DNA of 64,000 nt from Gammaproteobacteria bacterium (GTDB taxonomy: Bacteria; Pseudomonadota; Gammaproteobacteria; Eutrophobiales; Eutrophobiaceae): positions 84,282 to 148,281 of the forward strand of contig JBDNFW010000026.1 in the NCBI GenBank assembly GCA_041689615.1. Direction: 5' to 3'. The position numbers and the translations under genes were made by a program. The notes beneath the pieces were generated by a model. It saw nothing but the letters and a program-made list of their open reading frames with translations, ran no database searches and was not told where the DNA came from. Numbering within the stretch: the stretch's first letter is position 1; each line of letters begins with the position of its first letter. This document shows, in pieces, positions 1-64,000 of the stretch.

Positions 1-99
1 GAAGTCGATCCAAACGAAGATGAAGTAATATTCGAGTTTTTCTAAGCGGACAAAGAAACCGACCGTTACTGATCTACCCCTAAAAAAACGGCGCGTTTT

Positions 100-917
100 T
101 CAAGCTGATTTTCTCACCTGAATTTCAAAGTTTATCGGACTCTTGTAATTAATACTAGAATGTCGTCTGACTCGATTGTAGTAAGCCTCGATATACCAGA
201 AGATTGAACGCTTCGCTTGTTCTCGTGTTTCATATCGGCGCTGATAGACCAGTTCAACTTTCAGTGTGTGGAAAAACTCTCACATACTGCGTTGTCGTAA
301 CAATTGCCCTTGCCACTCATGCTACAGATAAGTTTGTGATTCTTGATGAGTCGTTGATAACGCTTTGAGCTATACTGACTCCCTCGGTTAGTATCCATAA
401 TCACACCTTTTGGGTAGTCTCGATTATGCAATGCCATTTTTAACGCATCGCAAATCAACTCAGCCTTCATGCGTTTATCCATCGACCAAGCAATAACCTT
501 ACGCGAATACAAGTCAATCACCACGGCAAGATAAAGCCACTTTTGCCCAACTCGGAGGTAGGTAATATCACCAACCCACGCTTCGTCTAATCGTGTCATG
601 TCAAAGTTCTGTTGAAGCAGGTTCGGTGCAACTGGCTTGTCATGGTCACTGTCGGTGCTGTTCTTAAATGTATGCTTATGTATTGCTTTAAGCCCTAAGT
701 ACCGCATCCGGCGACGAATTCGTTCTCGTCAACCAAAGAATAAACCTTGCTCCAGGAGTTCCACATAAAGTCGTCGATATCCATAGCGACCACTGTGTTG
801 GTGATACACTCGATTAATAGGGTCATCAAGTTCCCGGTTCTCAGTTTCACGCTTTGAAGGCTCTCGTTTCAGCCAGTCGTAATAGCCACTGGCTGAGACT
901 TCAATCAGGGGTAACAA
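100..917 (-). pseudogene. IS3-family transposase OrfB (integrase core), broken into three frames (100-260, 261-707, 729-917); orfA absent
   Basis: The 729-917 and 261-707 translations carry IS3 OrfB motifs (KYAFVQ..., SASGYYDW, DEAWVGDITYL, rve core). The reverse complement of 100-260 continues the same protein in another frame (TLKVELVYQRRYETREQAKRSIFWYIEAYYNRVRRHS). No HTH orfA lies upstream on the minus strand. Confidence 0.75.
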
Positions 918-1000
918 TCGATTTAATGATAAACCTGACCCTGTTCGACAGTCTTGAACAAAGGCATACTTTACACTTGGTCTGGTTATGGTATTGAGGC
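100..1000 (-). mobile_element. Degenerate, 5'-truncated IS3-family insertion sequence remnant
   Basis: Frameshifted orfB only. A plus-strand 3' gene fragment at 940-1068 looks like a gene interrupted by the insertion. Boundaries are approximate. Confidence 0.55.
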
Positions 1001-1248
1001 AGCAGAGTTAGCCAGTGTTCGTGGAGAAAAAGAAGCTGTTCGTACATCTATGGAAGGAAAAGGCTGCTGAAATCATATCTATATAGCTAGCATATTTTGA
1101 TTCGTTAACTTAATTAATCTATGGGATCCTGATTTGGCTGTCTGCTTTCAGTTGAAGTCACCGTATTAAGCTGACCTTAGCTTTATGAGCCTGAACCGAA
1201 AAATTAGCACGCTTAAAAATGCTAACCTATTGATAATACTGTTAAGAA

Positions 1249-1293
1249 TGGTGGCTAGGGACAGCATCGAACTGCCGACACGAGGATTTTCAG
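1249..1293 (-). repeat. 45-bp imperfect direct repeat of the tRNA-Phe 3' end (distal att-like site of an integrated islet)
   Basis: tggtggctagggacagcatcgaactgccgacacgaggattttcag matches 3391-3435 (the 3' 45 nt of tRNA-Phe) with 2 mismatches. Confidence 0.8.
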
Positions 1294-1384
1294 ACGGACA
1301 TAAAAATTCTGTATATCATTAAATATCAATAATCTACGGCACTTTCCCCTCTCAAAACTCAGTTCAATTATGGTACAAATCACC

Positions 1385-2659
1385 CTAATTTAAGCCACCA
1401 TTTTTCAACCCTTCAAATGCATAAGCATTCAGAAATTGTCGATTCCAAAATAAATTACGATCAGCTTCACTTAACTTTGCACTATCACATACGGAATCCC
1501 AATTATTGACGATACTCTGTATCACTCTTTCTACAATAACGATTGCTTCATCTTGTGATAACAGGAATTTATCTGCTGCACTTAGGCAGTGTGTAATCTG
1601 ACTTAAGTTATTATCACCTGAAATCTTCATTGCCTGAGAAGCGACATTCCCTGTTCTTGCTTGCGGACAAATATCATAGGCTGGTGTTAGGGTGAGCATC
1701 TTGCCATCCCAAAATGCAGCATGATTTCTTGCATGGTCATCCGTATTGCCACAAAGAATATTAAAAACCATTCTTGAAAATAGTTCTTTTAATGTCTTTG
1801 AGGCATCTGTAAATCGGTAACGAATAATCTCCGCCAAATCTTCATAGCTGGCGTAACGCGCCATCATGGAATCTAATCCAAATAGTGTTAATGCTGAGAC
1901 CATCATTTTACGCTTCCAGCCATTTTCTAAATGAACTCGGTCAAAGCGCTCTATCAATAACACATCTTTGTTTGACGCCTTTGCAAGCTTAACCGGTGCA
2001 ACATTTATCCCCGCAAGTTCAGCAAGTCGCATTGCGATAAATTCTGCTTTTACGACACTGTATAAATCTGTGCTTGATGAAAATTTTGCAATAAATTTTT
2101 TACCTTCATGCTCGATTAACGATTTGGGTCTTGCACCACCGATAGATGTGCCATGCTGTAATGCCTGATCTAACTCTGGTGTTAGCGGAATCCCTTTTTC
2201 AACCCGATCTGCCGATTCAAGCAACTCTTCCAAACTGGCATTTTTTACAGAACGTGGAATATATTCCGTTGCAGATAATTGGAAGTCTAATCCACCAATA
2301 CGGTCAGAACCTGATTCAAGTAAATAGGTTAATTCATCTAACTGAGAGGTATCTGCTCTCTTATCTTTTAGCCCAAGTTTCTTATTAATAACAACTCGCC
2401 TACCCCATGCGTCAGGAGCCGCATCTCTGATACAACTTGGCATGGACAAACCATTAAGCAATGGCAATACACCAGATTGCAATGGAAGCTCTGGTTCATA
2501 AAGAGGTAGAGCCTTACCATTGGACAAATAGCTCTGGCCGTAATTAAATACAATCTGCTCTCCCTCGGTAGTCAACTTACCTGCCACCACAGGGTTTGTT
2601 TCATCCGGCAACCATACCCAAACAAAGGCTTCACTATATTCTTTACTAGAAGTCATCAT
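1385..2659 (-). CDS. hipA: HipA-family serine/threonine kinase toxin (type II TA)
   Basis: 424 aa with HipA N-terminal and C-terminal kinase regions (DRIGGLDF, GGARPKS, FNILCGNTDDHARN). It overlaps the upstream XRE gene by 14 nt. Confidence 0.85.
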   Translation of the reverse strand: MMTSSKEYSEAFVWVWLPDETNPVVAGKLTTEGEQIVFNYGQSYLSNGKALPLYEPELPLQSGVLPLLNGLSMPSCIRDAAPDAWGRRVVINKKLGLKDKRADTSQLDELTYLLESGSDRIGGLDFQLSATEYIPRSVKNASLEELLESADRVEKGIPLTPELDQALQHGTSIGGARPKSLIEHEGKKFIAKFSSSTDLYSVVKAEFIAMRLAELAGINVAPVKLAKASNKDVLLIERFDRVHLENGWKRKMMVSALTLFGLDSMMARYASYEDLAEIIRYRFTDASKTLKELFSRMVFNILCGNTDDHARNHAAFWDGKMLTLTPAYDICPQARTGNVASQAMKISGDNNLSQITHCLSAADKFLLSQDEAIVIVERVIQSIVNNWDSVCDSAKLSEADRNLFWNRQFLNAYAFEGLKNGGLN

Positions 2660-2981
2660 CTATCTCCTTCCTTTGCTTATGAACGGTCTTTGGAAGCAGT
2701 GCTAATTTATCTTCAATTCGTTCAATATTTGAAGACATTGCCTTGTCATCGGTATCAAATAATTTCACGCCAACCAATGCAGCAACCTCAAACACGATAC
2801 CGAGTTCGCATCGTGGGTCGCCTTTTTCTATGCGCAGCAAAAGCCCTCTGGATATACCCGCACGGTCTGCCAGATCTTGGGCTGTCATTTTTTTACTCGT
2901 GCGCCCATGCTTAACCAATTTGCCGAGCAAATAGGTAGCATCTAATGTATATGCGGAATATGCACGTGTTTTCTTGGGCAT
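2646..2981 (-). CDS. hipB: HipB-like XRE-family HTH antitoxin/repressor
   Basis: 111 aa with an XRE HTH (MTAQDLADRAGISRGLLLRIEKG). It is translationally coupled to hipA. Confidence 0.8.
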   Translation of the reverse strand: MPKKTRAYSAYTLDATYLLGKLVKHGRTSKKMTAQDLADRAGISRGLLLRIEKGDPRCELGIVFEVAALVGVKLFDTDDKAMSSNIERIEDKLALLPKTVHKQRKEIDDDF

Positions 2982-3010
2982 GAATACCTACCTTAATGTT
3001 CCATAAAAAA

Positions 3011-3031
3011 TACATTTAACTATTAAATGTA
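3011..3031. promoter_or_regulatory. Perfect 9-bp inverted repeat (TACATTTAA-cta-TTAAATGTA), candidate HipB operator
   Basis: A palindrome about 30 bp upstream of the hipB start codon. XRE/HipB repressors bind dyad operators. Confidence 0.4.
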
Positions 3032-3390
3032 CTATATATAGAACAAAATAGAAGAATTTGCTCTGCCGTGTCAAGGATTAATTACATTATTTGAGTATGT
3101 TTTAGGTATCTTAAAAGAGGCAGTAAAACTAGGTTAGTTTTATTTTGATTAAATAACGGTACTCACAGTACCCAAGGCAGCTTAATTTTAAACTTACAAC
3201 ACCAAAAACTAAAAAGGGTAATTAATAGCTCCTCCTCAGAATTCGCTAGGACTGATTACGATAACATCGTGAGTTATTTCAGCAATTTCACTTGCCCTGT
3301 TTAGTAATCAGTAAAAATAATTCTGAACGTTGCAATGCCGTTGCAATAAAAAAATTGGAAGAGTATAGGTTGGATAAAAGCCTTTAATAA

Positions 3391-3466
3391 TGGTGGCCAG
3401 GGACAGAATCGAACTGCCGACACGAGGATTTTCAGTCCACTGCTCTACCGACTGAGCTACCTGGCC
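3391..3466 (-). tRNA. tRNA-Phe (anticodon GAA)
   Basis: Reverse complement reads GGCCAGGTAGCTCAGTCGGTAGAGCAGTGGACTGAAAATCC...GGTTCGATTC...CCACCA. It has the cloverleaf features, a GAA anticodon and an encoded CCA. Confidence 0.93.
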
Positions 3467-3532
3467 ATTATTGATTGCGGACAAAAAAGACGCGTATTAA
3501 ACCGGTATAGTTGAACCACGTCAAGTTGGACT

Positions 3533-3805
3533 TTATTCCTCTGGTTTTACGTACTCTTTAGGCACTTCTGAACCTTCACCAAAGAAAAACTTTTCCATCT
3601 CTTCTACAAGAAACTGGCGTGCTTTCGGCTCAATGGGTGTCAATCGATTCTCATTTATTAACATCGTTTGATGGCCCAGCCACATTTGCCACGCTTCCTT
3701 GGAAACCTGCTCATAGATACGCTTGCCCAAGTCACCCGGATAAGGCAATGTTGTTAAGCCCTCTGCCTCTTTGTCTAGTTTGACACAATGTACTTTGCGA
3801 CTCAT
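3533..3805 (-). CDS. yggX: Fe(II)-trafficking / oxidative damage protection protein YggX
   Basis: 90 aa, colinear with E. coli YggX from Met1 (MSR...C..L..EAEG...YPG.LGKRIY...SKEAW..W...QTMLINE). Confidence 0.85.
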
Positions 3806-4865
3806 TCAAAACCATCCTCTTATTATTAAAATCTTCTAACATGGAGACAACCGGAGCGGGAAACCCCAAACTGGAATTCTTAGCAGGGTTCAACCATGCT
3901 GACAATCCTTCATCATTTACCGTCTTCACTTGTCCTTCTAGTTTGATATGAATAGGCTGAATCATCAAATGAAAATGACTAAACGTATGCTTAAAGCGTT
4001 TATATTCAACTTGTTGTTTAATATTCAAACCATATTGTTTTTTAATTTTATCTGCAATTGGCTCATCAGATGAAAATTCAGGGAAACACCAAAGACCGCC
4101 CCATATCCCTGACGGAGGTCGCTGCTGTAACAACACTTCACCTTTATTGTTTTCTATAATAGCAAATACCGTCTCTCTATTCGGTATGATCTTCTTTGGT
4201 TTTGAACCGGGAAAATCATGTTGCCTTGCAGTTTTTCTGGCAAAACAATCTTTTGTTAATGGACAAACATCGCAAGCTGGATTTCGACGAACACAAAGTG
4301 TCGCACCCAAATCCATAATTGCCTGCGTATAGTTCCTGACTGATTTCTTTGGCGTATGCAACTCGGCATAAGACCAAAGTTCTTGTTCAACTTTTTTCTG
4401 TCCCGGCCAACCTTCAACACCATGATAACGACTTAAAACACGTTTCACATTGCCATCCAATATAGGATGTCGTTTATCGCAAGCTAAAGATAAGATCGCT
4501 CCCGCAGTAGAGCGCCCTATTCCCGGAAGAGTCATCATTTCATCCAGTGATGATGGAAACTGTCCCTGATGTTCTTCTACAATTATTTTTGCAGCTTTAT
4601 GACAATTTCTTGCTCGGGCGTAATAACCTAAACCTGTCCAATGATGTAATACTTGATCCAGTTCTGCATTAGCCAAAGCTTCTACATCAGTAAACGCTTC
4701 TATAAAACGTTCAAAGTAAGGAATAACCGTAATAACCTGAGTTTGTTGCAACATGATCTCGGAAATCCAGACACGATAAGATGTTTGTTCCAGTTGCCAG
4801 GGCAGATCATGCCGACCATATTTATCAAACCAGGCAAGTAAACGATCTGAAAATTGTTTGCTCAC
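3732..4865 (-). CDS. mutY: A/G-specific adenine DNA glycosylase MutY
   Basis: 377 aa with HhH-GPD and a 4Fe-4S cluster region ([17 protein letters not shown]) plus a NUDIX-like C-terminal domain. mutY-yggX synteny matches enterobacteria. The 3' end overlaps yggX by 74 nt. Confidence 0.85.
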
Positions 4866-4881
4866 TCGGTTTATCGAACGA

Positions 4882-7800
4882 CTAGAATATTTTATCGAAA
4901 ATATCTTTAATCACTTTTTCCTGTATATTTTTCTCAGGTTCTTGAGGTGTTGCTGGCTGTTCTCCCGATTCCGCAGGAACAGGTGCAGACCCTTTCTTTT
5001 TCATACCAAGCTCTTCAAAAAGCTTATCAACGACTGCTTTTTTAACGATGGTTCCCGCAATGGCTTCAATATCAGGATTACAATCTTTATCCGCTATCTT
5101 TCCTTTACATTTTATCGGGACTTCGTGGCCACCAATGTTAAATGTTTTTTCACCTTGCTTAACGTGTGTCGCATCTGCTTTTGCTATTAACGTATATTTC
5201 CAGGTTTCATCATGAAGATTTAACAGCATACCTTTACCAATCACATTGAATCCTGAACCTAACATTAACAAATCATTGTTATCGATAATGCCATTATGGA
5301 TATCAAGCGTTGCAGTTAATTTATCAAACTCTGTTTTTTCTCCCGGATCAGGTTTACCGAAGTTTTTAGTTTCAATCATGATCTCGACCTGATGCAAAAC
5401 ATTTTTTACATCCACACCAATCAATGTACCTTTTTCAAATAAAATATTGCCTGTACCTGATAAGGTATTACGCAATGTGTTTATATCAGCGCCAGAAGAA
5501 GACAAGGCTAAAGCAATGTTTGCTGTTCCTTTTGCGTTAGCCGAACCTACCACGTCATTTAATAATGGTTCAGCTTCAACACCCGTTAACTTTGTATTCA
5601 TTCTTAGCTTTGGAAGCTTACCTGTCGCATCAAGATGAATATCACCGGCATAAGTGCCTTGATATAGGTTTGCTTTAGCAGGGGCTAATTTTATATCGCC
5701 ATTTTCCGCACGAATACTCAATTCCATATTAGAGAGTTTTGCATTAGAGATCGTTAACTGCCCCATTACAAAATCACCTTTAATTTTTATTGCCTGTAAT
5801 GTTTCAACCGGTAAGCCTGTCGCTGCACCAACAGCAACTGCTTCAGGTGTCACCGCTTTATTTTTAGTTTGCGGAGGCAAGTATCGATCAGCGTTTAACT
5901 TATCAACACCCAAACCAAACTCAATATCAAGAGGCGAGATTCGCTTGATGTTAATGTCACCTTGTAATTTTGTTTCATCAAGTTCCGCTTTAAGACCCTT
6001 TAATGCAAGGCTAGTAGTTGTACCTTCGAATGTTGTTGAGACCGCAACATGTTTCAACGTATTTGCATCAGCCGTATTAGGCACTTCCTTGTTTATCGTT
6101 TGCATAAACTTTCGTAAATCAAACGGTGCAACTGCAATTTGTCCGGAAATAGCTGGAGTGGTTTTAAATTGTGAAGCCTTGATGCTACCTTTTACATCAA
6201 GACCCAAACCTTTTATCTGCAAACCACTAAGATTAAAAGTCTCTTTATCAAGATTAATTTCAGAATCAGCCTGAACCGTTAATTTAACCGGTGAATTAGG
6301 AATATTCTTTCCAGAAAAAACACCTTCTAGTGAAAATGGCTTTAGACTAAGGTTACTGGTATTGCCGTTAATACCGGTATTGATACTGATCGATTTCACT
6401 ACTTCAGCAATATCAGCATAACCCAACGCAGTTAATAACGGTTTTGGTGTTTCACTATGAACAAAAATTTTCCCGTTCATATTACCATTACTTTTCTGAA
6501 TATTATCGCCTTTCAAATTACCATTAACCTTAAAACCAAAAGCGTTGATATTCAGAGAAGGCAAATCAATTTTCCCCGACGCCATGTCTGCATCAAATTG
6601 TGTATCAATATCAAATGCTTTTTGTTCAAGCTTACTCAGATCATTTGCTAACTGACTACCGCCTTCTTGCAGGCTTCCTGCTATTTGCATTAACAACGGT
6701 AAATTAGGTCCATTTGCTTTTAATGCTCCACTATACGCCGGTGAATCTGAATTAATTTTTCTCGCTTTCAAGTTTCCTGTTGCAGTCATACCCAATGCTT
6801 TAATTGACAACGCAGGAATTGAAACCGTATTCGTTTTTGAATCTGTATCAAACTTTGTTTCAATATCAAATGTTTTTGATGCTGATGAAAGTTGTTTTGA
6901 AAGTGCCGCAATATCTTTCTTAGCAACGCCTTTTAATTGAGCCAAGATCGAAATCAATAATGGCAGATCGTTACCACTGGTCTTAAGTTCACCTTTAATC
7001 GTTGGCGCATCAGAATTAATTTGCTTGCCATTGACCTTGCCTGATGCTGTCATTCCTAGTGCGTTTACAGATAAGCCTGGAATATCAATCACGCCGCTTT
7101 TTAAATCAACATCGAAATCAGTTTGTATATCAAATGGCTTAGGTGCTGAGGCAAGTTCTGATGACAATGATTTTAAATCCAGACTCCCTTCACTCGAAAA
7201 CTGAGATGCTATTTTAATTAGTGCTGGAAAATCTGCACCACTGGCATTTATTTTACCTTTTGCCGCTGGAGTCTCTGAACCCAGATTACGTGCATAAATT
7301 TCTGCATTAATTTTGTTTCCAAGCAATGCAACGTCAAGCTTACTAATATCAACATCACCTCTATTCGTATCAGCATTAAATGAAGTCTTAATATCAAAGC
7401 TCTTATCAGCCATTGTTGCCAACTGACTCGCTAAAGGTTCTATTTCAGCTATTTTTAAAAGCTTCGCCAGATCTTTGCCGTTAATGTCAATCTCGCCCGC
7501 CACTCCCGGTTTCCCGGAAAGAATTTTCGACGCATTCACTTCTCCCTTAACTTCAGTATCAAAGGCTGTTAAATCCAGTGACTTGATTTCTGCTGTTTCT
7601 TTATCAAGATCAACTTTAATTTCAGAACTTAATTTGACTAATGCTTCACCACCTGGAATTTCTTTGCCTTTAACGTTTGCTTCCAACAACATTGGATTTA
7701 ACAAAAGCACATCGCCACTGTCTTCATAAGCAATAGTGCCTTTAAATTGAATCGCAGCAGATAACGCTGGCTTCGAAGCCGCTACATTTAAGTTAGCGGA

Positions 7801-8379
7801 AAGATTGATAGGCTCACCATATTTTAATTCACCCGTACTAATCGTTGCATCAGTAATCTTGTATTCAAGACCTTGTTGTTTATCATCCCAATAAACATTG
7901 GCATCTTTAATATCGATACCACCCAACACCAACGCAGCTAATGGTGAAGCTTGATTACTTTTTTCAGCATCATCTTTTGGTTTGATTAAATCATCCCAAT
8001 TGTTTACCCCTTTCTCATTTCTGGCTAGGTTTACTGTCGCACCATGCAAAATAAGCGTATCCATTTCCAGTTGTTTACGCAGCAGCGGTAATAGTTTTAC
8101 TCGTGCTTTAACTGTTTTGGTTTGTAGAAAAGGTTTATCACCAAAACCTTTCGCATTACTGACATTGATTCCCTCAACATCCAAGCCTAACCATGGGTAA
8201 TAAGTTAAATTGATATCACCATCGATACGAATATCACGTCCTGTTTCTTCCTTTAATTTACTGGTAATCGATCCTTTATAATCATTTGGATCGATATAGA
8301 CCAGGGTAATAACAACAGCCGCTATGGCGAGAACAATTATTAAACCTGCGCCAAAAAATAATTTAAATAGTGATTTCAT
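4882..8379 (-). CDS. asmA: AsmA-family outer-membrane biogenesis protein (giant, with internal tandem repeats)
   Basis: 1165 aa. It has an N-terminal signal anchor plus AsmA N-terminal domain and an AsmA_2-like C-terminus. It carries four tandem ~88-aa repeats (FDI.T.FD.D...). Confidence 0.7.
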   Translation of the reverse strand: MKSLFKLFFGAGLIIVLAIAAVVITLVYIDPNDYKGSITSKLKEETGRDIRIDGDINLTYYPWLGLDVEGINVSNAKGFGDKPFLQTKTVKARVKLLPLLRKQLEMDTLILHGATVNLARNEKGVNNWDDLIKPKDDAEKSNQASPLAALVLGGIDIKDANVYWDDKQQGLEYKITDATISTGELKYGEPINLSANLNVAASKPALSAAIQFKGTIAYEDSGDVLLLNPMLLEANVKGKEIPGGEALVKLSSEIKVDLDKETAEIKSLDLTAFDTEVKGEVNASKILSGKPGVAGEIDINGKDLAKLLKIAEIEPLASQLATMADKSFDIKTSFNADTNRGDVDISKLDVALLGNKINAEIYARNLGSETPAAKGKINASGADFPALIKIASQFSSEGSLDLKSLSSELASAPKPFDIQTDFDVDLKSGVIDIPGLSVNALGMTASGKVNGKQINSDAPTIKGELKTSGNDLPLLISILAQLKGVAKKDIAALSKQLSSASKTFDIETKFDTDSKTNTVSIPALSIKALGMTATGNLKARKINSDSPAYSGALKANGPNLPLLMQIAGSLQEGGSQLANDLSKLEQKAFDIDTQFDADMASGKIDLPSLNINAFGFKVNGNLKGDNIQKSNGNMNGKIFVHSETPKPLLTALGYADIAEVVKSISINTGINGNTSNLSLKPFSLEGVFSGKNIPNSPVKLTVQADSEINLDKETFNLSGLQIKGLGLDVKGSIKASQFKTTPAISGQIAVAPFDLRKFMQTINKEVPNTADANTLKHVAVSTTFEGTTTSLALKGLKAELDETKLQGDINIKRISPLDIEFGLGVDKLNADRYLPPQTKNKAVTPEAVAVGAATGLPVETLQAIKIKGDFVMGQLTISNAKLSNMELSIRAENGDIKLAPAKANLYQGTYAGDIHLDATGKLPKLRMNTKLTGVEAEPLLNDVVGSANAKGTANIALALSSSGADINTLRNTLSGTGNILFEKGTLIGVDVKNVLHQVEIMIETKNFGKPDPGEKTEFDKLTATLDIHNGIIDNNDLLMLGSGFNVIGKGMLLNLHDETWKYTLIAKADATHVKQGEKTFNIGGHEVPIKCKGKIADKDCNPDIEAIAGTIVKKAVVDKLFEELGMKKKGSAPVPAESGEQPATPQEPEKNIQEKVIKDIFDKIF

Positions 8380-8395
8380 TTATTCGATATCCACA

Positions 8396-9787
8396 TCATT
8401 CGTTCATTCGTTTTTTAAGTCGCGCAATGGCTAACTTAACCTGTTCGGGTGCTGTTCCACCTATATGATTCCTCGCTGCAACAGAACCTTCCAGTTCCAA
8501 TACTGAAAATACATCTTCTTTGATGACATCGCTGAATTGTTGAAGTTCAGGCAACGTTAACTCTGATAAAGTCTTACTATGCTGAATCGCAAATTGAACG
8601 GTCTTACCCACCACTTCATGTGCATCTCTAAAGGCGAGCCCGTTCACGACTAAATAGTCAGCAAGATCAGTTGCAGTAGCAAAACCTGCTGCTGCTGCTT
8701 GATACATTGCTTCTCTATTAACTGTAATAGTAGGTATCAAACCAGTATAGGCAATCAGACACATCTTTACCGTATCAATTGCATCAAACAGGCTTTCCTT
8801 ATCTTCCTGATTATCACGGTTATAGGCTAACGGTTGTCCTTTCATTAATGTCAATAACGCCATCAGATCGCCATAAACACGACCTGTTTTACCTCTGACT
8901 AACTCAGGAATATCGGGGTTTTTCTTTTGCGGCATAATGGACGAACCGGTACACCAGGCATCACCCATATCAATAAAACCATTCGACTGAGATATCCAGA
9001 GAATTAACTCTTCAGAAAATCGGGATAAATGCATCATGATCAAACTTGCCGCCGCAGAAAACTCAATGGCAAAATCTCTGTCACTAACAGAATCCAGTGA
9101 ATTTTGCGTCACACCATCAAAACCAAGCTGTTCAGCAACATATTCTCTGTCTATGGGATAGCTCGTACCAGCGAGCGCAGCAGCCCCTAAGGGCAATACA
9201 TTTAACCTTTTTCTACAATCCTTAAGACGTGATCGATCTCGCAACAACATTTCAGCCCAGGCCAATATATGATGGCCAAAGGTGACCGGCTGCGCGGATT
9301 GCATATGCGTAAAACCCGGCATAATGGTGTCATATTGCTCTGAAGCAAGCTTTACTAAAGCATTAAGTGTTTCATTAAGCTTTTCGCAAACCAGATCAAT
9401 TTCATCACGCAAATACAGTCGCATATCGGTTGCGACCTGATCATTTCTCGACCTGCCGGTATGTAATTTTTTACCCACATCACCAATGCCCTGTACTAAA
9501 GCCGTCTCAATGTTCATATGTACATCTTCAAGCTTGGTAGACCATTGGAACTGCTTAGAATTGATATCGTGCTCAATCTTCTCTAAACCACCAATAATCA
9601 GCTCGCTTTCTTTTTTAGTGATAACTCTCACCTTTGCTAACATGCGGACGTGAGCTATTGAGCCCATGATGTCATAATGAGCCAAGCGTTGATCATAGGA
9701 GACCGACTCTGTGAATATCTCAACAAATTCATCGGTAGGAGCTGTGAATCTCCCGCCCCAGGGTTTTTTTGTATTATTTGATGTCAT
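8396..9787 (-). CDS. argH: Argininosuccinate lyase
   Basis: 463 aa with fumarate-lyase family signatures ([12 protein letters not shown]). It is full length versus ArgH. Confidence 0.9.
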
Positions 9788-9841
9788 AACTTAATGATTA
9801 TATTTTAATTTTCTACAGCTGACAGTATAAGCGATTTTCAG

Positions 9842-10912
9842 ATGCCAAAGTTAAACAACAAGCAAGATAAAAGCAGTTTCCTGCCAAATTTTTGTAGTGT
9901 AGACGTCCTGTTTGTTGTCGTTTTAAGTGCCGAATTACTCGCCATCATCTTATCACTGGCACTCCCCATCTATTCACGAGACATCCTGTTTGATCTGGCA
10001 ATGAATTCTCTGTTTGTGCAATGGATTTCTCTAAGTTGTGTTGGCTTGCTCTGTATACTCAGGAACTATTTTGCCACTCTCTCGGAAAAACGCGCTGCAA
10101 CGCTTAGTTACTTAATCATTCTTTTAGTTGCATTTATTATTTCGGAACTGGCCTGGTGGTCATTGTATGTTTATCCGAACACCATGATACCAACACGAGA
10201 CTTACATGTTTTGTTCCTATTACGTTCAATGGGCATTTCAGCCATAGTTGGTGCGATTGTCTTACGCTATCTCTATGTACAACATCAGTGGCGAAAAAAT
10301 ATTGAAGCTACGGCAACGTCACGCTATCAAGCCTTGCAATCCAGAATACGACCTCACTTTCTGTTTAATTGCATGAATACCATTGCCAGCCTGACACGTA
10401 AAGCGCCCGAATTAGCGGAACAATCGGTTGAAGATTTAGCTGACTTATTTCGCGCGAGTTTACTGGAACCAACCGAGCTTTATAAAATTTCTGAAGAATG
10501 GAAATTATGCCAACACTATCTTCGTATAGAAGGACATCGTTTGGGTGATCGATTACATATTGAGTGGGATATTGATACTTTGCCTGAAGATGCACTAGTT
10601 CCGCCGTTAAGCCTTCAACCTTTGATTGAAAATGCAATTTACCATGGAATAGAACGCTTGCCTGAAGGCGGCACTATTCTAATAAAAGGTGAATTTAGCA
10701 ATGCCATACTTCATTTAAACTTCACTAATCCAGTACCCCCCGCTAACATTGAAGATACTCATAAGGGTAATAAACATGCTCAGGAAAATATCCGCCAACG
10801 GTTGAACACCATCTTTGGACAGGAGAGTAATTTAATATTTAAAAGTACCGATAGACATTACATTGTTGAACTAACTTTACCTTACAAACGTTATGAAAAT
10901 ACTGATCGTTGA
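9842..10912 (+). CDS. algZ: LytS-type sensor histidine kinase (AlgZ/FimS-like)
   Basis: 356 aa with N-terminal TM helices and an His_kinase LytS-type H-box (RPHFLFNCMNTIASL). The argH-algZ-algR synteny is as in Pseudomonas. Confidence 0.75.
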   Translation: MPKLNNKQDKSSFLPNFCSVDVLFVVVLSAELLAIILSLALPIYSRDILFDLAMNSLFVQWISLSCVGLLCILRNYFATLSEKRAATLSYLIILLVAFIISELAWWSLYVYPNTMIPTRDLHVLFLLRSMGISAIVGAIVLRYLYVQHQWRKNIEATATSRYQALQSRIRPHFLFNCMNTIASLTRKAPELAEQSVEDLADLFRASLLEPTELYKISEEWKLCQHYLRIEGHRLGDRLHIEWDIDTLPEDALVPPLSLQPLIENAIYHGIERLPEGGTILIKGEFSNAILHLNFTNPVPPANIEDTHKGNKHAQENIRQRLNTIFGQESNLIFKSTDRHYIVELTLPYKRYENTDR

Positions 10913-11627
10913 TGACGAAGCGTTAGCACGAGAAAGACTGCACGATCTTGTTGTTGAACTCTATCCAGACGCCATCACTGTTGAAGCGGCTAATGGAATG
11001 GAAGCATTGGATAAGATCACTGAGCATTCACCAGAAATTGTTTTACTGGATATTCGTATGCCGGGCATGGACGGACTCGAAGTCGCAAATCACTTGTTGC
11101 ACATGGAAACCCCACCGGCTATTGTTTTTACAACGGCCTATCAGGATCATGCCTTAAGTGCTTTTGATGCAAACGCAGTAGATTACTTACTAAAACCTAT
11201 ACGAAAAGAACGTCTTAAAACGGCAATCGAACGTGCTGCGGTCGTTAGTCAGTCTACATTATCATCACTTAAGGAAACAGAAGGCGTTTCTTCTTCACGC
11301 TCACATCTTAGCGCCATGGTTCAGGGGAAAATGCAATTAATTGCTATTGAAAATATATATTGCCTTAAAGCAGATCAAAAATATGTCACAGCAGCCTGGC
11401 CGGGAGGAGAAATATTACTCGATGAATCACTAGTATCCCTGGAAACTGAATTTTCAAATTATTTTATTCGAGTTCATCGAAACGCTTTAGTTGCTATCAA
11501 TCATATTGATAGTCTAAGAAAAACAACTGAAGGACAGCAAGTGATTAAATTATCCGACATGCCAATTGAATTATCTATCAGTCGTCGGCACCTTCAAGAC
11601 ATAAAAAAGATTTTCAAGTCACACTAG
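10893..11627 (+). CDS. algR: LytTR-family response regulator (AlgR-like)
   Basis: 244 aa with a REC domain (ILIVDDE...LLDIRMPGMDG) and a C-terminal LytTR DNA-binding domain. It overlaps the kinase gene by 20 nt. Confidence 0.8.
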   Translation: MKILIVDDEALARERLHDLVVELYPDAITVEAANGMEALDKITEHSPEIVLLDIRMPGMDGLEVANHLLHMETPPAIVFTTAYQDHALSAFDANAVDYLLKPIRKERLKTAIERAAVVSQSTLSSLKETEGVSSSRSHLSAMVQGKMQLIAIENIYCLKADQKYVTAAWPGGEILLDESLVSLETEFSNYFIRVHRNALVAINHIDSLRKTTEGQQVIKLSDMPIELSISRRHLQDIKKIFKSH

Positions 11628-12903
11628 CAATTTCTCGCGCGGCGGCAAGTAAAGCTAAACGCGCTATCACGCCATAAGTATAAAAACGATTCTGACGACA
11701 ATCCGTATCCTGATCTGGTTCAGGTGTAATACAACAATCATCAAATGCTAATGGTTCAAAACGCATACCTGGTGCATTTAGATTCTGACTTGTTGAACGT
11801 TTTTCGTGTACACGATAAAAACCGCCAACAACCTGATGATCCAGCATGTATACAACAGGTTCAGCTACCGTGTGTCCTTTGCCCCAGGTTTCATGTGTAT
11901 ACACGCCTTCCTGAATAATAACCTTGGTCACTTTTTGCCCTTCTTTCGTCGTCGCCATCTTTGTTCTTTCTTTTCGATTCAACTCAGCAATCTCATCGAC
12001 ACTGCGTATTGTCATCACGCCCATACCATAAGTACCAGCATCAGCTTTCACCATAACAAACGGTTCACATTTAACATCATGTTCATCATACTTTGTCCGT
12101 ATCGCACTCAATAACGATTCGACATTTTTAGATAAACAATCAACACCTTCACGTTTCATAAAATCGACTTCGCCACAATTTCGAAACATCGGATCGATTA
12201 ACCAGGGGTCAATATCAATTAAAGCAGCAAACTCCTGTGCAACTCGTTGATAGAAAGTAAAGTGATTCGATTTTAACCGTGAAGACCACCCCAGACTCAT
12301 TGGAGGTGTAATCACTTGTTCAATATTGTTGAATATTGCAGGTTTGCCGGTAGCAAGATCATTATTTAACAATATAAGATCCGGATTAAAGTCACTGACA
12401 AAAACACAATCCTGATCTCGCTTCACTGGTTCAAGTAAAACAGATTTTGAAGACTCAAGATCAATACGTGTGGGGCTATCAATTTCCGGCATTAAACTTC
12501 CAATGCGTGTTTCAAAACCGGCTTTTTCTATCATTGATTGTAAGCAGGCAAGGTTCTCCAGATAAAATAAATTACGCGTATGGTTTTCAGGAATAATTAA
12601 AATTTTATCAATTGGCTTATTAATATGTTCAACTGCCATTTGAATTGCCTGGATACACAATGCTTCAAAAGCCGGATTAAGATTATTAAATCCAGCAGGA
12701 AACAAATTAGTATCAACCGGTGCGATCTTATAGCCTGCATTGCGTAAATCGACTGAAGCATAAAAGGGTGCTTGTGTATCCCGCCAGGCATTTCGGAACC
12801 AGGTCTCAATTGCCGCCTGATTATCGAGCATCGTACGCTCCAGATTCTGGAATGGCCCGGTTAAAGCAGTTGTTAAATGAGGAACTGTCGCAATTTCATT
12901 CAT
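11614..12903 (-). CDS. ATP-grasp-type carboxylate-amine ligase, putative glutamate--cysteine ligase (proteobacterial GshA-type)
   Basis: 429 aa with an ATP-grasp signature (VMVKADAGTYGMGV). It sits next to rsmE where gshB usually lies. Product assignment is tentative. Confidence 0.4.
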   Translation of the reverse strand: MNEIATVPHLTTALTGPFQNLERTMLDNQAAIETWFRNAWRDTQAPFYASVDLRNAGYKIAPVDTNLFPAGFNNLNPAFEALCIQAIQMAVEHINKPIDKILIIPENHTRNLFYLENLACLQSMIEKAGFETRIGSLMPEIDSPTRIDLESSKSVLLEPVKRDQDCVFVSDFNPDLILLNNDLATGKPAIFNNIEQVITPPMSLGWSSRLKSNHFTFYQRVAQEFAALIDIDPWLIDPMFRNCGEVDFMKREGVDCLSKNVESLLSAIRTKYDEHDVKCEPFVMVKADAGTYGMGVMTIRSVDEIAELNRKERTKMATTKEGQKVTKVIIQEGVYTHETWGKGHTVAEPVVYMLDHQVVGGFYRVHEKRSTSQNLNAPGMRFEPLAFDDCCITPEPDQDTDCRQNRFYTYGVIARLALLAAAREIASVT

Positions 12904-12974
12904 AAGTTAGTGGATAATATGTGAGTTATTTAATTATTGTACAAACTGTTTATGACATATAGGACTGAATAACG

Positions 12975-13706
12975 CTAATTCAAGTCCCCCCAAAGCTGCT
13001 GAGCATTACTTAGCGCACTGACCACTGCCGTTTCCGCCCTTAAAGTTCTTGGCCCCAGACTAACGGGAATAACAGCTTTTTCTATCGCTTCATTCATTTC
13101 AGTATCACTAAAACCACCTTCAGGTCCTATCAACAATGTAAGGTGATTATTATCTATTGTGATTGTTGGCATCGCTTGTTTGCTGCCGGGATGTAAAATT
13201 AATTGAGAAGTTAAACCATCTAAAACAAGGCATTCACTAAACGAAACTGGTTTGATAAGCTCAGTTAAGCGATTTCTACCACATTGCTCCGTTGCATTAA
13301 TAATAATATTTTGCCAATGAGTCATTTTATTTTGCACGCGGTCTTCTTGTAATCTCACATTACTAAACTCAGACATAACTGGGACGATTTTACTTACACC
13401 AAGTTCAACGGCTTTTTGAATTGAATAATCCATATGTTGGCCTCGCGCTATTGCCAAACACAAAGTAATTTTTAATGATGATTCGTTATCAATCTGGCAA
13501 GACTCTTTAACTTCAACCTCCGCAGTTTTTTTTGTTATCTCAATAATTCTTGAAGTAAATTCATAGCCTGTATTATTGAATAATTTTATAGCATCACCAG
13601 TATGCATTCTAAGTACATGAGAGAGATGATGAGCTTTGTCTCGTGGTAAAGAAATCGTTTCACCAGACGATAATGTCAGATCGATAAATAATCTCGGAAT
13701 TCTCAT
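12975..13706 (-). CDS. rsmE: 16S rRNA (uracil1498-N3)-methyltransferase RsmE
   Basis: 243 aa with a PUA-like N-terminus and a SPOUT C-terminus (LLIGPEGGFS). Confidence 0.8.
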   Translation of the reverse strand: MRIPRLFIDLTLSSGETISLPRDKAHHLSHVLRMHTGDAIKLFNNTGYEFTSRIIEITKKTAEVEVKESCQIDNESSLKITLCLAIARGQHMDYSIQKAVELGVSKIVPVMSEFSNVRLQEDRVQNKMTHWQNIIINATEQCGRNRLTELIKPVSFSECLVLDGLTSQLILHPGSKQAMPTITIDNNHLTLLIGPEGGFSDTEMNEAIEKAVIPVSLGPRTLRAETAVVSALSNAQQLWGDLN

Positions 13707-13778
13707 GATTTATTTTTTAGAATTTAGTTTCTGTTATGATAATACACTTTATCAATAATTGTTATTTTAAAGAGTGGC

Positions 13779-14225
13779 ATGATTAAAAACATTAAAAACT
13801 ATTTTGAAAATCTATTTCAGAATAAGGAAGAACACACGCCACAAAAACATACCGTTGCGCTAGCCAGTGCAGCTTTAATGATTGAAATCAGTCTGGCTGA
13901 TGATCATATTCATGAAGAGGAACGAAGTGCTATAAACGAGTTATTAAGCAAAAGTTTTGATCTGGAAGAAACTGAGATAGATGAACTTATCGAACTGGCA
14001 GAAGCAGAGGTTGATCATGCTATCTCGTTATATGAATTCACTCGATTATTAAATGACTCCTTATCTACGCCGGATAAAATTAATATTATCGAAAATTTAT
14101 GGCACGTAGCCTATGCTGATTCTGTTATAGATAAGTACGAAGAGTACTACATCAGAAAGGTTGCGGATTTACTCTATATTTCTCACTCAGACTATATTAA
14201 ATCTAAATTAAAAGCGGCTGAATAA
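13779..14225 (+). CDS. TerB-family (tellurite-resistance TerB-like) protein
   Basis: 148 aa. It has an acidic helical TerB-like fold pattern (ALMIEISLADDHIHEEER). Confidence 0.55.
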   Translation: MIKNIKNYFENLFQNKEEHTPQKHTVALASAALMIEISLADDHIHEEERSAINELLSKSFDLEETEIDELIELAEAEVDHAISLYEFTRLLNDSLSTPDKINIIENLWHVAYADSVIDKYEEYYIRKVADLLYISHSDYIKSKLKAAE

Positions 14226-14232
14226 ACTTCAG

Positions 14233-14730
14233 TTAAGCTTTTGGTTCAAGTAACAACTGTATTAACTGATCTTCAAGTTCAATACGGGTGGTTAATTCTT
14301 CACCCAGCATTGATACGTCTTGCGGAAAGTGTTCAATGTCTCTGTTCTTATTTTCCGGATTGTATTTTTCATCAAATGCCAGAGTAATCTGAGTTGACTG
14401 TTCTATTCGCGGATAAATTTCTACAGCTAGATCGGAAACGGCTTTTCGTCGTTCCTTACCCGCAGCAATACGCTCGTACAGACCAAAATGACCAGCAGCA
14501 ATATAGTCAACCAAAACCTGAACAAACTCTTCAAGATCAGCAACCAGTTGGTCTGATTCATGTTTTGAACTGTCTGATGATACTTGCAGTAATAACGTCA
14601 ATAACTGATTCCGTTCTTTGAGCATATGTTGGATCAGTTCCTGACTAGCTCCACGCCTTTCCTGAATCTCCGGGACTTCTTTTAATTGCTCTTTCATTTC
14701 CTGTACCGCCTTTGTAGGGATTAAATCCAT
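14233..14730 (-). CDS. rsd: Rsd/AlgQ-family regulator of sigma D (anti-sigma70)
   Basis: 165 aa with the Rsd/AlgQ family pattern (VDYIAAGHFGLYERI). Confidence 0.65.
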   Translation of the reverse strand: MDLIPTKAVQEMKEQLKEVPEIQERRGASQELIQHMLKERNQLLTLLLQVSSDSSKHESDQLVADLEEFVQVLVDYIAAGHFGLYERIAAGKERRKAVSDLAVEIYPRIEQSTQITLAFDEKYNPENKNRDIEHFPQDVSMLGEELTTRIELEDQLIQLLLEPKA

Positions 14731-14905
14731 TTCTCAATTTTTATTATTTGGTTGCTAGATTCGTGCCACCACTTTATTAAATGACATAATGCCACGACTA
14801 ACACGCCCGTCAACTGTTACATGTAATGAAAATTATGATTACGCTATCTGTCTGTAAATTCACTGTATTTTTTAAATTCTGTATCGGATAAACTGCCTAA
14901 GATTA

Positions 14906-14934
14906 TTGACAAGAATAGAGTATCGCAATAAAAC
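14906..14934 (+). promoter_or_regulatory. Candidate sigma70 promoter (TTGACA-17-TAAAAC) for the Ser/Thr kinase gene
   Basis: A consensus -35 hexamer lies 17 nt from an AT-rich -10-like hexamer, about 40 nt upstream of the ATG. Confidence 0.3.
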
Positions 14935-14973
14935 AGTTCCTAATTAAAGATCAAGATAATAAAAATCAATAAC

Positions 14974-16455
14974 ATGGAAATACCTGGCTACAAAATAGAT
15001 AGAGAAATCGGCAAAGGTGGAATGGCGACGGTATACCTCGCTATTCAGGAATCTCTTGAGCGTTCTGTGGTGCTAAAAATCCTGGACAAGGTTCATAGCT
15101 CCGCATCGGATGAAATGACTCAGCGTTTTGTTGATGAAGGCCGTATCGTTGCTTCTTTACACCACCCCAATATTGTGACGATTTACGACATTGGCTTATC
15201 TGGCGAAGAGCTCTATATCTCAATGGAATATGTGCAAGGCGGCGATTTAAAAAAACGCATGGAAGCACATGTCAAGCCAAAAGAAGCGCTCGATATTATT
15301 TCAAAAATAGGCTCTGCTCTTGACAGCGCACATACACATAACGTCATCCATCGAGATGTAAAACCAGCCAATATTCTTTTCCGGGAAAACGGGACACCCC
15401 TGCTAACCGATTTCGGTATTGCCAAACAAATGGACTATGACAAAGATTTGACTTCTACCGGTATTTTTCTTGGCAGCCCTAATTATGTCAGCCCGGAGCA
15501 AGCTGACGGAAAGAAAGTTGATGGGCGTTCTGACCTATACAGCCTTGGTTGTATATTCTATGAGATGCTAACAGGTTATAAACCTTATCATTCCGACTCC
15601 GTTATCGATATTGTCATTCAACATAAAACATCCCCTGTTCCAAAACTGCCTGAAAAATTTACAATCTATCAATCTTTATTAGACAGGATGATGGCTAAGA
15701 ATATTGATGAGCGATTTGCTAATGCAAAAGAGATGTTAAAGAGTTTAGAAAAACTCCAGGTTATGGAGGATAGTGGCAGCAACGAATTAATACCTGATTT
15801 TGATATTACCGGTCACACTCAAAATACCGGTAAACAGAAAAAGACAAAGAAAAAATCCAGCTTAATATTAATTTCATTATTAATTGTCTCAGCAATATTC
15901 TTTTTTGGATTACAGTTTGTTGAAATCAGACTAAAAAGCTCTGAAGTGCGAATTGATAAAGTACCTACTACTAGTGCATTACCAACCAACATTGTTAGTA
16001 CAACAAATAACCTCGCAGAACAAACATTAGAAACGATTAAAGCTTCGCCCGTGCCTGTAACTGAAGAAACACAAGTAGATGAATCCAGTAATACTGAAAG
16101 ACCTGGAAAAGCTGCTTCTGAACAAGTAACACGCGCTTTAGCCTGGTTGGGAAAACAAAGTCTGGATGAATATAAGCTAACCTATCCACCTAAAGATAAC
16201 GCTTACTATTTCTTTTCCAGATTACTTGAGTTACAACCTGATAATCGTGAAGCATATGAAGGAATACTCGCCATCGCTGAACGTTATGTCATTCTTGCTG
16301 AACGATCTCTTGCAAGTAATGAACTCGAAAAAACACGAACTTACATTGAAATAGGTCTTCAGATTGACCCTGCAAATCAGGCTTTACTCTCATTACAGTC
16401 GTTACTAGGCAATCAAAAGTCAGGATTTTGGCAGACGATTAAATCTTTTTTCTAA
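14974..16455 (+). CDS. Hanks-type serine/threonine protein kinase with a TM segment and a C-terminal TPR-like domain
   Basis: 493 aa with GKGGMATVY, VLKIL, HRDVKPANILF, DFGIAK and SPEQ motifs. A TM helix lies at about aa 300-320. The C-terminus has TPR-like helices. Confidence 0.85.
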   Translation: MEIPGYKIDREIGKGGMATVYLAIQESLERSVVLKILDKVHSSASDEMTQRFVDEGRIVASLHHPNIVTIYDIGLSGEELYISMEYVQGGDLKKRMEAHVKPKEALDIISKIGSALDSAHTHNVIHRDVKPANILFRENGTPLLTDFGIAKQMDYDKDLTSTGIFLGSPNYVSPEQADGKKVDGRSDLYSLGCIFYEMLTGYKPYHSDSVIDIVIQHKTSPVPKLPEKFTIYQSLLDRMMAKNIDERFANAKEMLKSLEKLQVMEDSGSNELIPDFDITGHTQNTGKQKKTKKKSSLILISLLIVSAIFFFGLQFVEIRLKSSEVRIDKVPTTSALPTNIVSTTNNLAEQTLETIKASPVPVTEETQVDESSNTERPGKAASEQVTRALAWLGKQSLDEYKLTYPPKDNAYYFFSRLLELQPDNREAYEGILAIAERYVILAERSLASNELEKTRTYIEIGLQIDPANQALLSLQSLLGNQKSGFWQTIKSFF

Positions 16456-16512
16456 AGACATTTACACAAGCAGTGATTTTGTTCTATGGCTAGGCAAAAT
16501 AATAATTGTCTT

Positions 16513-17112
16513 TTATTCGAGTGCTTGTTTAGCATTTTCCGTTTGAGCTTTTTCCCATTCAACAATCATTGCTCGTAACTCATCTAAACTTTTATCTGTA
16601 ATACCGTCCTTATCATTTTTCTTTTCTTCCTGATCTTTTTCAGGGAGCAAGGCATCTGTAATAAGTTCAACTGCCGAAGCCTTTTCCTCTTCTTCATTGC
16701 GACCAGACTCTTCAATATCATCTGACTTTTTCTTTTTAAACTTATTCTTCATTTCTTGCGCCTTGGCTATTTTCTCTTGTGCCTTTTGACGATCTTCCTC
16801 GACAAGAATAAATGCTTCTTGTCGCATGCGCTGACGTATTTCATCGGAAACTTCAACTGCTGTATCATCAATAAGTCGGCCTTTATCAAAAACAAATACT
16901 CTCGGTCCACCATCAACACTCCTATACCAGGGCGGTGGTTTACCAGATAGCTGTGTCGTTTCGACACCCGGCTCTGTCCACTGATACATTCGTGCTTCAA
17001 CGGTAATCGATATCACTGAAAAAAGTAGTATTAATATAATTCGCATAATTCCTGAACCAAATATGATTTGTTGATTATATGACAAATAAGAGCATAGCGT
17101 ATTTTTGTTCAC
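16513..17112 (-). CDS. DUF4124-domain protein with a highly charged C-terminal tail
   Basis: 199 aa. It has an N-terminal signal/TM followed by MYQWTEPGVETTQLSGKPPPW, the DUF4124 motif. The C-terminus is KE-rich. Confidence 0.6.
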   Translation of the reverse strand: MNKNTLCSYLSYNQQIIFGSGIMRIILILLFSVISITVEARMYQWTEPGVETTQLSGKPPPWYRSVDGGPRVFVFDKGRLIDDTAVEVSDEIRQRMRQEAFILVEEDRQKAQEKIAKAQEMKNKFKKKKSDDIEESGRNEEEEKASAVELITDALLPEKDQEEKKNDKDGITDKSLDELRAMIVEWEKAQTENAKQALE

Positions 17113-17127
17113 TTAAATTTAGATATT

Positions 17128-17853
17128 CTAAGTATCAACGCCGATGCATTTTAAATAAGCGTCTTCAAGGCCTTTCGTTTGAAACTGATCACAGCATTCA
17201 GACGGTGAACCGTTAAAACATATACTTCCGTTATGCAGTACGATAATACGATCACATATACTTTCTACATCTGCCAACAAGTGCGTACTAAAAAAAAGCG
17301 TTTTGCCTGTTTCCTTTAAGCTAATTAAGTAACGTTTTAAATAAGCGCGTGCTTTTGGATCGAGGCCACTCATCGGTTCATCAAATAACAACATCGGTCT
17401 TTGGCTTAAAAAACACGATGCTAAACCCAGTTTTTGTGCCATGCCTTTTGAATATTGTCGTACCGATTTTTTTAATGCCGATGTGTCTAGATCCAGAACC
17501 ATAAGTACTTCTTCTATATCTGTTTCTTGTAACTGGACTTGATTCAACTCAGCCATATAAGAAAGAAAATCTTTCCCTGTTAAATAATAAGGCGCTAAGA
17601 ACTTTTCCGGAAGAAATGATAATGACTGACGCGACGATGTTTCTCTATGCGACTGGCCAAAGATTTCAATCTTGCCTGTTTTTATTGAGATAAAATCAAG
17701 AATCGATTTTATTAAGGTTGTTTTACCTGCTCCGTTAACACCAACCAGTCCAATATACTCACCTTGAATAACCGACAAATTAATATCTGTCAGCACGGAA
17801 TGTTTTCCATAATCCTGATTTAATTGTTCAATATTAAGCGCTATTGTAGTCAT
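17128..17853 (-). CDS. ABC transporter ATP-binding protein (ABC-2 subfamily); no adjacent permease
   Basis: 241 aa with Walker A (GVNGAGKTT), the signature motif (YSKGMAQKL) and Walker B (LLFDEP). Confidence 0.85.
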   Translation of the reverse strand: MTTIALNIEQLNQDYGKHSVLTDINLSVIQGEYIGLVGVNGAGKTTLIKSILDFISIKTGKIEIFGQSHRETSSRQSLSFLPEKFLAPYYLTGKDFLSYMAELNQVQLQETDIEEVLMVLDLDTSALKKSVRQYSKGMAQKLGLASCFLSQRPMLLFDEPMSGLDPKARAYLKRYLISLKETGKTLFFSTHLLADVESICDRIIVLHNGSICFNGSPSECCDQFQTKGLEDAYLKCIGVDT

Positions 17854-18002
17854 ATATTATTTACACTATCGTTTGTGCGTCCTCTCGGCCTAGACTCCTG
17901 TGTCGCTCTCGGTCTCTGTTCCAGACTCGACTCTACCGATTACGTCCTGTAATCGTATCTCCTGCATCCAAGTCGTATACAAATAACATTACGTTCCTAT
18001 AA

Positions 18003-18034
18003 ATAAAAAATGCCCGCAATTCGCGGGCATATTT
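18003..18034 (-). terminator. Rho-independent terminator (bidirectional hairpin) downstream of the orphan pilin gene
   Basis: ATGCCCGC-aattc-GCGGGCAT forms an 8-bp GC-rich stem. It is flanked by an A-run and a T-run. Confidence 0.75.
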
Positions 18035-18055
18035 TAAATCAAGTTTGATAATTTC

Positions 18056-18820
18056 TTAGTATAAAAATACCTGACTACAATCCTGAGCATCATCAAAAAT
18101 ATCATAAATATCTGTTACTGTTGTACCATCACCTGCAGGAGCCGCACCGGGCGCACCAGCTGCAGTAGTAGTGCAAGTTGCAAATTGCGGTGCAAAATTT
18201 GTCGTATCAAACTCCGTAGCAGTTCCATCAGCTGTGGTTAATCGTAATACGCCAGTATTTGGTAAACCGTCATCTACCTTAAGATCCAGTTCACGTGCAA
18301 TATTAACTGGGACATTTCGACCTACATGCAGATTCAAACGTTGTGATGCAATACCTGTATAGCCATCATTTCGACTTAAGATTAGAGGGCCATTAAAAGC
18401 ATTCACAGGTGCAACGGCTGCATAAAGTGCTTCACTTGCCGGAATTGCAGCTGCAGGTGTAAAACCACCACCCAGAAAATTAGACTTGGCCAGTTGTTCC
18501 CACGCTGCGGACGCTTCTTCACGTGTATTATCAATACGACCATTACCTTCCGTAGCAGCTCCCGCAGATGGTAAAGCAATTGCGACACCGATGGCTTGCT
18601 GTGCAGCTAATCGCGGCCAATCACCCGGAACCTGTCGATAGCGATCTATAAAACCGTAGTATGCCGCTTGTATACCTGAATTTTGATCAGCCAGATTACG
18701 TACTCGTGCACTGTTAATTAATTCCTGGCCTTTAAGTATGCCGCCCAGTAACAAGCCGATGATTACCAGAACAATGGCTATTTCTACTAATGTAAAACCT
18801 TTTTGTTTATTAATTTTCAT
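18056..18820 (-). CDS. Type IV pilin (prepilin N-terminal cleavage/methylation domain), orphan candidate major pilin
   Basis: MKINKQKG|FTLVEIAIVLVIIGLL is a type IVa prepilin leader with Glu5. A C-terminal Cys pair (C...C in the last 40 aa) forms a D-region. A sigma54-like promoter lies upstream. Confidence 0.8.
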   Translation of the reverse strand: MKINKQKGFTLVEIAIVLVIIGLLLGGILKGQELINSARVRNLADQNSGIQAAYYGFIDRYRQVPGDWPRLAAQQAIGVAIALPSAGAATEGNGRIDNTREEASAAWEQLAKSNFLGGGFTPAAAIPASEALYAAVAPVNAFNGPLILSRNDGYTGIASQRLNLHVGRNVPVNIARELDLKVDDGLPNTGVLRLTTADGTATEFDTTNFAPQFATCTTTAAGAPGAAPAGDGTTVTDIYDIFDDAQDCSQVFLY

Positions 18821-18867
18821 TTTCTTTTATTCTCCATATATAAACTTTTACTGCATTTGCTTAAGAC

Positions 18868-18887
18868 TACAGCAGAGATCATGCCAA
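18868..18887 (-). promoter_or_regulatory. Candidate sigma54 (-24/-12) promoter, TGGCAT-N5-CTGCT, for the orphan pilin gene
   Basis: The minus strand reads TGGCATGATCTCTGCTG with GG-N10-GC spacing exact. It lies about 50-65 nt upstream of the pilin ATG. A sigma54 activator is encoded at 36837-38279. Confidence 0.45.
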
Positions 18888-19094
18888 AACATTAAGCGCT
18901 TGATTTTATTATAAATATTGCTCATTTGCTCAAGTTGTTTATCAGCAATATGATGACATATCAACAATACTGTCGATATATCATCAATTCATATTTAGGC
19001 ACTTCTATAATAGTCATTCGCAATATGTTAGCTTGGCAAAAAAATTGCGGTATATATTAAAAAATCAAATCACAACAATTTATAAGACATTAAA

Positions 19095-20351
19095 TTGATG
19101 CCTGTAATATCAAAAAATAACTTAATAAAGATATCGATTATCTTTATTGTATTCATCATTTTTCTATCCGGTGCAACTGGCCTGATTGAAATTACTATCA
19201 GTCAGAATCCTATCTTCAGTATTAACAGTAAGCTTTTTAATTCTTCAGGTAACTATAATCTGGCACTTGGTAACATACTGCTAAGCAAAGAATTTAGCTT
19301 ATTATTGATATCTGGTTTACTGTTAACAGTTGCCTTGCCCCTATTAGCGCCATTAAAAGCATTCATACTGACCTTTGTATTATTGCTGTTTACCTTTTTT
19401 CTAGCTTCTTACAGCGCAAATGTTGGATTAATACCATTAGAATATTGCTTCTTGACCATACTGGTTATTTATATCGTTAATGTATTAATCAGTTATGTTT
19501 TTGAAATACATTCAAAACAAAAATTAATGGAAACATTTGGACAGTACATCCCGCCTCATCTCGTTAATGAATTAAGTCGGTTGCCAAAAGAACTTTCTCT
19601 GGAAGGCGAATCGAAAACACTCACCGTTTTCTTTTGCGATTTACAAAGTTTCACCAGTATTTCAGAAGAACTAAATCCAAAACAGTTGAATAGGCTACTC
19701 AATGAGTACTTTACTGTGATGACGGAGATATTGTTTAAACATGAAGGAACTATTGATAAATATATTGGTGATGCAATCATGGCTTTCTGGAATGCGCCAA
19801 CAAAACAAGATGCGCATGCCCAGCGCTCTGTTGAAGCTGCACTGGAAATGGATCTCGCTATAAAAGAACTTGCAAAAACCTTTATTACACGCGGTTGGCC
19901 TGGACTAAAGATGGGAATTGGTATTAATACAGGTCGAGCGAACGTGGGTAATATGGGTTCCAAGTATCGCATGACATATACCGCCATAGGTGATGCGGTT
20001 AATCTGGCTTCGCGCATTGAATCGCTCACCCGAACCTATCAAGTTCCGATCATTATCAGTGAACATACGCATAAACAATTAGATGGAATCTGTTGCAGAG
20101 AACTAGATCGGGTACAAGTTCGTGGAAAAAAACAATTAACCAGACTATTTCAACCCTTAGGTTATGAGCATGAAGTCGACAATCGATTAAAGGAAAAATT
20201 AATACTACATACAGAAGCGATTGAACTCTATTATGACAAAAAATATAAGAATGCCAGTCGCTTATTTAAGGAAATTTATGAATTAGATAGGGAGGATAAA
20301 TACTACAAAGCAATGCTAAAGAAAATAATGGAACAACAAGATATCGTTTAA
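19095..20351 (+). CDS. Membrane-anchored class III adenylate/guanylate cyclase
   Basis: 418 aa with about 5 N-terminal TM helices and a cyclase homology domain (FCDLQSFTS, GDAIMAFWNAP, GINTGRANVGNMGS). Confidence 0.8.
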   Translation: MMPVISKNNLIKISIIFIVFIIFLSGATGLIEITISQNPIFSINSKLFNSSGNYNLALGNILLSKEFSLLLISGLLLTVALPLLAPLKAFILTFVLLLFTFFLASYSANVGLIPLEYCFLTILVIYIVNVLISYVFEIHSKQKLMETFGQYIPPHLVNELSRLPKELSLEGESKTLTVFFCDLQSFTSISEELNPKQLNRLLNEYFTVMTEILFKHEGTIDKYIGDAIMAFWNAPTKQDAHAQRSVEAALEMDLAIKELAKTFITRGWPGLKMGIGINTGRANVGNMGSKYRMTYTAIGDAVNLASRIESLTRTYQVPIIISEHTHKQLDGICCRELDRVQVRGKKQLTRLFQPLGYEHEVDNRLKEKLILHTEAIELYYDKKYKNASRLFKEIYELDREDKYYKAMLKKIMEQQDIV

Positions 20352-20356
20352 CTTAA

Positions 20357-21082
20357 CTATTCCTGATTTTGCCGTTGTTTAATTTCTTCTAATCGTTGGC
20401 CAAGAAATTCTCTCTGATGTGGGTCTTTTAGTTCACCGCTTTCAAGTAAACCGCCAATAAGTACCATTGCACTTTCCAGTTCACCCATATCTTCCAGTAC
20501 AAAAATTTCCATTTGTTTTGCCCAATAAGGGACATTGTCACCTTTAGCATATTGTCGAATTAGCCGCGCATTTTCGAGCGCCAATTGCTTATCTTTAATT
20601 TGATGTTTAGCGACATATACTGCATGAGCCATAAATGGCCAGCGTTCATTTGGTTTTTCAATAAATCTTTCACCTGTGTAACGGATCATTTTTCTTTGCT
20701 TACCTTCATCCGATACCAGAGAATAAAATCGAATTGCTGCTAATAACGGATATTGGGTTTTATTATCAAGTTCTAATATTAGATCTAACCATTCAATCAC
20801 TCTATCGTAATTTAAATCTTTCAAAGGAATACTGATGCCAGGTTGATTATCAAACGACTGTAACCAGAGCATGCTGATTTTTGCTGCTGTAATAGGATCA
20901 TCAAGGCTAACAAGTTTTACATAAGAAGCCTGAGGGGGTTTTGGCAACTCATTACGCGTAACTTCTAACTTGCTAAACGATAAATGCCAAAGACATTGCA
21001 AAAATAGACTTAATAATAAAACAAACCAGATACTTTTAGGGACATAAGAAACATCTTTGGTTTGAGCGACATAAAGCTTCAT
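20357..21082 (-). CDS. Hypothetical signal-anchored protein, co-transcribed downstream of the ABC-2 permease
   Basis: The ORF is 20357-21127. The start was trimmed to the internal Met (MKLYVAQ...) to avoid overlapping the upstream permease. It has one TM and no recognisable domain. Confidence 0.4.
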   Translation of the reverse strand: MKLYVAQTKDVSYVPKSIWFVLLLSLFLQCLWHLSFSKLEVTRNELPKPPQASYVKLVSLDDPITAAKISMLWLQSFDNQPGISIPLKDLNYDRVIEWLDLILELDNKTQYPLLAAIRFYSLVSDEGKQRKMIRYTGERFIEKPNERWPFMAHAVYVAKHQIKDKQLALENARLIRQYAKGDNVPYWAKQMEIFVLEDMGELESAMVLIGGLLESGELKDPHQREFLGQRLEEIKQRQNQE

Positions 21083-21092
21083 ATCTTTATTT

Positions 21093-21866
21093 TTATAATT
21101 CTTTTCTATATAAATCAAACAAGGCAATACTTGATAAAAGAATAACGTAAATTAAAGTCTGGCCGGCAACTATAAGCATGTCTGCTTTTACATCAGATAA
21201 ATATATCAGCCAGCCAGTTTGTGTAAATTTATAAAGATCAGGAATGATATAAGCAATAATGTCCAGTAAGCTATTTATAAATTGATGACTGAACGTACTC
21301 GATGCAATAATTGGAGAATCACTTATTAATTGAATTGCCTCTATCGATCTGGACAGAATATAGAATGCAATCACAACACTGAATGAAATCGTAATGCTGT
21401 TAAACGAAAACAGACATAACAAACTTAATGAAATAATAATTAATAACTCACAAAATAGTGACAATGACCATAATATTACTAAATCAGCTTGAGCATAGAA
21501 ACATAAACAGCCGGCACTCATTAGTGCAATAAGAAATGCAACAACTGAAAATCCGGCAAATTTGCCAAAATAATAGGATGATCGTGGAACAGGATGTGAA
21601 AGAATCAACTCGAAGCCTTTATCATTAAATTCCCGAACCATGCTTGTAATAACAAATAAACCCATTGTAAATACAGAAAATAGTCGCAAAGCTGAAGCGA
21701 GGAGTGCTGACTGCATCTGGGCACCTTCCGTAATAGCAAGTTCACCGATAAACATTGATACTAAAAAAAGAGCAATGACACCCATAAAAATAAAGATAAG
21801 AAATTTATCCCGTATGGCTTCCCAAATTGAATATTTGGCTATTGTCAGTAATAGATTATGATTCAT
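21093..21866 (-). CDS. ABC-2-type transporter permease (about 6 TM)
   Basis: 257 aa. The N-terminus (KYSIWEAIRDKF) matches the ABC-2/NosY/GldF-type start. It is multi-pass hydrophobic. Confidence 0.55.
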   Translation of the reverse strand: MNHNLLLTIAKYSIWEAIRDKFLIFIFMGVIALFLVSMFIGELAITEGAQMQSALLASALRLFSVFTMGLFVITSMVREFNDKGFELILSHPVPRSSYYFGKFAGFSVVAFLIALMSAGCLCFYAQADLVILWSLSLFCELLIIISLSLLCLFSFNSITISFSVVIAFYILSRSIEAIQLISDSPIIASSTFSHQFINSLLDIIAYIIPDLYKFTQTGWLIYLSDVKADMLIVAGQTLIYVILLSSIALFDLYRKEL

Positions 21867-21939
21867 ATGTATAAGATTCTTTAACTTAACCCTGTAAGTT
21901 AGCTAATATAGCAAAAAACTAACGTCTAAAAGCTTATTT

Positions 21940-23631
21940 ATGACCACTTTTATACATAAATTAATTAAAAAAAGAGAACTTATTGTTCTCGTAATGATGT
22001 TAGAAATGCTGCACCTGTCAATCTGGATTGATTTTGGCAGCATCGTTTCGCGTTTATTTATGCTGAGTCATCTTGGTCTTTTTTTACTATGGCAGCCTGT
22101 GTGGCGTGGCGATGAAAAACTTAGTACTGAAAACACCATCCTTTTTATTGTTTTTACTCTTGCTCTAACTATTTGGTTAAATCTTTGGTTACTCTTTGCC
22201 TGGTTAATTCTATTAATTGGCTTTATCAGCGGTCGCGTTACTTTAGACAATAATGAAAGAACCATTTATGTCTTTGCTTTGGGATTTCTTGTAATAGAAT
22301 TGCTCTTCGCCTGTGTGCCCGAATTGGCAAATGTTAATATTGAAAACAAGCGATTCTTTTATCTTTTACTTCCTGTTCTTCCACTATTAATGCTTGTTTT
22401 TCCAAGCACAAAATCAGAACACCAAGTTCGTATGGTAGATTTCATCCACACGATAACAGCGTCCATGCTTACAAGTTTGGTTGCTCTGGGAAGTTTGTTA
22501 ATCATGTTTATCAATGAAACATCCTATTTTACTGCATTGACTCAAACTTCGGTTGCTATTGGTGGATTTATCATATGCATAAGCTGGTTAATAACATCGC
22601 AGTCTCGTTTCAGTGGTGTTACTCAATTATGGTCTAGCTACATGCTGAACATAGGAACGCCTCTTGAACAATGGTTAACTGAATTATCACGCTTTTCTCA
22701 ACAACAAAATAAACCAGAAGAATTTTTAAAAATTGCTATTAATGAATTACTAACATTAACATGGATCAATGGAATCAGGTGGGCAAGCATTGACTCAAAA
22801 GGAGAAATCGGAAAAATTACCAAACATAGTACACAGTTTAATACTAATAACCTTACCATAGATATTTATACTAATAACTTAATGGGGGGTACGTTATATG
22901 CACATTGCAACTTACTCGTACAGTTAGTTGAAAATTTTTATATCGCCAAGCTTAGAGAGAAAACACTAACACAGCAAACCCATCTAAAAGCAATTTATGA
23001 AACTGGGGCGCGAATAACACACGACATTAAGAACCTACTACAGTCGCTGCAAGCCATTACCAGTATTATTACGCATGACTCCAGTGGTTCCAGTCTTGAA
23101 GTATCACAACAAGTCTTAAAAAGACAATTACCAAATTTAACTCAACGATTGCAACTGGCATTAGATAAATTACAAACGCCTGAAGATTATGATATAGAAG
23201 AAATTTATCTTAAAGACTGGTGGGCTGATATTAAGAAAAGAAATTCACATAATAAAAAAATAGTACTCCAACAAGAAATTCACACTGACCCAACTATCCC
23301 TGTCGATTTATTTGATAGCGTCGTTGATAATTTACTTGAGAACATTCAGGCCAAGCAAATGAACGAACCAGAAATTGATATCACAATCACCCTTGTTTGT
23401 AATGAAAATATGATCAGTGTCACTGTTTGTGACTCAGGCAACATGATTCCAGAAAATATTTCCAGAGAGTTATTATCAAGTGTTATTAGATCCGATAATG
23501 GATTAGGTATCGGTTTATATCAGGCAAGTAAGCATGCTGGAAAATTTGGTTACGATTTAAAATTGGTTAATAACCAACACGGGAGAGTTTGTTTCGAATT
23601 AACTTCACAACAATATAATGAGAATGACTAA
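21940..23631 (+). CDS. Polytopic sensor histidine kinase (PilS-like; about 6-7 TM N-terminal domain)
   Basis: 563 aa with an H-box (ITHDIKNLLQSLQAI) and an HATPase_c G-box (DNGLGIGLY). No cognate response regulator is adjacent. It is convergent with the pilus operon. Confidence 0.75.
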   Translation: MTTFIHKLIKKRELIVLVMMLEMLHLSIWIDFGSIVSRLFMLSHLGLFLLWQPVWRGDEKLSTENTILFIVFTLALTIWLNLWLLFAWLILLIGFISGRVTLDNNERTIYVFALGFLVIELLFACVPELANVNIENKRFFYLLLPVLPLLMLVFPSTKSEHQVRMVDFIHTITASMLTSLVALGSLLIMFINETSYFTALTQTSVAIGGFIICISWLITSQSRFSGVTQLWSSYMLNIGTPLEQWLTELSRFSQQQNKPEEFLKIAINELLTLTWINGIRWASIDSKGEIGKITKHSTQFNTNNLTIDIYTNNLMGGTLYAHCNLLVQLVENFYIAKLREKTLTQQTHLKAIYETGARITHDIKNLLQSLQAITSIITHDSSGSSLEVSQQVLKRQLPNLTQRLQLALDKLQTPEDYDIEEIYLKDWWADIKKRNSHNKKIVLQQEIHTDPTIPVDLFDSVVDNLLENIQAKQMNEPEIDITITLVCNENMISVTVCDSGNMIPENISRELLSSVIRSDNGLGIGLYQASKHAGKFGYDLKLVNNQHGRVCFELTSQQYNEND

Positions 23632-24419
23632 GGTAATACTTCTGCCTTAACCATTCTATTCATCAATATATTCGGTGAAATCCACATTACAATATCATCA
23701 AACTCACAAAGCACATTAGACTCATCAGCATCATCCGTACAACCTGCCGCACCTTCAGAAAAGCTGCGCGAATAAAAATTATTATTTGTATTCGCATCAT
23801 CATTTTCAGCTTCATCAGTAAGCGGCGTAGTTGCTGTCAATACCGTATTATTAATCGTTGTCGCACCTAAACTATTTCTTCCGTGTGAAACAATAACTGC
23901 GGGAACTAAAGTTGCGGCTGTGAATGGTGTCTTAGACTCAATAGCACCACCATTATTAGCATCTCCCCGGCTTAATATAGTTATACCCCCCAATGTCTGA
24001 CATAAATCAAAGTCTCCAGCAGCCCCAGCATCATTAGAGCAAATACCATTATCAAAGGTCGTAAATGCAGGAGTATTTACATGATATTTAAATCGATTTC
24101 CCCAAACATCGCCTTGAATGCTTAATCCCAAGGTCTGCCACGGCAACCAACCATCTCCTGTTGCTGCCGTACATGTTCCCGATGTTGTTGGATCAGAAAC
24201 ACCATCACCATTGGTATCTGGACATGGTAAATATCTATTAATAACAGCGAACCCATATAAGGATTCCATAATGTCATTCATCGTATCTATAGTTTGTTGT
24301 CGTTCCTGTGACTCTATCTGCGTACCAACCGGTCCTAATAATCCGACCATAAGTAAACTAATAATGAATAGAACGACAGAAAGTTCTATTAAGGTAAAAC
24401 CATGTATTTTTTTATTCAT
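23628..24419 (-). CDS. Type IV pilin / pseudopilin-like protein (prepilin N-terminal motif), last gene of the pilus operon
   Basis: MNKKIHG|FTLIELSVVLFIISLL. 263 aa, Cys-rich and Thr/Gly/Asn-rich at the C-terminus. Confidence 0.75.
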   Translation of the reverse strand: MNKKIHGFTLIELSVVLFIISLLMVGLLGPVGTQIESQERQQTIDTMNDIMESLYGFAVINRYLPCPDTNGDGVSDPTTSGTCTAATGDGWLPWQTLGLSIQGDVWGNRFKYHVNTPAFTTFDNGICSNDAGAAGDFDLCQTLGGITILSRGDANNGGAIESKTPFTAATLVPAVIVSHGRNSLGATTINNTVLTATTPLTDEAENDDANTNNNFYSRSFSEGAAGCTDDADESNVLCEFDDIVMWISPNILMNRMVKAEVLP

Positions 24420-26231
24420 TTATGGTCCCGTTGAAATTACACGTGTTTGGTCATTATATATATTCGTAGGGGTATTTTTTAAAAAAGTATCATCAAGATT
24501 AGTATTCTCAATATTATCAAAATAATCCGTTAATAAACCGCTAGGTCTTGCTGCATTAAGATCACCACCAGCAGATAATACGTTAGCGCGGACATTATTT
24601 ATTAACGTACCATTTCTATTCACTGTAAGACATGCTGTGACAAGAGACAGACAATCTTGTCCTGCCGCAGTATCTCCTGGCAAGGGCTCACCTGATGCAT
24701 AAGCGACATAAATCAAATTCTGCCAATCATTAGCAACAAACCATTCAGGTAATTCACTATCATCAATATCCAAGTCATATTGAATTCCTGTAGCTCTGAA
24801 ACTACCTGTAGTACCCGCTACGAAGTTTATAGAGCCTCCACCTATCGTGCTTATTATTGGAGTTAAACAATCTCCAGGAGTACCTCCTGTATAAACGTCT
24901 CGAACCTCGACTGCATTATTCTGGACAGGAAGATCATTTAAACTGACATCGCGTGTTCTTGTAACGAGGTTTGTTGGATTATTGACGCTTGCAGTTCCTA
25001 AGTATTCTGGAATGTTAACATTGTAATTTCTGGTACAAGTAGCGTTTCCACATCCTTGATCACAAACTACAGTTGACATCAATACCCAACCAGCGGTGGC
25101 ACAATCGACTGTATCTTTATTTGTCCAAGTGCAATCAACTGGTGGCGTTGTTACCTGTGTTATTTGAGGATATAAAGGATCAATACAATCGACATTTCTT
25201 AGACAATCTGCCGGTAATGTACCCCATGGAAAATTGCTAGTCGTCGCTGTGCCAGGGTCGGTATGCCATATCCATCCAACCGCTGATTGAAAAGGGTTTC
25301 TTCCAACAATATTCGAACCTGCACCCACTTCGACAGAATCTGGATCATTCGACCAATGGTAGGGTAAATGTCCCTGCACTGTATTTAATGTGCCTCTGAA
25401 TGTTGACACAGATGGATCTGCAAAAGGACTTAACCACGGATAAGCTGCATATGTAGCTTGATAATCATTTATAGTATTTTGTACGTCAGTGAGTACTCTT
25501 TTCTCAACCAAAGTCATTAATTCCAGGCGAGTAATAGTTACAAGTTTGTCATTAAAAATATTTGAATCCCCAGTTGCATCTCTGGTGACAAAGTTTGCAT
25601 CAAGATCATTATTGTCGGCTTCAAGATAATTACTTATTTCAACAGTTATATCTGTTATGGAAGGATCTCTATTTTGACCGATGACTGGTTCGCCAGGTGC
25701 AAGAATAATCGCGACGATATCATCAATATCACCATCCGCCACAACATCAATAACACCATTAATATTTACATCTATATTAAGTTGACCAGGTGTATCACTA
25801 TTTAATGGTTGTAATCCAGCAAAATTTCGAAAATTATCTGAAAGTACATACCATAATTTTTGTCCGCTAGCGTCCTTTAGTTCACTTACATTTAATGTTT
25901 CATTTGGAAACCTTCCGATTGTTCGATTGGTAGGACCAGCCAATGCACATCCACCTTCTGCATCACCATCATTATCAAGATCCGGGCAAGGCAAATATCC
26001 AGGACTTGCATTAGCATTGATTTTATCTGGATAGGTTATCGCATACCCCATTAGTACTTGCTTTGCTTCTGCTAAAACTCTACTTGTTACTAAATCTCTT
26101 GTGTATGGTTTTCTTGCATTGTTTAATTTACTTACCAAAGCATAAGATACAGCAGAAACAAGAAGCAACATAAAAATCAACATCGCGGCACCATGCTGTG
26201 ATTTATATTTGACTGTAAAACTTAAGGTCAT
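24420..26231 (-). CDS. PilX-N-terminal-domain protein (minor pilin-like / putative tip adhesin-like)
   Basis: 603 aa. It has an N-terminal hydrophobic segment (HGAAMLIFMLLLVSAVSYAL) without Glu5, as in PilX/MshP-like proteins. The rest is a large Asn/Thr/Gly-rich domain. Confidence 0.45.
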   Translation of the reverse strand: MTLSFTVKYKSQHGAAMLIFMLLLVSAVSYALVSKLNNARKPYTRDLVTSRVLAEAKQVLMGYAITYPDKINANASPGYLPCPDLDNDGDAEGGCALAGPTNRTIGRFPNETLNVSELKDASGQKLWYVLSDNFRNFAGLQPLNSDTPGQLNIDVNINGVIDVVADGDIDDIVAIILAPGEPVIGQNRDPSITDITVEISNYLEADNNDLDANFVTRDATGDSNIFNDKLVTITRLELMTLVEKRVLTDVQNTINDYQATYAAYPWLSPFADPSVSTFRGTLNTVQGHLPYHWSNDPDSVEVGAGSNIVGRNPFQSAVGWIWHTDPGTATTSNFPWGTLPADCLRNVDCIDPLYPQITQVTTPPVDCTWTNKDTVDCATAGWVLMSTVVCDQGCGNATCTRNYNVNIPEYLGTASVNNPTNLVTRTRDVSLNDLPVQNNAVEVRDVYTGGTPGDCLTPIISTIGGGSINFVAGTTGSFRATGIQYDLDIDDSELPEWFVANDWQNLIYVAYASGEPLPGDTAAGQDCLSLVTACLTVNRNGTLINNVRANVLSAGGDLNAARPSGLLTDYFDNIENTNLDDTFLKNTPTNIYNDQTRVISTGP

Positions 26232-26243
26232 GACCTTTTAAAT

Positions 26244-26753
26244 TTACAGGCTACCTTTGAGGTCTACTGTATCAACGATATCCGTTTCTATAGGTGCAGG
26301 ATTAACGATATCCCTTTCTATTGGTTCAGGAGTAAAGGCTTCTCCAACTCTTAGTTCAACTTTGGTGCTATCATCAGGCATAATAATAGTAACTTGATCA
26401 GATTTAATTTTGTTATCCGGCACTTGAATAAACTGTGAATCCAAATCTCCTTCAAAAGTATTACTATCATTAACCCATGCCGTATTTTTTCCATCACTAC
26501 GGTGAACAAGTCCTCTTAAAGTGATTGAATCACGAATCACTGTCTCTTTTTTAATGAGTTCAGGTTCTTCCACATTTTTGACTTCTTCTATTACAACTTT
26601 TTTGGGTTCTTTCTTTATCAACCTTATTTTTTCCAGCTTTAGTCTTTCTTCAGCTGAAGTAAATAGCCTACCCAAGTTATCTGCATAAACTGGCTGTATA
26701 AAAATATAACTACAGATAACCAAGAATAATTGGCGCTGACAATAAATTTTCAT
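26244..26753 (-). CDS. MshK/PilP-like pilus biogenesis protein
   Basis: 169 aa, signal peptide. Assignment rests on position after the MshJ-like gene. Confidence 0.4.
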   Translation of the reverse strand: MKIYCQRQLFLVICSYIFIQPVYADNLGRLFTSAEERLKLEKIRLIKKEPKKVVIEEVKNVEEPELIKKETVIRDSITLRGLVHRSDGKNTAWVNDSNTFEGDLDSQFIQVPDNKIKSDQVTIIMPDDSTKVELRVGEAFTPEPIERDIVNPAPIETDIVDTVDLKGSL

Positions 26754-27379
26754 CCTATCTTAATCTCCTGACCGCCAACTAGATTTATAGTTATCCAATG
26801 CAATAAACAGGATGCAGAAATATTCGCATGATCTTTTTCAAATTGAATTTTATTGCCATTCATTCTGAAAGTGCATTCGGACAATGTATAGATTCCTTCT
26901 GCAGACTGATTTAGATAATCGAGCAATTTAAATAAATCTCCTTCATGCAACAAGCCTAAATTAAGCTCCATACTGCTACGATAAAGCGTATAACCGCTAT
27001 AGTTGATGCTGTACTCGGGGATATGTTCTTCTTGAGAATTTATCGAATATGTTAATAAAGGCAGTTTGACATTTTCTCCCGCTTGTCTTAACGCTTCTAT
27101 CCAATTCAATCTTTTTTCATGACCTATAATGCCTTGATTATATAACTTAACAAATTGTGGATAGTAATTATGCAGCAATTTTTCTTCCTGATCTACGTCC
27201 AGGTATCGTCGACTGATAGACTGAAAAATACTCTTATTATTAATATATTCTTTATTTAAGTTGCTATTAAAATAATAACTTGAACCTATTAGGGTACTCG
27301 CAATAACAAGACAGACACAAAATATAATGAGTGGGCCTTTCAAGATACTCCAGTCTATTTCATTTTTCTTTTCCATCAA
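26750..27379 (-). CDS. MshJ/PilO-like inner-membrane pilus assembly protein
   Basis: 209 aa with a single N-terminal TM then a periplasmic domain. Its position and size fit MshJ. Confidence 0.45.
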   Translation of the reverse strand: MMEKKNEIDWSILKGPLIIFCVCLVIASTLIGSSYYFNSNLNKEYINNKSIFQSISRRYLDVDQEEKLLHNYYPQFVKLYNQGIIGHEKRLNWIEALRQAGENVKLPLLTYSINSQEEHIPEYSINYSGYTLYRSSMELNLGLLHEGDLFKLLDYLNQSAEGIYTLSECTFRMNGNKIQFEKDHANISASCLLHWITINLVGGQEIKIG

Positions 27380-28962
27380 TTCACTCCGACCACGGCTCTT
27401 AACGAAAACAAAGCTGTTTTGCCTTTAGACCGGGTATTTCCTTGTAAAGTAGCCTTTGAACTTATATCAAGAGGAAATGATTCAATACTAACTGAGTATG
27501 CTGAATCAAAACCGCTAAGTGTCTCAGCAAACTCATTCACCATGGCTATTGCTTCACGATAATTGCCATCAAATGGTTCGATGTGTGCGCTTAGATTAGA
27601 TATCTGATAATACTTCACTTGATTAATATCATTCACTATATCTACCGGCAAATTATCGCTATTGTCTTCTACTGCAGTGCCTTTATTCGGATCAAGACTA
27701 AAAATCCAATCTATATCATCCAATTTTATTTTCGGATATTGTTCCAAGCCCTTACCCAAAAAACTCAACATCTCATGGGGAGTCGATTTATATTCTTCCA
27801 ATGTTGCTACAGCATCAACTGCCACTTTAATCTGTGCTGGCTCGACCGGAGTTTTTGGCAAGCGTTCTCTGGCAAGATCGTATCGAACCTGGTAGAAGTC
27901 AGCCTTATTTTTCGATGACTCACTCTCCTGCTTATATGTCAGTCCACCCATAAAATTCAAACCGCTATATATAACACTAACAAATAATAATGTGGCACTG
28001 GCAACATTCATAGCATGCCGCATATTACGCATTTTTAAGTAACGCATCTCACTAGAAGAAGCGTAGCAATTTTTAACCTGATCTTTCAATAGGTGGCAAA
28101 GCAGTAATTGATCGCTGAATGGAACCGTTTGCACAGCACTTTTTTGAATAGACTCTAGTAATTTATTTACATCGTAATAATGCCGCTTTAGCATTCGTGC
28201 TGAAACTTTTCTTTTTTCTAATTCATCCAAAGTTGTTTTATCAGCTATCACGTATACATCTAAAGAAGTGTCATTCGGTATTAAGCGCAGACTGTTAAGA
28301 TAACGCTGAATTTTTTCAACCTCGGATTCGATTCTTGGTGCGTACGACTCGGTTCCGAAACGCGGTAATTTTGAAAGACGACTGATCTTTAATTCTTTCT
28401 TATGAAAAAAAGTCTGCCTCAACCCACTGATACTCTGCATCGTTACAATCAATGCGTGATCCGAAATATCCGGTAAGGTTTTAATATAGGATTGGAGTAA
28501 CAAAGGAACAGAAAGCATGCCCTTTAATGGCACTTTATATTTATCGAGTAACTCTATCCAGGGTTCTACTATGTCCTGTTTAGTTAACGCAACGAACAAT
28601 AAACGATCATCGCGACGCCCTTCTACTTCACGACCTTGACTTTGCACATAGACATAATCAGCATCTCGGAACAAGCGAGATTGTTTACGCTCAATCAATG
28701 CTGTTCTATCTGAACCAAAAACATGAGGGATAGTATCTTGCCGAAACTCTTCTTCAATGACGTCAACTAAAATAGTCATTGGTGTATTTTCAGTCTCTTT
28801 CAAGTACCGTTCAAAATTGTTACGCCCAGCATCATCGATATCAAACATGTATGAACTACCAAGCTCGCCTTTATCCCAGTGGTACACGGATACCTTATCA
28901 GCACTAATAAAGAGTGCGCGTCTGTTAAAAAAATCAGATTTTGACTTTTGTAATGAGATCAT
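27376..28962 (-). CDS. MshI-like pilus assembly protein (PilM-like N-terminus fused to a TM + PilN-like C-terminus)
   Basis: 528 aa. It has a cytoplasmic N-terminal domain, a TM at about aa 330-350, then a periplasmic domain. This architecture is typical of MshI. Confidence 0.45.
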   Translation of the reverse strand: MISLQKSKSDFFNRRALFISADKVSVYHWDKGELGSSYMFDIDDAGRNNFERYLKETENTPMTILVDVIEEEFRQDTIPHVFGSDRTALIERKQSRLFRDADYVYVQSQGREVEGRRDDRLLFVALTKQDIVEPWIELLDKYKVPLKGMLSVPLLLQSYIKTLPDISDHALIVTMQSISGLRQTFFHKKELKISRLSKLPRFGTESYAPRIESEVEKIQRYLNSLRLIPNDTSLDVYVIADKTTLDELEKRKVSARMLKRHYYDVNKLLESIQKSAVQTVPFSDQLLLCHLLKDQVKNCYASSSEMRYLKMRNMRHAMNVASATLLFVSVIYSGLNFMGGLTYKQESESSKNKADFYQVRYDLARERLPKTPVEPAQIKVAVDAVATLEEYKSTPHEMLSFLGKGLEQYPKIKLDDIDWIFSLDPNKGTAVEDNSDNLPVDIVNDINQVKYYQISNLSAHIEPFDGNYREAIAMVNEFAETLSGFDSAYSVSIESFPLDISSKATLQGNTRSKGKTALFSLRAVVGVN

Positions 28963-30139
28963 AAATAGGTCCTAAAACTGAAAACATAACCCAGGCAATA
29001 ATACTACCCAGAACAATAGTCATCGCCGGCTCAATCATCGACTGAAGTCTTTCAATAGATTCTTTAACATCACGTGTATAAAAATAACTAATATTCGATA
29101 AGGCATTCTCCAATGCACCTGTACTTTCGCCAACACGAATCATACGTAGTACAAGTGGAGGGAATATGCCTACTTGAGAAAAACTATCACTTAATGTCGT
29201 GCCATCAGAAATTTTCTGTCCAACCTGATGCATAGCAAGTGCAATTGATTTATTACCAGCAATCTCTTCCCCTGTTCTTATGCAATCGATAATGGTAATT
29301 CCAGATGAATACATAATGGCAAAGAAACTACAAAGCCGCGTTAATATAATTTTTTTAAGTATTGGACCAATTACCGGAATTTTTAACTTCAGTTCATCAT
29401 ATTTTAAATGGAATGCTGGACTTGTTTTAATACCAATATAAATACCCAAAATAATAACGATGGGTATCAACAGTAAAATATACCAATAATTAACGAAGAT
29501 ATTTGATACGACAATAAGTACTTTGGTATGAACAGGTAATTCTTGTCCCATTGTTTTAATAAAACGTAATAATTCAGGTACTAGATAAGTCATTAAAAAG
29601 AAGACCACTCCACCAACAACTGTTCCGACAAACGCTGGATAAGTCAGTAATTTTTTTGTAAGCGCCGCTTGTTCATCTTGCCATTTAAGACTGATGCCAA
29701 GTTCTTCAAACACCTTACTAATCTGACCGGATTGTTCGCCTGCGCTAACCAGGTTAGTAAATATTTTTCCAAACACGTTTTCAAATTCTGCCATGGCCTG
29801 AGCTAAAGTTTTACCACCTTCAATAGCTTCGATCATTGCATTTGTCACTTCTGCCATTCTTGGATTATCGCTACTGTCTCTTAAATCCTGCAAACTCTCC
29901 AATACAGGCACGCCGGCACGAGATGTTTGTTCAAAATGAAAACAGAACGTAATTAAATCGCGTCGCTTAATGCCTGAAGCTGAAAAACTTTTAACTCTCG
30001 ATTTAACTTCTTTACAATTAACTAAATCAAGTTTTAGCTTATTAAGACGCATTTCCAGATCAGCAATATTAGCTGCATCAACCTGGCCATTATGGATACG
30101 ACCACGTTTATCTATCGCCTTGTATTGATAAGCTTCCAT
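28934..30139 (-). CDS. mshG: Type II secretion / type IV pilus platform protein (GspF/PilC/MshG family)
   Basis: 401 aa. It has two T2SSF repeats with 3 TM regions. Confidence 0.85.
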   Translation of the reverse strand: MEAYQYKAIDKRGRIHNGQVDAANIADLEMRLNKLKLDLVNCKEVKSRVKSFSASGIKRRDLITFCFHFEQTSRAGVPVLESLQDLRDSSDNPRMAEVTNAMIEAIEGGKTLAQAMAEFENVFGKIFTNLVSAGEQSGQISKVFEELGISLKWQDEQAALTKKLLTYPAFVGTVVGGVVFFLMTYLVPELLRFIKTMGQELPVHTKVLIVVSNIFVNYWYILLLIPIVIILGIYIGIKTSPAFHLKYDELKLKIPVIGPILKKIILTRLCSFFAIMYSSGITIIDCIRTGEEIAGNKSIALAMHQVGQKISDGTTLSDSFSQVGIFPPLVLRMIRVGESTGALENALSNISYFYTRDVKESIERLQSMIEPAMTIVLGSIIAWVMFSVLGPIYDLITKVKI

Positions 30140-30143
30140 ATTT

Positions 30144-31859
30144 CTAGTGTGCTTTCAATCTGCCAGTTAAATCAACAACTCTGGACATCTCTTCAAGGCT
30201 GGTCAAACCTTCTAGTACCTGCCCTGCACCAACATCCGCCAAAGTTTTAAATCCTTTTGACAGTGCCATGCGTAATAAATCTCGTTGTGTTCCTTTGCGT
30301 GCAATTAATTCATCGATGTCAGTATCAAAATGTAATACTTCCTGAAGTGCAATTCGTCCTTTGTAGCCTTGATTTTCACAAACACTACAACCTTTGGCTT
30401 TATAAATTTCTTTTTGCTTATCTGTTATTTTCAGATTGAGCAATCCTCGTTCCAGATCGCCTAATGCATACGGTTCTTTACAAGATTGACATAAACTTCG
30501 AATTAATCGCTGCGCAATAATACCGATTATGTTGCCAGCAATAATATCCGGCTTAACGCCAATATCGAGTAAGCGTGGAATTGATCCCAGAGCCGAATTT
30601 GTATGTAGTGTTGAAAATACCTGATGACCTGTCATTGCTGCACGAAAAGCCATACTAGCGGTATCTTCATCACGTATTTCACCAACTAGAATAATATCCG
30701 GGTCCTGGCGCATCAAAGAACGAATACCACTGGCAAAATCAAGCCGAGTAGTATCACTCACCGATGTTTGCCTAACCATCGTCGTCGGATATTCAACCGG
30801 ATCTTCCAGAGTCATAATATTCACAGACTCTGTATTTAGATAATTCAATATCGAATATAAGGTTGTCGTTTTACCGCTACCGGTTGGCCCCGTAACAAGA
30901 ATAATACCTTCTGGTCTAGCGACCATTAATTTAAGTGTGTTCTGCGCTTCTTCTTTTAAGCCAAGTTGATCAAAAGAAACAATGCCTTTTTGTCTATCCA
31001 AAACACGAAGAACAATATTCTCACCATGTACTGTTGGCAAAGTAGAAACGCGAAAATCAATCGGACGTCCTGATAAAGATAAGGAAATACGTCCGTCTTG
31101 CGGCGCTCTCGTTTCAGCAATATCCATCCCTGACATAACTTTTACTCGTACAGCAATAGCTGACCAATAATTTTTATGCAGGCTGCGAACCTGCCTTAAT
31201 ACACCATCAATACGATATCGAAAACGCAGAAAACCTTCTTCAGGTTCAAAATGTATATTTGATGCATTTCGCTTAACCGCATCCGCAAGTAATGCATTCA
31301 CTAATCGAACAACGGGTTGACTATATTGATCAGACTCTGCGTCAAGACTCTGGTAGTCGATCTCACCTGTTTCTATTTCATGTAATATGCCATCAACAGA
31401 AAGTTCGAAGCCATAAAATTGATCAATTGCCTTTTCAATTTCGGCTTCACCAGCCAGTACTGGAATTACTTCTGAGTTACCGCCAAGATGAGTGTTGATT
31501 TGATCCAGTGCTACAACGTTAAACGTATCCGCCATAGCAAGGGTAAGTATTCTTCGCTGACTATCGTAAGTTAGCGGGAGTACTCTTAATCTTCTAGCCA
31601 TGTCCTTTGGAACCATACGTACCGCATCACCATCGGCAACGGCTGTGCGCAGATCGATACTCTCCTGGCCAATAACCCCACCAATAACATCACGAATAAT
31701 TGATTCTGTAGCGAAACCAAGACGAACAAGAATTTTACCAAGATGTTCCTTACTGCGTTTTTGTTCAGTTAAAGCAATATTAATCTGATCAAGAGTAGTT
31801 ACACCCTTACTAACCAGGATTTCACCGAGTCGGAAATGTTTTTTATGGGCGACGGTCAC
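30144..31859 (-). CDS. mshE: MshE-type secretion ATPase (GspE/PilB family) with an N-terminal c-di-GMP-binding MshEN domain
   Basis: 571 aa. The N-terminus has tandem RLGxxLVxxGVxTxxQLxxAL motifs (FRLGEILVSKGVTTLDQINIAL; HLGKILVRLGFATESIIRDVI). The C-terminus has Walker A (GPTGSGKTT), Asp/His boxes and a CxxC tetracysteine. Confidence 0.85.
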   Translation of the reverse strand: MTVAHKKHFRLGEILVSKGVTTLDQINIALTEQKRSKEHLGKILVRLGFATESIIRDVIGGVIGQESIDLRTAVADGDAVRMVPKDMARRLRVLPLTYDSQRRILTLAMADTFNVVALDQINTHLGGNSEVIPVLAGEAEIEKAIDQFYGFELSVDGILHEIETGEIDYQSLDAESDQYSQPVVRLVNALLADAVKRNASNIHFEPEEGFLRFRYRIDGVLRQVRSLHKNYWSAIAVRVKVMSGMDIAETRAPQDGRISLSLSGRPIDFRVSTLPTVHGENIVLRVLDRQKGIVSFDQLGLKEEAQNTLKLMVARPEGIILVTGPTGSGKTTTLYSILNYLNTESVNIMTLEDPVEYPTTMVRQTSVSDTTRLDFASGIRSLMRQDPDIILVGEIRDEDTASMAFRAAMTGHQVFSTLHTNSALGSIPRLLDIGVKPDIIAGNIIGIIAQRLIRSLCQSCKEPYALGDLERGLLNLKITDKQKEIYKAKGCSVCENQGYKGRIALQEVLHFDTDIDELIARKGTQRDLLRMALSKGFKTLADVGAGQVLEGLTSLEEMSRVVDLTGRLKAH

Positions 31860-33571
31860 AACTTTGATTCAATTAATTTTGATAGAACAAGAATGCGTTT
31901 ATTTACAGGAACAGGATCGAATCTTGTAGAAGAATTATGTGACAGATCAATTGCCGTCTTATAATAATCCAGTGCTGTATCATATTGCCCCATCTGATCA
32001 AGGCTAATGGCTAAATTGTGTAAATAATCAGGATTAGTCGTATCCAGTCGATAGGCATCAAAAAATGCTTGCTGCGCGTTAGCCCACCTTTTTTGCTTTG
32101 CGTATAAATTGCCCAATGAGAAATACAAATAAGGAACATCGTCTTCTCGTTGTATTAACAATTTAATCGCACTCTCATCTTTTACTGGGTCGGCACTGTT
32201 TGATAAACCAATCAATGCATTCATTGATATCGTATCTAACGGGTTTAATTCTAATAAATGAACATAATGAGAATAAGCGCTCTTTCTATCTTGATTACTG
32301 ATAGCAATGGCAGCAAGGCCAAGATGTGCATCACGATTATCAGGGTCGTTTTTTAAAACATCTTCATAAATTGATGTCGCGGCATCATAATGACCCTCTT
32401 GATAAGCTTTGAATGCCTGACTTACCATCACGTTATCTTCTTTTAACTTTTTACTCTTACTAATGTTAATTAATGATGCATCAACCTGAATATTTTCTGG
32501 AAACGATGCAATAGAATCTTCAGTATTTATTTCATCATCGATAGCTGCATCAACAATAATTGGTTCAATCACTTCTTCAAAAACAATATCGCTACTTGTC
32601 TTGCCTACCGATACTACTTCATCAGTTTTACTTTCACTGGATTCAGTTGTTACTACTACATCTGATGTTGTTATGCCTGCTTGTTCATCTACTTGCATAA
32701 CCATATCTTGTTTTTCAATAGTTTCTGTTGGCTGTTCGACTACATCTCCCACAACCTCAGTTTGCACTTCCTCAATTACAGGAGCTACTAATATAGCTGC
32801 AGAGTCAACGCCACTAGACTCGATACCACGGGCAATTAACGGTGAAGGCAGGTTTCTGGAAACAGGAGTAATAGTAAAATAATAGAAAATAGCAAATGAC
32901 CCCGCAGCTAATAATGCGAGCACAGCAAAAACACCCCATTTAAATGAGCTTTGTTTTTTGTTTGGTCTCCCTGCAGAAAAAACAGTTTTTGCTGCGACAG
33001 GAGTCGGTTGAAATTTACCACCGCCAAGATCTTTTGCTAGTTGATCAGCAGTACCACCTGGTAAAGTTTCTTCATAAATATCTGTTTCTCGTTCATCTTC
33101 CTCAAACAAGGCACCATGGAAAGTATCATCGTACGGAGCAGAAGCACTTTCAGTACTTAATCCTTCTATAATAGTGGTATCGTTAAGATCGATAACTTTT
33201 TGAGTATCTTCAAATTTTTCCTGAGAATCATCTCTCTTAGAAATGGTATTTTCAAGCGTCAATTCTTCAGAAAAAACTTCAGACTGATCTACTGTAGGGA
33301 CGTCTCTTTCATTAAGGTTACTAGCAACTTGTGCTTCTTTAGTATTTTCAACTCTTTCAGCAAGAGAAAGTGGCTCAAGTGAGAATTGAGATGTGTCCGT
33401 ATATTGTTCTGGAACAGCTTTTTCCTTTGCAACTGCTTGCTCTTGCTTATCATCTTCAATTTGATTTTCGCCCGATGTCTCGCGCGCCTCCATCTCTACT
33501 TCTTGGAGTCGCTTCGCTGCTCGCTTTTTTTCTTCTTCTGCCTTTTTCAAGGCATCCATCAAGAGACTCAA
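31856..33571 (-). CDS. TPR-repeat membrane protein (MshN-like) with a long acidic N-terminal region
   Basis: 571 aa with an acidic N-terminus, a TM (WGVFAVLALLAAGSFAIFYYF) and C-terminal TPRs. It is translationally coupled to mshE and the secretin gene. Confidence 0.55.
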   Translation of the reverse strand: MSLLMDALKKAEEEKKRAAKRLQEVEMEARETSGENQIEDDKQEQAVAKEKAVPEQYTDTSQFSLEPLSLAERVENTKEAQVASNLNERDVPTVDQSEVFSEELTLENTISKRDDSQEKFEDTQKVIDLNDTTIIEGLSTESASAPYDDTFHGALFEEDERETDIYEETLPGGTADQLAKDLGGGKFQPTPVAAKTVFSAGRPNKKQSSFKWGVFAVLALLAAGSFAIFYYFTITPVSRNLPSPLIARGIESSGVDSAAILVAPVIEEVQTEVVGDVVEQPTETIEKQDMVMQVDEQAGITTSDVVVTTESSESKTDEVVSVGKTSSDIVFEEVIEPIIVDAAIDDEINTEDSIASFPENIQVDASLINISKSKKLKEDNVMVSQAFKAYQEGHYDAATSIYEDVLKNDPDNRDAHLGLAAIAISNQDRKSAYSHYVHLLELNPLDTISMNALIGLSNSADPVKDESAIKLLIQREDDVPYLYFSLGNLYAKQKRWANAQQAFFDAYRLDTTNPDYLHNLAISLDQMGQYDTALDYYKTAIDLSHNSSTRFDPVPVNKRILVLSKLIESKL

Positions 33572-35268
33572 AGCGAATCATCTCCTTTTTCCGATTTACT
33601 GCCTAAAGGACGATAACCGTTAGATATGTATTTTTTATATTCTTCTAAATCGCTTTCTATATCTGGGCTATTAATAATTACCGGTTTAATGAATATAACC
33701 AGTTCTTTTTTTGTATATTCTGCTCTAGTCGATTTAAAAATATTGCCAAAAAAATCTGCATTTTTAACACCGGGAAGACCAGCGTCGCTGTCCTTTATTT
33801 CATCTTCCATTAGTCCGCCTAGCACACCGATTTGCCCATCACTCATTCTCAGTACCGATTCCATTTCTCTAACGGCAATTTGAGGAATTTGATTTGTAAC
33901 GGTCGTACCTCCTGCAGGAGTAAAAGTAGCGTTTGGATTCGGATCAGTAACGCCTTTTACAAATCGTGAGATTGTTGGTCTCACTACTAATGTTATTTCT
34001 CCATTAGAATCTATCTGTGGTGTTACTGACATAACTATACCAACGGGAACGGTTAAAGCCGTAGTATCGACTGATGTTGTCGCTGTCCCACCAACAAAAG
34101 TAGCAGGAACTACTTCAGCATCAACTTCAAAATAAACCAGGTTTTCCACCACTTTCAGCAACGCCGTCTGATTATTCAAAACCATCATCTGCGGACTGGA
34201 GAGAATTTTAACGTCACCAAACTCATCTAATAAAGTCACTGTGTAGTCAATACTATCAGCATTAACATTAGCGTTAGTACCCACTATATTTTTTTCACTT
34301 AGGTCATTTTTAATCACTAAAGAACTGCCTGCTGTTGTAGCAAAACCTGCAAGCCCACCTGCAGTTGTTGATGCTATCGTAAACAATCCCGTGCTTATAG
34401 CATTCCAATCAATACCAGCCTGATATCTTTCGCTAAGTGTTACTTCAACAATAGTTGTCTGAATTAGCACTTGCCGTTTTGCACTAACTAGCACCTGATC
34501 AATAAAGGACTGTATTTGTTCATGTTGTGCTGCTGTCGCTCTAACAGTCAAAACACCTGACTCAGGGTTAGGAATGACGGTATTCGTAACCGGTATTTCT
34601 CCTCCAGATGCCGCAGATGTTTCATCTCCTAAAATCGCAGAGATATTTGTTACTAATCTTGACCAAAAATGGTGTTTCGATTCAGTGCTAACATCCGTCG
34701 TTGAACTATTTCCTGAACCACCACCACTGGACTCGCCGCCTCCACTTGTAGAAGATATTTGTGTTGAGACCGTACTTGTACTAGTAGTATCTCTGGACAA
34801 ATTTACATAATCAATTTTATAAGTACGTAAAAATGGCGTGTCCTTTGAGATAAACAAATTGTTGCCTTCCTGTACATAACGTATATCTACCTGATTGGAT
34901 ATTCGTTTTAAAATCTGTGGCAGGGTTTGTTCAACCGCGTTAATCGTAACGACACCTTCAATTTCCGGATGGATATCAACATTCACTTTGGCGTCACGTG
35001 CCAGGGCAAATAATAATTCTTTTACCGGCACTTCGTTAACAACAACCGTATAGCGTTCTGGCGGGTCAACTGGCGTTGGTTCTGGTAGAACAGGTACTTG
35101 CTCAACAAGCTCAGGAATGTTTGAGTCTATTACTGAAGGTGATTCTTCAGCATTTATATGCCCTGTTGATGGCTCAAAAGGTTTAGGCTCAAGTTCAGCG
35201 CAGCCGAAAATGAACATCATCACTGCAAACAAAATGATTTTTTTAATCATTATTAACATTGCCCCCAA
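33568..35268 (-). CDS. mshL: Secretin (GspD/PilQ family), MshL-like lipoprotein
   Basis: 566 aa with a lipobox (IFGCAE). The secretin C-domain has a Gly-rich beta-barrel and an STN/N-domain. Confidence 0.8.
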   Translation of the reverse strand: MGAMLIMIKKIILFAVMMFIFGCAELEPKPFEPSTGHINAEESPSVIDSNIPELVEQVPVLPEPTPVDPPERYTVVVNEVPVKELLFALARDAKVNVDIHPEIEGVVTINAVEQTLPQILKRISNQVDIRYVQEGNNLFISKDTPFLRTYKIDYVNLSRDTTSTSTVSTQISSTSGGGESSGGGSGNSSTTDVSTESKHHFWSRLVTNISAILGDETSAASGGEIPVTNTVIPNPESGVLTVRATAAQHEQIQSFIDQVLVSAKRQVLIQTTIVEVTLSERYQAGIDWNAISTGLFTIASTTAGGLAGFATTAGSSLVIKNDLSEKNIVGTNANVNADSIDYTVTLLDEFGDVKILSSPQMMVLNNQTALLKVVENLVYFEVDAEVVPATFVGGTATTSVDTTALTVPVGIVMSVTPQIDSNGEITLVVRPTISRFVKGVTDPNPNATFTPAGGTTVTNQIPQIAVREMESVLRMSDGQIGVLGGLMEDEIKDSDAGLPGVKNADFFGNIFKSTRAEYTKKELVIFIKPVIINSPDIESDLEEYKKYISNGYRPLGSKSEKGDDSL

Positions 35269-35326
35269 GTTTCAGCATTTGTATTTTATAAATCATTACA
35301 TTAATTATCACAAAAAAGTTGCCACA

Positions 35327-36820
35327 TTATAGCTTTTTGTCGTCTTTCAATGGCCGATAAATAATTGTACTACAGAGCTTACAAGTAAGCTCATTCGCCA
35401 TAGTTTTATAGTTAATAGCCGTTTCTGCAGGCAGAATAGCCAATTGATTCAACAATTCCATATCGTCTTCACCACGCTCACTTACTGCGTTTATCAAAGC
35501 CTGTATATCAAGCAAACCACTTTCGCTCAACGTATCTTCAGTATTTGTCACTGCTACTGATATATTAACCGGCTTGTCGTCCGGATAGAAAAAAACATTC
35601 TGTAAAGTTGACTGCCATTGAGCCATTTCCAACTCGTCTGGCGCTGGTCGCGGAACTAACACTTCCGATTTCACATTATCAGTTTCGACGTTATAAGCAG
35701 CTTCACTTTCGAGGATTTCATTAACTGAAGATAATACTGTATTTTCTTCTACCGACTTAGCAACCGTATCTACTTGGGATAGTTTCTCTTCACTTTCACG
35801 CACCTCTTTCACTAACATTAATGAGGTATTCGCAGACTTTGATAACTCGGCATTTTCAATTTTTGCCGTTGAACTATTTTGACCAATAAGATTTGCATCA
35901 TTTAATGCAATAGATGAAGAATTCTTGCTAGACCAAGCCAACACTAAAGCAACAACTATAATGACTGAAAGACTAATTAAACCCCAACGAAAAACAGGAA
36001 ATTCTTGCTTATCAACAAATTCTGTTTCACGTGCCGCAAGTTTTACATGTTTTACAGAAACCGTGCTTTGATTATCTGCATAACTGGCTAATAAAGCTTT
36101 ATCAGACAAAATATTAATTCGTCGCAATAAACCATTTGAATATTTTGAAATAGTTTTTATTGCTTTGTCACTAAATAATTCAACCGACCGATAACCACAT
36201 GCTCGTAAACGTGAATTAATATAATCCTTAACTTCATGAGGTTTAAACGGAGATAAATAAAAGCTATACGTAATCCTTTCTTTCAATTGTCTGATTTCAG
36301 GTTTGGAGATCATGACATCCAATTCTGGCTGACCAAAGATAACGATTTGCAGTAATTTATTTTGGGCTGTTTCCAGATTGCTTAGTAAGCGAATTTCTTC
36401 CAATGTCGCGATAGGCATGCTTTGCGCTTCTTCAACAAAGACAACAACCTGTTTATTTTCGGCATGTTGTTCCAGTAAATAATTCTGTAATGAATTCATT
36501 ACTTTTAAACGACTGTCATCTGGCTGCACTTTTAATTTAAGTTCGAAAGCAATCGCGTGCAAAATATTATCGGGAGAAAGACTCGGATTCGCTAAATAAA
36601 CTATTTCAACATTGTCTGGTAATTCTTTTTCCAACATACGACAAAGAGTGGTTTTGCCACTACCCACTTCACCAACTAATTTGACAATACCTTCACCACT
36701 AACAATGGCATAAATAAGTGCATCTAGAATTGCACCGCGATCACCTCCAGGGAAAAATAAACTCGGATCAGGAGTTATTTTGAAGGGAGGTTGTTTTAAG
36801 CCAAAATATTCGTAGTACAT
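35327..36820 (-). CDS. mshM: ExeA/GspA-type AAA+ ATPase (MshM-like) with a C-terminal TM + about 200-aa extension
   Basis: 497 aa. The N-terminus has YFGLKQPPF and GEVGSGKTT (ExeA/MshM family), followed by a TM segment. Confidence 0.75.
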   Translation of the reverse strand: MYYEYFGLKQPPFKITPDPSLFFPGGDRGAILDALIYAIVSGEGIVKLVGEVGSGKTTLCRMLEKELPDNVEIVYLANPSLSPDNILHAIAFELKLKVQPDDSRLKVMNSLQNYLLEQHAENKQVVVFVEEAQSMPIATLEEIRLLSNLETAQNKLLQIVIFGQPELDVMISKPEIRQLKERITYSFYLSPFKPHEVKDYINSRLRACGYRSVELFSDKAIKTISKYSNGLLRRINILSDKALLASYADNQSTVSVKHVKLAARETEFVDKQEFPVFRWGLISLSVIIVVALVLAWSSKNSSSIALNDANLIGQNSSTAKIENAELSKSANTSLMLVKEVRESEEKLSQVDTVAKSVEENTVLSSVNEILESEAAYNVETDNVKSEVLVPRPAPDELEMAQWQSTLQNVFFYPDDKPVNISVAVTNTEDTLSESGLLDIQALINAVSERGEDDMELLNQLAILPAETAINYKTMANELTCKLCSTIIYRPLKDDKKL

Positions 36821-36836
36821 TAGTTTTACCGTTTGC

Positions 36837-38279
36837 TCATTCCGAGTTTGTCTCTATATTTAAGCGCTGTAATCTACTATATAGTGTAGTCCTATTTACA
36901 CCTAACATACGTGCAGCTTTGCTCAAATTGCCATTACATTTCGCTAAAGCATGATTGATGTATTTTCTTTCCCACTCAGACATTTTGTCATCCAGTTGAA
37001 AACTTTTATCTTTCAATTCTTGCTTAACAAACTCGTCTTCATTAGCAACTTCAATCTGTTGTAGATCAAAATCGCTCTCTAATTCTGCCTGCAAATTTTG
37101 TACGGTTACCGTTTTACCGGCGTATTTTGCCGAGAGACGAATTGCGATATTTCGCAGCTCTCTGATATTACCCGGAAAGCTATATTGTTCTAGTACCGAC
37201 TTGGCATCGTCTGCTAATTCAAATGGTGGATTTCCAGCCGCATACATTCCTCTAAAATACTCCATCAAAATCAACACATCATGTTCGCGTTCTCTCAATT
37301 CGGGAACGTGTATTGTCAAAACACAAAGTCGGTGATATAGGTCTTGTCGAAAGCCACCAGCACGTATCTCTTCTTTTAAGTCACGATTTGTCGCGGCGAT
37401 AATTCTTGCTTTAGATAAACGTGGTTTGGTTTCACCAATTCGATAAAACTCACCATTTTCTAAAACCCTCAACAATTTTGATTGTAATGGTAAAGGTAAT
37501 TCACCAATTTCATCCAAAAACAATGTTCCTTCGCCTGCTTCTTCAAAAAAACCGGCACGCTCAGTCGCGGCTCCAGTAAAAGCACCTTTTGTGTGACCAA
37601 ACAACTGTGCTTCTAATAATTCAGGTGTAAATGCAGCACAATTGATCGTCAGATAAGGCAGGTTAGAACGGTTACTTGAATGATGTAATTCTTCCGCAAC
37701 AAGCTCTTTGCCGGTACCCGACTCGCCTTCAACAAGAACTGGAAAAGGTGTGTCGGCAAATTGCTGAATCAAATCACGTAATGTTTTTAGTGCCGTACTT
37801 TCACCGAGTAGTTTCGTTTCATTAAGCGCCAGTTCTTTTTCTGAAGACTCCGCCTGCAACATCGTCATTTGATATTCCAGTCTGGATCTCAATAAAGACA
37901 TATCACAAGGCTTAGGAATAAAATCGACAGCACCTAGAGTCAGCGCATGATGAATATTCACATCTTCATTCTGCCCCGACAAAACCAGAATCTTGAAGCT
38001 GTCATTCAATGACATTAGCTCTTCAATTAATTTGAAACCTTCTTCCGGCGAATGCGGTTTTGGTGGCAAGCCAAGATCAATTAAAGCGAGTGAAGGCTTG
38101 ACCGATAAATCCTGAAGCAATGACTTAACTTGCTTGCGAGATTCGGCTGTTATAACTTCAAAATCTTTTTGCAGAACGATAGAAAGTGCATCGACAATGA
38201 TGGGATCATCGTCAACAAATAATAATAAGGGCTTTTCTGCACTTACTGACATATCTAATTTTTGAGAATTCGATGACAA
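36837..38279 (-). CDS. Sigma54-dependent Fis-family response regulator (PilR-like NtrC-type activator)
   Basis: 480 aa with a REC domain, an AAA+ sigma54-interaction domain (GESGTGKELVA, GAFTGA) and a C-terminal Fis HTH. The start may be the second Met at 38252. Confidence 0.85.
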   Translation of the reverse strand: MSSNSQKLDMSVSAEKPLLLFVDDDPIIVDALSIVLQKDFEVITAESRKQVKSLLQDLSVKPSLALIDLGLPPKPHSPEEGFKLIEELMSLNDSFKILVLSGQNEDVNIHHALTLGAVDFIPKPCDMSLLRSRLEYQMTMLQAESSEKELALNETKLLGESTALKTLRDLIQQFADTPFPVLVEGESGTGKELVAEELHHSSNRSNLPYLTINCAAFTPELLEAQLFGHTKGAFTGAATERAGFFEEAGEGTLFLDEIGELPLPLQSKLLRVLENGEFYRIGETKPRLSKARIIAATNRDLKEEIRAGGFRQDLYHRLCVLTIHVPELREREHDVLILMEYFRGMYAAGNPPFELADDAKSVLEQYSFPGNIRELRNIAIRLSAKYAGKTVTVQNLQAELESDFDLQQIEVANEDEFVKQELKDKSFQLDDKMSEWERKYINHALAKCNGNLSKAARMLGVNRTTLYSRLQRLNIETNSE

Positions 38280-38418
38280 AGCATTGATTCCTAAATACTT
38301 TCACGTGCAAACATACAGTCTTAATGGGACGACAGCAAGAACAATTGAAGCAATTTATAGGAAGAGAATGACAGGAAAATCGAGACGAAAAAATCAGACT
38401 TGTGTAAGGCAAATCTAT

Positions 38419-39288
38419 TTAGTCGTTAACTCTTTGATCTATACCAAGATTTTTCCAGATAGCGACACTCGCCGCGGCTTGATTCATTGAATAAAAATGT
38501 AAGCCTGGCGCACCGTTAGTAAGTAATTGCTCACATAGTTCGGTAGTAACATCAACACCAAATTTTCGAATCGAAACACGATCATCGCCAAATTCCTGTA
38601 GCCGCTTCAAAATCCAACGTGGAATTTCGGCTCCACAACCTTCAGAAAACCGAACTAATTGCGTACAACTGATAATCGGCATGATGCCCGCCACAATAGG
38701 AATATCGACACCTAATTTTTCACAACTATCGATAAAACGATAATAGGCAAACGGATTGTAAAAATACTGAGTTATTGCACTGTTAACACCGGCATCGACT
38801 TTCTTTTTAAAGTTTTCGATATCTGATTGTGCATTCTTGGCCTGAGGATGAAACTCCGGATAAGCAGCAACTTCAATATGAAAATGATCGCCCGTTTCTT
38901 TTCTTATGAAATCAACTAACTCATTCGCATAACGAAATTGACCATAACCTACAGAACCAGACGGTAGATCACCACGAAGCGCCACGATACGTTTAATGCC
39001 ATTCTCGATGTACTTATCTAATATAGCTTTGATTTCATCGCTTTGACCACCAATACAGGAAATATGCGGAGCGGCTTCAATCCCTGTTTTATTATGAATA
39101 TCCATGACTGTTTCAAACGTCATATCACGAGTACTACCACCTGCGCCAAAAGTTACAGAAAAAAAGTCTGGTTTCAACTTGGCCAATTCCGTTTGCGTCG
39201 TTTGTAATTTTCCTATTGCCTCAGGTGTTTTTGGCGGATAAAACTCAAAACTGAATTTAGGCGTATATTTTTTTTGTGATTCCATCAT
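38419..39288 (-). CDS. metF: 5,10-methylenetetrahydrofolate reductase
   Basis: 289 aa with the MetF family N-terminus (FSFEFYPPKT). Confidence 0.9.
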   Translation of the reverse strand: MMESQKKYTPKFSFEFYPPKTPEAIGKLQTTQTELAKLKPDFFSVTFGAGGSTRDMTFETVMDIHNKTGIEAAPHISCIGGQSDEIKAILDKYIENGIKRIVALRGDLPSGSVGYGQFRYANELVDFIRKETGDHFHIEVAAYPEFHPQAKNAQSDIENFKKKVDAGVNSAITQYFYNPFAYYRFIDSCEKLGVDIPIVAGIMPIISCTQLVRFSEGCGAEIPRWILKRLQEFGDDRVSIRKFGVDVTTELCEQLLTNGAPGLHFYSMNQAAASVAIWKNLGIDQRVND

Positions 39289-39521
39289 TAAATCCTACCT
39301 CTTTGCAATAATGCAGACAGATGAACCTGCCTCCATATTGATAAGAACGTTAAAATTGAAATATTTGTGTGAAGACGGTTGCTTTTGTACATCCATGTAC
39401 TCGCGCGACATAAGGCCTTCCTTGGTCAAAAAGCGCAACACTTTTGAGAAGCGGAATGTATATGTAATACATGAGCATCGGAAAAAGTGTTGCAACGACG
39501 TATTCGTGCAAATAGGCAATT

Positions 39522-40937
39522 TTAATATCGATAACGTTCTGGTTTGTATGGACCGTCTACCGTTACATTAATATAATCGGCTTGTTCCTTAGTAAGTTCT
39601 GTTAACTTCGCGCCAATTCTTCCTAAATGCAAACGAGCAACCTTTTCATCCAGATGCTTAGGTAATACGTATACATCTTTTCCATAGTTATCGCCTTTGG
39701 TAAACAACTCTATTTGAGCCAAGACTTGATTGGTAAAAGAGTTAGACATAACAAAACTAGGATGGCCTGTCGCACAACCCAAATTAACCAAACGTCCTTT
39801 AGCTAGAAGAATAATACGTTTGCCATCAGGGAAAATAACATGGTCAACTTGTGGCTTAATTTCTACCCACTCGTATTTTTCCAAACTCGCAACATCAATT
39901 TCGTTATCGAAGTGTCCGATATTAGAAACGATAGCCTGATTTTTCATCTTAACCATATGATCATGTTGAATCACATTAAAGTTTCCGGTCGTGGTAACAA
40001 AAATATCTACCTGATCACAAACTTCATCCATTCTAACCACTCGATAACCTTCCATTGATGCCTGTAATGCACAAATAGGATCAATTTCAGTAACCCATAC
40101 CGTTGCACCAAGACCACGCAATGATTGTGCACAACCTTTACCTACATCGCCGTAACCCAATACCAGACAGACTTTACCAGCAATCATGACGTCCGTAGCA
40201 CGCTTGATACCGTCAACCAAAGACTCACGACAACCATAAAGATTATCGAATTTTGATTTAGTGACTGAGTCATTAACATTAATAGCAGGAAAAGGTAATT
40301 CACCTTTCTTTTGCATTTGATATAGACGTTGAACACCGGTTGTTGTTTCTTCAGTAACACCTTGAATACAGGCCAAGGTACGTGAGTAAAAAGTCGCGTC
40401 TTCAGCCAGTTTCTTTTTGATAGAAGCAAACAAAAATGTTTCTTCTTCTGAACCTGGTTTATCAAGAACAGAGATGTCGCTTTCTGCTTTGGTACCGAGG
40501 ATCAAAAGCATGGTTGCATCACCGCCATCATCTAGAATCATGTTTGGTGAACCACCATCAGACCATTTCATAATACGATGGGTATAATCCCAGTACTCTT
40601 CCAAGGTTTCGCCTTTATAAGCAAAGACAGGAACACTTTGATCAGCAATTGCAGCAGCAGCATGATCCTGAGTTGAATAAATATTGCAAGACACCCAACG
40701 TACTTCTGCGCCTAATGCACGTAAGGTTTCAATCAGAACAGCAGTTTGAATGGTCATGTGTAATGAACCAGCTATACGAGCACCTTTTAAAGGTTGTTCT
40801 GCTGCGAATTCTTCACGAATAGACATTAAACCTGGCATTTCGGTTTCAGCTATTCGAATTTCTTTGTGACCCCATTCTGCCAATGAAATATCAGCAACGT
40901 GGTAATCGGATGAGAGTGATGTTTCAGCTACGCTCAT
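39522..40937 (-). CDS. ahcY: Adenosylhomocysteinase
   Basis: 471 aa with the S-adenosyl-L-homocysteine hydrolase NAD-binding signature. Confidence 0.92.
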
Positions 40938-40964
40938 GTTGTTCTCCTATAAATAACAAAATAA

Positions 40965-41042
40965 GCGAGCGTCGTTGTTCATTTTCCGTGTTTGTTCCAA
41001 GCCTAGCGGATATCTACTTCTATCCGTCGCAACGCTCCTCAG
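40965..41042 (-). ncRNA. SAH (S-adenosylhomocysteine) riboswitch in the ahcY 5' leader
   Basis: The minus strand reads CUGAGGAGCGUUGCGAC-GGAUAgaaguagaUAUCCG-cuaGGCUUGGAACAAACACGG-aaaaugaaCAACGACGCUC. This matches the conserved GAGGAGCG(C/U)UGCGAC and GGCU(C/U)GGAACAA..ACGG cores and the P1 3' strand of the SAH element, which sits upstream of ahcY/metH in beta/gamma-proteobacteria. Confidence 0.7.
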
Positions 41043-41068
41043 AACTACGGTTGTGTGAAGAAGCGGGA

Positions 41069-41175
41069 GTATAACATGCCGTTCATTACAGATCATACAT
41101 GGTATAACATGCCGTTCATTACAGATCATACATGGTATAACATGCCGTTCATTACAGATCATACATGGTATAAAC
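41069..41175. repeat. Tandem direct repeat, 33-bp unit x about 3.2 (GTATAACATGCCGTTCATTACAGATCATACATG)
   Basis: Exact copies begin at 41069, 41102 and 41135, with a partial fourth. They lie between the metK stop and the SAH riboswitch. Confidence 0.9.
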
Positions 41176-41242
41176 TGACCCGCTTCAAGATTAAACTGTT
41201 AGCGTAAAAATTTAATAAAACTTTAGGAAAAACCTCTACAAA

Positions 41243-42400
41243 TTAAGCGTTACGTAAGGCGTCCGCTTTATCTGTTCTTTCCCAAGGCAGATCAATATCG
41301 CTACGACCAAAATGTCCATAAGCCGCTGTTTGTCGATAAATTGGTCGTAATAGATCAAGCATATTAATAATGCCTTTTGGTCTTAGATCAAAATGTTCAC
41401 GAATCAATTCAACTAATTTCGCTTCATCAATTTTGCCGGTACCAAATGTTTCAACACTGATTGAAGTAGGTTCAGCCACACCTATTGCATATGACACTTG
41501 TAACTCGCATCGATCAGCAAGACCCGCTGCAACAACATTCTTGGCAACATAACGTGCAGCATAGGCAGCAGAACGATCAACCTTGGAAGGATCTTTGCCA
41601 GAAAACGCACCACCACCATGACGCGCCATACCGCCATAAGTATCAACAATAATCTTACGACCCGTTAAGCCACAATCACCAACAGGACCACCAATTACGA
41701 ATCGTCCGGTAGGATTCACCAGATAACGCGTTTTATCGGTAATCATATTTGCAGGAAGAACCGGCTTAATAATTTCTTCAATGACTGCTTGTTTTAAATC
41801 TTTATGTTCAATTTCTGGATTATGTTGGGTCGATAAAACAACCGTATCTATTGAAACCGGCTTACCATTTTCATAAACAACTGTAACTTGTGACTTCGCA
41901 TCAGGTCTTAACCAGGCTAACTTACCATTCTTACGAACTTCGGCTTGTTTCTTAACTAGCAAATGTGCATAGGTAATTGGAAATGGCATCAATACATCCG
42001 TTTCATTACAAGCGTAACCAAACATTAAACCCTGATCACCAGCACCTTGATTTAAATCCAGGCCTTCACCCTCGTTAACACCTCGAGCTATATCGTCAGA
42101 TTGTTTGTCCATAGCGACCAGAACAGCACAACTATCTGCATCGAAACCCATATCAGAAGAGGTATAGCCAATTTCGCGAATCGTATCGCGCGCTATCACC
42201 GGATAATCGATAACCGCTGAAGTTGTAATCTCACCAGCAAGCACAACCATACCGGTGTTAATCATTGTTTCACAAGCAACACGCGCCTCATGATCCTGGG
42301 CAAATATTGCATCTATAACAGAATCAGAGATTTGATCTGCTACTTTGTCAGGGTGTCCTTCAGAAACAGATTCTGAAGTGAATAAATAATTATCAGCCAT
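41243..42400 (-). CDS. metK: S-adenosylmethionine synthetase
   Basis: 385 aa with MetK family signatures (GGGAFSGKD). Confidence 0.93.
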
Positions 42401-42535
42401 TTAATCTTCCGTAGTATTTAGAAACGGCGCGCATTCTATCCTCATTCACAACATATCGCACGGAATATGACGAAATTTCTACAAAACACGATAGAATTTA
42501 TATATTAAACAACATTAAAAGAGGAATCTTGAACA

Positions 42536-43096
42536 ATGGTTTTAAAGGAAACTCCCGTTTGTAATTTTGGTGAAAAAGCAATCGACTTCAAACTTCGTGG
42601 CGACGATGAAAAGGAATGGACATTAGCTGATTGCCTCGGGGAAAACGGATTGTTAGTTATGTTTATATGCAACCACTGTCCTTATGTTAAAGCGATACAA
42701 AGCAGATTAGTCGAAGACACATTAAAATTAATCGATGCAGGTGTTAATAGCGTCGCTATCATGTCAAATGACCCAACAGATTATCCGGAAGATTCATTTG
42801 AGAATATGAAAAAAATCGCAGATGAATTCAACTATCCTTTCCCCTATCTAATTGATACTTCACAGGAAATAGCAAAAGCTTATGGCGCTATATGTACACC
42901 TGACTTTTTTGGCTATAACTCTGCTCTTGAACTGCAATATCGCGGCCGGCTTGATGCTAGCGGCATGAAGCCAGCTGAAAAAGAGTTAAGAAGAGATTTA
43001 CTGGAAGCGATGCTCGAAGTTGCAAAGTCTGGACATGGGCCAAAAGTACAAATCCCCAGCATCGGCTGCTCAATTAAATGGAAAAATAATAGCTAG
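42536..43096 (+). CDS. Thioredoxin-fold redoxin (CxxC, TlpA/peroxiredoxin-like)
   Basis: 186 aa with a CNHCPYV active-site motif. Confidence 0.6.
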   Translation: MVLKETPVCNFGEKAIDFKLRGDDEKEWTLADCLGENGLLVMFICNHCPYVKAIQSRLVEDTLKLIDAGVNSVAIMSNDPTDYPEDSFENMKKIADEFNYPFPYLIDTSQEIAKAYGAICTPDFFGYNSALELQYRGRLDASGMKPAEKELRRDLLEAMLEVAKSGHGPKVQIPSIGCSIKWKNNS

Positions 43097-43292
43097 ATCT
43101 TGCTCAAAACGGGCAGGTAAGCGACAATGCACGGCTTAAATTTTTGAGTCAGCATCTGCCTGTATCGCCGCATTTAAGCGGATTTTAAGCTTAGCACTTT
43201 GAACATCGTAAACTGATGACACAACTCCAAGCTTCGTTGCAGCACTAACAACTTTATTTCTATAGGCCATGGCCTATTTACTGGGGGAAACT

Positions 43293-45293
43293 ATGCTTTC
43301 AAGGCATGAACTAGCCAATGCAATTCGTGCATTAAGTATGGATGCGGTACAACGCGCAAATTCAGGACATCCGGGCGCGCCTATGGGCATGGCCGATATT
43401 GCTGAAGTCCTATGGAATGATTTCCTAAAACACAATCCGACAAACCCAAAATGGGATAACCGTGATCGATTTGTTATGTCGAATGGTCATGGTTCAATGC
43501 TGGTTTATTCGTTGTTACATCTGTCTGGTTATGATCTGCCTCTAGAAGAATTAAAAAATTTCCGTCAATTACATTCAAAAACACCGGGTCACCCTGAATA
43601 CGGCTATGCTCCTGGCATAGAAACAACTACTGGTCCGCTTGGACAAGGTCTTGCTAATGCGGTTGGTATGGCATTAGCTGAATCAGTGCTTGCGGCAAAA
43701 TTTAATAAAGCTAATTTTGATATTGTTAATCACCATACTTACGTCTCTGTTGGTGATGGTTGCTTAATGGAAGGCATTTCTCATGAAGCCAGTTCCTTTG
43801 CCGGAACAATGGGTCTGGGAAAATTAATTACCATTTATGACGATAACAAAATATCTATCGATGGTGATGTTTCAGGTTGGTTTACTGAAGATATACCCGC
43901 ACGATTTGAATCATATGGCTGGCATGTGATTCGCGATGTTGATGGTCATGACTCTGACGCAATTAAAAAAGCATTAGAAGCAGCTAAAGCAAATGATAAA
44001 CAGCCGACTATTATTTGTTGTAAAACAATCATTGGCCAAGGTTCACCTAATAAAGCAGGTAAAGAATCCTGTCACGGCGCGCCACTCGGCGATGAAGAAA
44101 TAAAACTAACGCGTGAAAAACTGGGATGGAAGCATGAACCTTTTGTCATTCCTGATGAATATTATTCTGCATGGGATGCGAAAGAACGTGGCAACAAACT
44201 TGAATCTGAATGGAATGAAAAATTCTCTGCTTATGAATCAGCACATCCTGAATTAGCAGCAGAATATAAACGTCGCATGAAAGGCGAACTGCCAGATAAC
44301 TGGAGTAGCATCGCACAGGATTATATTTATGCATGTAATGATAAAGCCGAAACCATTGCATCACGCAAAGCTTCACAAAATGCGATTGAAGCGTTCGCTA
44401 GTCATCTACCTGAAATGTTAGGTGGTTCAGCAGATTTAACTGGTTCGAACTTAACTAACTGGTCAGGTTCGGTTGTTATCGATGCGAATAATAAAAATGG
44501 TAACTATATCTCTTATGGCGTGCGTGAATTTGCGATGTCTGCAATTAATAATGGTGTTGCCTTGCATAGTGGATTCATTCCCTATTCCGGCACTTTTTTG
44601 ATGTTCTCCGAATATGCCAGAAATGCTTTACGTATGTCGGCATTAATGAAGATTCAGAATATTTTTGTCTACACGCATGACTCTATAGGTTTAGGTGAAG
44701 ATGGCCCTACCCATCAAGGTGTTGAACAGGCCGCAACGCTACGTTTAATGCCGAATATGTCCTTGTGGCGACCTTGCGATGCGGTAGAATCTGCCGTTGC
44801 ATGGCAGGCAGCAATTGAACGACGGGATGGACCAACATCCTTGTTATTCTCTCGTCAGAATCTCGCACATATAGAACGAGATGACGCGCAGCTAAATAAC
44901 ATACAACGTGGTGGTTATGTTTTACTTCAAGGCTCGGACAATCCTGATGCCATTATTATTGCCACCGGTTCGGAAGTTGAAATGGCAATGAACGCCGCTA
45001 CACAATTAAATTCAGAAGGTAAGAGTATTCGTGTTGTTTCAATGCCATGCACTGATGCGTTTGATAAACAGGATGACAACTATAAAGAAACGGTTTTACC
45101 TAATGCTTGTCGAAAACGTGTTGCTATAGAAGCTGGCGTTACTGATTACTGGCGAAAGTATATTGGTTTGGATGGAAAAGCGTTGGGCGTAGATACTTTT
45201 GGTGAGTCTGCCCCTGCCAAAGAATTATTTAAGCACTTCGGACTAACCGAAACAAATTTAAAACAGACAGTTAATGATTTATTAGCAAATTAG
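43293..45293 (+). CDS. tkt: Transketolase
   Basis: The start was trimmed to [14 protein letters not shown] by alignment with the TktA N-terminus. It has TPP-binding motifs. Confidence 0.92.
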
Positions 45294-45336
45294 AAATAAT
45301 TAAGAAATATAATATTAAAAAGAGTGGAGCAAAAGA

Positions 45337-46350
45337 ATGGCAATTAAAGTAGGTATCAATGGTTATGGGCGTATCGGTCGCAACATCTTACGCGCTGCGT
45401 ATGAAGCAGGACGCACAGATGAAATCCAGATCGTCGCTATTAATGATTTAGGTGATGCAAAAACCAATGCGCACCTTACGCAATATGATACCGCTCATGG
45501 AAAATTTCCAGGTACTGTTTCAGTTGAAGGCGACAATATGATTGTTAATGGAGACAAAGTACGTGTTCTTTCGGAACGTGATCCGGCTAATTTACCGTGG
45601 GGCGAATTAGGTGTTGACGTTGTACTCGAATCAACCGGCTTCTTCACCAGCAAAGCTAAAGCGAGCGCTCACCTCGCTGGTGGCGCAAAGAAAGTGATTA
45701 TATCTGCACCTGGTGGCGATGATGTTGATGCCACTGTTGTTTATGGCGTTAATCATGACATCCTTAAATCAAGCGACACTGTAATTTCAAATGCATCATG
45801 TACTACTAATTGTCTTGCACCCGTTGCAAAAGTCATTCACGAAAATATTGGTATGGTTGCTGGTGTTATGACCACGATTCATGCTTATACCAATGATCAG
45901 GTTTTAACGGATGTTTATCACTCTGATTTACGTCGTGCTCGTTCTGCAACAATGTCGATGATTCCAACAAAAACCGGCGCTGCTGCTGCCGTTGGTTTGG
46001 TATTACCAGAGCTAAATGGAAAACTGGATGGCTTTTCTGTTCGTGTACCAACAATTAATGTGTCTATGGTTGATTTAAGTTTTACCGCAGCAAGAGATAC
46101 TACAATAGAAGAAATTAATAAATTAATGAAAGAAGCGGCAGAAGGCTATCTTAAAGGTGTACTGGCATACAATGAAGCACCTTTAGTTTCGATAGACTTT
46201 AACCATGATCCTGCGTCTTCAACCTTTGATGCAACATTAACAAAAGTGCTTGAAGGCAAACTTGTTAAAGTTATTGCCTGGTATGACAATGAATGGGGTT
46301 TTTCTAATCGCATGCTTGATACTACAATCACATTAATGAACGCAAAGTAA
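45337..46350 (+). CDS. gap: Glyceraldehyde-3-phosphate dehydrogenase
   Basis: 337 aa with [10 protein letters not shown] and the SCTTNC active site. Confidence 0.93.
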
Positions 46351-46353
46351 ATC

Positions 46354-47565
46354 GTGTCGATACTAGTAAAAATTGCTGATCTGGATTTATCGGGTAAGAC
46401 TGTTCTTATCCGCGAGGATTACAACGTCCCGATAAAAGATGGGAAAGTCACTAGCGATGCACGTATTCGCGCAACACTACCTACGCTGAAAGAAGTGCTT
46501 GAAGCTGGTGCGAAAATAATTTTAGTTTCTCATTTAGGTCGCCCTGTTGCCGGAGAATATGACGAAAAATTTTCTCTTGCTCCTGTAGCAAAATCCTTAA
46601 GTGATTTTCTAAGTATCGATGTCCCTTTAATAAAAGACTGGGTTAACGGCATTGATATGGCAAATCATCAAGTCGTACTTTGCGAGAATGCACGTTTTGA
46701 ACCAGGCGAAATAAAAAATGATGATGAACTTGCTCGTAAAATGGCACAGCTGTGTCAGGTCTATATTAATGACGCATTTGCAACAGCTCATCGTGCACAA
46801 GCTTCAACTCACGGCGTTGCTAAATATGCTGCCGTGTCGGCAGCGGGTCCGTTACTTATTAATGAATTGAAATCATTATCTATTGCATTACGAGAACCGA
46901 CTAAACCGGTCATTGCTATTGTTGGTGGCTCAAAAGTATCAAGCAAACTTACTGTTCTTGAAGCTCTATCTGAAAAAGTAGATCAACTTATTGTTGGCGG
47001 CGGGATAGCGAATACATTTTTAAAAGCGGCTGGTTATGAAATTGGTAAATCGCTTTACGAAGCTGATTTGGTAGACGTCGCCAGTAAGCTCATGAGACAA
47101 GCTGAAGAGAATGGTTGTCAGATCCCATTACCTATTGATGTTATCTGTGGTAAAGAATTTGATGAGAAAACAAAAGCTGAAATTAAATCAGTGAACGATG
47201 TTGAAGCAGATGACATGATCATGGACGTTGGTCCTGAAACATCGAAACAACTTAATGACATTATTTCCAAAGCTAAAACTATCGTCTGGAATGGTCCGCT
47301 TGGTGTATTTGAATTTGATCAATTTAGCCATGGTACAGAAAGTCTGGCAAAAGCCATTGCTAAAAGCACAGCTTATTCTATCGCTGGCGGTGGTGACACC
47401 ATAGCAGCAATTTCCAAATTCAATGTTGAGAATGATATCTCCTATATCTCAACTGGCGGAGGTGCGTTTCTCGAGTTTCTGGAAGGTAAAAAATTGCCCG
47501 CTATCGAGATTCTAGAAGAAGCAGCACGTGCGTGGGCAGCAATGGAACGAGCCAGAGAATTATAA
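46354..47565 (+). CDS. pgk: Phosphoglycerate kinase (GTG start)
   Basis: 403 aa with PGK signatures (RxDxNVP). Confidence 0.9.
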
Positions 47566-47596
47566 AAACAAATAATATACGGATGACTAAAATTAG

Positions 47597-49039
47597 ATGA
47601 GAAGAACGAAAATTATTGCAACGCTTGGCCCAGCGACTGATCGGCCAGGCATGTTGGAAAAATTGATTAATGCCGGAGTTGATGTCTTTCGATTAAACTA
47701 TTCTCACCAAACACATGCTGATCATGAAAGACGGATGAAAGAAATTCGTAAGCTATCTTATCAACATAAACATGCTATGGCCGTCATTGCTGACTTACAA
47801 GGCCCGAAAATTCGCATTGAACAATTTAAAGAAGGAAAGATTCAATTACGCGAAGGTGCTAACTTTAAAATTAACACCGAACTTGCTACTGAAAATGGTG
47901 ATGAAACTCAAGTTGGCGTTACATACAAAGAACTCGCCAAAGATGTAAAAGAAAATGACACATTATTAATCGACGATGGAAAAGTTGTTTTACATGTTAA
48001 CTCTGTTAATGGAAACATTATTGATTGTGAAGTTATTAATGGCGGAGAACTAAGTAATAACAAGGGTATTAATCTTCAAGGGGGCGGTTTATCAGCAAGC
48101 GCCGTTACTGAAAAAGATATTGAAGATATGAAACATGCGTCATCAATAAAGGTTGATTATATAGCCATCTCGTTTCCAAGAGATGGAAACGATGTGAAAA
48201 AAGCGCGCGAAATGATGAAAGCATGTGATTGTTCTGCACGACTAATCTCAAAAATCGAACGCGCTGAGGCATTGAATCATATTGAAGACATCATTGAAGG
48301 TTCTGATGCCATCATGATTGCCCGCGGTGATCTGGGTGTAGAAATTGGTGATGCCGCATTACCTCCAGTTCAAAAAAGTTTGATTAAAATGGCTCGAGAC
48401 ATGGATCGCGCGGTTATTACCGCAACACAAATGATGGAATCCATGACAGAAAGTAAAATCCCGACTCGCGCCGAAGTATTTGATGTAGCCAATGCCGTTA
48501 TTGATGGCACAGATGCAGTAATGTTATCTGGTGAAACCAGTATTGGTCATTATCCCGACAAAGTAGTTGAAGCCATGTCACGCGTTTGTGAGGAAGCTGA
48601 GAAACAACGTAGCGTTCGTATTTCAGACCATCGTATAAATCAACGCTTTGAAACAATTTCAGAGGCCGTTGCTATGTCGACGATGTATGCTGCCAACCAC
48701 ATCGGTGCAAAAGCGATATGTGCATTGACGGAAACAGGTGGTACTTGCTTGTGGATGTCACGTATTAGTTCAGGTTTGCCCATTTTTGCTTTTACCCGAC
48801 ACACCTCAACGCGCAGACGGGTTGCATTATACCGGGGTGTTTACCCAATGAAATTTGATATTACTCACGCTGATCCATTGGAAGCTAACAAACAGATGAT
48901 TGATCAATTGATAGCCGAAGGTGCAGTTGAAGACGGTGATTTTGTTATCATCACTAAAGGTGACTTACGTGGCAAACGTGGCGGAACAAACAATATGAAG
49001 ATCATTCAAGTGGGTCAGGCATTGGAACATACTCTTTAA
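47597..49039 (+). CDS. pyk: Pyruvate kinase
   Basis: 480 aa, PK family. Confidence 0.9.
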   Translation: MRRTKIIATLGPATDRPGMLEKLINAGVDVFRLNYSHQTHADHERRMKEIRKLSYQHKHAMAVIADLQGPKIRIEQFKEGKIQLREGANFKINTELATENGDETQVGVTYKELAKDVKENDTLLIDDGKVVLHVNSVNGNIIDCEVINGGELSNNKGINLQGGGLSASAVTEKDIEDMKHASSIKVDYIAISFPRDGNDVKKAREMMKACDCSARLISKIERAEALNHIEDIIEGSDAIMIARGDLGVEIGDAALPPVQKSLIKMARDMDRAVITATQMMESMTESKIPTRAEVFDVANAVIDGTDAVMLSGETSIGHYPDKVVEAMSRVCEEAEKQRSVRISDHRINQRFETISEAVAMSTMYAANHIGAKAICALTETGGTCLWMSRISSGLPIFAFTRHTSTRRRVALYRGVYPMKFDITHADPLEANKQMIDQLIAEGAVEDGDFVIITKGDLRGKRGGTNNMKIIQVGQALEHTL

Positions 49040-49089
49040 AGTATTAATAAAACACTTTTAATTAAACAGCGTTAACGAGGCAAATAACA

Positions 49090-50109
49090 ATGAGCGCAGC
49101 AGAACTCGAAGCAACAGCAAAAGCAATGGTAGCAACTGGCAAAGGTATTCTTGCAATAGATGAAAGTACGCCAACTATTGGTAAACGATTCGACACTATT
49201 AACCTTGAATCGACAGAAGAGAATCGCAGGACCTATCGTGATTTACTAATTACTAATCCTGGCGGCAATGAATATATCAGCGGCATGATTCTTTTTGATG
49301 AAACCATTCGTCAATCAACCAGCGATAGTGTTCCTTTTGCAAAAGCATTAATTGATCAAGGTATTATGCCCGGCATTAAAGTCGATACCGGTGCTAAAGA
49401 ATTTGCACTACATCCAAATGAAAAAATTACCGAAGGTCTTGATGGTTTACGTGAACGTTTAGCTGAATACAAATCACTCGGCGCAAAGTTTGCAAAGTGG
49501 CGTGCGGTTATCACCATTGGTGACAACATACCGAGTCAAGCATGTATCGAAGCTAACGCACATGCGCTAGCTCGTTATGCCGGACTTTGTCAGGAAGCAG
49601 GCATAGTACCTATGGTTGAACCTGAAGTATTAATGGATGCAGATAATACGATTGAACGTTGCTATGAAGTAACAGAAGCAACGTTGTCTGCTTTATTTAG
49701 TGCTCTTAAGAACCAGAATATTAGTATTGAACATACTATATTGAAAATTAATATGGTTATTTCCGGAAAACAATGCGCAACTCAAGCAGATGTTCAGGAA
49801 GTTGCTGATCAAACGGTTAAATGTTTACTTAAAAATGTACCTGCTGAACTTCCCGGTATTGTTTTTCTTTCTGGTGGACAAAGCGAAGAACTGGCAACCG
49901 CTCACCTCAATGCCATGAATGCGAACAACCCTGATTTACCATGGCCATTAAGCTTTTCATATGGTCGTGCATTACAAGCTCCTTGTATTAAAGCCTGGGG
50001 AGGCAAAGCCGAAAATATCGAAGCGGCACGAAAAGCATTATTACATCGTGAAAAATGTAATAGCTTAGCATGTAAAGGAGAGTATAACGCCGAGATGGAA
50101 AACGCTTAA
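49090..50109 (+). CDS. fba: Fructose-bisphosphate aldolase, class I (eukaryotic-type)
   Basis: 339 aa, colinear with animal class I aldolase (GKGILAADES..., LSGGQSEE..., FSYGRALQ). Confidence 0.85.
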   Translation: MSAAELEATAKAMVATGKGILAIDESTPTIGKRFDTINLESTEENRRTYRDLLITNPGGNEYISGMILFDETIRQSTSDSVPFAKALIDQGIMPGIKVDTGAKEFALHPNEKITEGLDGLRERLAEYKSLGAKFAKWRAVITIGDNIPSQACIEANAHALARYAGLCQEAGIVPMVEPEVLMDADNTIERCYEVTEATLSALFSALKNQNISIEHTILKINMVISGKQCATQADVQEVADQTVKCLLKNVPAELPGIVFLSGGQSEELATAHLNAMNANNPDLPWPLSFSYGRALQAPCIKAWGGKAENIEAARKALLHREKCNSLACKGEYNAEMENA

Positions 50110-50119
50110 TTACAACGTA

Positions 50120-50392
50120 TTGTTAGCTATGCCAGATTCCCAATTAACTGAAGAGGCAAGCATTGCCTATCAAGCTTTTCAGAAAATGCGCGAAAGCAAA
50201 CAAACATATTTTTCTTTCTTGCAGGAAATAGACGTTAAGTATAAAGATGGTGGTGAAGCAAGTAGTGATGAAACTGAGGAGTTAGCGAAACTTCTAGCGA
50301 GGCATAGTGAAAAGGTAGCTGCATTCAATGATGCCATGTCGGCCGTTGAAGATTTTGATGCACGGGATGCTTTGATTAAATTGATGTCTTAG
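50120..50392 (+). CDS. Small hypothetical protein (90 aa)
   Basis: ORF immediately after fba. No recognisable domain. Confidence 0.35.
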   Translation: MLAMPDSQLTEEASIAYQAFQKMRESKQTYFSFLQEIDVKYKDGGEASSDETEELAKLLARHSEKVAAFNDAMSAVEDFDARDALIKLMS

Positions 50393-50436
50393 GTAACAAA
50401 TAAAATAACTTAAATAAAACAGCTTATACAAAAAAC

Positions 50437-50652
50437 TTATTGGTTCTGATCTTCAATTGCTTTTTGTGTTTTTTCTACTGACTGCATCATCATGCCTTCT
50501 ACTTCTTTTGCTTTTTCAATGGAATCAGTTTGCGATTTCCAGACATGATCTTTTTTAGCATCTGCACTACTGTTAGTTTCATCTGAACAAGCTACAAACA
50601 TTAAACATGAAACCAGCAGCAAAAACACTTTAATAATATTTTTCATCATCAT
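50437..50652 (-). CDS. Small lipoprotein (71 aa)
   Basis: Signal peptide with a lipobox (LMFVAC|S). Confidence 0.45.
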   Translation of the reverse strand: MMMKNIIKVFLLLVSCLMFVACSDETNSSADAKKDHVWKSQTDSIEKAKEVEGMMMQSVEKTQKAIEDQNQ

Positions 50653-50662
50653 TACCTCTTGG

Positions 50663-51310
50663 TTAAATATCGATTTTCATATCTTTTACAGGTATGAATT
50701 GATCACCCTCTTTACCTAATAGACTGCCTGTGTCGATATCGAAATACCAGCCATGGATAAAAAGTTTTCCTGCATCATAACGCTCTTTAATCCAGGGAAA
50801 CGTCATAAGATTTTCCAATGAAGTCTCAATTGAAGCTTTTTCACAAAGAACGCATTGTTCAGAAAAATCTTCATCACTATGTTCTTGTAAAATTTTATTT
50901 CGTGCTAATCTGGCAATATCCATCCACGGATCAATAAAAACATATTTATGATCCAGATGGTCACCTTCCATCAAACTTTTAATTCCACCACACTGACTGT
51001 GTCCAAAAACAATAATATGTTTTACCTCGAGGTGTTTTACCGCAAATTCTATCGCAGCACTGGTACCATGAGATTTATCATCTGGCTCGTTTACAGGAAC
51101 AAGGTTTGCAACATTTCGTATAACAAAAATATCACCTGGAATTGTATCCATCACTTGCGCAGGGTGAACGCGTGAATCACAACAAGCAATCACCAAAAAC
51201 TTAGGTGACTGACCTTGTTCAAATAAACTGTCATAAACTTCCGGTTGCTCCTCAAAGTATTTTTTGTGGAAACGTTGATAACCATCAATTAATTTTTTTA
51301 CTTCTTGCAT
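50663..51310 (-). CDS. can: Beta-class carbonic anhydrase
   Basis: 215 aa with CCDSR...HSQCGG zinc ligands. Confidence 0.85.
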   Translation of the reverse strand: MQEVKKLIDGYQRFHKKYFEEQPEVYDSLFEQGQSPKFLVIACCDSRVHPAQVMDTIPGDIFVIRNVANLVPVNEPDDKSHGTSAAIEFAVKHLEVKHIIVFGHSQCGGIKSLMEGDHLDHKYVFIDPWMDIARLARNKILQEHSDEDFSEQCVLCEKASIETSLENLMTFPWIKERYDAGKLFIHGWYFDIDTGSLLGKEGDQFIPVKDMKIDI

Positions 51311-51331
51311 AATGTTAGTTTTTTAAACCTT

Positions 51332-52225
51332 TTAAAAAATAAGTTTATCGCGCGCTTCTTCGTATTTTGCTGCGGTGTTATTAATCACTTCTTCCGGTAA
51401 CTTTGGTCCTGGTGCTGTTTTATCCCAATCCAGAGTTTCCAGATAATCTCTTATATATTGCTTATCAAAACTTGGAGGACTTGTGCCGACTTTATAAGAT
51501 TCCATTGGCCAGAAACGAGAAGAGTCTGGTGTTAAAATTTCATCAATTAAAACCAGTTGATCATTTTCATCCAATCCAAATTCAAATTTAGTATCGGCAA
51601 TAATAATATCTTTTGTCAGTGCATATTCCACTGCTTGTGTATAAATTTTCAAGCTAACATCACGAACCTGCTCTGCCAGTTCTTTTCCGATTAGCTCAAC
51701 GGTTTTTTCAAAGTCAATATTCTCATCATGATCACCAACATCGGCTTTGGTCGCTGGAGTAAAAATGGGTTCCGGCAATTTTTCTGCTTGTTGTAAACCT
51801 GATGGCAAACTGATTCCACAAATAGAACCTGTTGCCTGATAATCTTTCCAACCAGAACCAATCAAATATCCACGAATCACGGCTTCAATCAGCAAAGGTT
51901 TTAATTTGCGAACAACAATAGCTCGACCTTCCAGCACATCGAGTTCATCTGTTTTTTTAATGACATCTTTAACAGAAATATCGGTAAGGTGATTTGGAAT
52001 AATATTTTCACATCGTTTAAACCAGAAATTAGAAACTTCGGTTAACACTCGTCCCTTACCGGGAATAGGATCGGGCAATATGACATCGAATGCAGAAAGT
52101 CGATCACTGGTCACAATCAACATATGTTGATCATCAATACTGTATATATCTCTGACTTTACCGTTACTAATTAACGGTAAACTTTTAATATGGGAACGAT
52201 AGAGTGCATCTGATTTGGATTGCAT
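51332..52225 (-). CDS. purC: Phosphoribosylaminoimidazole-succinocarboxamide synthase
   Basis: 297-aa long-form SAICAR synthetase. Confidence 0.85.
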
Positions 52226-52237
52226 AATTTTAGTATC

Positions 52238-53926
52238 TTATTTGTTTAGTTTTGCCCATGAATCACGCAAGGTCACAGTGCGATTAAATATCGGCTTACC
52301 ATCAAGGCTATCCTTGCTATCTACATTGAAGTAACCGGTTCGTTCAAACTGAAAACATTCTTCTGCTTTTGCTACAGCTAATGAAGGCTCAAGATAAGCT
52401 GTTTTTAAAGTCAATATTGATTCAGGATTAATAAAACTTTTCCAATCCTTTTCATGTTTCTTGCTATCCGGTTTTGGATCTTTGAACAAACGGTCATATA
52501 ATCGCACTTCCGTTTCTAACGCATGCTCAACAGAAACCCAATGGATGGTTCCTTTAACCTTGCGACCATCAGGTGCATTACCACCTTTTGTTTCCGGATC
52601 ATACGTACAACGTAATTCAATAACTTCGCCTGCATCATTTTTAATCACTTCGTTACAAGTAATAAAATAAGCATAGCGCAAACGTACTTCGCGACCAGGC
52701 CCTAAACGAAAGAATTTTTTTGGTGGGTCTTCCATAAAGTCATCTTGTTCAATATAAATTTCTTTCGAGAAAGGCAACTGACGTTGTCCCATATCAGGAT
52801 CATTCGGATGATAAGGCGCATCAAGATGTTCCTCTTCACCCTCCGGGTAATTTTCAATCACTACTTTCAGAGGGTTCAATACAGCAAGAACACGTCGCGT
52901 GCGCTTATCAAGGTCTTCTCGTACGCAATTCTCTAATACACCGACATCGATCATGGTGTCCGTTTTAGTCACGCCTATGCGACTACAAAAATCACGAATT
53001 GCTTCTGCCGTATAACCCCGACGTCTCATTCCAACAATCGTTGGCATACGTGGATCGTCCCAACCCGAAACTAACTCTTCAGTCACCAACTCATTCAATT
53101 TACGTTTACTGGTAACCGTATAATTTAAATTTAAACGAGCAAACTCAATCTGCTGTGGATGACAAGGAACGGGTAATTGATCCAAAAACCAGTCATACAA
53201 AGGGCGATGATCTTCAAACTCTAATGTACATAATGAATGTGTAATGTTCTCCAGTGCATCAGAAATACAATGTGTATAGTCATACATCGGATAAACACAC
53301 CACTCATCACCCGTTTTATGATGCACGGTTTTCTTAATGCGATAGACAGCAGGGTCACGCATATTCATATTAGGTGATGCCATATCAATTTTGGCACGAA
53401 GTATTCTTTCACCCACTGCAAATTCACCCGTCCGCATACGTTTAAACAAATCCAGATTTTCTTCTACGCTGCGATCACGATGCGGACTAGGTTTGCCTGG
53501 CTCAGTTAATGTACCGCGAAGTGCCCGCATTTCATCATAACTAAGATCATCAACATAGGCCTTACCATCTTTAATTAGTTGAACCGCAAATTCATAAAGT
53601 TGTTCAAAATAATCCGATGCATAAAACAATCGATCTTCCCAATCAAAACCTAACCATTTAATGTCATTTTGGATAGAGTCCGTATATTCAACATTTTCTT
53701 TCTCTGGATTAGTATCATCAAAACGAAGATTACATAGTCCAGCTTCATAATCTTGTGCTAGACCAAAGTTTAAACAGATCGACTTTGCATGACCGATATG
53801 AAGATAACCATTAGGCTCTGGGGGAAAACGCGTATGCACACGCCCTTCATTTTTATTATTCTTTAAATCATCATTAATGATGTTACGAATAAAGTTACTC
53901 GGTTCCGGGTTTGAATTTTCAGACAT
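52238..53926 (-). CDS. glnS: Glutaminyl-tRNA synthetase
   Basis: 562 aa, class I with a HIGH motif (HIGH in [13 protein letters not shown]) and VMSK-type. Confidence 0.92.
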
Positions 53927-53999
53927 GAACTATCCTAAAGTAATACAGATTATTATTGTTATTAATATTATTTAAAATGGGTGTTATTAAAAATAATTT

Positions 54000-55229
54000 T
54001 TATAACTGTGTACGAGCCAGATCAGGTAAGTCACCTTTCAATCCCATCGCTCGCTTCAAAATGGCATGTTTGGCTACAGGCAAGCTATCAAACATATCTA
54101 AGCCAAAATTGCGCAACCATTGTACAGATTGCGTCTGATTTTCAAAGAGATGTTTAAAGCCATCTAGTAAATACATCATGCTATGATTCTCGCCCTTACG
54201 TCTACGTTCATATCGACGTAATACTTGCAACCGACCAGGGTCTCTTCCGCGTTGAACGGTATCAATAAGCACTTCTGCCAAAGCTGCTGCATCCAGTAAT
54301 CCTAAATTAGCGCCTAAACCTGCCAAAGGATGAACGGTATGCGCACTATCGCCAATCAAAGCGACTCTAGATTTAACATATTGCTCTGCTTGCGCGCGAC
54401 TTAACGGAAATACCATTCGTTCGCTACTTTCCTTAATTTCACCTAATTCATTGGCAAACGCCTCTGCCAATTCAAAATGAAAGGCAGATTTATCACTCTC
54501 TTTTAATCGCTGAATATGATCAGGACTACTTGACCAGACAATGGCAGATTGATGTGGATCGGCCATCGGCAAAAAGGCTAAAGGACCACGTTTTAAAAAA
54601 CGTTGTCGCGCAATTTCAACATGCGGGTATTCCATTGTAACGATACACGCCAAAGCAGACTGTTGGTAATCATGTTTATGATAATGAATATTAGCCAGCG
54701 ATCTTAGTTTTGAATTACTACCATCAGCAGCAACAACGAGTTTTGATCTGAACTGCAGGCCATCTTCTGTTTCCAACAACATAGCATTTGTTCCATTCTT
54801 TATAAATGCAGGAGAAACTGACCAGATACAACGGACATTTTCCATGTCGAGTAACTTTTCCTGTAATGCATCAACAATCACTTGATGAGAAATAATGTAA
54901 CCCATGGTTGGCTGACAAATTGATGCGCTATCAAAATTAATTTCGCCTAAACCATTCTCATCCCAAACATGCATCTTACGAAAACAAGCAATGTCATTTT
55001 CATCTATGCGGCGCCAAGCACCGGCTTTTTTTAATATTTGTTCAGAAGCACGCGTTATGGCAAAAATACGCGCATCAACTTTTTTAAGTGAATTGACCTG
55101 TCTAACACCGGCATCGAGTAGAATAACTTTTATTCCAGCTTGCCCTAATAAACAGGCAAAAGTACCGCCAATGATACCGCCACCAACCACTACAACATCC
55201 GCATCAAATTTATCTAATGGATTTGTCAC
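54000..55229 (-). CDS. ubiI: UbiH/UbiF/VisC(UbiI)-family FAD-dependent ubiquinone biosynthesis hydroxylase
   Basis: 409 aa with a GGGxxG FAD motif. Its position after ubiH matches E. coli visC. Confidence 0.75.
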   Translation of the reverse strand: MTNPLDKFDADVVVVGGGIIGGTFACLLGQAGIKVILLDAGVRQVNSLKKVDARIFAITRASEQILKKAGAWRRIDENDIACFRKMHVWDENGLGEINFDSASICQPTMGYIISHQVIVDALQEKLLDMENVRCIWSVSPAFIKNGTNAMLLETEDGLQFRSKLVVAADGSNSKLRSLANIHYHKHDYQQSALACIVTMEYPHVEIARQRFLKRGPLAFLPMADPHQSAIVWSSSPDHIQRLKESDKSAFHFELAEAFANELGEIKESSERMVFPLSRAQAEQYVKSRVALIGDSAHTVHPLAGLGANLGLLDAAALAEVLIDTVQRGRDPGRLQVLRRYERRRKGENHSMMYLLDGFKHLFENQTQSVQWLRNFGLDMFDSLPVAKHAILKRAMGLKGDLPDLARTQL

Positions 55230-56446
55230 AACGATTGTCCTCTAACAAGGCGAGGTTGTAATCCGGCAAGCCCCATTGTTCTTTCAACGAATGACATCTT
55301 GAGATCAGGTATCGCATCAAGCAACAGCATCGCCATGTTTCTAGCCGAACTTAATAAAGGCAATTCATTATAAAAACTATTCGCAAGTCTATTAGTAAAC
55401 TGCATAACGTGTTGTTGATCAGTTTGACGTAACTTTATGTAATCTTCCAAAATGCGAATATCATTTATAGCGAGTCCTTTTTCTATACCCGCAAAAATAC
55501 ACTCCGCTAAACCTGCAACATCACGTAGACCCAAATTAAATCCCTGTGCCGCATTTGGATGAATGGTATGTGCTGAATTACCTAATAATATTAACTGCTC
55601 TTGATACTGCTCAATCGCTTCGATAAAGACAATAGGATAAGAGCGGCGCTGACCTACTTGTTCAATCTTACCCAAACGACGCCCAAACTCAGCTTCGACT
55701 GCTTCAATATATTGTTCATCCGACATATTTAAATAACGTTCAGTATTTTCTTTATTAACAGTAAACACTAGTACCGAACGATTCTTATCAATAGGTAACA
55801 ACGCTACTGGGCCATGAGTAGTGAAACGTTCGTAAGCGGTAGCATTGTTTGGCTTTTGTGTTGTTACATTGGCAACAATAGCGGTCTGCTTAAAATCTTT
55901 TTCTTTGGTATTAATTCCCGCCAGACGTCGAACTAATGAATGACTACCATCTGCACCAACTAATAAACCGGCACTGATTGTTTCGGTATTATCTGAACAC
56001 GATATTTCCAATGTAATGCCTGAATCAGTACGATGAAAATGTTTTAACTCTGCCGGGCAAATTAATTTAACCTTTTCAAAGGTAGACATTTGTTGATGTA
56101 AGGCATGCCCCAAAGAACGCGCAACAACCACATTGCCTAATTCTGCATATCCGCTTTCTGCTGCATCTAAATGCGCAAAACCAAATCGACCTTGTTCAGA
56201 AACATGTATTCTTTTTATTGGTGTTGCAGAAGATTGAACCTGTTGCCACACATTAATGTGTTCAAGAATACGTTTGGAGGAAGGCGAAAGTGTAATACCT
56301 CTATCATCGTAACTAGGCTGTTGATCATTTGTTAAGGTGATCGATTCAATGATGGCAATACGTAAACCCGATGAAGCCAAGGCACAAGCCAGACTTGCAC
56401 CGACCATGCCTGCACCAACGATGACAACATCATAATCATGCGACAT
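55226..56446 (-). CDS. ubiH: 2-octaprenyl-6-methoxyphenol hydroxylase
   Basis: 406 aa FAD monooxygenase, in the ygfB-pepP-ubiH-visC synteny. Confidence 0.8.
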   Translation of the reverse strand: MSHDYDVVIVGAGMVGASLACALASSGLRIAIIESITLTNDQQPSYDDRGITLSPSSKRILEHINVWQQVQSSATPIKRIHVSEQGRFGFAHLDAAESGYAELGNVVVARSLGHALHQQMSTFEKVKLICPAELKHFHRTDSGITLEISCSDNTETISAGLLVGADGSHSLVRRLAGINTKEKDFKQTAIVANVTTQKPNNATAYERFTTHGPVALLPIDKNRSVLVFTVNKENTERYLNMSDEQYIEAVEAEFGRRLGKIEQVGQRRSYPIVFIEAIEQYQEQLILLGNSAHTIHPNAAQGFNLGLRDVAGLAECIFAGIEKGLAINDIRILEDYIKLRQTDQQHVMQFTNRLANSFYNELPLLSSARNMAMLLLDAIPDLKMSFVERTMGLAGLQPRLVRGQSL

Positions 56447-57749
56447 TCATCAATGCCTCAATTTCATCTGCGGTTTTTGGCGCATCTTTACTTAAGACTT
56501 CGTAACCGTCTTTTGTCACCAACACATCATCTTCAATACGTATACCAATGTTCCACCATTTTTTTGGCAGTCCTTTGCTGCCTGCTGACATATAAAGTCC
56601 CGGCTCAATGGTTAAGACCATTCCAGGCTCAAGCATACGCCATTCATTATCAACTTTATAATCACCTACATCATGCACATCCATCCCGATCCAATGTCCG
56701 GTACGATGCATATAATATTTTGTATAAACATGATCCTTAATCAATTCATCTACATTACCTTTCAAGATACCTAACTCAATCATACCTTCGGTTAAGACTC
56801 TAACAGCAGCATCATGCGGATCATTCCAATGATTGCCGGGCCTAACCTGTTCTATTGCCGCCAGTTGTGCCTTTAACACTAAGTCATATGCCTGACGTTG
56901 CGCCGTAGAAAATTTGCCATTCGCGGGAAAAGTTCTTGTGATATCGCTGGCATAACCCTGATATTCAGCACCCGCATCAATCAATAATAAATCACCCTCA
57001 GAAATTTCATCGCGATTCTCGGTGTAGTGCAAAATACAGCCGTTCTCTCCTGAACCAACAATGGAAGGATAAGCGGCAGCACGCGAACCGTGCTGCATAA
57101 ATTCATGGACTAACTCTGCCTCAAGTTGGAATTCGTGCATGCCCGGTTTGCAATAGCCCATCACACGTTTGTGCGCGCCTGCTGAAATTTTTGCTGCCTG
57201 ACGCATTAATTTAATCTCATCTCGGCTCTTATAAAGACGCATATCATGTAAAAAATGATTAAGCGAAATAAATTCATCAGGCGCCACAACGCCGGTTCGC
57301 GCTTTGCCTCTGATCTGATTAACCCAACCCAATGCTCTGTGATCAAAGTTTTGATCATGTCCCATATTATAAAAAATACGCTCATGTCCTTCGATCAAGC
57401 CGGGTAAGATGTCATCCATATCTTCAATTGGGAACGCATCATCCGCACCATAGGTTTTAAGAGCGCCTTCAAGACCAGCGCGACGACCATGCCATGTTTC
57501 CATTTCCTCATCGCTTTCACGACAAAACAAAATAAATTCACCATCCGCACGATCCGGAATTAAAACCGCTACTGCTTCAGGTTCGGGATAAGCAGTCAGA
57601 TAAAAAAAGTCGCTGTCTGGCCGAAAAGGAAATTCAACATCACGATTTCGAATATAAACGGAAGCTGTCGGCAGTATCGCAATACTGTCCGAACCGATCA
57701 TATCCATCAGTCGCTTACGGCGAGCCTGACATTCTTTCTTATTTAACAC
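56436..57749 (-). CDS. pepP: Xaa-Pro aminopeptidase
   Basis: 437 aa with an M24B metal-ligand pattern (HGLGHWLG-type). Confidence 0.88.
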   Translation of the reverse strand: MLNKKECQARRKRLMDMIGSDSIAILPTASVYIRNRDVEFPFRPDSDFFYLTAYPEPEAVAVLIPDRADGEFILFCRESDEEMETWHGRRAGLEGALKTYGADDAFPIEDMDDILPGLIEGHERIFYNMGHDQNFDHRALGWVNQIRGKARTGVVAPDEFISLNHFLHDMRLYKSRDEIKLMRQAAKISAGAHKRVMGYCKPGMHEFQLEAELVHEFMQHGSRAAAYPSIVGSGENGCILHYTENRDEISEGDLLLIDAGAEYQGYASDITRTFPANGKFSTAQRQAYDLVLKAQLAAIEQVRPGNHWNDPHDAAVRVLTEGMIELGILKGNVDELIKDHVYTKYYMHRTGHWIGMDVHDVGDYKVDNEWRMLEPGMVLTIEPGLYMSAGSKGLPKKWWNIGIRIEDDVLVTKDGYEVLSKDAPKTADEIEALMNVA

Positions 57750-57767
57750 CCTGACTTCCTCATAGGA

Positions 57768-58325
57768 TTAATGTAAAACCTCAGGTTTCTTAATATTTGC
57801 ACTCACTTGATACCATTCCTGATGCAACATAATGGTACCAACACGAATATACTCAACAACTTCAAAAAAAGCCGTTTCCGCTTCTTCGTCATCTTCTATT
57901 GTCGTCTCCATACGCGAAATTGAAACCACATCTTTCACAAATTCATCACACTCATCATTTAATGTCGGTTTTTTACCCATTCCACCGATTCCCAAGCCGC
58001 TGGCAAAACCAGCACACCACTCAGCAAGCGCACTGGAACGGTCACTTATGGCAGTTTGGTCATCCGGCAAGAGTAATTCAAAAGAAATTTCCTCGGACAA
58101 TATCTCTTCTTTCACCTGCTTTGCCAACTTTTCGAGAATTGCGAAACAATCACCCACGTTAACTGTAGCATCAATGCCAGCTAGTAAATGATCTCGCCAT
58201 GAATCTGCGGCAATTGAATTACTGCTACAGAAATAACCACACAAGAAACCGTGGCACTCTGAAGCCCGTACACCAGCGTGTACTGTACCTAATTTCGCAT
58301 TTACTTCATCGTAGTCAATTTTCAT
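57768..58325 (-). CDS. ygfB: UPF0149/YgfB-family protein
   Basis: The start was trimmed to MKIDYDEV (186 aa) by homology and synteny. The longer ORF N-terminus is likely spurious. Confidence 0.65.
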   Translation of the reverse strand: MKIDYDEVNAKLGTVHAGVRASECHGFLCGYFCSSNSIAADSWRDHLLAGIDATVNVGDCFAILEKLAKQVKEEILSEEISFELLLPDDQTAISDRSSALAEWCAGFASGLGIGGMGKKPTLNDECDEFVKDVVSISRMETTIEDDEEAETAFFEVVEYIRVGTIMLHQEWYQVSANIKKPEVLH

Positions 58326-58396
58326 CGATATTCTCTTCTTCAACTCTCTAACTAAATAGTTGTTTTTGTGGCACAATAATAACAGGAAGCGGCATG

Positions 58397-58561
58397 AGGA
58401 GGTTGTCAAACTTAAGACTGTTCTACTGCGGAAAAGCCGGATTTGTCTCTTTTTCACGCTCTGCTTCGTTAAATAGAACAACTATTTGCCTCAACAGTGC
58501 GTGAAAAATAGTTCAAACCGGACTTTCCCTCGCTACGAACGCTTAAGTCTGACAACCTCCT
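58397..58561. repeat. 165-bp element bounded by 20-bp near-perfect inverted repeats (AGGAGGTTGTCAAACTTAAG ... CTTAAGTCTGACAACCTCCT), with nested internal dyads
   Basis: The arms match 19/20. It lies in the ygfB/zapA divergent intergenic region. It could be a MITE-like or structured RNA element. Confidence 0.6.
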
Positions 58562-58679
58562 GAGCACCTTCTATTTGTGATCACCTGTTGACCAGTTAAT
58601 TCAGGCACTTTATATTGATGATCCTATGATAAATCAACTATAACGCCGGTTCACGCTGAACCAGTATCAGGACACTATC

Positions 58680-58904
58680 ATGAGCAATGACAATAACGAA
58701 AATACAGATCTTGGGGCACTCGAATCGAGAGTTGACGAGTTAATTAGTACGGTTAGCCAGCTGAAAACTGAAAATTCTGCTTTACGAAACCAGCAAGACA
58801 GCCTGGTAAACGAACGTGCGGTCTTGATTGAAAAGACCGAACAAGCCAGAACCCGTATCGAATCAATGATTTCGCGTCTTCGATCTATGGAAACACGTGC
58901 ATGA
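58680..58904 (+). CDS. Small coiled-coil protein (TIGR02449-like, ZapA-associated; ZapB-like)
   Basis: 74 aa, all coiled coil. It sits immediately upstream of and overlapping zapA. Confidence 0.55.
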   Translation: MSNDNNENTDLGALESRVDELISTVSQLKTENSALRNQQDSLVNERAVLIEKTEQARTRIESMISRLRSMETRA

Positions 58905-59245
58905 GCAAAAACACCTCTCCAGTTAAAGTCACTATCCTTGAAAAGGAATATTTGATTGCCTGTGAGGAAGCAGAAATAGAATCGTTACGCAATTCTGCCG
59001 ATTTCCTTAATCAAAAAATGAATGAAATGAAAAGAGGTGGTGGTGTCATTGGATCAGAACGAATTGCAGTGATGACAGCGCTAAATATTACAAACGAATT
59101 ACTCGCTTACAAAAAAGATAATCAGGACTATACTTCATCTATAGACAGTACCCTGAAGCGTTTACAAAACAAGATTAATGATGCCTTGGCGCGAGACACT
59201 CAACTGGATATGGATATGGATTCTCCAGTTTCACAGGGCAGTTAG
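58901..59245 (+). CDS. zapA: Cell division protein ZapA
   Basis: 114 aa, followed by 6S RNA as in E. coli and Pseudomonas. Confidence 0.75.
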   Translation: MSKNTSPVKVTILEKEYLIACEEAEIESLRNSADFLNQKMNEMKRGGGVIGSERIAVMTALNITNELLAYKKDNQDYTSSIDSTLKRLQNKINDALARDTQLDMDMDSPVSQGS

Positions 59246-59262
59246 TAGAAAAGATTAAGCTT

Positions 59263-59449
59263 GGGTATCTTCTGTGATGCGCGTTATCTACTCGTGATAA
59301 CTTGAGCCGATAAGATATATCGCAGGGAATCTGAAAGTGTGTTGTTGTGCATGTCCATCCACGTGGAAAGCCTGAGACGTTACCTAAGATACCCACTTGA
59401 ACTACTGGTTCAAGTTCAATGTCAGAGACGACATCACGGTTGATACCCC
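59263..59449 (+). ncRNA. ssrS: 6S RNA (SsrS)
   Basis: It lies downstream of zapA. It has conserved UGAGCCGAUA and CCACUUGAACUACUGGUUCAAG (central bubble/hairpin) blocks. Its termini are complementary (GGGUAUCUUCUGUGAUG / CAGAGACGACAUCACGGUUGAUACCC). Confidence 0.75.
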
Positions 59450-59481
59450 CTACTTTATTAAATCAGTAGCTGTAACCTTAT

Positions 59482-60756
59482 TTATATTGCATTTGCTGAT
59501 AAGACCATTGCGCCTAAATCTACCGGCTTTATTTCATTGAAGTTGATACTTACTATACTGATGTCATCATTTTGCTTTGTGTCGCCAATATATTTTTCAA
59601 GTTCATCTTTAACTATATGAAATGAATCCTGTCGGTTTTCACTTTTTGTAAAATTTTGTTCCAGACGTTCAACACCGTACATTCCACCGGCAGCATCACA
59701 AGCATCAGTTACACCATCACTGTAAATAAAAGCAGTACAATCAAAACCTACATCGATTGTTTCACAAGCAAGATCTTTGGAACTGTATTGATTAATCCCT
59801 ATTGGCACATGTGAAGAAGAAACTTTAGTCCTGATAGAGCCATCACGGTTAATGATTAAAATATCAGGTAATCCACCGTTCCAGATAGTCACTTTTTGTG
59901 CATGATAATCGTATTCTAATAAACACGCAGCGCAAAAAAGATGGGTAGGCAATACGATATTCAAGGAACGATTTAATTCAGCAACAATTTCAGGAAGACT
60001 TTCTCCGAGTCTGGCTTTCGTCATAAAAATATTCGCCGCCAATGGCGCACCAATCGCCGCAGGCAAACCATGTCCGGTAAAATCAGCAAGCATGACATAC
60101 GTATGATTAGAACGGCTTTGCGCCGAAAGAATCAAGTCACCACTAAACATTGACATGGGCGACATCCAGCTTTTTAAATAATAAGCATCTTTTGTATGTG
60201 TATAAATTAATCGATCGAAAACTTCTTTTGCGATTTTCATTTCAGCTTCATTTTCAGCCTGTTCTAATTCAAGCTTATAATTCAACTCTCTTAATTGAAT
60301 CATTTTTGACTCAAGCTGACTGTTAGTCTCCTTTAACTTTCCAGCCGTAAGTGCTAATTTTTCTTTTAGCTCTGCGACACTGTATCTTTCTATTCCATCA
60401 TCAATCGATTTTTCAAGAACTTCAAAAGAACAAGGTTTATTCAGAAATCGGTAAATCTCACCTTTATGAAGAGCTTCAACAACAACGTCCTTATCAGTCT
60501 CACCCGTCAACATGATAAAAACTGAAAGTGGGGATATTTGTCTCGCTTTTTCAAGAAAGGCCGTTCCAGTCATGTGCGGCATATTGTAATCAACAATAAC
60601 TACTTGAAAATCAAGATGCTTTTCTAGAAAAACTAAAGCATCAGCACCACTATTAGCCAGCGTTATATCGTATTTTTCTCTGAACTGACGCTTAAATGCA
60701 GCCGTAATATTGGCTTCATCGTCAATATAAAGCACTCGCGCTAATTTATTAGTCAT
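59482..60756 (-). CDS. Response regulator with a C-terminal PP2C-type (SpoIIE/RsbU-like) serine phosphatase domain
   Basis: 424 aa with a REC domain (YIDDE...DYNMPHMTG), a coiled-coil linker and a PP2C domain (DFTGHG ... DGVTD). Confidence 0.75.
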   Translation of the reverse strand: MTNKLARVLYIDDEANITAAFKRQFREKYDITLANSGADALVFLEKHLDFQVVIVDYNMPHMTGTAFLEKARQISPLSVFIMLTGETDKDVVVEALHKGEIYRFLNKPCSFEVLEKSIDDGIERYSVAELKEKLALTAGKLKETNSQLESKMIQLRELNYKLELEQAENEAEMKIAKEVFDRLIYTHTKDAYYLKSWMSPMSMFSGDLILSAQSRSNHTYVMLADFTGHGLPAAIGAPLAANIFMTKARLGESLPEIVAELNRSLNIVLPTHLFCAACLLEYDYHAQKVTIWNGGLPDILIINRDGSIRTKVSSSHVPIGINQYSSKDLACETIDVGFDCTAFIYSDGVTDACDAAGGMYGVERLEQNFTKSENRQDSFHIVKDELEKYIGDTKQNDDISIVSINFNEIKPVDLGAMVLSANAI

Positions 60757-60926
60757 GGAACTTGCCTACACATACAAATCCTTCTGTTTGAGCCTGTTAA
60801 CTTCGACTATGGATAAACTTTATCGGCACAATAACTGAAATATTTAGGGAAACAGGAGAGGTTTATTGTTTATTTTATATAACCGTAATCTCGCTATGTA
60901 AGTGAAATTAAGGTTATAAAGGACTA

Positions 60927-62453
60927 CTAACTTAAGAATTTCTGATACGCAGGATTATCGGTTTCCTTCCAAAAGATAATTCCTAATTCATCAACGAACT
61001 TTTGAAATTGTTCTCGTTCTTCTTCTTTAACCTGGAAACCCATGAGTACACGACCATAGGCTGCACCGTGGTTTCGATAATGAAATAAACTGATGTTCCA
61101 GCGTTCTTCCATTTCGTTTAGGAAATGTAATAGTGCGCCAGAACGTTCTGGAAATTCAAAACGATAAATTACTTCGTTTTCAGCTTGAGGTGCATGACCG
61201 CCAACCATATAACGAATATGCATCTTGGCGATAACATCATTACTTAAATCAGTAACGTCATAACCTTTTTCAACTAAGTGTTTAATCAATGCATCTTTCT
61301 CTGCGACACCTTTTTTAAGCTGCACTCCAACAAAAACATTAGCGTCTTTATCATCGGCATAGCGATAATTAAATTCAGTAATTAAACGCGGACCCAGATC
61401 ATGACATAGATGACGAAAACTTCCGGGACGTTCTGGAATACCTATCACCATCAACGCTTCACGATTTTCACCCAAGGCAGAAAGCTCGGCAATATGACGC
61501 AAGCGATCGAAATTCACATTCGCGCCGCTAAAGATTGCTACCAATTCTTTATTCGTTATTTTTTCCCGAGCGACATATTGTTTTAATCCTGCAAGTGCTA
61601 ACGCACCTGCAGGCTCAGGAATTGAACGTGTATCTTCAAAAATATCTTTAACTGCTGCACAAATATCATCAACGCTGACTAAAAGAATCTCATCGACCAG
61701 GTCTTTTGCTATGCGAAAGTTTTCTTCACCAACTTGTATTACGGCAGCACCATCAGCAAATATTCCAATTTGATCCAGAATCACACGTTCATTAGCTTCG
61801 AAAGCATGATGCATGCTTGGTGCTTCATCGTGTTCAACACCGATAATTTTTATCTCTGGATGACTTTCCTTCACATAGACAGCAATACCCGCGATTAAAC
61901 CTCCGCCACCGACAGGCACGAAAATAATATCCGGCTTTGTTGGATGTTGTTCTAATAATTCAACGCCGACCGTCGCCTGTCCAGCAATGATCAAGGGATG
62001 ATCGAATGGCGGGATGTAACACATGCCAGTTTCTTCTGATAATTTATGGGCATGAACCTTAGCATCATCATAAGTATTTCCATGCAAGACAACTTCAGCA
62101 TTCATGCGCTTAACTGAACCAACCTTAATGTCTGGTGTCGTTTTCGGCATCACAATCACAGCTTTTATATTCAGACCTTGTGCTGCCAAAGCCACGCCCT
62201 GAGCATGATTACCCGCAGAAGCGGTAATAACACCACGTTCACGTTCTTCATTAGATAAAGAAGCGATCATATTGTAGGCACCACGTAGCTTATAGGAGAA
62301 AACCGGTTGCTGATCTTCCCGCTTCAGCCAAATATTATTATTGTGACGTTGTGAAAGTTGCGGCGCACGATCCAGATCCGTCCGTTTTGCGACGGTATAG
62401 ATGCGCTGTCCAGCTTCCTCAATTAATTTTTTGTATTCATCAAACATTAGCAT
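60927..62453 (-). CDS. ilvA: Threonine dehydratase, biosynthetic
   Basis: 508 aa with a PLP fold and two regulatory ACT-like domains. Confidence 0.9.
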
Positions 62454-62498
62454 AAGATAACATTTAACATCACATCAAACTATTCACTAATTTATTTA

Positions 62499-63170
62499 AT
62501 GGAGCTTGTTATGTCACAAGATGACAGGAAGAAAGAAGTTGCCAAGGCAGCAATCGAATATATTGAAGATGACAGTATTGTCGGCGTTGGTACAGGTAGT
62601 ACGGTTAACTTCTTTATTGAAGAACTGGCCAAGATAAAAGGCCGAATAGAAGGTGCTATTTCAAGCTCGGTTGCCAGCGAAGAATTGCTTAAGCAACATC
62701 ATATTCCCGTACTTACTTTAAATAGCGTAATAGAAATCCCTGTTTATGTGGACGGTGCGGACGAAGCGACGCAGCATAGACATTTAATCAAAGGCGGTGG
62801 TGGCGCGCTAACACGTGAAAAAATAGTTGCCGCAGCAAGCAGACTATTTGTTTGTATTATTGATGACAGCAAGATGGTGCCGATGCTGGGTAAGTTTCCC
62901 TTACCGATTGAAGTTATACCTATGGCGCAAAGCTATGTGGCCAGACAAATCACTAAACTCGGTGGACAACCTAAATTACGTAAGGATTTCATAACCGATA
63001 ACGGCAATATCATCCTTGATGTGCATAATATGGAAATTGAAAACCCGATTGAACTGGAACAGCAGCTTAATGAAATTGTCGGCATAGTTACAAATGGGCT
63101 TTTTGCACAAAGACCTGCTGATATCGTTTTAATCGCTGATCCCGATGGAATTCAACGAATTCTGTCGTAA
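62499..63170 (+). CDS. rpiA: Ribose-5-phosphate isomerase A
   Basis: 223 aa, RpiA family (GVGTGST, DGADE). Confidence 0.9.
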
Positions 63171-63433
63171 AATTACTGCTTTGACTAATCTATTCTTGGC
63201 TAGATTGGGCTATTGCCTGATTTTCCATCCCATATCAATTCGTTGACTCATCCTTCTTTATTATAAAAAGCCTAAAGAATTTAGCTTTTTCAGCCGATTT
63301 ATCAATAGAAGCTGTCTTTTAGCGGCAGGACGCTAACGGGCGTAAAGCAGACTGATACTCTCTTCAAGCCGATTTGTCGTATCAAGTTATCCTGATGCAA
63401 GTTAAATGGACATACTTTAAAGACGAACGAAAC

Positions 63434-64000
63434 ATGAATATTTACAGAAAAAGTATTTGCACAAAAATATCTTATTATTCAACTATCTGTTTAATAGTGG
63501 CTTTTGCAGCATGTCTTTTAATTACACTTAACCTTGGTAACTCATCATTTGTGACAACTGCATTAATGATAGCCTGTGTATTCATCATTACTGCTGCAGC
63601 AATATATTTCACGATGCGACAATTACTAGCAAAACCGCTGGAAAAACTTGCTAATTCATTCCAGACAATAAGCAGCTCTTCATTCAATAACAACCCATTA
63701 CCATTACATGAAGATAACGAAATCGGTGTAATGGCAAAAGCATTTAACATTGTTTTAAAAAATGCCTGCGATAAAACCAATGAAATGGCAGAAGAAATTA
63801 TTGAAAGAAGCAAAGTCGAAAAAGCGTTAAAAAAGAGTGAAACACAATTTAAACAAATGGCTGAACACATAGATGAAGTGTTATGGCTATGCTCTGCAGA
63901 TGGAATGGAAATGCATTATGTTAGTCCTGCTTACGAAGAAATCTACGGTCGAAGCTGCCATGAGTTTTATAAAGACCCGCATGTCTGGCTCAACGATATT
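63434..64000 (+). CDS. Membrane sensor protein (2 TM + HAMP + PAS), 5' partial; runs off the window end
   Basis: The frame is open from ATG 63434 to position 64000. It has TM helices, a HAMP-like segment (IGVMAKAFN) and a PAS domain (LWLCSADGMEMHYVSPAYEEIYG). It is absent from the ORF track because there is no stop in the window. Confidence 0.6.
   Translation, partial: MNIYRKSICTKISYYSTICLIVAFAACLLITLNLGNSSFVTTALMIACVFIITAAAIYFTMRQLLAKPLEKLANSFQTISSSSFNNNPLPLHEDNEIGVMAKAFNIVLKNACDKTNEMAEEIIERSKVEKALKKSETQFKQMAEHIDEVLWLCSADGMEMHYVSPAYEEIYGRSCHEFYKDPHVWLNDI

Follow-up and report, generated by a model that had tools for sequence, protein, structure and literature searches.

The 64,000-nt stretch of gammaproteobacterial DNA analysed here (the window; contig JBDNFW010000026.1, assembly GCA_041689615.1) carries a prepilin gene between the genes of an ABC-2 permease and an ABC transporter ATPase, beside an MSHA-like assembly operon whose end lies 4.8 kb away (Table 1). 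This pilin-cluster gene order recurs in approximately 80 gammaproteobacterial species, and the pilus family as a whole was found in no fewer than 538 species of Gammaproteobacteria, almost all of them known from metagenomes only. Among the hits, a single one comes from a cultured organism, Methylohalomonas lacus HMT 1 (L026). The sequence-only reading that preceded this work had described the pilin gene as an orphan, a view that did not hold up: among the pilin-anchored loci, which extend only 10 kb from the pilin, the ABC ATPase gene follows it in 77 of 80 and the gene of a conserved 256-aa protein (orf256) precedes it in 67, with the kinase gene and the assembly operon just beyond. Detachment of the pilin gene has already been recognised in MSH-class systems (PMC6668835). 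The flanking of the pilin by ABC transporter genes is an oddity of the locus.

Table 1. Genes and sequence elements of the pilin cluster (window coordinates).
Feature	Position	Strand	Remarks
ABC transporter ATP-binding protein	17128-17853	-	directly 3' of pilin
Intrinsic terminator, ATGCCCGCG-AAT-TGCGGGCAT then TTTTTATTT	18010-18030	-	9-bp stem, 6 G-C pairs, T-run
Prepilin gene, putative major subunit of MSH-like filament	18056-18820, stop codon included	-	254 aa
Ribosome-binding site GGAG	18832-18835	-	11 nt 5' of ATG, read from sequence
Predicted sigma-54 promoter, TGGCAT-GATCT-CTGCT = TGGCATGATCTCTGCT	18871-18886	-	GG 18885-18884, GC 18873-18872
IHF-like core AATCAAGCGCTTA, WATCAA-N4-TTR	18893-18905	-	A+T-rich tract precedes; between palindromes and -24
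Proximal putative activator site, 16-bp palindrome TGTTGATATGTCATCA	18951-18966	-	centre ~-98
Distal putative activator site, 16-bp palindrome TGATGATATATCGACA	18971-18986	-	centre ~-118 from the presumed start
Membrane-bound class III adenylate/guanylate cyclase	19098-20351	+	divergent from pilin; in 37 of 80 loci
Conserved 256-aa protein (orf256), family unknown	20357-21127	-	one hydrophobic segment; downstream of permease
ABC-2 type permease	21093-21866	-	
Sensor histidine kinase, putative activator partner	21940-23631	+	H-box ITHDIKN, HATPase_c
Second prepilin-like protein, putative minor pilin	23628-24419	-	263 aa; last assembly-operon gene
Four conserved genes without family match	24420-28962	-	603, 169, 209, 528 aa
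Platform protein, T2SSF; GspF/PilC/MshG-like	28934-30139	-	T2SSF 155.5 bits, family-level match
Extension ATPase	30144-31859	-	MshEN domain and MshE-related c-di-GMP-binding motif
TPR protein, MshN-like by position	31856-33571	-	between secretin and ATPase
Secretin	33568-35268	-	best model MshL
AAA_22 ATPase, MshM/ExeA-like	35327-36820	-	AAA_22 93.8 bits, family-level match
Sigma-54 enhancer-binding response regulator	36837-38279	-	REC + AAA+ + HTH_8; first assembly-operon gene

According to the ORF translation, the prepilin begins with MKINKQKG/FTLVEIAIV, that is, a short basic leader of class III type, seven residues long, with Gly-1, Phe+1 and Glu+5, and it scores above the cut-offs of both Pfam N_methyl (32.7 bits, cut-off 21.2) and TIGR02532 (25 bits); the pilin leader and Glu5 ascribed to it beforehand are thereby borne out. 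The C-terminal cysteine pair, likewise anticipated, consists of Cys216 and Cys248, the sole cysteines of the protein, neither of which varies among 22 close homologues (nor does Cys248 among 113 homologues), and which make a candidate disulfide loop. The first 67 residues are near-identical between species, and a literature search with this invariant N-terminus found no paper. The pilin is about as conserved as the core machine proteins, which is a further oddity.

An earlier AlphaFold model built with the 22 close homologues proved unusable (pLDDT 44), and the one built with 113 more diverse homologues reached a mean pLDDT of 66.6, in which the predicted N-terminal helix is good (residues 11-62, pLDDT up to 96) and the head moderately or poorly modelled, with residues 194-238 below 50. 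A fold search with the latter model gave no match at E<1, and a profile search against solved structures matched geopilin, MshA and PilA at the N-terminal helix only; neither search, then, turned up a relative of the head domain among solved structures. The possession of its own promoter, ribosome-binding site and terminator would make this 254-aa prepilin the major subunit of the filament. The GGAG/GAGA block in front of the gene is retained in close relatives. The second, 263-aa prepilin of the cluster resembles it in the N-terminal 65 residues only.

In the assembly operon, the secretin scores 235.7 bits against TIGR02519 (MshL), which is below the cut-off of 250.2 and far above GspD or PilQ, and the extension ATPase gives 49.6 bits with MshEN and 52.6 bits with the c-di-GMP motif NF053729 (cut-off 38). 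Position and size suggest that the four conserved genes without family match may encode alignment components akin to MshI/J/K and a large protein associated with the pilus. The scan of 60 window ORFs gave no Peptidase_A24 match, the mark of a prepilin peptidase. Judged from these homologies, the machinery is MSHA-like (MshL-, MshE-, MshM- and MshN-like parts) and not classical type IVa, so that the type IVa description given to the leader at first does not carry over to the machine. For the MSH class, mshA, E, G, L and M have been described as mandatory, with mshA a loner and no prepilin peptidase (PMC6668835).

Upstream of the pilin gene, TGGCATGATCTCTGCTG (18886-18870, minus strand; 3' end 50 nt from the ATG) holds the GG and GC of a sigma-54 promoter in the exact register of TGGCACG-N4-TTGCW, with 10 of the 12 specified positions in agreement. 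Taken alone, a -24/-12 motif is weak evidence: the bare pattern TGGYAY-N5-YTGCW is expected by chance 0.66 times per window, and the chance of meeting it in a 100-nt zone in the right orientation is ~5e-4. In the upstream zones of orthologous pilin genes, the motif was present in 46 of 78 loci in its strict form and in 65 of 78 in a loose form, 45-110 nt 5' of the ATG, and upstream of 1,995 other ORFs there were essentially no true matches, most of the apparent ones being the pilin itself, read from another start codon. The 65 motif-bearing loci span 41-80% pilin identity; the columns flanking the motif are near background and their bases drift between loci, and the bases that the search had left unconstrained agree with the sigma-54 consensus as well (of 69 sites, 60 have A at +4, 43 have G at +6 and 59 have A/T at +15).

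Scoring with a sigma-54 weight matrix, which the sequence-only reading had proposed along with the promoter, speaks in the same direction. On a matrix derived from 68 sites at orthologous loci (maximum 24.4 bits), the pilin site reached 20.6 bits and the next best site of the window 13.6, leaving the former as the sole site above 14 bits. Matches of at least 15 bits numbered 58 before pilins and 8 elsewhere in the 1.23 Mb of pilin-anchored loci, and 1 in the 399 kb of activator-anchored loci. Neither in the window nor in the activator-anchored loci were further sigma-54 sites or palindromes found above background, and the matrix scan of the window showed no promoter like the pilin's before the assembly genes. 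A sigma-54-like motif at 14768-14753, in front of the Rsd gene, recurs only in the closest relative; it was rejected as a chance match and serves as a negative control.

Because it is conserved across orthologous loci, the predicted -24/-12 element of the pilin is not a product of chance, and transcription would start near 18860, given that sigma-54 promoters start about 12 nt past the GC. The opposite reading, that of a chance match and a pilin gene under a sigma-70 promoter, strikes us as extremely improbable. It can point to a weak match, TCGACA-18-CATATT (18976-18947, 9 of 12 positions), whose -35 hexamer is a half-site of one of the palindromes described below, and it can invoke the expected frequency of the bare sigma-54 pattern; the sigma-70 scan, however, yielded fewer matches than shuffles did (26 vs 31.3), and the sigma-54 element keeps its distance in 65 of 78 loci while the flanks drift. 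Some relatives without the sigma-54 motif carry sigma-70-like hexamers instead, which favours that reading as well, and such a turnover of promoter class inside one family is a natural experiment for asking why the supply of pilin came under sigma-54.

Further upstream, in the interval 18890-19090 in which a search for activator sites had been proposed, lie two conserved palindromes (18951-18986), within the range of about 80-150 bp upstream that is usual for activator sites of sigma-54 promoters. Both are perfect, of the form TGWYGA-N4-TCRWCA, 20 bp apart from centre to centre and fixed with their starts at -100 and -80 from TGGCA; the family consensus of the distal one is TGTYGA-AATT-TCGACA. 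Among the 69 loci anchored on the promoter, the best site with at most two mismatches fell at the distal position (-103 to -97 from TGGCA) in 42 and at the proximal position (-83 to -77) in 33, both being occupied in 29, or in 32 when three loci that also carry a -120 site are counted, and at least one palindrome stood between -130 and -60 in 51. Over the family the starts cluster at -100 +/- 2 and -80 +/- 2, and about 82 of the 111 palindrome sites in 1.23 Mb fall in the upstream pilin zone; approximately 13 of the 69 promoter-bearing loci have no palindrome within two mismatches at the usual positions. The palindromes thus behave like activator sites, to which the NtrC-family regulator would bind, and a defined 16-bp operator is now available for direct binding assays.

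Between the palindromes and the promoter, a strict IHF-like core sits at a fixed -19/-20 from TGGCA in 18 of 69 loci (33 under a relaxed definition), the background being 0.006 per 70 nt. It lies unusually near the -24 element, ending 6-7 nt before TGGCA, and would be bound by IHF.

Could the palindromes instead be operators of a regulator other than an enhancer-binding protein, such as one of the CRP/FNR type sensing the nucleotide made by the divergent cyclase, with the enhancer-binding protein acting from elsewhere or from solution? They do read TGT-N10-ACA as CRP sites do, and they stand in a region shared with the cyclase gene. CRP sites are of the form TGTGA-N6-TCACA and FNR sites of the form TTGAT-N4-ATCAA, and the inner bases and half-site spacing of the palindromes are unlike either. 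Moreover, the sites occupy the same offset in loci that lack the cyclase, e.g., L018, L049 and L051, they are arranged in tandem and keep a constant phase relative to the -24 element, as is typical of enhancers, and they vanish together with the sigma-54 promoter, all of which leaves this explanation very unlikely.

On the other side of the gene, a hairpin with a T-run follows the pilin stop codon in 54 of 78 loci vs 21 of 300 random windows, and an Rfam scan of 17500-19300 gave sub-threshold matches only, to this hairpin. The strong terminator attributed to the gene from the outset is upheld by this conservation, and the pilin gene would be transcribed as a unit of its own within the cluster.

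The regulator gene encodes the sole enhancer-binding protein of the window, with a Sigma54_activat match of 220.7 bits and GAFTGA at residue 232; its true start is likely the ATG at 38252. In every metagenome locus that reaches far enough, down to 50% identity, this gene stands first in the assembly operon. Among curated models the protein scores highest with PrsR (353.5 bits) and NtrC (351.2 bits), both below cut-off, and the combination of REC, sigma-54 AAA+ and Fis-type HTH domains is common to all NtrC-family regulators. From its sequence, the protein is a generic NtrC-family activator and not a demonstrable PilR orthologue. In the same manner, the kinase, with about seven to eight hydrophobic segments between residues 13 and 218 in a hydropathy scan and PrsK as its best curated model (39.9 bits, cut-off 300), is to be taken as a multi-pass membrane kinase and not a demonstrable PilS orthologue. 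PilS has six membrane helices and lacks a periplasmic domain. No PilR or PilS reference model stood among the matches listed for the two proteins. The names PilR-like and PilS-like given to them at first hold for the architecture and not beyond it. Of the 5-18 kb by which they were said to be removed from the pilin, the upper value fits the activator (18-19.5 kb), and the kinase is nearer, at 3.1-4.8 kb from the pilin start.

The kinase and activator genes do not form a pilSR operon, and their separation is conserved. Because they lie ~13 kb apart on opposite strands, the basis for their presumed pairing is elimination and co-occurrence. Kinase and promoter motif are both present in 44 loci and both absent in 4, with the kinase alone in 3 and the motif alone in 3, a count that ignores phylogeny; in the three kinase-bearing loci without the motif, the -12 element is one base off consensus. 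The four loci that lack the kinase have lost promoter and palindromes together. rpoN is not in the window.

These figures also bear on another possibility, namely that the sigma-54 promoter is real and answers to an enhancer-binding protein whose gene lies outside the window (such as NtrC or a true PilR), while the regulator of the cluster controls something else. The 18 kb between the regulator gene and the promoter, the three loci with the motif and no adjacent kinase, and the locus L079, which keeps the promoter and one palindrome with the assembly block and kinase missing from that place, would all fit with it. Against it, no conserved sigma-54 site other than the pilin promoter lies within the cluster or close to it, a dedicated and conserved activator would otherwise be left without a target, and promoter and palindromes vanish jointly in the four kinase-less loci. 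On balance we regard an outside activator as unlikely.

We therefore prefer the reading in which the in-cluster module of kinase, activator and sigma-54 probably drives the pilin as major subunit of an MSHA-like filament. In such a scheme, sigma-54 RNA polymerase would wait in a closed complex at TGGCAT-N5-CTGCT (18886-18871); the multi-pass membrane kinase would phosphorylate the NtrC-family regulator, and the phosphorylated regulator would bind as dimers to the palindromes at ~-118 and ~-98, from where a bend at the IHF-like site may bring it to the polymerase and open the promoter. High transcription of the pilin from near 18860 would follow, mostly ending at the hairpin 18030-18010. Because the assembly genes are without such a promoter, the module would tune the supply of subunits only. 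That a separately encoded activator and kinase serve the pilin, as the sequence-only reading supposed, gains comparative support from the conserved -24/-12 element, the fixed spacing of the palindromes, the GAFTGA activator always in first place and the loss of the promoter with that of the kinase. What stands of the split PilSR-pilin regulon proposed there is a pilin gene with a sigma-54 promoter and a terminator of its own, whose activator and kinase are encoded elsewhere in the cluster; beyond their architecture, the two are not demonstrably PilSR.

Sigma-54 control of pilin genes is textbook knowledge, and the present locus is, on comparative sequence evidence, a well-supported further example of it, in which the promoter itself is no surprise. 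What is new is the full regulatory map drawn from ~70 species, with its pair of candidate activator sites, its IHF-like site, its -24/-12 element and its terminator, and the fact that it belongs to a widespread and so far unstudied family of MSHA-like pili. In this way, the logic of kinase, activator and sigma-54 that is known from type IVa pili is carried over to a machine of MSHA-like type. Much more tentatively, and with considerable doubt, we may be looking at a type IV filament system, coherent and so far undescribed, in Gammaproteobacteria of sediment and groundwater that are mostly uncultured. It would combine MSHA-like machinery with a dedicated ABC-2 transporter whose genes flank the pilin gene, an unusually invariant pilin of ~250 aa with a head of no known structural relative, and a multi-pass kinase. 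If this were true, the kinase would, by analogy with PilS, sense the pool of the invariant pilin in the membrane and feed back on the sigma-54 promoter via the in-cluster activator.

Control of pilin genes by sigma-54 together with an NtrC-type regulator and a kinase of the multi-pass type has precedent (PMC6058289). The PilS-PilR-pilA system of Pseudomonas aeruginosa is alike in its -24/-12 pilin promoter, its REC-AAA+-HTH activator of the NtrC family, its sensor kinase with a membrane-helix bundle, and its upstream sites of the NifA-like TGT...ACA type (PMC6058289). It differs in that the pilSR operon there stands beside pilA, whereas here the genes are split by ~13 kb on opposite strands; in its type IVa machine, where ours is MSHA-like; and in that two perfect 16-bp palindromes 20 bp apart are found here. 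Commensal Neisseria offer a sigma-54-type pilin control that also uses IHF, and the Nps/Npa-RpoN-IHF system of pilE resembles the present one in sigma-54, activator and upstream IHF elements (predicted from sequence here) as well as in the turnover of promoter class between related lineages (PMC6528607), albeit with another pilus class and in other bacteria.

As regards the machine, MSHA of Vibrio cholerae shares the MshL-, MshM-, MshN- and MshG-like parts, an MshE-like ATPase with a c-di-GMP-binding N-terminus, the detached pilin gene and the lack of a prepilin peptidase in the locus (PMC6668835). Unlike V. cholerae, the present cluster has another gene order, with regulator and kinase built in and ABC genes flanking the pilin, and a pilin of ~250 aa whose head is without a detectable relative of solved structure. 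Our literature search found no report of sigma-54 control of mshA or any other MSH-class pilin.

The PEP-CTERM/exosortase system comes to mind through PrsR and PrsK, the best models for activator and kinase, and through the AAA_22 protein, which scores best to the XrtA-associated ATPase; the scores, however, stay below the cut-offs (353 vs 503 for PrsR, 40 vs 300 for PrsK and 217 vs 325 for the XrtA ATPase), and no exosortase or PEP-CTERM genes were found in the window. In Myxococcus xanthus, the genes are ordered pilS-pilR-pilA-pilGHI and pilA is under sigma-54/PilR control. Here too a pilin gene of that regulatory kind would stand directly beside ABC-transporter genes, a likeness of gene position only. 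PilGHI of M. xanthus has been assigned to ABC transport (PMC6060248), and, unlike there, the pilin gene of the present cluster lies between the permease and ATPase genes.

The sequence-only reading had proposed that a 254-aa prepilin gene is transcribed from a sigma-54 promoter, and the features it described (the ORF, its leader, the cysteine pair, the -24/-12 motif and the terminator) are all present. Taken by itself, the motif is weak evidence of a promoter, because TGGYAY-N5-YTGCW is expected 0.66 times per window of the same composition. We scanned one genome per species, which gave at least 538 pilin loci, and retained 80 for comparison, nearly all from uncultured Gammaproteobacteria, plus Methylohalomonas lacus. 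The best -24/-12 match lay 36-67 nt 5' of the ATG in most of 79 upstream regions, with the strict motif in 46/78 pilin upstream zones and the loose one in 65/78; before 1,995 other ORFs there were 24 "control" matches, ten of them the same pilin with an alternative start codon. The sigma-54 consensus was also followed at pattern-free positions, while flanking columns were near random. When the proposed matrix scoring was carried out with 68 orthologous sites, the window being left out, the window promoter ranked top at 20.6 bits among 128,000 positions, the runner-up (13.6 bits) lying inside a coding region. With this score and its conservation upstream of orthologous pilins, we regard the predicted sigma-54 promoter as real. 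A second sigma-54-like motif, TGGCACGAATCTAGCA (14753-14768, minus strand), 22 nt 5' of the Rsd/AlgQ gene, is probably due to chance; it is kept in the closest relative (L001) only and in 0/11 other Rsd loci, and served as negative control for pilin promoter conservation.

Features of the pilin unit and gene order of the cluster
Feature	Position	Strand	Description
Palindromes	18986-18971 and 18966-18951		20 bp centre to centre
-24/-12 motif	18886-18870		TGGCATGATCTCTGCTG; ends 50 nt 5' of pilin ATG
Ribosome-binding site			GGAG, 11 nt 5' of pilin ATG
Prepilin gene	18056-18820	minus	254-aa ORF starting MKINKQKG/FTLVEIAIVLVIIGLLLGG
Terminator	18030-18010		9-bp G+C-rich hairpin + T-run
Genes 1-6		minus	activator (36837-38279), AAA_22 ATPase, secretin, TPR protein, MshE-like ATPase, platform protein
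Genes 7-9		minus	four unassigned genes, second prepilin, kinase (opposite strand, 21940-23631)
Genes 10-14		minus	ABC-2 permease, orf256 (20357-21127), cyclase (opposite strand, optional), pilin, ABC ATPase

Alignment of the closest upstream regions revealed two conserved palindromes, TGWYGA-N4-TCRWCA. Their starts cluster at -100 ± 2 and -80 ± 2 in 69 loci anchored on TGGCA of the -24 element (alternatively at -120 and -90 in one clade), at least one being present in 51/69; about 82 of the 111 palindrome sites in 1.23 Mb are these pilin-upstream sites, and the distal site has a perfect palindrome, TGTCGAAATTTCGACA, as its consensus. Just 5' of the -24 element, an IHF-like core (WATCAR-N4-TTR) occurs at a fixed offset in 18/69 loci, or 33/69 in relaxed form, and the A+T content is 59% in the 60 nt 5' of the promoter versus 45% in the loci overall. 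A hairpin and T-run follow the pilin stop in 54/78 loci against 7% of random windows, usually 22-34 nt past the stop and with a GCCCGC stem. Together, palindromes, IHF-like core, promoter and terminator predict a complete classical arrangement for the pilin unit, running from enhancer and bend through -24/-12 and gene to terminator.

Divergent from the pilin, a membrane-bound class III nucleotide cyclase (19098-20351, plus strand; present in 37/80 loci) shares with it the 277-bp intergenic region containing the palindromes. On the other side, the 202 nt between pilin stop and ABC ATPase gene (17854-18055) fold better than shuffles (z = -3.2, terminator hairpin included) and match no Rfam family; the 150 nt past the terminator (17854-18009, minus strand), which are richer in G+C, could be a leader of the ABC ATPase gene.

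In profile searches, the pilin matched Pfam N_methyl and TIGR02532 (prepilin N-terminal methylation motif) above threshold and no other family. C216 and C248, its sole cysteines, are invariant among close homologues. Relatives number in the thousands, the best 120 sharing 65-80% identity across the full length; residues 1-67 hardly vary among 22 homologues, and an alignment of 113 has 37 invariant columns. Its long-range conservation is about that of the platform protein (identities at locus L010: pilin 67%, platform protein 60%, ATPase 72%), whereas major pilins are not usually so well conserved. From 1.84 billion proteins, the head domain (residues 60-254) retrieved only 160 cluster representatives (E<=1e-3); almost all are no longer than a pilin, many being fragments. 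No solved structure is related to this domain in sequence. The best model combines a confident 52-residue helix with a mediocre head (mean pLDDT 66.6), and a fold search with it gave no match. At L016 (2881-4457) and L017 (9127-10699) the pilin gene stands in two tandem copies, the sigma-54 motif being scored before the first.

The pilin had been called an orphan; the window gene order, mostly along the minus strand, is found again across the 80 loci, which makes it not an orphan but a detached subunit gene of the cluster. The ABC ATPase lies 3' of the pilin in 77/80 loci, orf256 (a conserved 256-aa protein) 5' of it in 67/80, and the kinase within the 10-kb flank in 51/80; in activator-anchored loci, the activator is the first assembly-operon gene, down to 50% identity. 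At L079 (4040-10654), AdoHcy hydrolase and MTHFR genes directly adjoin the block of permease, orf256, pilin and ABC ATPase genes; neither the 15-kb assembly operon nor the kinase is present at that place, and the pilin retains the sigma-54 motif and one palindrome. In high-G+C relatives (L103, L107, L111-L113, L116), an ABC ATPase homologue (41-43% identity) sits immediately 5' of the activator, e.g., L111 9262-11386, and so the ABC component stays linked to the system even with the pilin elsewhere.

The activator comprises REC, AAA+ (with GAFTGA) and HTH_8 domains. Because it is the sole protein of such architecture in the window, and no conserved sigma-54 site other than the pilin promoter occurs in or around the cluster, activator and promoter would, by elimination, belong together. 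In the kinase, 7-8 hydrophobic segments precede an H-box and ATPase domain. Among loci with the kinase slot covered, 44 have both kinase and promoter, 4 neither, 3 kinase without motif and 3 motif without kinase (Fisher p=0.003, without phylogenetic correction). In the three kinase-bearing, motif-less loci the -12 element departs from consensus by a single base, and in the four loci lacking both, the palindromes are absent or weak and partial (L070). The pair had been read as PilSR, but curated profiles do not allow the names PilR and PilS: the regulator scored highest against PrsR and NtrC and the kinase against PrsK, in each case below cut-off. Generic NtrC proteins are the closest solved relatives of the regulator.

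Elsewhere in the window (8396-11627), argH (minus strand) precedes genes for a LytS-type histidine kinase (9842-10912) and a LytTR response regulator (10893-11627). This arrangement matches argH-fimS/algZ-algR in Pseudomonas, where the fimS/algZ-algR pair controls minor-pilin genes. A response regulator-SpoIIE/PP2C phosphatase fusion (59482-60756, minus strand) is encoded away from the pilus cluster. Positions 261-2981 may hold the remnant of a mobile element carrying a toxin-antitoxin pair, comprising an integrase-core fragment (261-707) and a HipA toxin kinase gene (1385-2659) that is overlapped upstream by a small ORF (2646-2981).

We conclude that the observation holds and was read correctly at its core, each functional step of the mechanism being one that we infer from sequence. 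The mechanism is already known, so the surprise is limited; the novelty lies in a defined operator, in a highly conserved pilin with ABC genes on its flanks, and in how broad this unstudied family is. The palindromes share with PilR sites the TGT-N10-ACA, NifA-like general type noted as their hallmark (PMC6058289). At least two promoter-less loci outside the set with the kinase slot covered, L008 and L075, show sigma-70-like hexamers (TTTACT...TATAAT; TTGCAA-N17-TATCCT) within 260 nt 5' of the pilin ATG and no sigma-54 motif, which suggests promoter-class turnover within the pilin family and is reminiscent of the switch between sigma-70 and sigma-54 at Neisseria pilE (PMC6528607).

The earlier "type IVa" label gives way to an MSHA-like one. 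The secretin fits MshL best (235.7 bits, below the cut-off of 250.2), the extension ATPase has an MshEN domain and MshE-type c-di-GMP motif, the AAA_22 and TPR proteins occupy the places expected for MshM and MshN, and the pilus locus holds no prepilin peptidase. The predicted components thus match the MSH class, and the pilin should be described as the detached subunit gene of an MSHA-like cluster that carries a putative NtrC-family two-component system of its own. A detached mshA and a missing prepilin peptidase are stated traits of the MSH class (PMC6668835), and the cluster shares both, with its detached pilin gene and peptidase-free locus.

Follow-up and report, generated by a model that had tools for sequence, protein, structure and literature searches.

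MSHA, described in Vibrio cholerae, Aeromonas and Shewanella and assigned to the MSH class (Denise et al. 2019, PMC6668835), is encoded at a single locus from which the prepilin peptidase gene is normally absent, and its genes run in the order I-J-K-L-M-N-E-G-F-B-A-C-D-O-P-Q. The locus described here is likewise single and without a peptidase gene, and it resembles MSHA in encoding an MshL-like lipoprotein secretin, an AAA ATPase of MshM type and a TPR protein of MshN type, in addition to an MshEN-bearing ATPase gene that is followed by the platform gene. The order here, however, is M-L-N-E-G-I'-J'-K'-X-A, in which the M/L-N-E-G block is kept. Unlike in MSHA, the PilM-like and PilN-like parts are joined in one 528-aa fusion (the reference loci of Aeromonas and Legionella have them as separate genes), the I', J' and K' proteins are undetectable by the PilN and PilO models, a membrane helix and a periplasmic extension are added to the MshM-like protein, the assembly ATPase falls in a clade apart from MshE, and a PilSR-like pair and a predicted sigma-54-driven pilin are attached. 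MshF, B, C, D, O, P and Q have no counterparts here.

The locus also resembles type II secretion systems (T2SSs): the fused actin-like and periplasmic ferredoxin-like domains recall GspL, the gene order is E-F-...-L-M-C-like, and an ExeA/GspA-like membrane ATPase is encoded beside the secretin, whereas GspG-K pseudopilins are absent and the secretin and platform protein group away from GspD and GspF. In the type IVa pili of Pseudomonas aeruginosa and Myxococcus xanthus, PilS and PilR control the major pilin gene (PMC6058289, PMC6060248). Here as there, the kinase is polytopic and lacks a periplasmic domain, the sigma-54 activator has a REC-AAA-HTH architecture, and a sigma-54 promoter precedes a monocistronic pilin gene. 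The present locus differs in that the kinase gene is not next to the regulator gene but sits, convergent, at the other end of the operon, and in that the putatively controlled pilin gene is about 5 kb away and the best families of the regulator are PrsR and NtrC.

Layout of the locus

The window, meaning the whole 64-kb stretch of DNA that was analysed, comes from an AT-rich uncultured gammaproteobacterium (GC about 39%); the initial annotation had proposed an AT-rich gammaproteobacterium. Positions 23628-38279 contain eleven ORFs, all on the minus strand, which form one co-directional operon and encode, from regulator to pilin, proteins of 480, 497, 566, 571, 571, 401, 528, 209, 169, 603 and 263 aa. 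All of the genes are intact and translationally coupled. Most neighbours overlap by 4 nt or are 0-16 nt apart, but 58 nt separate the ExeA-like gene from the secretin gene, and the platform gene overlaps the 528-aa gene by 29 nt. The kinase gene, on the plus strand, is convergent to the operon and overlaps the stop codon of the 263-aa pilin gene by 4 nt. These coordinates and sizes match the earlier description of eleven coupled genes and a convergent kinase, and the domain content agrees with it as well (REC/sigma-54 AAA/HTH_8, AAA_22, a secretin with a lipobox, TPR, MshEN and T2SSE, T2SSF, N_methyl). The features are:

36837..38279, minus: sigma-54-dependent response regulator (REC, AAA+, HTH_8), PilR-like by inferred role; Sigma54_activat 220.7 bits
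35327..36820, minus: MshM/ExeA-like AAA ATPase; AAA_22 at residues 42-168 (Pfam)
33568..35268, minus: MshL-like lipoprotein secretin; Pfam Secretin, Secretin_N_2
31856..33571, minus: bitopic TPR protein, MshN/TadD-like putative secretin-assembly factor; TPR families at residues 380-550
30144..31859, minus: filament-assembly ATPase with an N-terminal MshEN-type putative c-di-GMP-binding domain; T2SSE 434.9 bits, MshEN 49.6 bits
28934..30139, minus: inner-membrane platform protein, GspF/PilC/MshG family; T2SSF, two copies
27376..28962, minus: PilM-PilN (GspL/MshI-type) fusion, 528 aa, by predicted fold only
26750..27379, minus: bitopic inner-membrane protein in the PilO/GspM/MshJ position, 209 aa; membrane helix 12-30
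26244..26753, minus: secreted periplasmic protein in the PilP/MshK/GspC position, 169 aa; near-invariant GRLFT..ER motif, beta-rich domain
24420..26231, minus: large modular pilin-like protein, 603 aa; GspG-like pilin-fold N-domain and beta-rich C-domain
23628..24419, minus: 263-aa prepilin (G/FTLIE); N_methyl 30.8 bits
21940..23631, plus: polytopic histidine kinase, PilS-like by inferred role; HATPase_c
20357..21866, minus: ABC-2 permease (257 aa) and 256-aa bitopic protein; ABC2_membrane_2/3/4
18871..18886, minus: predicted sigma-54-type promoter TGGCATGATCTCTGCT, lying 51-66 nt before the start codon of the 254-aa prepilin gene
18056..18820, minus: second prepilin, 254 aa (QKG/FTLVEIAIVL); N_methyl 32.7 bits
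18010..18030, minus: intrinsic terminator directly 3' of the 254-aa prepilin gene; 9-bp stem with 6 G-C pairs, T-rich tail
16513..17853, minus: ABC ATPase (241 aa; ABC_tran, DrrA/GldA-like) and 199-aa protein, downstream of the 254-aa prepilin

Homologues of a prepilin peptidase, PilT, GspG-K and the Msh minor pilins are not detectable in the whole 64-kb window, and no retraction ATPase is seen in it. The missing peptidase and minor pilins had been noted at the outset, and the former is normal for MSH.

Affinities of the assembly proteins

The MSHA affinity first proposed holds for several components, including the MshEN domain of the ATPase. In neighbour-joining trees built with very few reference sequences, bootstrap support is 100% for a group of the secretin with the MshL proteins of Aeromonas and Legionella, and 93% for a pairing of the platform protein with Aeromonas MshG, the single MshG reference in the tree. 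The secretin, with an FGC lipobox at residues 21-23, scores 235.7 bits against the MshL model TIGR02519 (cut-off 250.2), 146 against GspD (cut-off 351) and 85 against PilQ (cut-off 284). The N-domain of the ExeA-like ATPase is 40% identical to Aeromonas MshM over 270 aa and 39% identical to the Legionella homologue, and the protein scores 217 bits against TIGR03015, below the cut-off of 324; E. coli GspA gives no match at E<0.01. An MshM-type AAA ATPase, which characterises MSH (PMC6668835), is present, and it has in addition one membrane helix (residues 276-294) and a C-terminal extension of ~200 aa; this extension, whose family is unknown, has a conserved CxxC motif at its end. The TPR protein, whose membrane helix spans residues 214-232, is an MshN analogue with 31% identity to Aeromonas MshN over 126 aa (E 2.5e-4).

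The assembly ATPase had been named MshE, a grouping for which the tree, again neighbour-joining with very few references, gives no support: the protein forms its own clade (100% bootstrap), joins MshE at 6-19% bootstrap and falls outside the PilB+GspE clade with 100% support, and its identity is 36% to MshE and 37-39% to PilB and GspE. Placement of both ATPase and secretin inside Gsp clades, the outcome named beforehand as counting against an MSHA affinity, is not observed. The MshEN domain consists of two 24-residue RLGxx..LxxxLxxQ motifs with a 5-residue spacer (PMC5013675). In the ATPase, motif 1 (R10-Q33) is intact, the spacer has 5 residues, and motif 2 (H39-V62) has His in place of Arg and Val/Ala in place of Gln; the 53-residue motif is nearly invariant among 63 homologues, and the protein scores 52.6 bits against the c-di-GMP motif NF053729, above the cut-off of 38. 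Given the altered second half-site, c-di-GMP binding by this domain is putative.

All of the T2SS equivalogs score under their cut-offs: in addition to GspD, the ATPase reaches 523 bits against GspE (cut-off 630) and the platform protein 291.6 against GspF, its best NCBIfam model (cut-off 424). For GspG-K, only N-terminal motif matches far below the cut-offs are obtained, and tblastn with E. coli GspG-K finds nothing in the window. A type IVa assignment fares no better, with PilB at 524 bits (cut-off 676), PilQ below its cut-off, the PilM/PilN parts fused and no PilT in the window.

None of the 528-, 209-, 169- and 603-aa proteins matches any Pfam or NCBIfam model. The labels MshI-, MshJ-, MshK- and PilX-like in the initial annotation were guesses without sequence-model support; what stands is that the 528-aa protein is PilM/GspL-like by fold, and the proposed PilM/N fusion is borne out at that predicted level only. 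This protein is predicted to comprise a cytoplasmic actin-like domain, a membrane/coiled-coil helix and a periplasmic ferredoxin-like domain, its N-domain being PilM-like and its C-domain GspL/PilN-like, with a resemblance to the periplasmic domains of XcpY and EpsL. Aeromonas MshI-C matches Pfam PilN and MshJ matches PilO/T2SSM, whereas the window proteins and 17 relatives match neither. MshI, J and K of MSH are recognisable as PilN/PilO families; here the likeness is confined to the 528-aa protein and to the fold level. The 209-aa protein is conserved within the cassette, its family has no Pfam match (17 of 17 members) and no PDB profile match, and hhalign comparisons with MshJ, GspM and HofO are negative. 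The 169-aa protein has no Pfam or PDB match and matches the HR region of E. coli GspC weakly in hhalign (E 0.018). All sequence comparisons of these two proteins with PilO/GspM/MshJ and PilP/GspC/MshK are negative or marginal.

Prepilins and their probable control

The large modular minor pilins TcpB and CofB of type IVb pili and the tip pseudopilin GspK are large, lack Glu5 and carry an added beta-rich domain. The 603-aa protein resembles them in its lack of Glu5, its added beta-rich domain and its position beside a small pilin set; unlike them, its C-domain matches no solved structure (no PDB match by sequence, and no significant one by structure), and orthologue length varies between 345 and about 1150 aa. 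Structurally, the predicted N-domain fold matches the pseudopilin EpsG best, and the protein is a candidate tip/initiator subunit. The 263-aa prepilin is paralogous to its N- and C-terminal parts, with a common YLPCPD..DGD motif, and the two family HMMs match each other at E values of 1e-14 to 1e-23; it is probably a minor pilin. The pilin inventory first drawn up was incomplete, in that the 254-aa prepilin lies outside the coordinates assigned to the operon. Orthologues of this prepilin occur downstream of the cassette in 26 loci (42-77% identity), and in the distant cassette L094 one directly follows the 263-aa pilin orthologue. Similarity of the prepilins to the Aeromonas Msh pilins is confined to the N-terminal helix; of the MshA-type major pilin and MshB/C/D/O/P/Q set of MSH, prepilins are present and counterparts of the minor set are not.

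The operon had been described as headed by its own sigma-54 activator, but that this activator drives it is not evident; a conserved sigma-54 promoter precedes the 254-aa prepilin gene instead. Among 24 kinase-bearing loci, 23 have the motif at the same position; none of three kinase-less loci, which may represent a single loss event, has it. The background is 4.2% of other upstream regions. The kinase and regulator are lost together in L017, L045, L055 and L077. The regulator also matches Pfam Response_reg and HTH_8, contains GAFTGA, and has PrsR (353 bits) and NtrC (351 bits) as its best NCBIfam models, both below cut-offs; the kinase has about 7 predicted membrane helices, an H-box ITHDIKN and no periplasmic sensor domain, and matches PrsK weakly. 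At the gene level, the components of a PilS/PilR-type system are thus in place: a sigma-54 activator, a polytopic kinase and a predicted promoter before a pilin gene. No sigma-54 promoter was found within the operon, and the regulator and kinase therefore have the appearance of a PilR/PilS-type pair acting on the distal 254-aa pilin, not of an operon-heading activator. The position-conserved promoter and the strong terminator indicate that the 254-aa prepilin is probably the major pilin, the major and minor assignments being drawn from promoter, terminator and conservation arguments only.

Conservation of the cassette and competing explanations

The scan for related loci gave 153 matches, and in all 80 of the 80 related genome loci examined the gene order and content of the cassette are kept. 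The identity of the 528-aa protein across these loci runs from 84% down to 37%, and the assembly ATPase is 66-98% identical across the clade. Because the whole order persists over this range of 528-aa divergence, the arrangement is far beyond chance. The same cassette is found in Gallionella and two other lineages (distant cassettes L092-L094), with canonical pilM and pilN genes nearby in the Gallionella genome, and the 528-aa family comprises 2508 clusters at 50% identity. Local rearrangement does not explain the unusual gene order, which belongs to a conserved and widespread cassette; this contradicts the earlier view of a reduced or rearranged locus. As for the flanking ABC genes, the permease/256-aa pair adjoins the kinase gene in about 50 loci and is absent from L092-L094; since it is conserved in the gammaproteobacterial clade only, its membership in the system is uncertain. 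The 241-aa ABC ATPase follows the prepilin in 24 loci, and it and the 199-aa protein are conserved neighbours of similarly uncertain membership.

The explanation to which the highest probability is given, roughly 0.6, is that a type IV filament machine, belonging to a conserved subtype related to MSHA, is encoded here in complete and functional form and most likely builds an extracellular adhesive pilus. Its parts are the lipoprotein secretin with the MshM-like ATPase and TPR protein, the MshEN-bearing ATPase, the platform, the PilM/PilN-type fusion and three prepilin-like proteins. The 209- and 169-aa proteins would supply the rest of the inner-membrane alignment complex, the former as its PilO/GspM-like and the latter as its PilP/GspC-like component. 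The 254-aa prepilin would be the bulk filament subunit, and the 603-aa protein and its 263-aa paralogue may prime assembly, sit at the filament tip and display the variable beta-rich domain, all being processed by a peptidase presumably encoded elsewhere in the genome. The polytopic kinase and sigma-54 regulator may act in a PilS/PilR-like manner on the 254-aa pilin promoter, and the MshEN domain may couple extension to c-di-GMP.

That the locus is a bona fide MSHA locus, belonging to the MSH family proper with a different order and small components diverged beyond recognition, is unlikely, although several features favour it: the mandatory TXSScan MSH set (mshA, E, G, L and M; PMC6668835) has its counterparts here, the genes form one locus that, like MSH loci, includes no peptidase gene (PMC6668835), and four proteins (secretin, platform, MshM-like and TPR) are most similar to their MSH equivalents. 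Additionally, Gallionellaceae genomes are annotated with an "MSHA pilin cluster" (PMC10734482), which may or may not be the present cassette. This assignment is opposed by the separate ATPase clade, the unsupported joining with MshE, the MshL score under the curated cut-off, the failure of PilN and PilO/T2SSM to match the window proteins or 17 relatives as they match Aeromonas MshI-C/MshJ, the missing counterparts of MshB, C, D, O, P, Q and F, and a different pilin set (one pilin with a GspG-like N-terminus and two with the LPCPD motif).

Still less probable is a T2SS-like system in which a short periplasmic pseudopilus pushes folded substrates through the secretin. The GspF model of the platform, the GspL-type fused architecture with its XcpY- and EpsL-like C-domain, the EpsG match of the 603-aa N-domain and the AAA-membrane-periplasm layout that the ExeA-like protein shares with GspA all point in that direction, as do T2SS-like clusters of Skermanella and Methylomonas with the order E-F-pilins-L-M-x. 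However, GspD and GspF lie apart from the secretin and platform in the trees, the ATPase lies outside the PilB+GspE clade (100% bootstrap), the ExeA-like domain has a match in MshM but none in GspA, homologues of GspG, H, I, J, K and GspC are lacking, and no conserved substrate-gene candidate adjoins the cassette in the 80 related loci or in L092-L094. The sigma-54/PilSR-type promoter and strong terminator of the monocistronic 254-aa pilin gene are, moreover, the signature of an abundant fibre subunit. A decaying or rearranged msh remnant without function would account for the many missing canonical msh genes and the unusual order, but it is extremely improbable and already contradicted by conservation, given intact, translationally coupled genes, an order and content that persist in 80 loci, where protein identity falls as low as about 37%, and in other lineages, and an ATPase 66-98% identical across the clade.

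The locus is an MSHA-related type IV pilus-like cluster, composed in part of families that no database describes, and it recurs in hundreds of uncultured bacteria.

Layout and conservation of the cassette

The eleven minus-strand open reading frames between 23628 and 38279 have the coordinates and lengths given in the initial annotation, as an ORF check on the window confirms, and Pfam and NCBIfam bear out seven of its component assignments. Most neighbouring genes of the operon overlap by 4 nt or stand 0-16 nt apart; the ExeA-like and secretin genes, separated by 58 nt, and the platform and 528-aa genes, which overlap by 29 nt, depart from this pattern. The operon region has a GC content of approximately 36-40%, similar to that of its surroundings. 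The histidine kinase gene is convergent to the operon, as had been described, and its product has approximately seven predicted membrane helices.

Components of the operon with Pfam and NCBIfam assignments, and the convergent kinase gene
Minus strand: regulator, REC/sigma-54 AAA+/HTH_8
Minus strand: ExeA-like protein, AAA_22 ATPase
Minus strand: secretin, lipobox present
Minus strand: TPR protein
Minus strand: assembly ATPase, MshEN+T2SSE
Minus strand: platform protein, T2SSF
23628-24419, minus strand: 263-aa prepilin, N_methyl
21940-23631, plus strand: histidine kinase

A metK / SAH-riboswitch-ahcY-metF block borders the cassette; in it, an SAH riboswitch (40960-41046, minus strand; 54.9 bits, gathering score 37) immediately precedes ahcY (39522-40937) and metF (38419-39288). 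The start of the regulator gene follows metF after 140 nt, and this adjacency is kept in most related loci. Elsewhere in the window are genes for a HipA-like kinase toxin (1385-2659, minus strand), a tRNA (3394-3466, minus strand), an AsmA-family protein of 1165 aa (4882-8379, minus strand), a Ser/Thr protein kinase of 493 aa (14974-16455, plus strand) and 6S RNA (59266-59446, plus strand; 80.7 bits).

A scan with the 528-aa family at one genome per species matched 153 genomes, and 80 loci were kept and examined, all from metagenome-assembled genomes (MAGs) of uncultured Gammaproteobacteria except for a few contigs with evidently wrong labels. The order metF, regulator, ExeA-like, secretin, TPR, ATPase, platform, 528, 209, 169, 603, pilin, convergent kinase, ABC-2 permease and 256-aa gene holds in essentially every sufficiently long locus among the 80, while the 528-aa protein drops from 84% to 37% identity. 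The cassette is thus conserved, rather than the reduced or rearranged variant that had been proposed. Family HMMs find all components of a nine-gene core, from the secretin through the 263-aa pilin, in a Gallionella MAG and two further lineages; canonical pilM and pilN genes lie near the cassette on the Gallionella contig, which indicates that it is present there alongside canonical type IVa pilus genes. Among 1.84 billion representative proteins, the 528-aa family profile matches 2508 clusters at 50% identity (1077 at E <= 1e-30), and the named homologues are all labelled "hypothetical protein". In one related locus, L049, two additional prepilin genes (226 and 392 aa; 9875-11739, minus strand) are inserted in the opposite orientation between the 169-aa and 603-aa orthologues. 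Another locus, L085 (Candidatus Manganitrophus plasmid CP114559.1, 1-15500), carries an unrelated type IV pilus-like cluster of pilM, two hypotheticals, an ABC permease, a 1613-aa hypothetical, two large prepilins (398 and 501 aa), two assembly ATPases, a platform and pilT.

A second prepilin gene and the probable control of the system

A further prepilin gene, overlooked in the initial annotation, lies outside the operon. Its orthologues are found downstream of the cassette in 26 loci, and one distant locus has the orthologue immediately after the 263-aa pilin gene.

The second prepilin gene and its signals
18056-18820, minus strand: 254-aa prepilin, QKG|FTLVEIAIVL
18871-18886: sigma-54-type motif TGGCATGATCTCTGCT from a motif scan, 51-66 nt upstream of the 254-aa prepilin start codon
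18030-18010: strong intrinsic terminator following the 254-aa prepilin gene

A sigma-54 motif occupies the same position in 23 of the 24 loci that carry the kinase gene and in none of the three that lack it, whereas such a motif occurs in only 4.2% of other upstream regions. The regulator is also demonstrably missing from two of the three kinase-less loci, and the sequence of the third does not cover the regulator region. For the association of motif and kinase, Fisher's exact p is 0.0014, but one loss event could account for all three kinase-less loci. The earlier view, in which a sigma-54 activator heads the operon that it drives, was dropped: consensus scans of the window and the 80 loci reveal no conserved sigma-54 promoter in or before the eleven genes; TATAAT-like boxes are present between the ExeA-like and secretin genes in many loci. 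We infer the pilin roles, with the 254-aa prepilin as the probable major pilin. Control of the major pilin by PilS/PilR has been described in Pseudomonas and Myxococcus (PMC6058289, PMC6060248). Read most simply, the kinase and the regulator would form a PilS/PilR-like pair driving the 254-aa gene, and the regulator does not appear to act as activator of the operon that its gene heads.

A second level of control may act on the assembly ATPase, the N-terminus of which shows the MshEN layout of two 24-residue motifs with a 5-residue spacer (PMC5013675). The first motif (R10-Q33) is intact, in the second (H39-V62) His replaces Arg and Val/Ala replaces Gln, and the stretch is nearly invariant in 63 homologues. 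The ATPase scores 52.6 bits with the NCBIfam c-di-GMP motif model, above the cut-off of 38. The extension of Vibrio MSHA is under ligand control (PMC7096442), and by analogy it is plausible that c-di-GMP would control filament extension here through MshEN.

The ABC-2 genes and the 254-aa prepilin gene are separated by a gene for a membrane-anchored class III adenylate/guanylate cyclase (19095-20351, plus strand; Guanylate_cyc, 96 bits). It keeps this place in 24 related loci, and a cyclic-nucleotide input from it to the pilus system is possible. The prepilin gene is itself flanked by an ABC-2 permease and a 256-aa gene (20357-21866, minus strand) and by an ABC ATPase and a 199-aa gene (16513-17853, minus strand), an arrangement that recalls the ABC transporter genes pilGHI of Myxococcus (PMC6060248). 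Considered as a possible part of the machine, they are recorded as neighbours only, because these four genes are syntenic across the gammaproteobacterial clade alone and are missing from the distant cassettes L092-L094.

Affinities of the components and competing readings

The proteins of 528, 209, 169 and 603 aa match no Pfam or NCBIfam model, with Pfam run to E 10. For the first three, Pfam on every family member and PDB profile searches gave no sequence link to PilM/N/O/P, MshI/J/K or GspL/M/C, and profile-to-sequence hhalign against MshI/J/K, GspL/M/C and HofM-P was negative but for a marginal match of the 169-aa family to the HR region of GspC. The AlphaFold2 model of the 528-aa protein (pLDDT 78), which includes a long helix, upholds the proposed PilM/N fusion at the level of the fold; at the sequence level, none of these searches supports it. 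The 209-aa protein is predicted to be bitopic. In the 169-aa protein, a signal peptide is accompanied by a beta-rich domain and a GRLFT..ER motif that hardly varies; the position and topology of the two proteins suggest PilO-like and PilP-like roles, respectively. Pfam gave no match for eight relatives of the 603-aa protein, 624-1139 aa in length, and Foldseek found no significant match of the 603-aa model in the PDB. The 603-aa and 263-aa families are paralogous. Both products (24420-26231 and 23628-24419) share a (Y)LPCPD-x-(N/D)-x-DG motif, written YLPCPD..DGD, with nearby Cys residues conserved across their families; the region resembles an acidic Ca2+-binding loop with a stabilising disulfide.

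References for the remaining components came from an msh locus of Aeromonas caviae and an Msh-like locus of Legionella. The N-domain of the ExeA-like protein is nearest to Aeromonas MshM (40% identity), and E. coli GspA gave no match to this protein. Its periplasmic C-terminal extension terminates in a conserved C-K-L-C-S-T-I-I-Y-R-P-L (35327-35400), traceable at the DNA level in many loci and matching no known family. A link to PEP-CTERM/exosortase systems, raised by the best NCBIfam names (PrsR, PrsK and pepcterm ATPase), was rejected: all three scores are far below the cut-offs, no exosortase is nearby, and MshM matches the ExeA-like ATPase better.

The secretin is nearest to MshL (25-29% identity; 235.7 bits with the MshL model, cut-off 250.2, versus 146 for GspD and 85 for PilQ), the platform is nearest to MshG (25%), and the absence of a prepilin peptidase gene is normal, since MSH loci normally lack one (Denise et al., PMC6668835). 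In Aeromonas MSH, MshI-C matches Pfam PilN and MshJ matches PilO/T2SSM, whereas the counterparts in the window and its relatives match neither. The assembly ATPase had been taken for MshE, with which it shares 36% identity, but it shares 37-39% with PilB and GspE. In neighbour-joining (distance) trees with few reference sequences, the secretin clusters with MshL (100% bootstrap), in agreement with its earlier assignment, and the platform with MshG (93%), whereas the ATPase forms its own clade (100%), with no support for a union with MshE, and is excluded from a PilB and GspE clade (100%).

It is unlikely that the cassette is a genuine MSHA locus whose small parts have diverged. A T2SS-like secretion machine is a less probable explanation still, and a decaying remnant is very improbable, as the conservation data contradict it. 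In evolutionary terms the cassette appears to stand between MSH pili and T2SS, with MshL/MshM/MshN/MshG-like parts and a fused GspL-like protein. We favour, with a probability of roughly 0.6, a type IV pilus that serves adhesion and belongs to an MSH-related subtype. In such a pilus, the MshL/M/N-like module would form the secretin part and E-F the motor, the 528-aa fused GspL-like protein would serve as the alignment protein and the 603-aa protein as a modular tip pilin, and control would be exerted by PilSR/sigma-54 and MshEN.

Significance of the cassette

A handful of type IV filament classes are recognized, defined almost entirely from cultured pathogens. We tentatively raise the possibility, itself doubtful, that the cassette represents a separate, so far unnamed class instead of an MSH variant, with its own ATPase lineage, its own alignment families and a modular new-fold tip pilin. 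The cassette is widespread in uncultured marine and groundwater Proteobacteria, and such a class could have a function, exerted via a hypervariable tip protein of 345-1150 aa, not yet tied to MSH pili.

What is ordinary about the cassette is that it encodes a type IV filament system whose MSH relatives can be recognised; its interest lies in its breadth, its unannotated core families, an ATPase lineage of its own and a novel domain in the tip protein, in addition to a compact regulatory layout that brings PilSR/sigma-54 and MshEN together in one locus. Because Pfam and NCBIfam lack models for four core proteins (528, 209, 169 and 603 aa) and the 528-aa family is wide among metagenomic proteins, profile annotation of many environmental Gamma- and Betaproteobacteria would give these four components no name. 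As a candidate surface determinant, the variable tip protein may set the attachment target of these uncultured bacteria.
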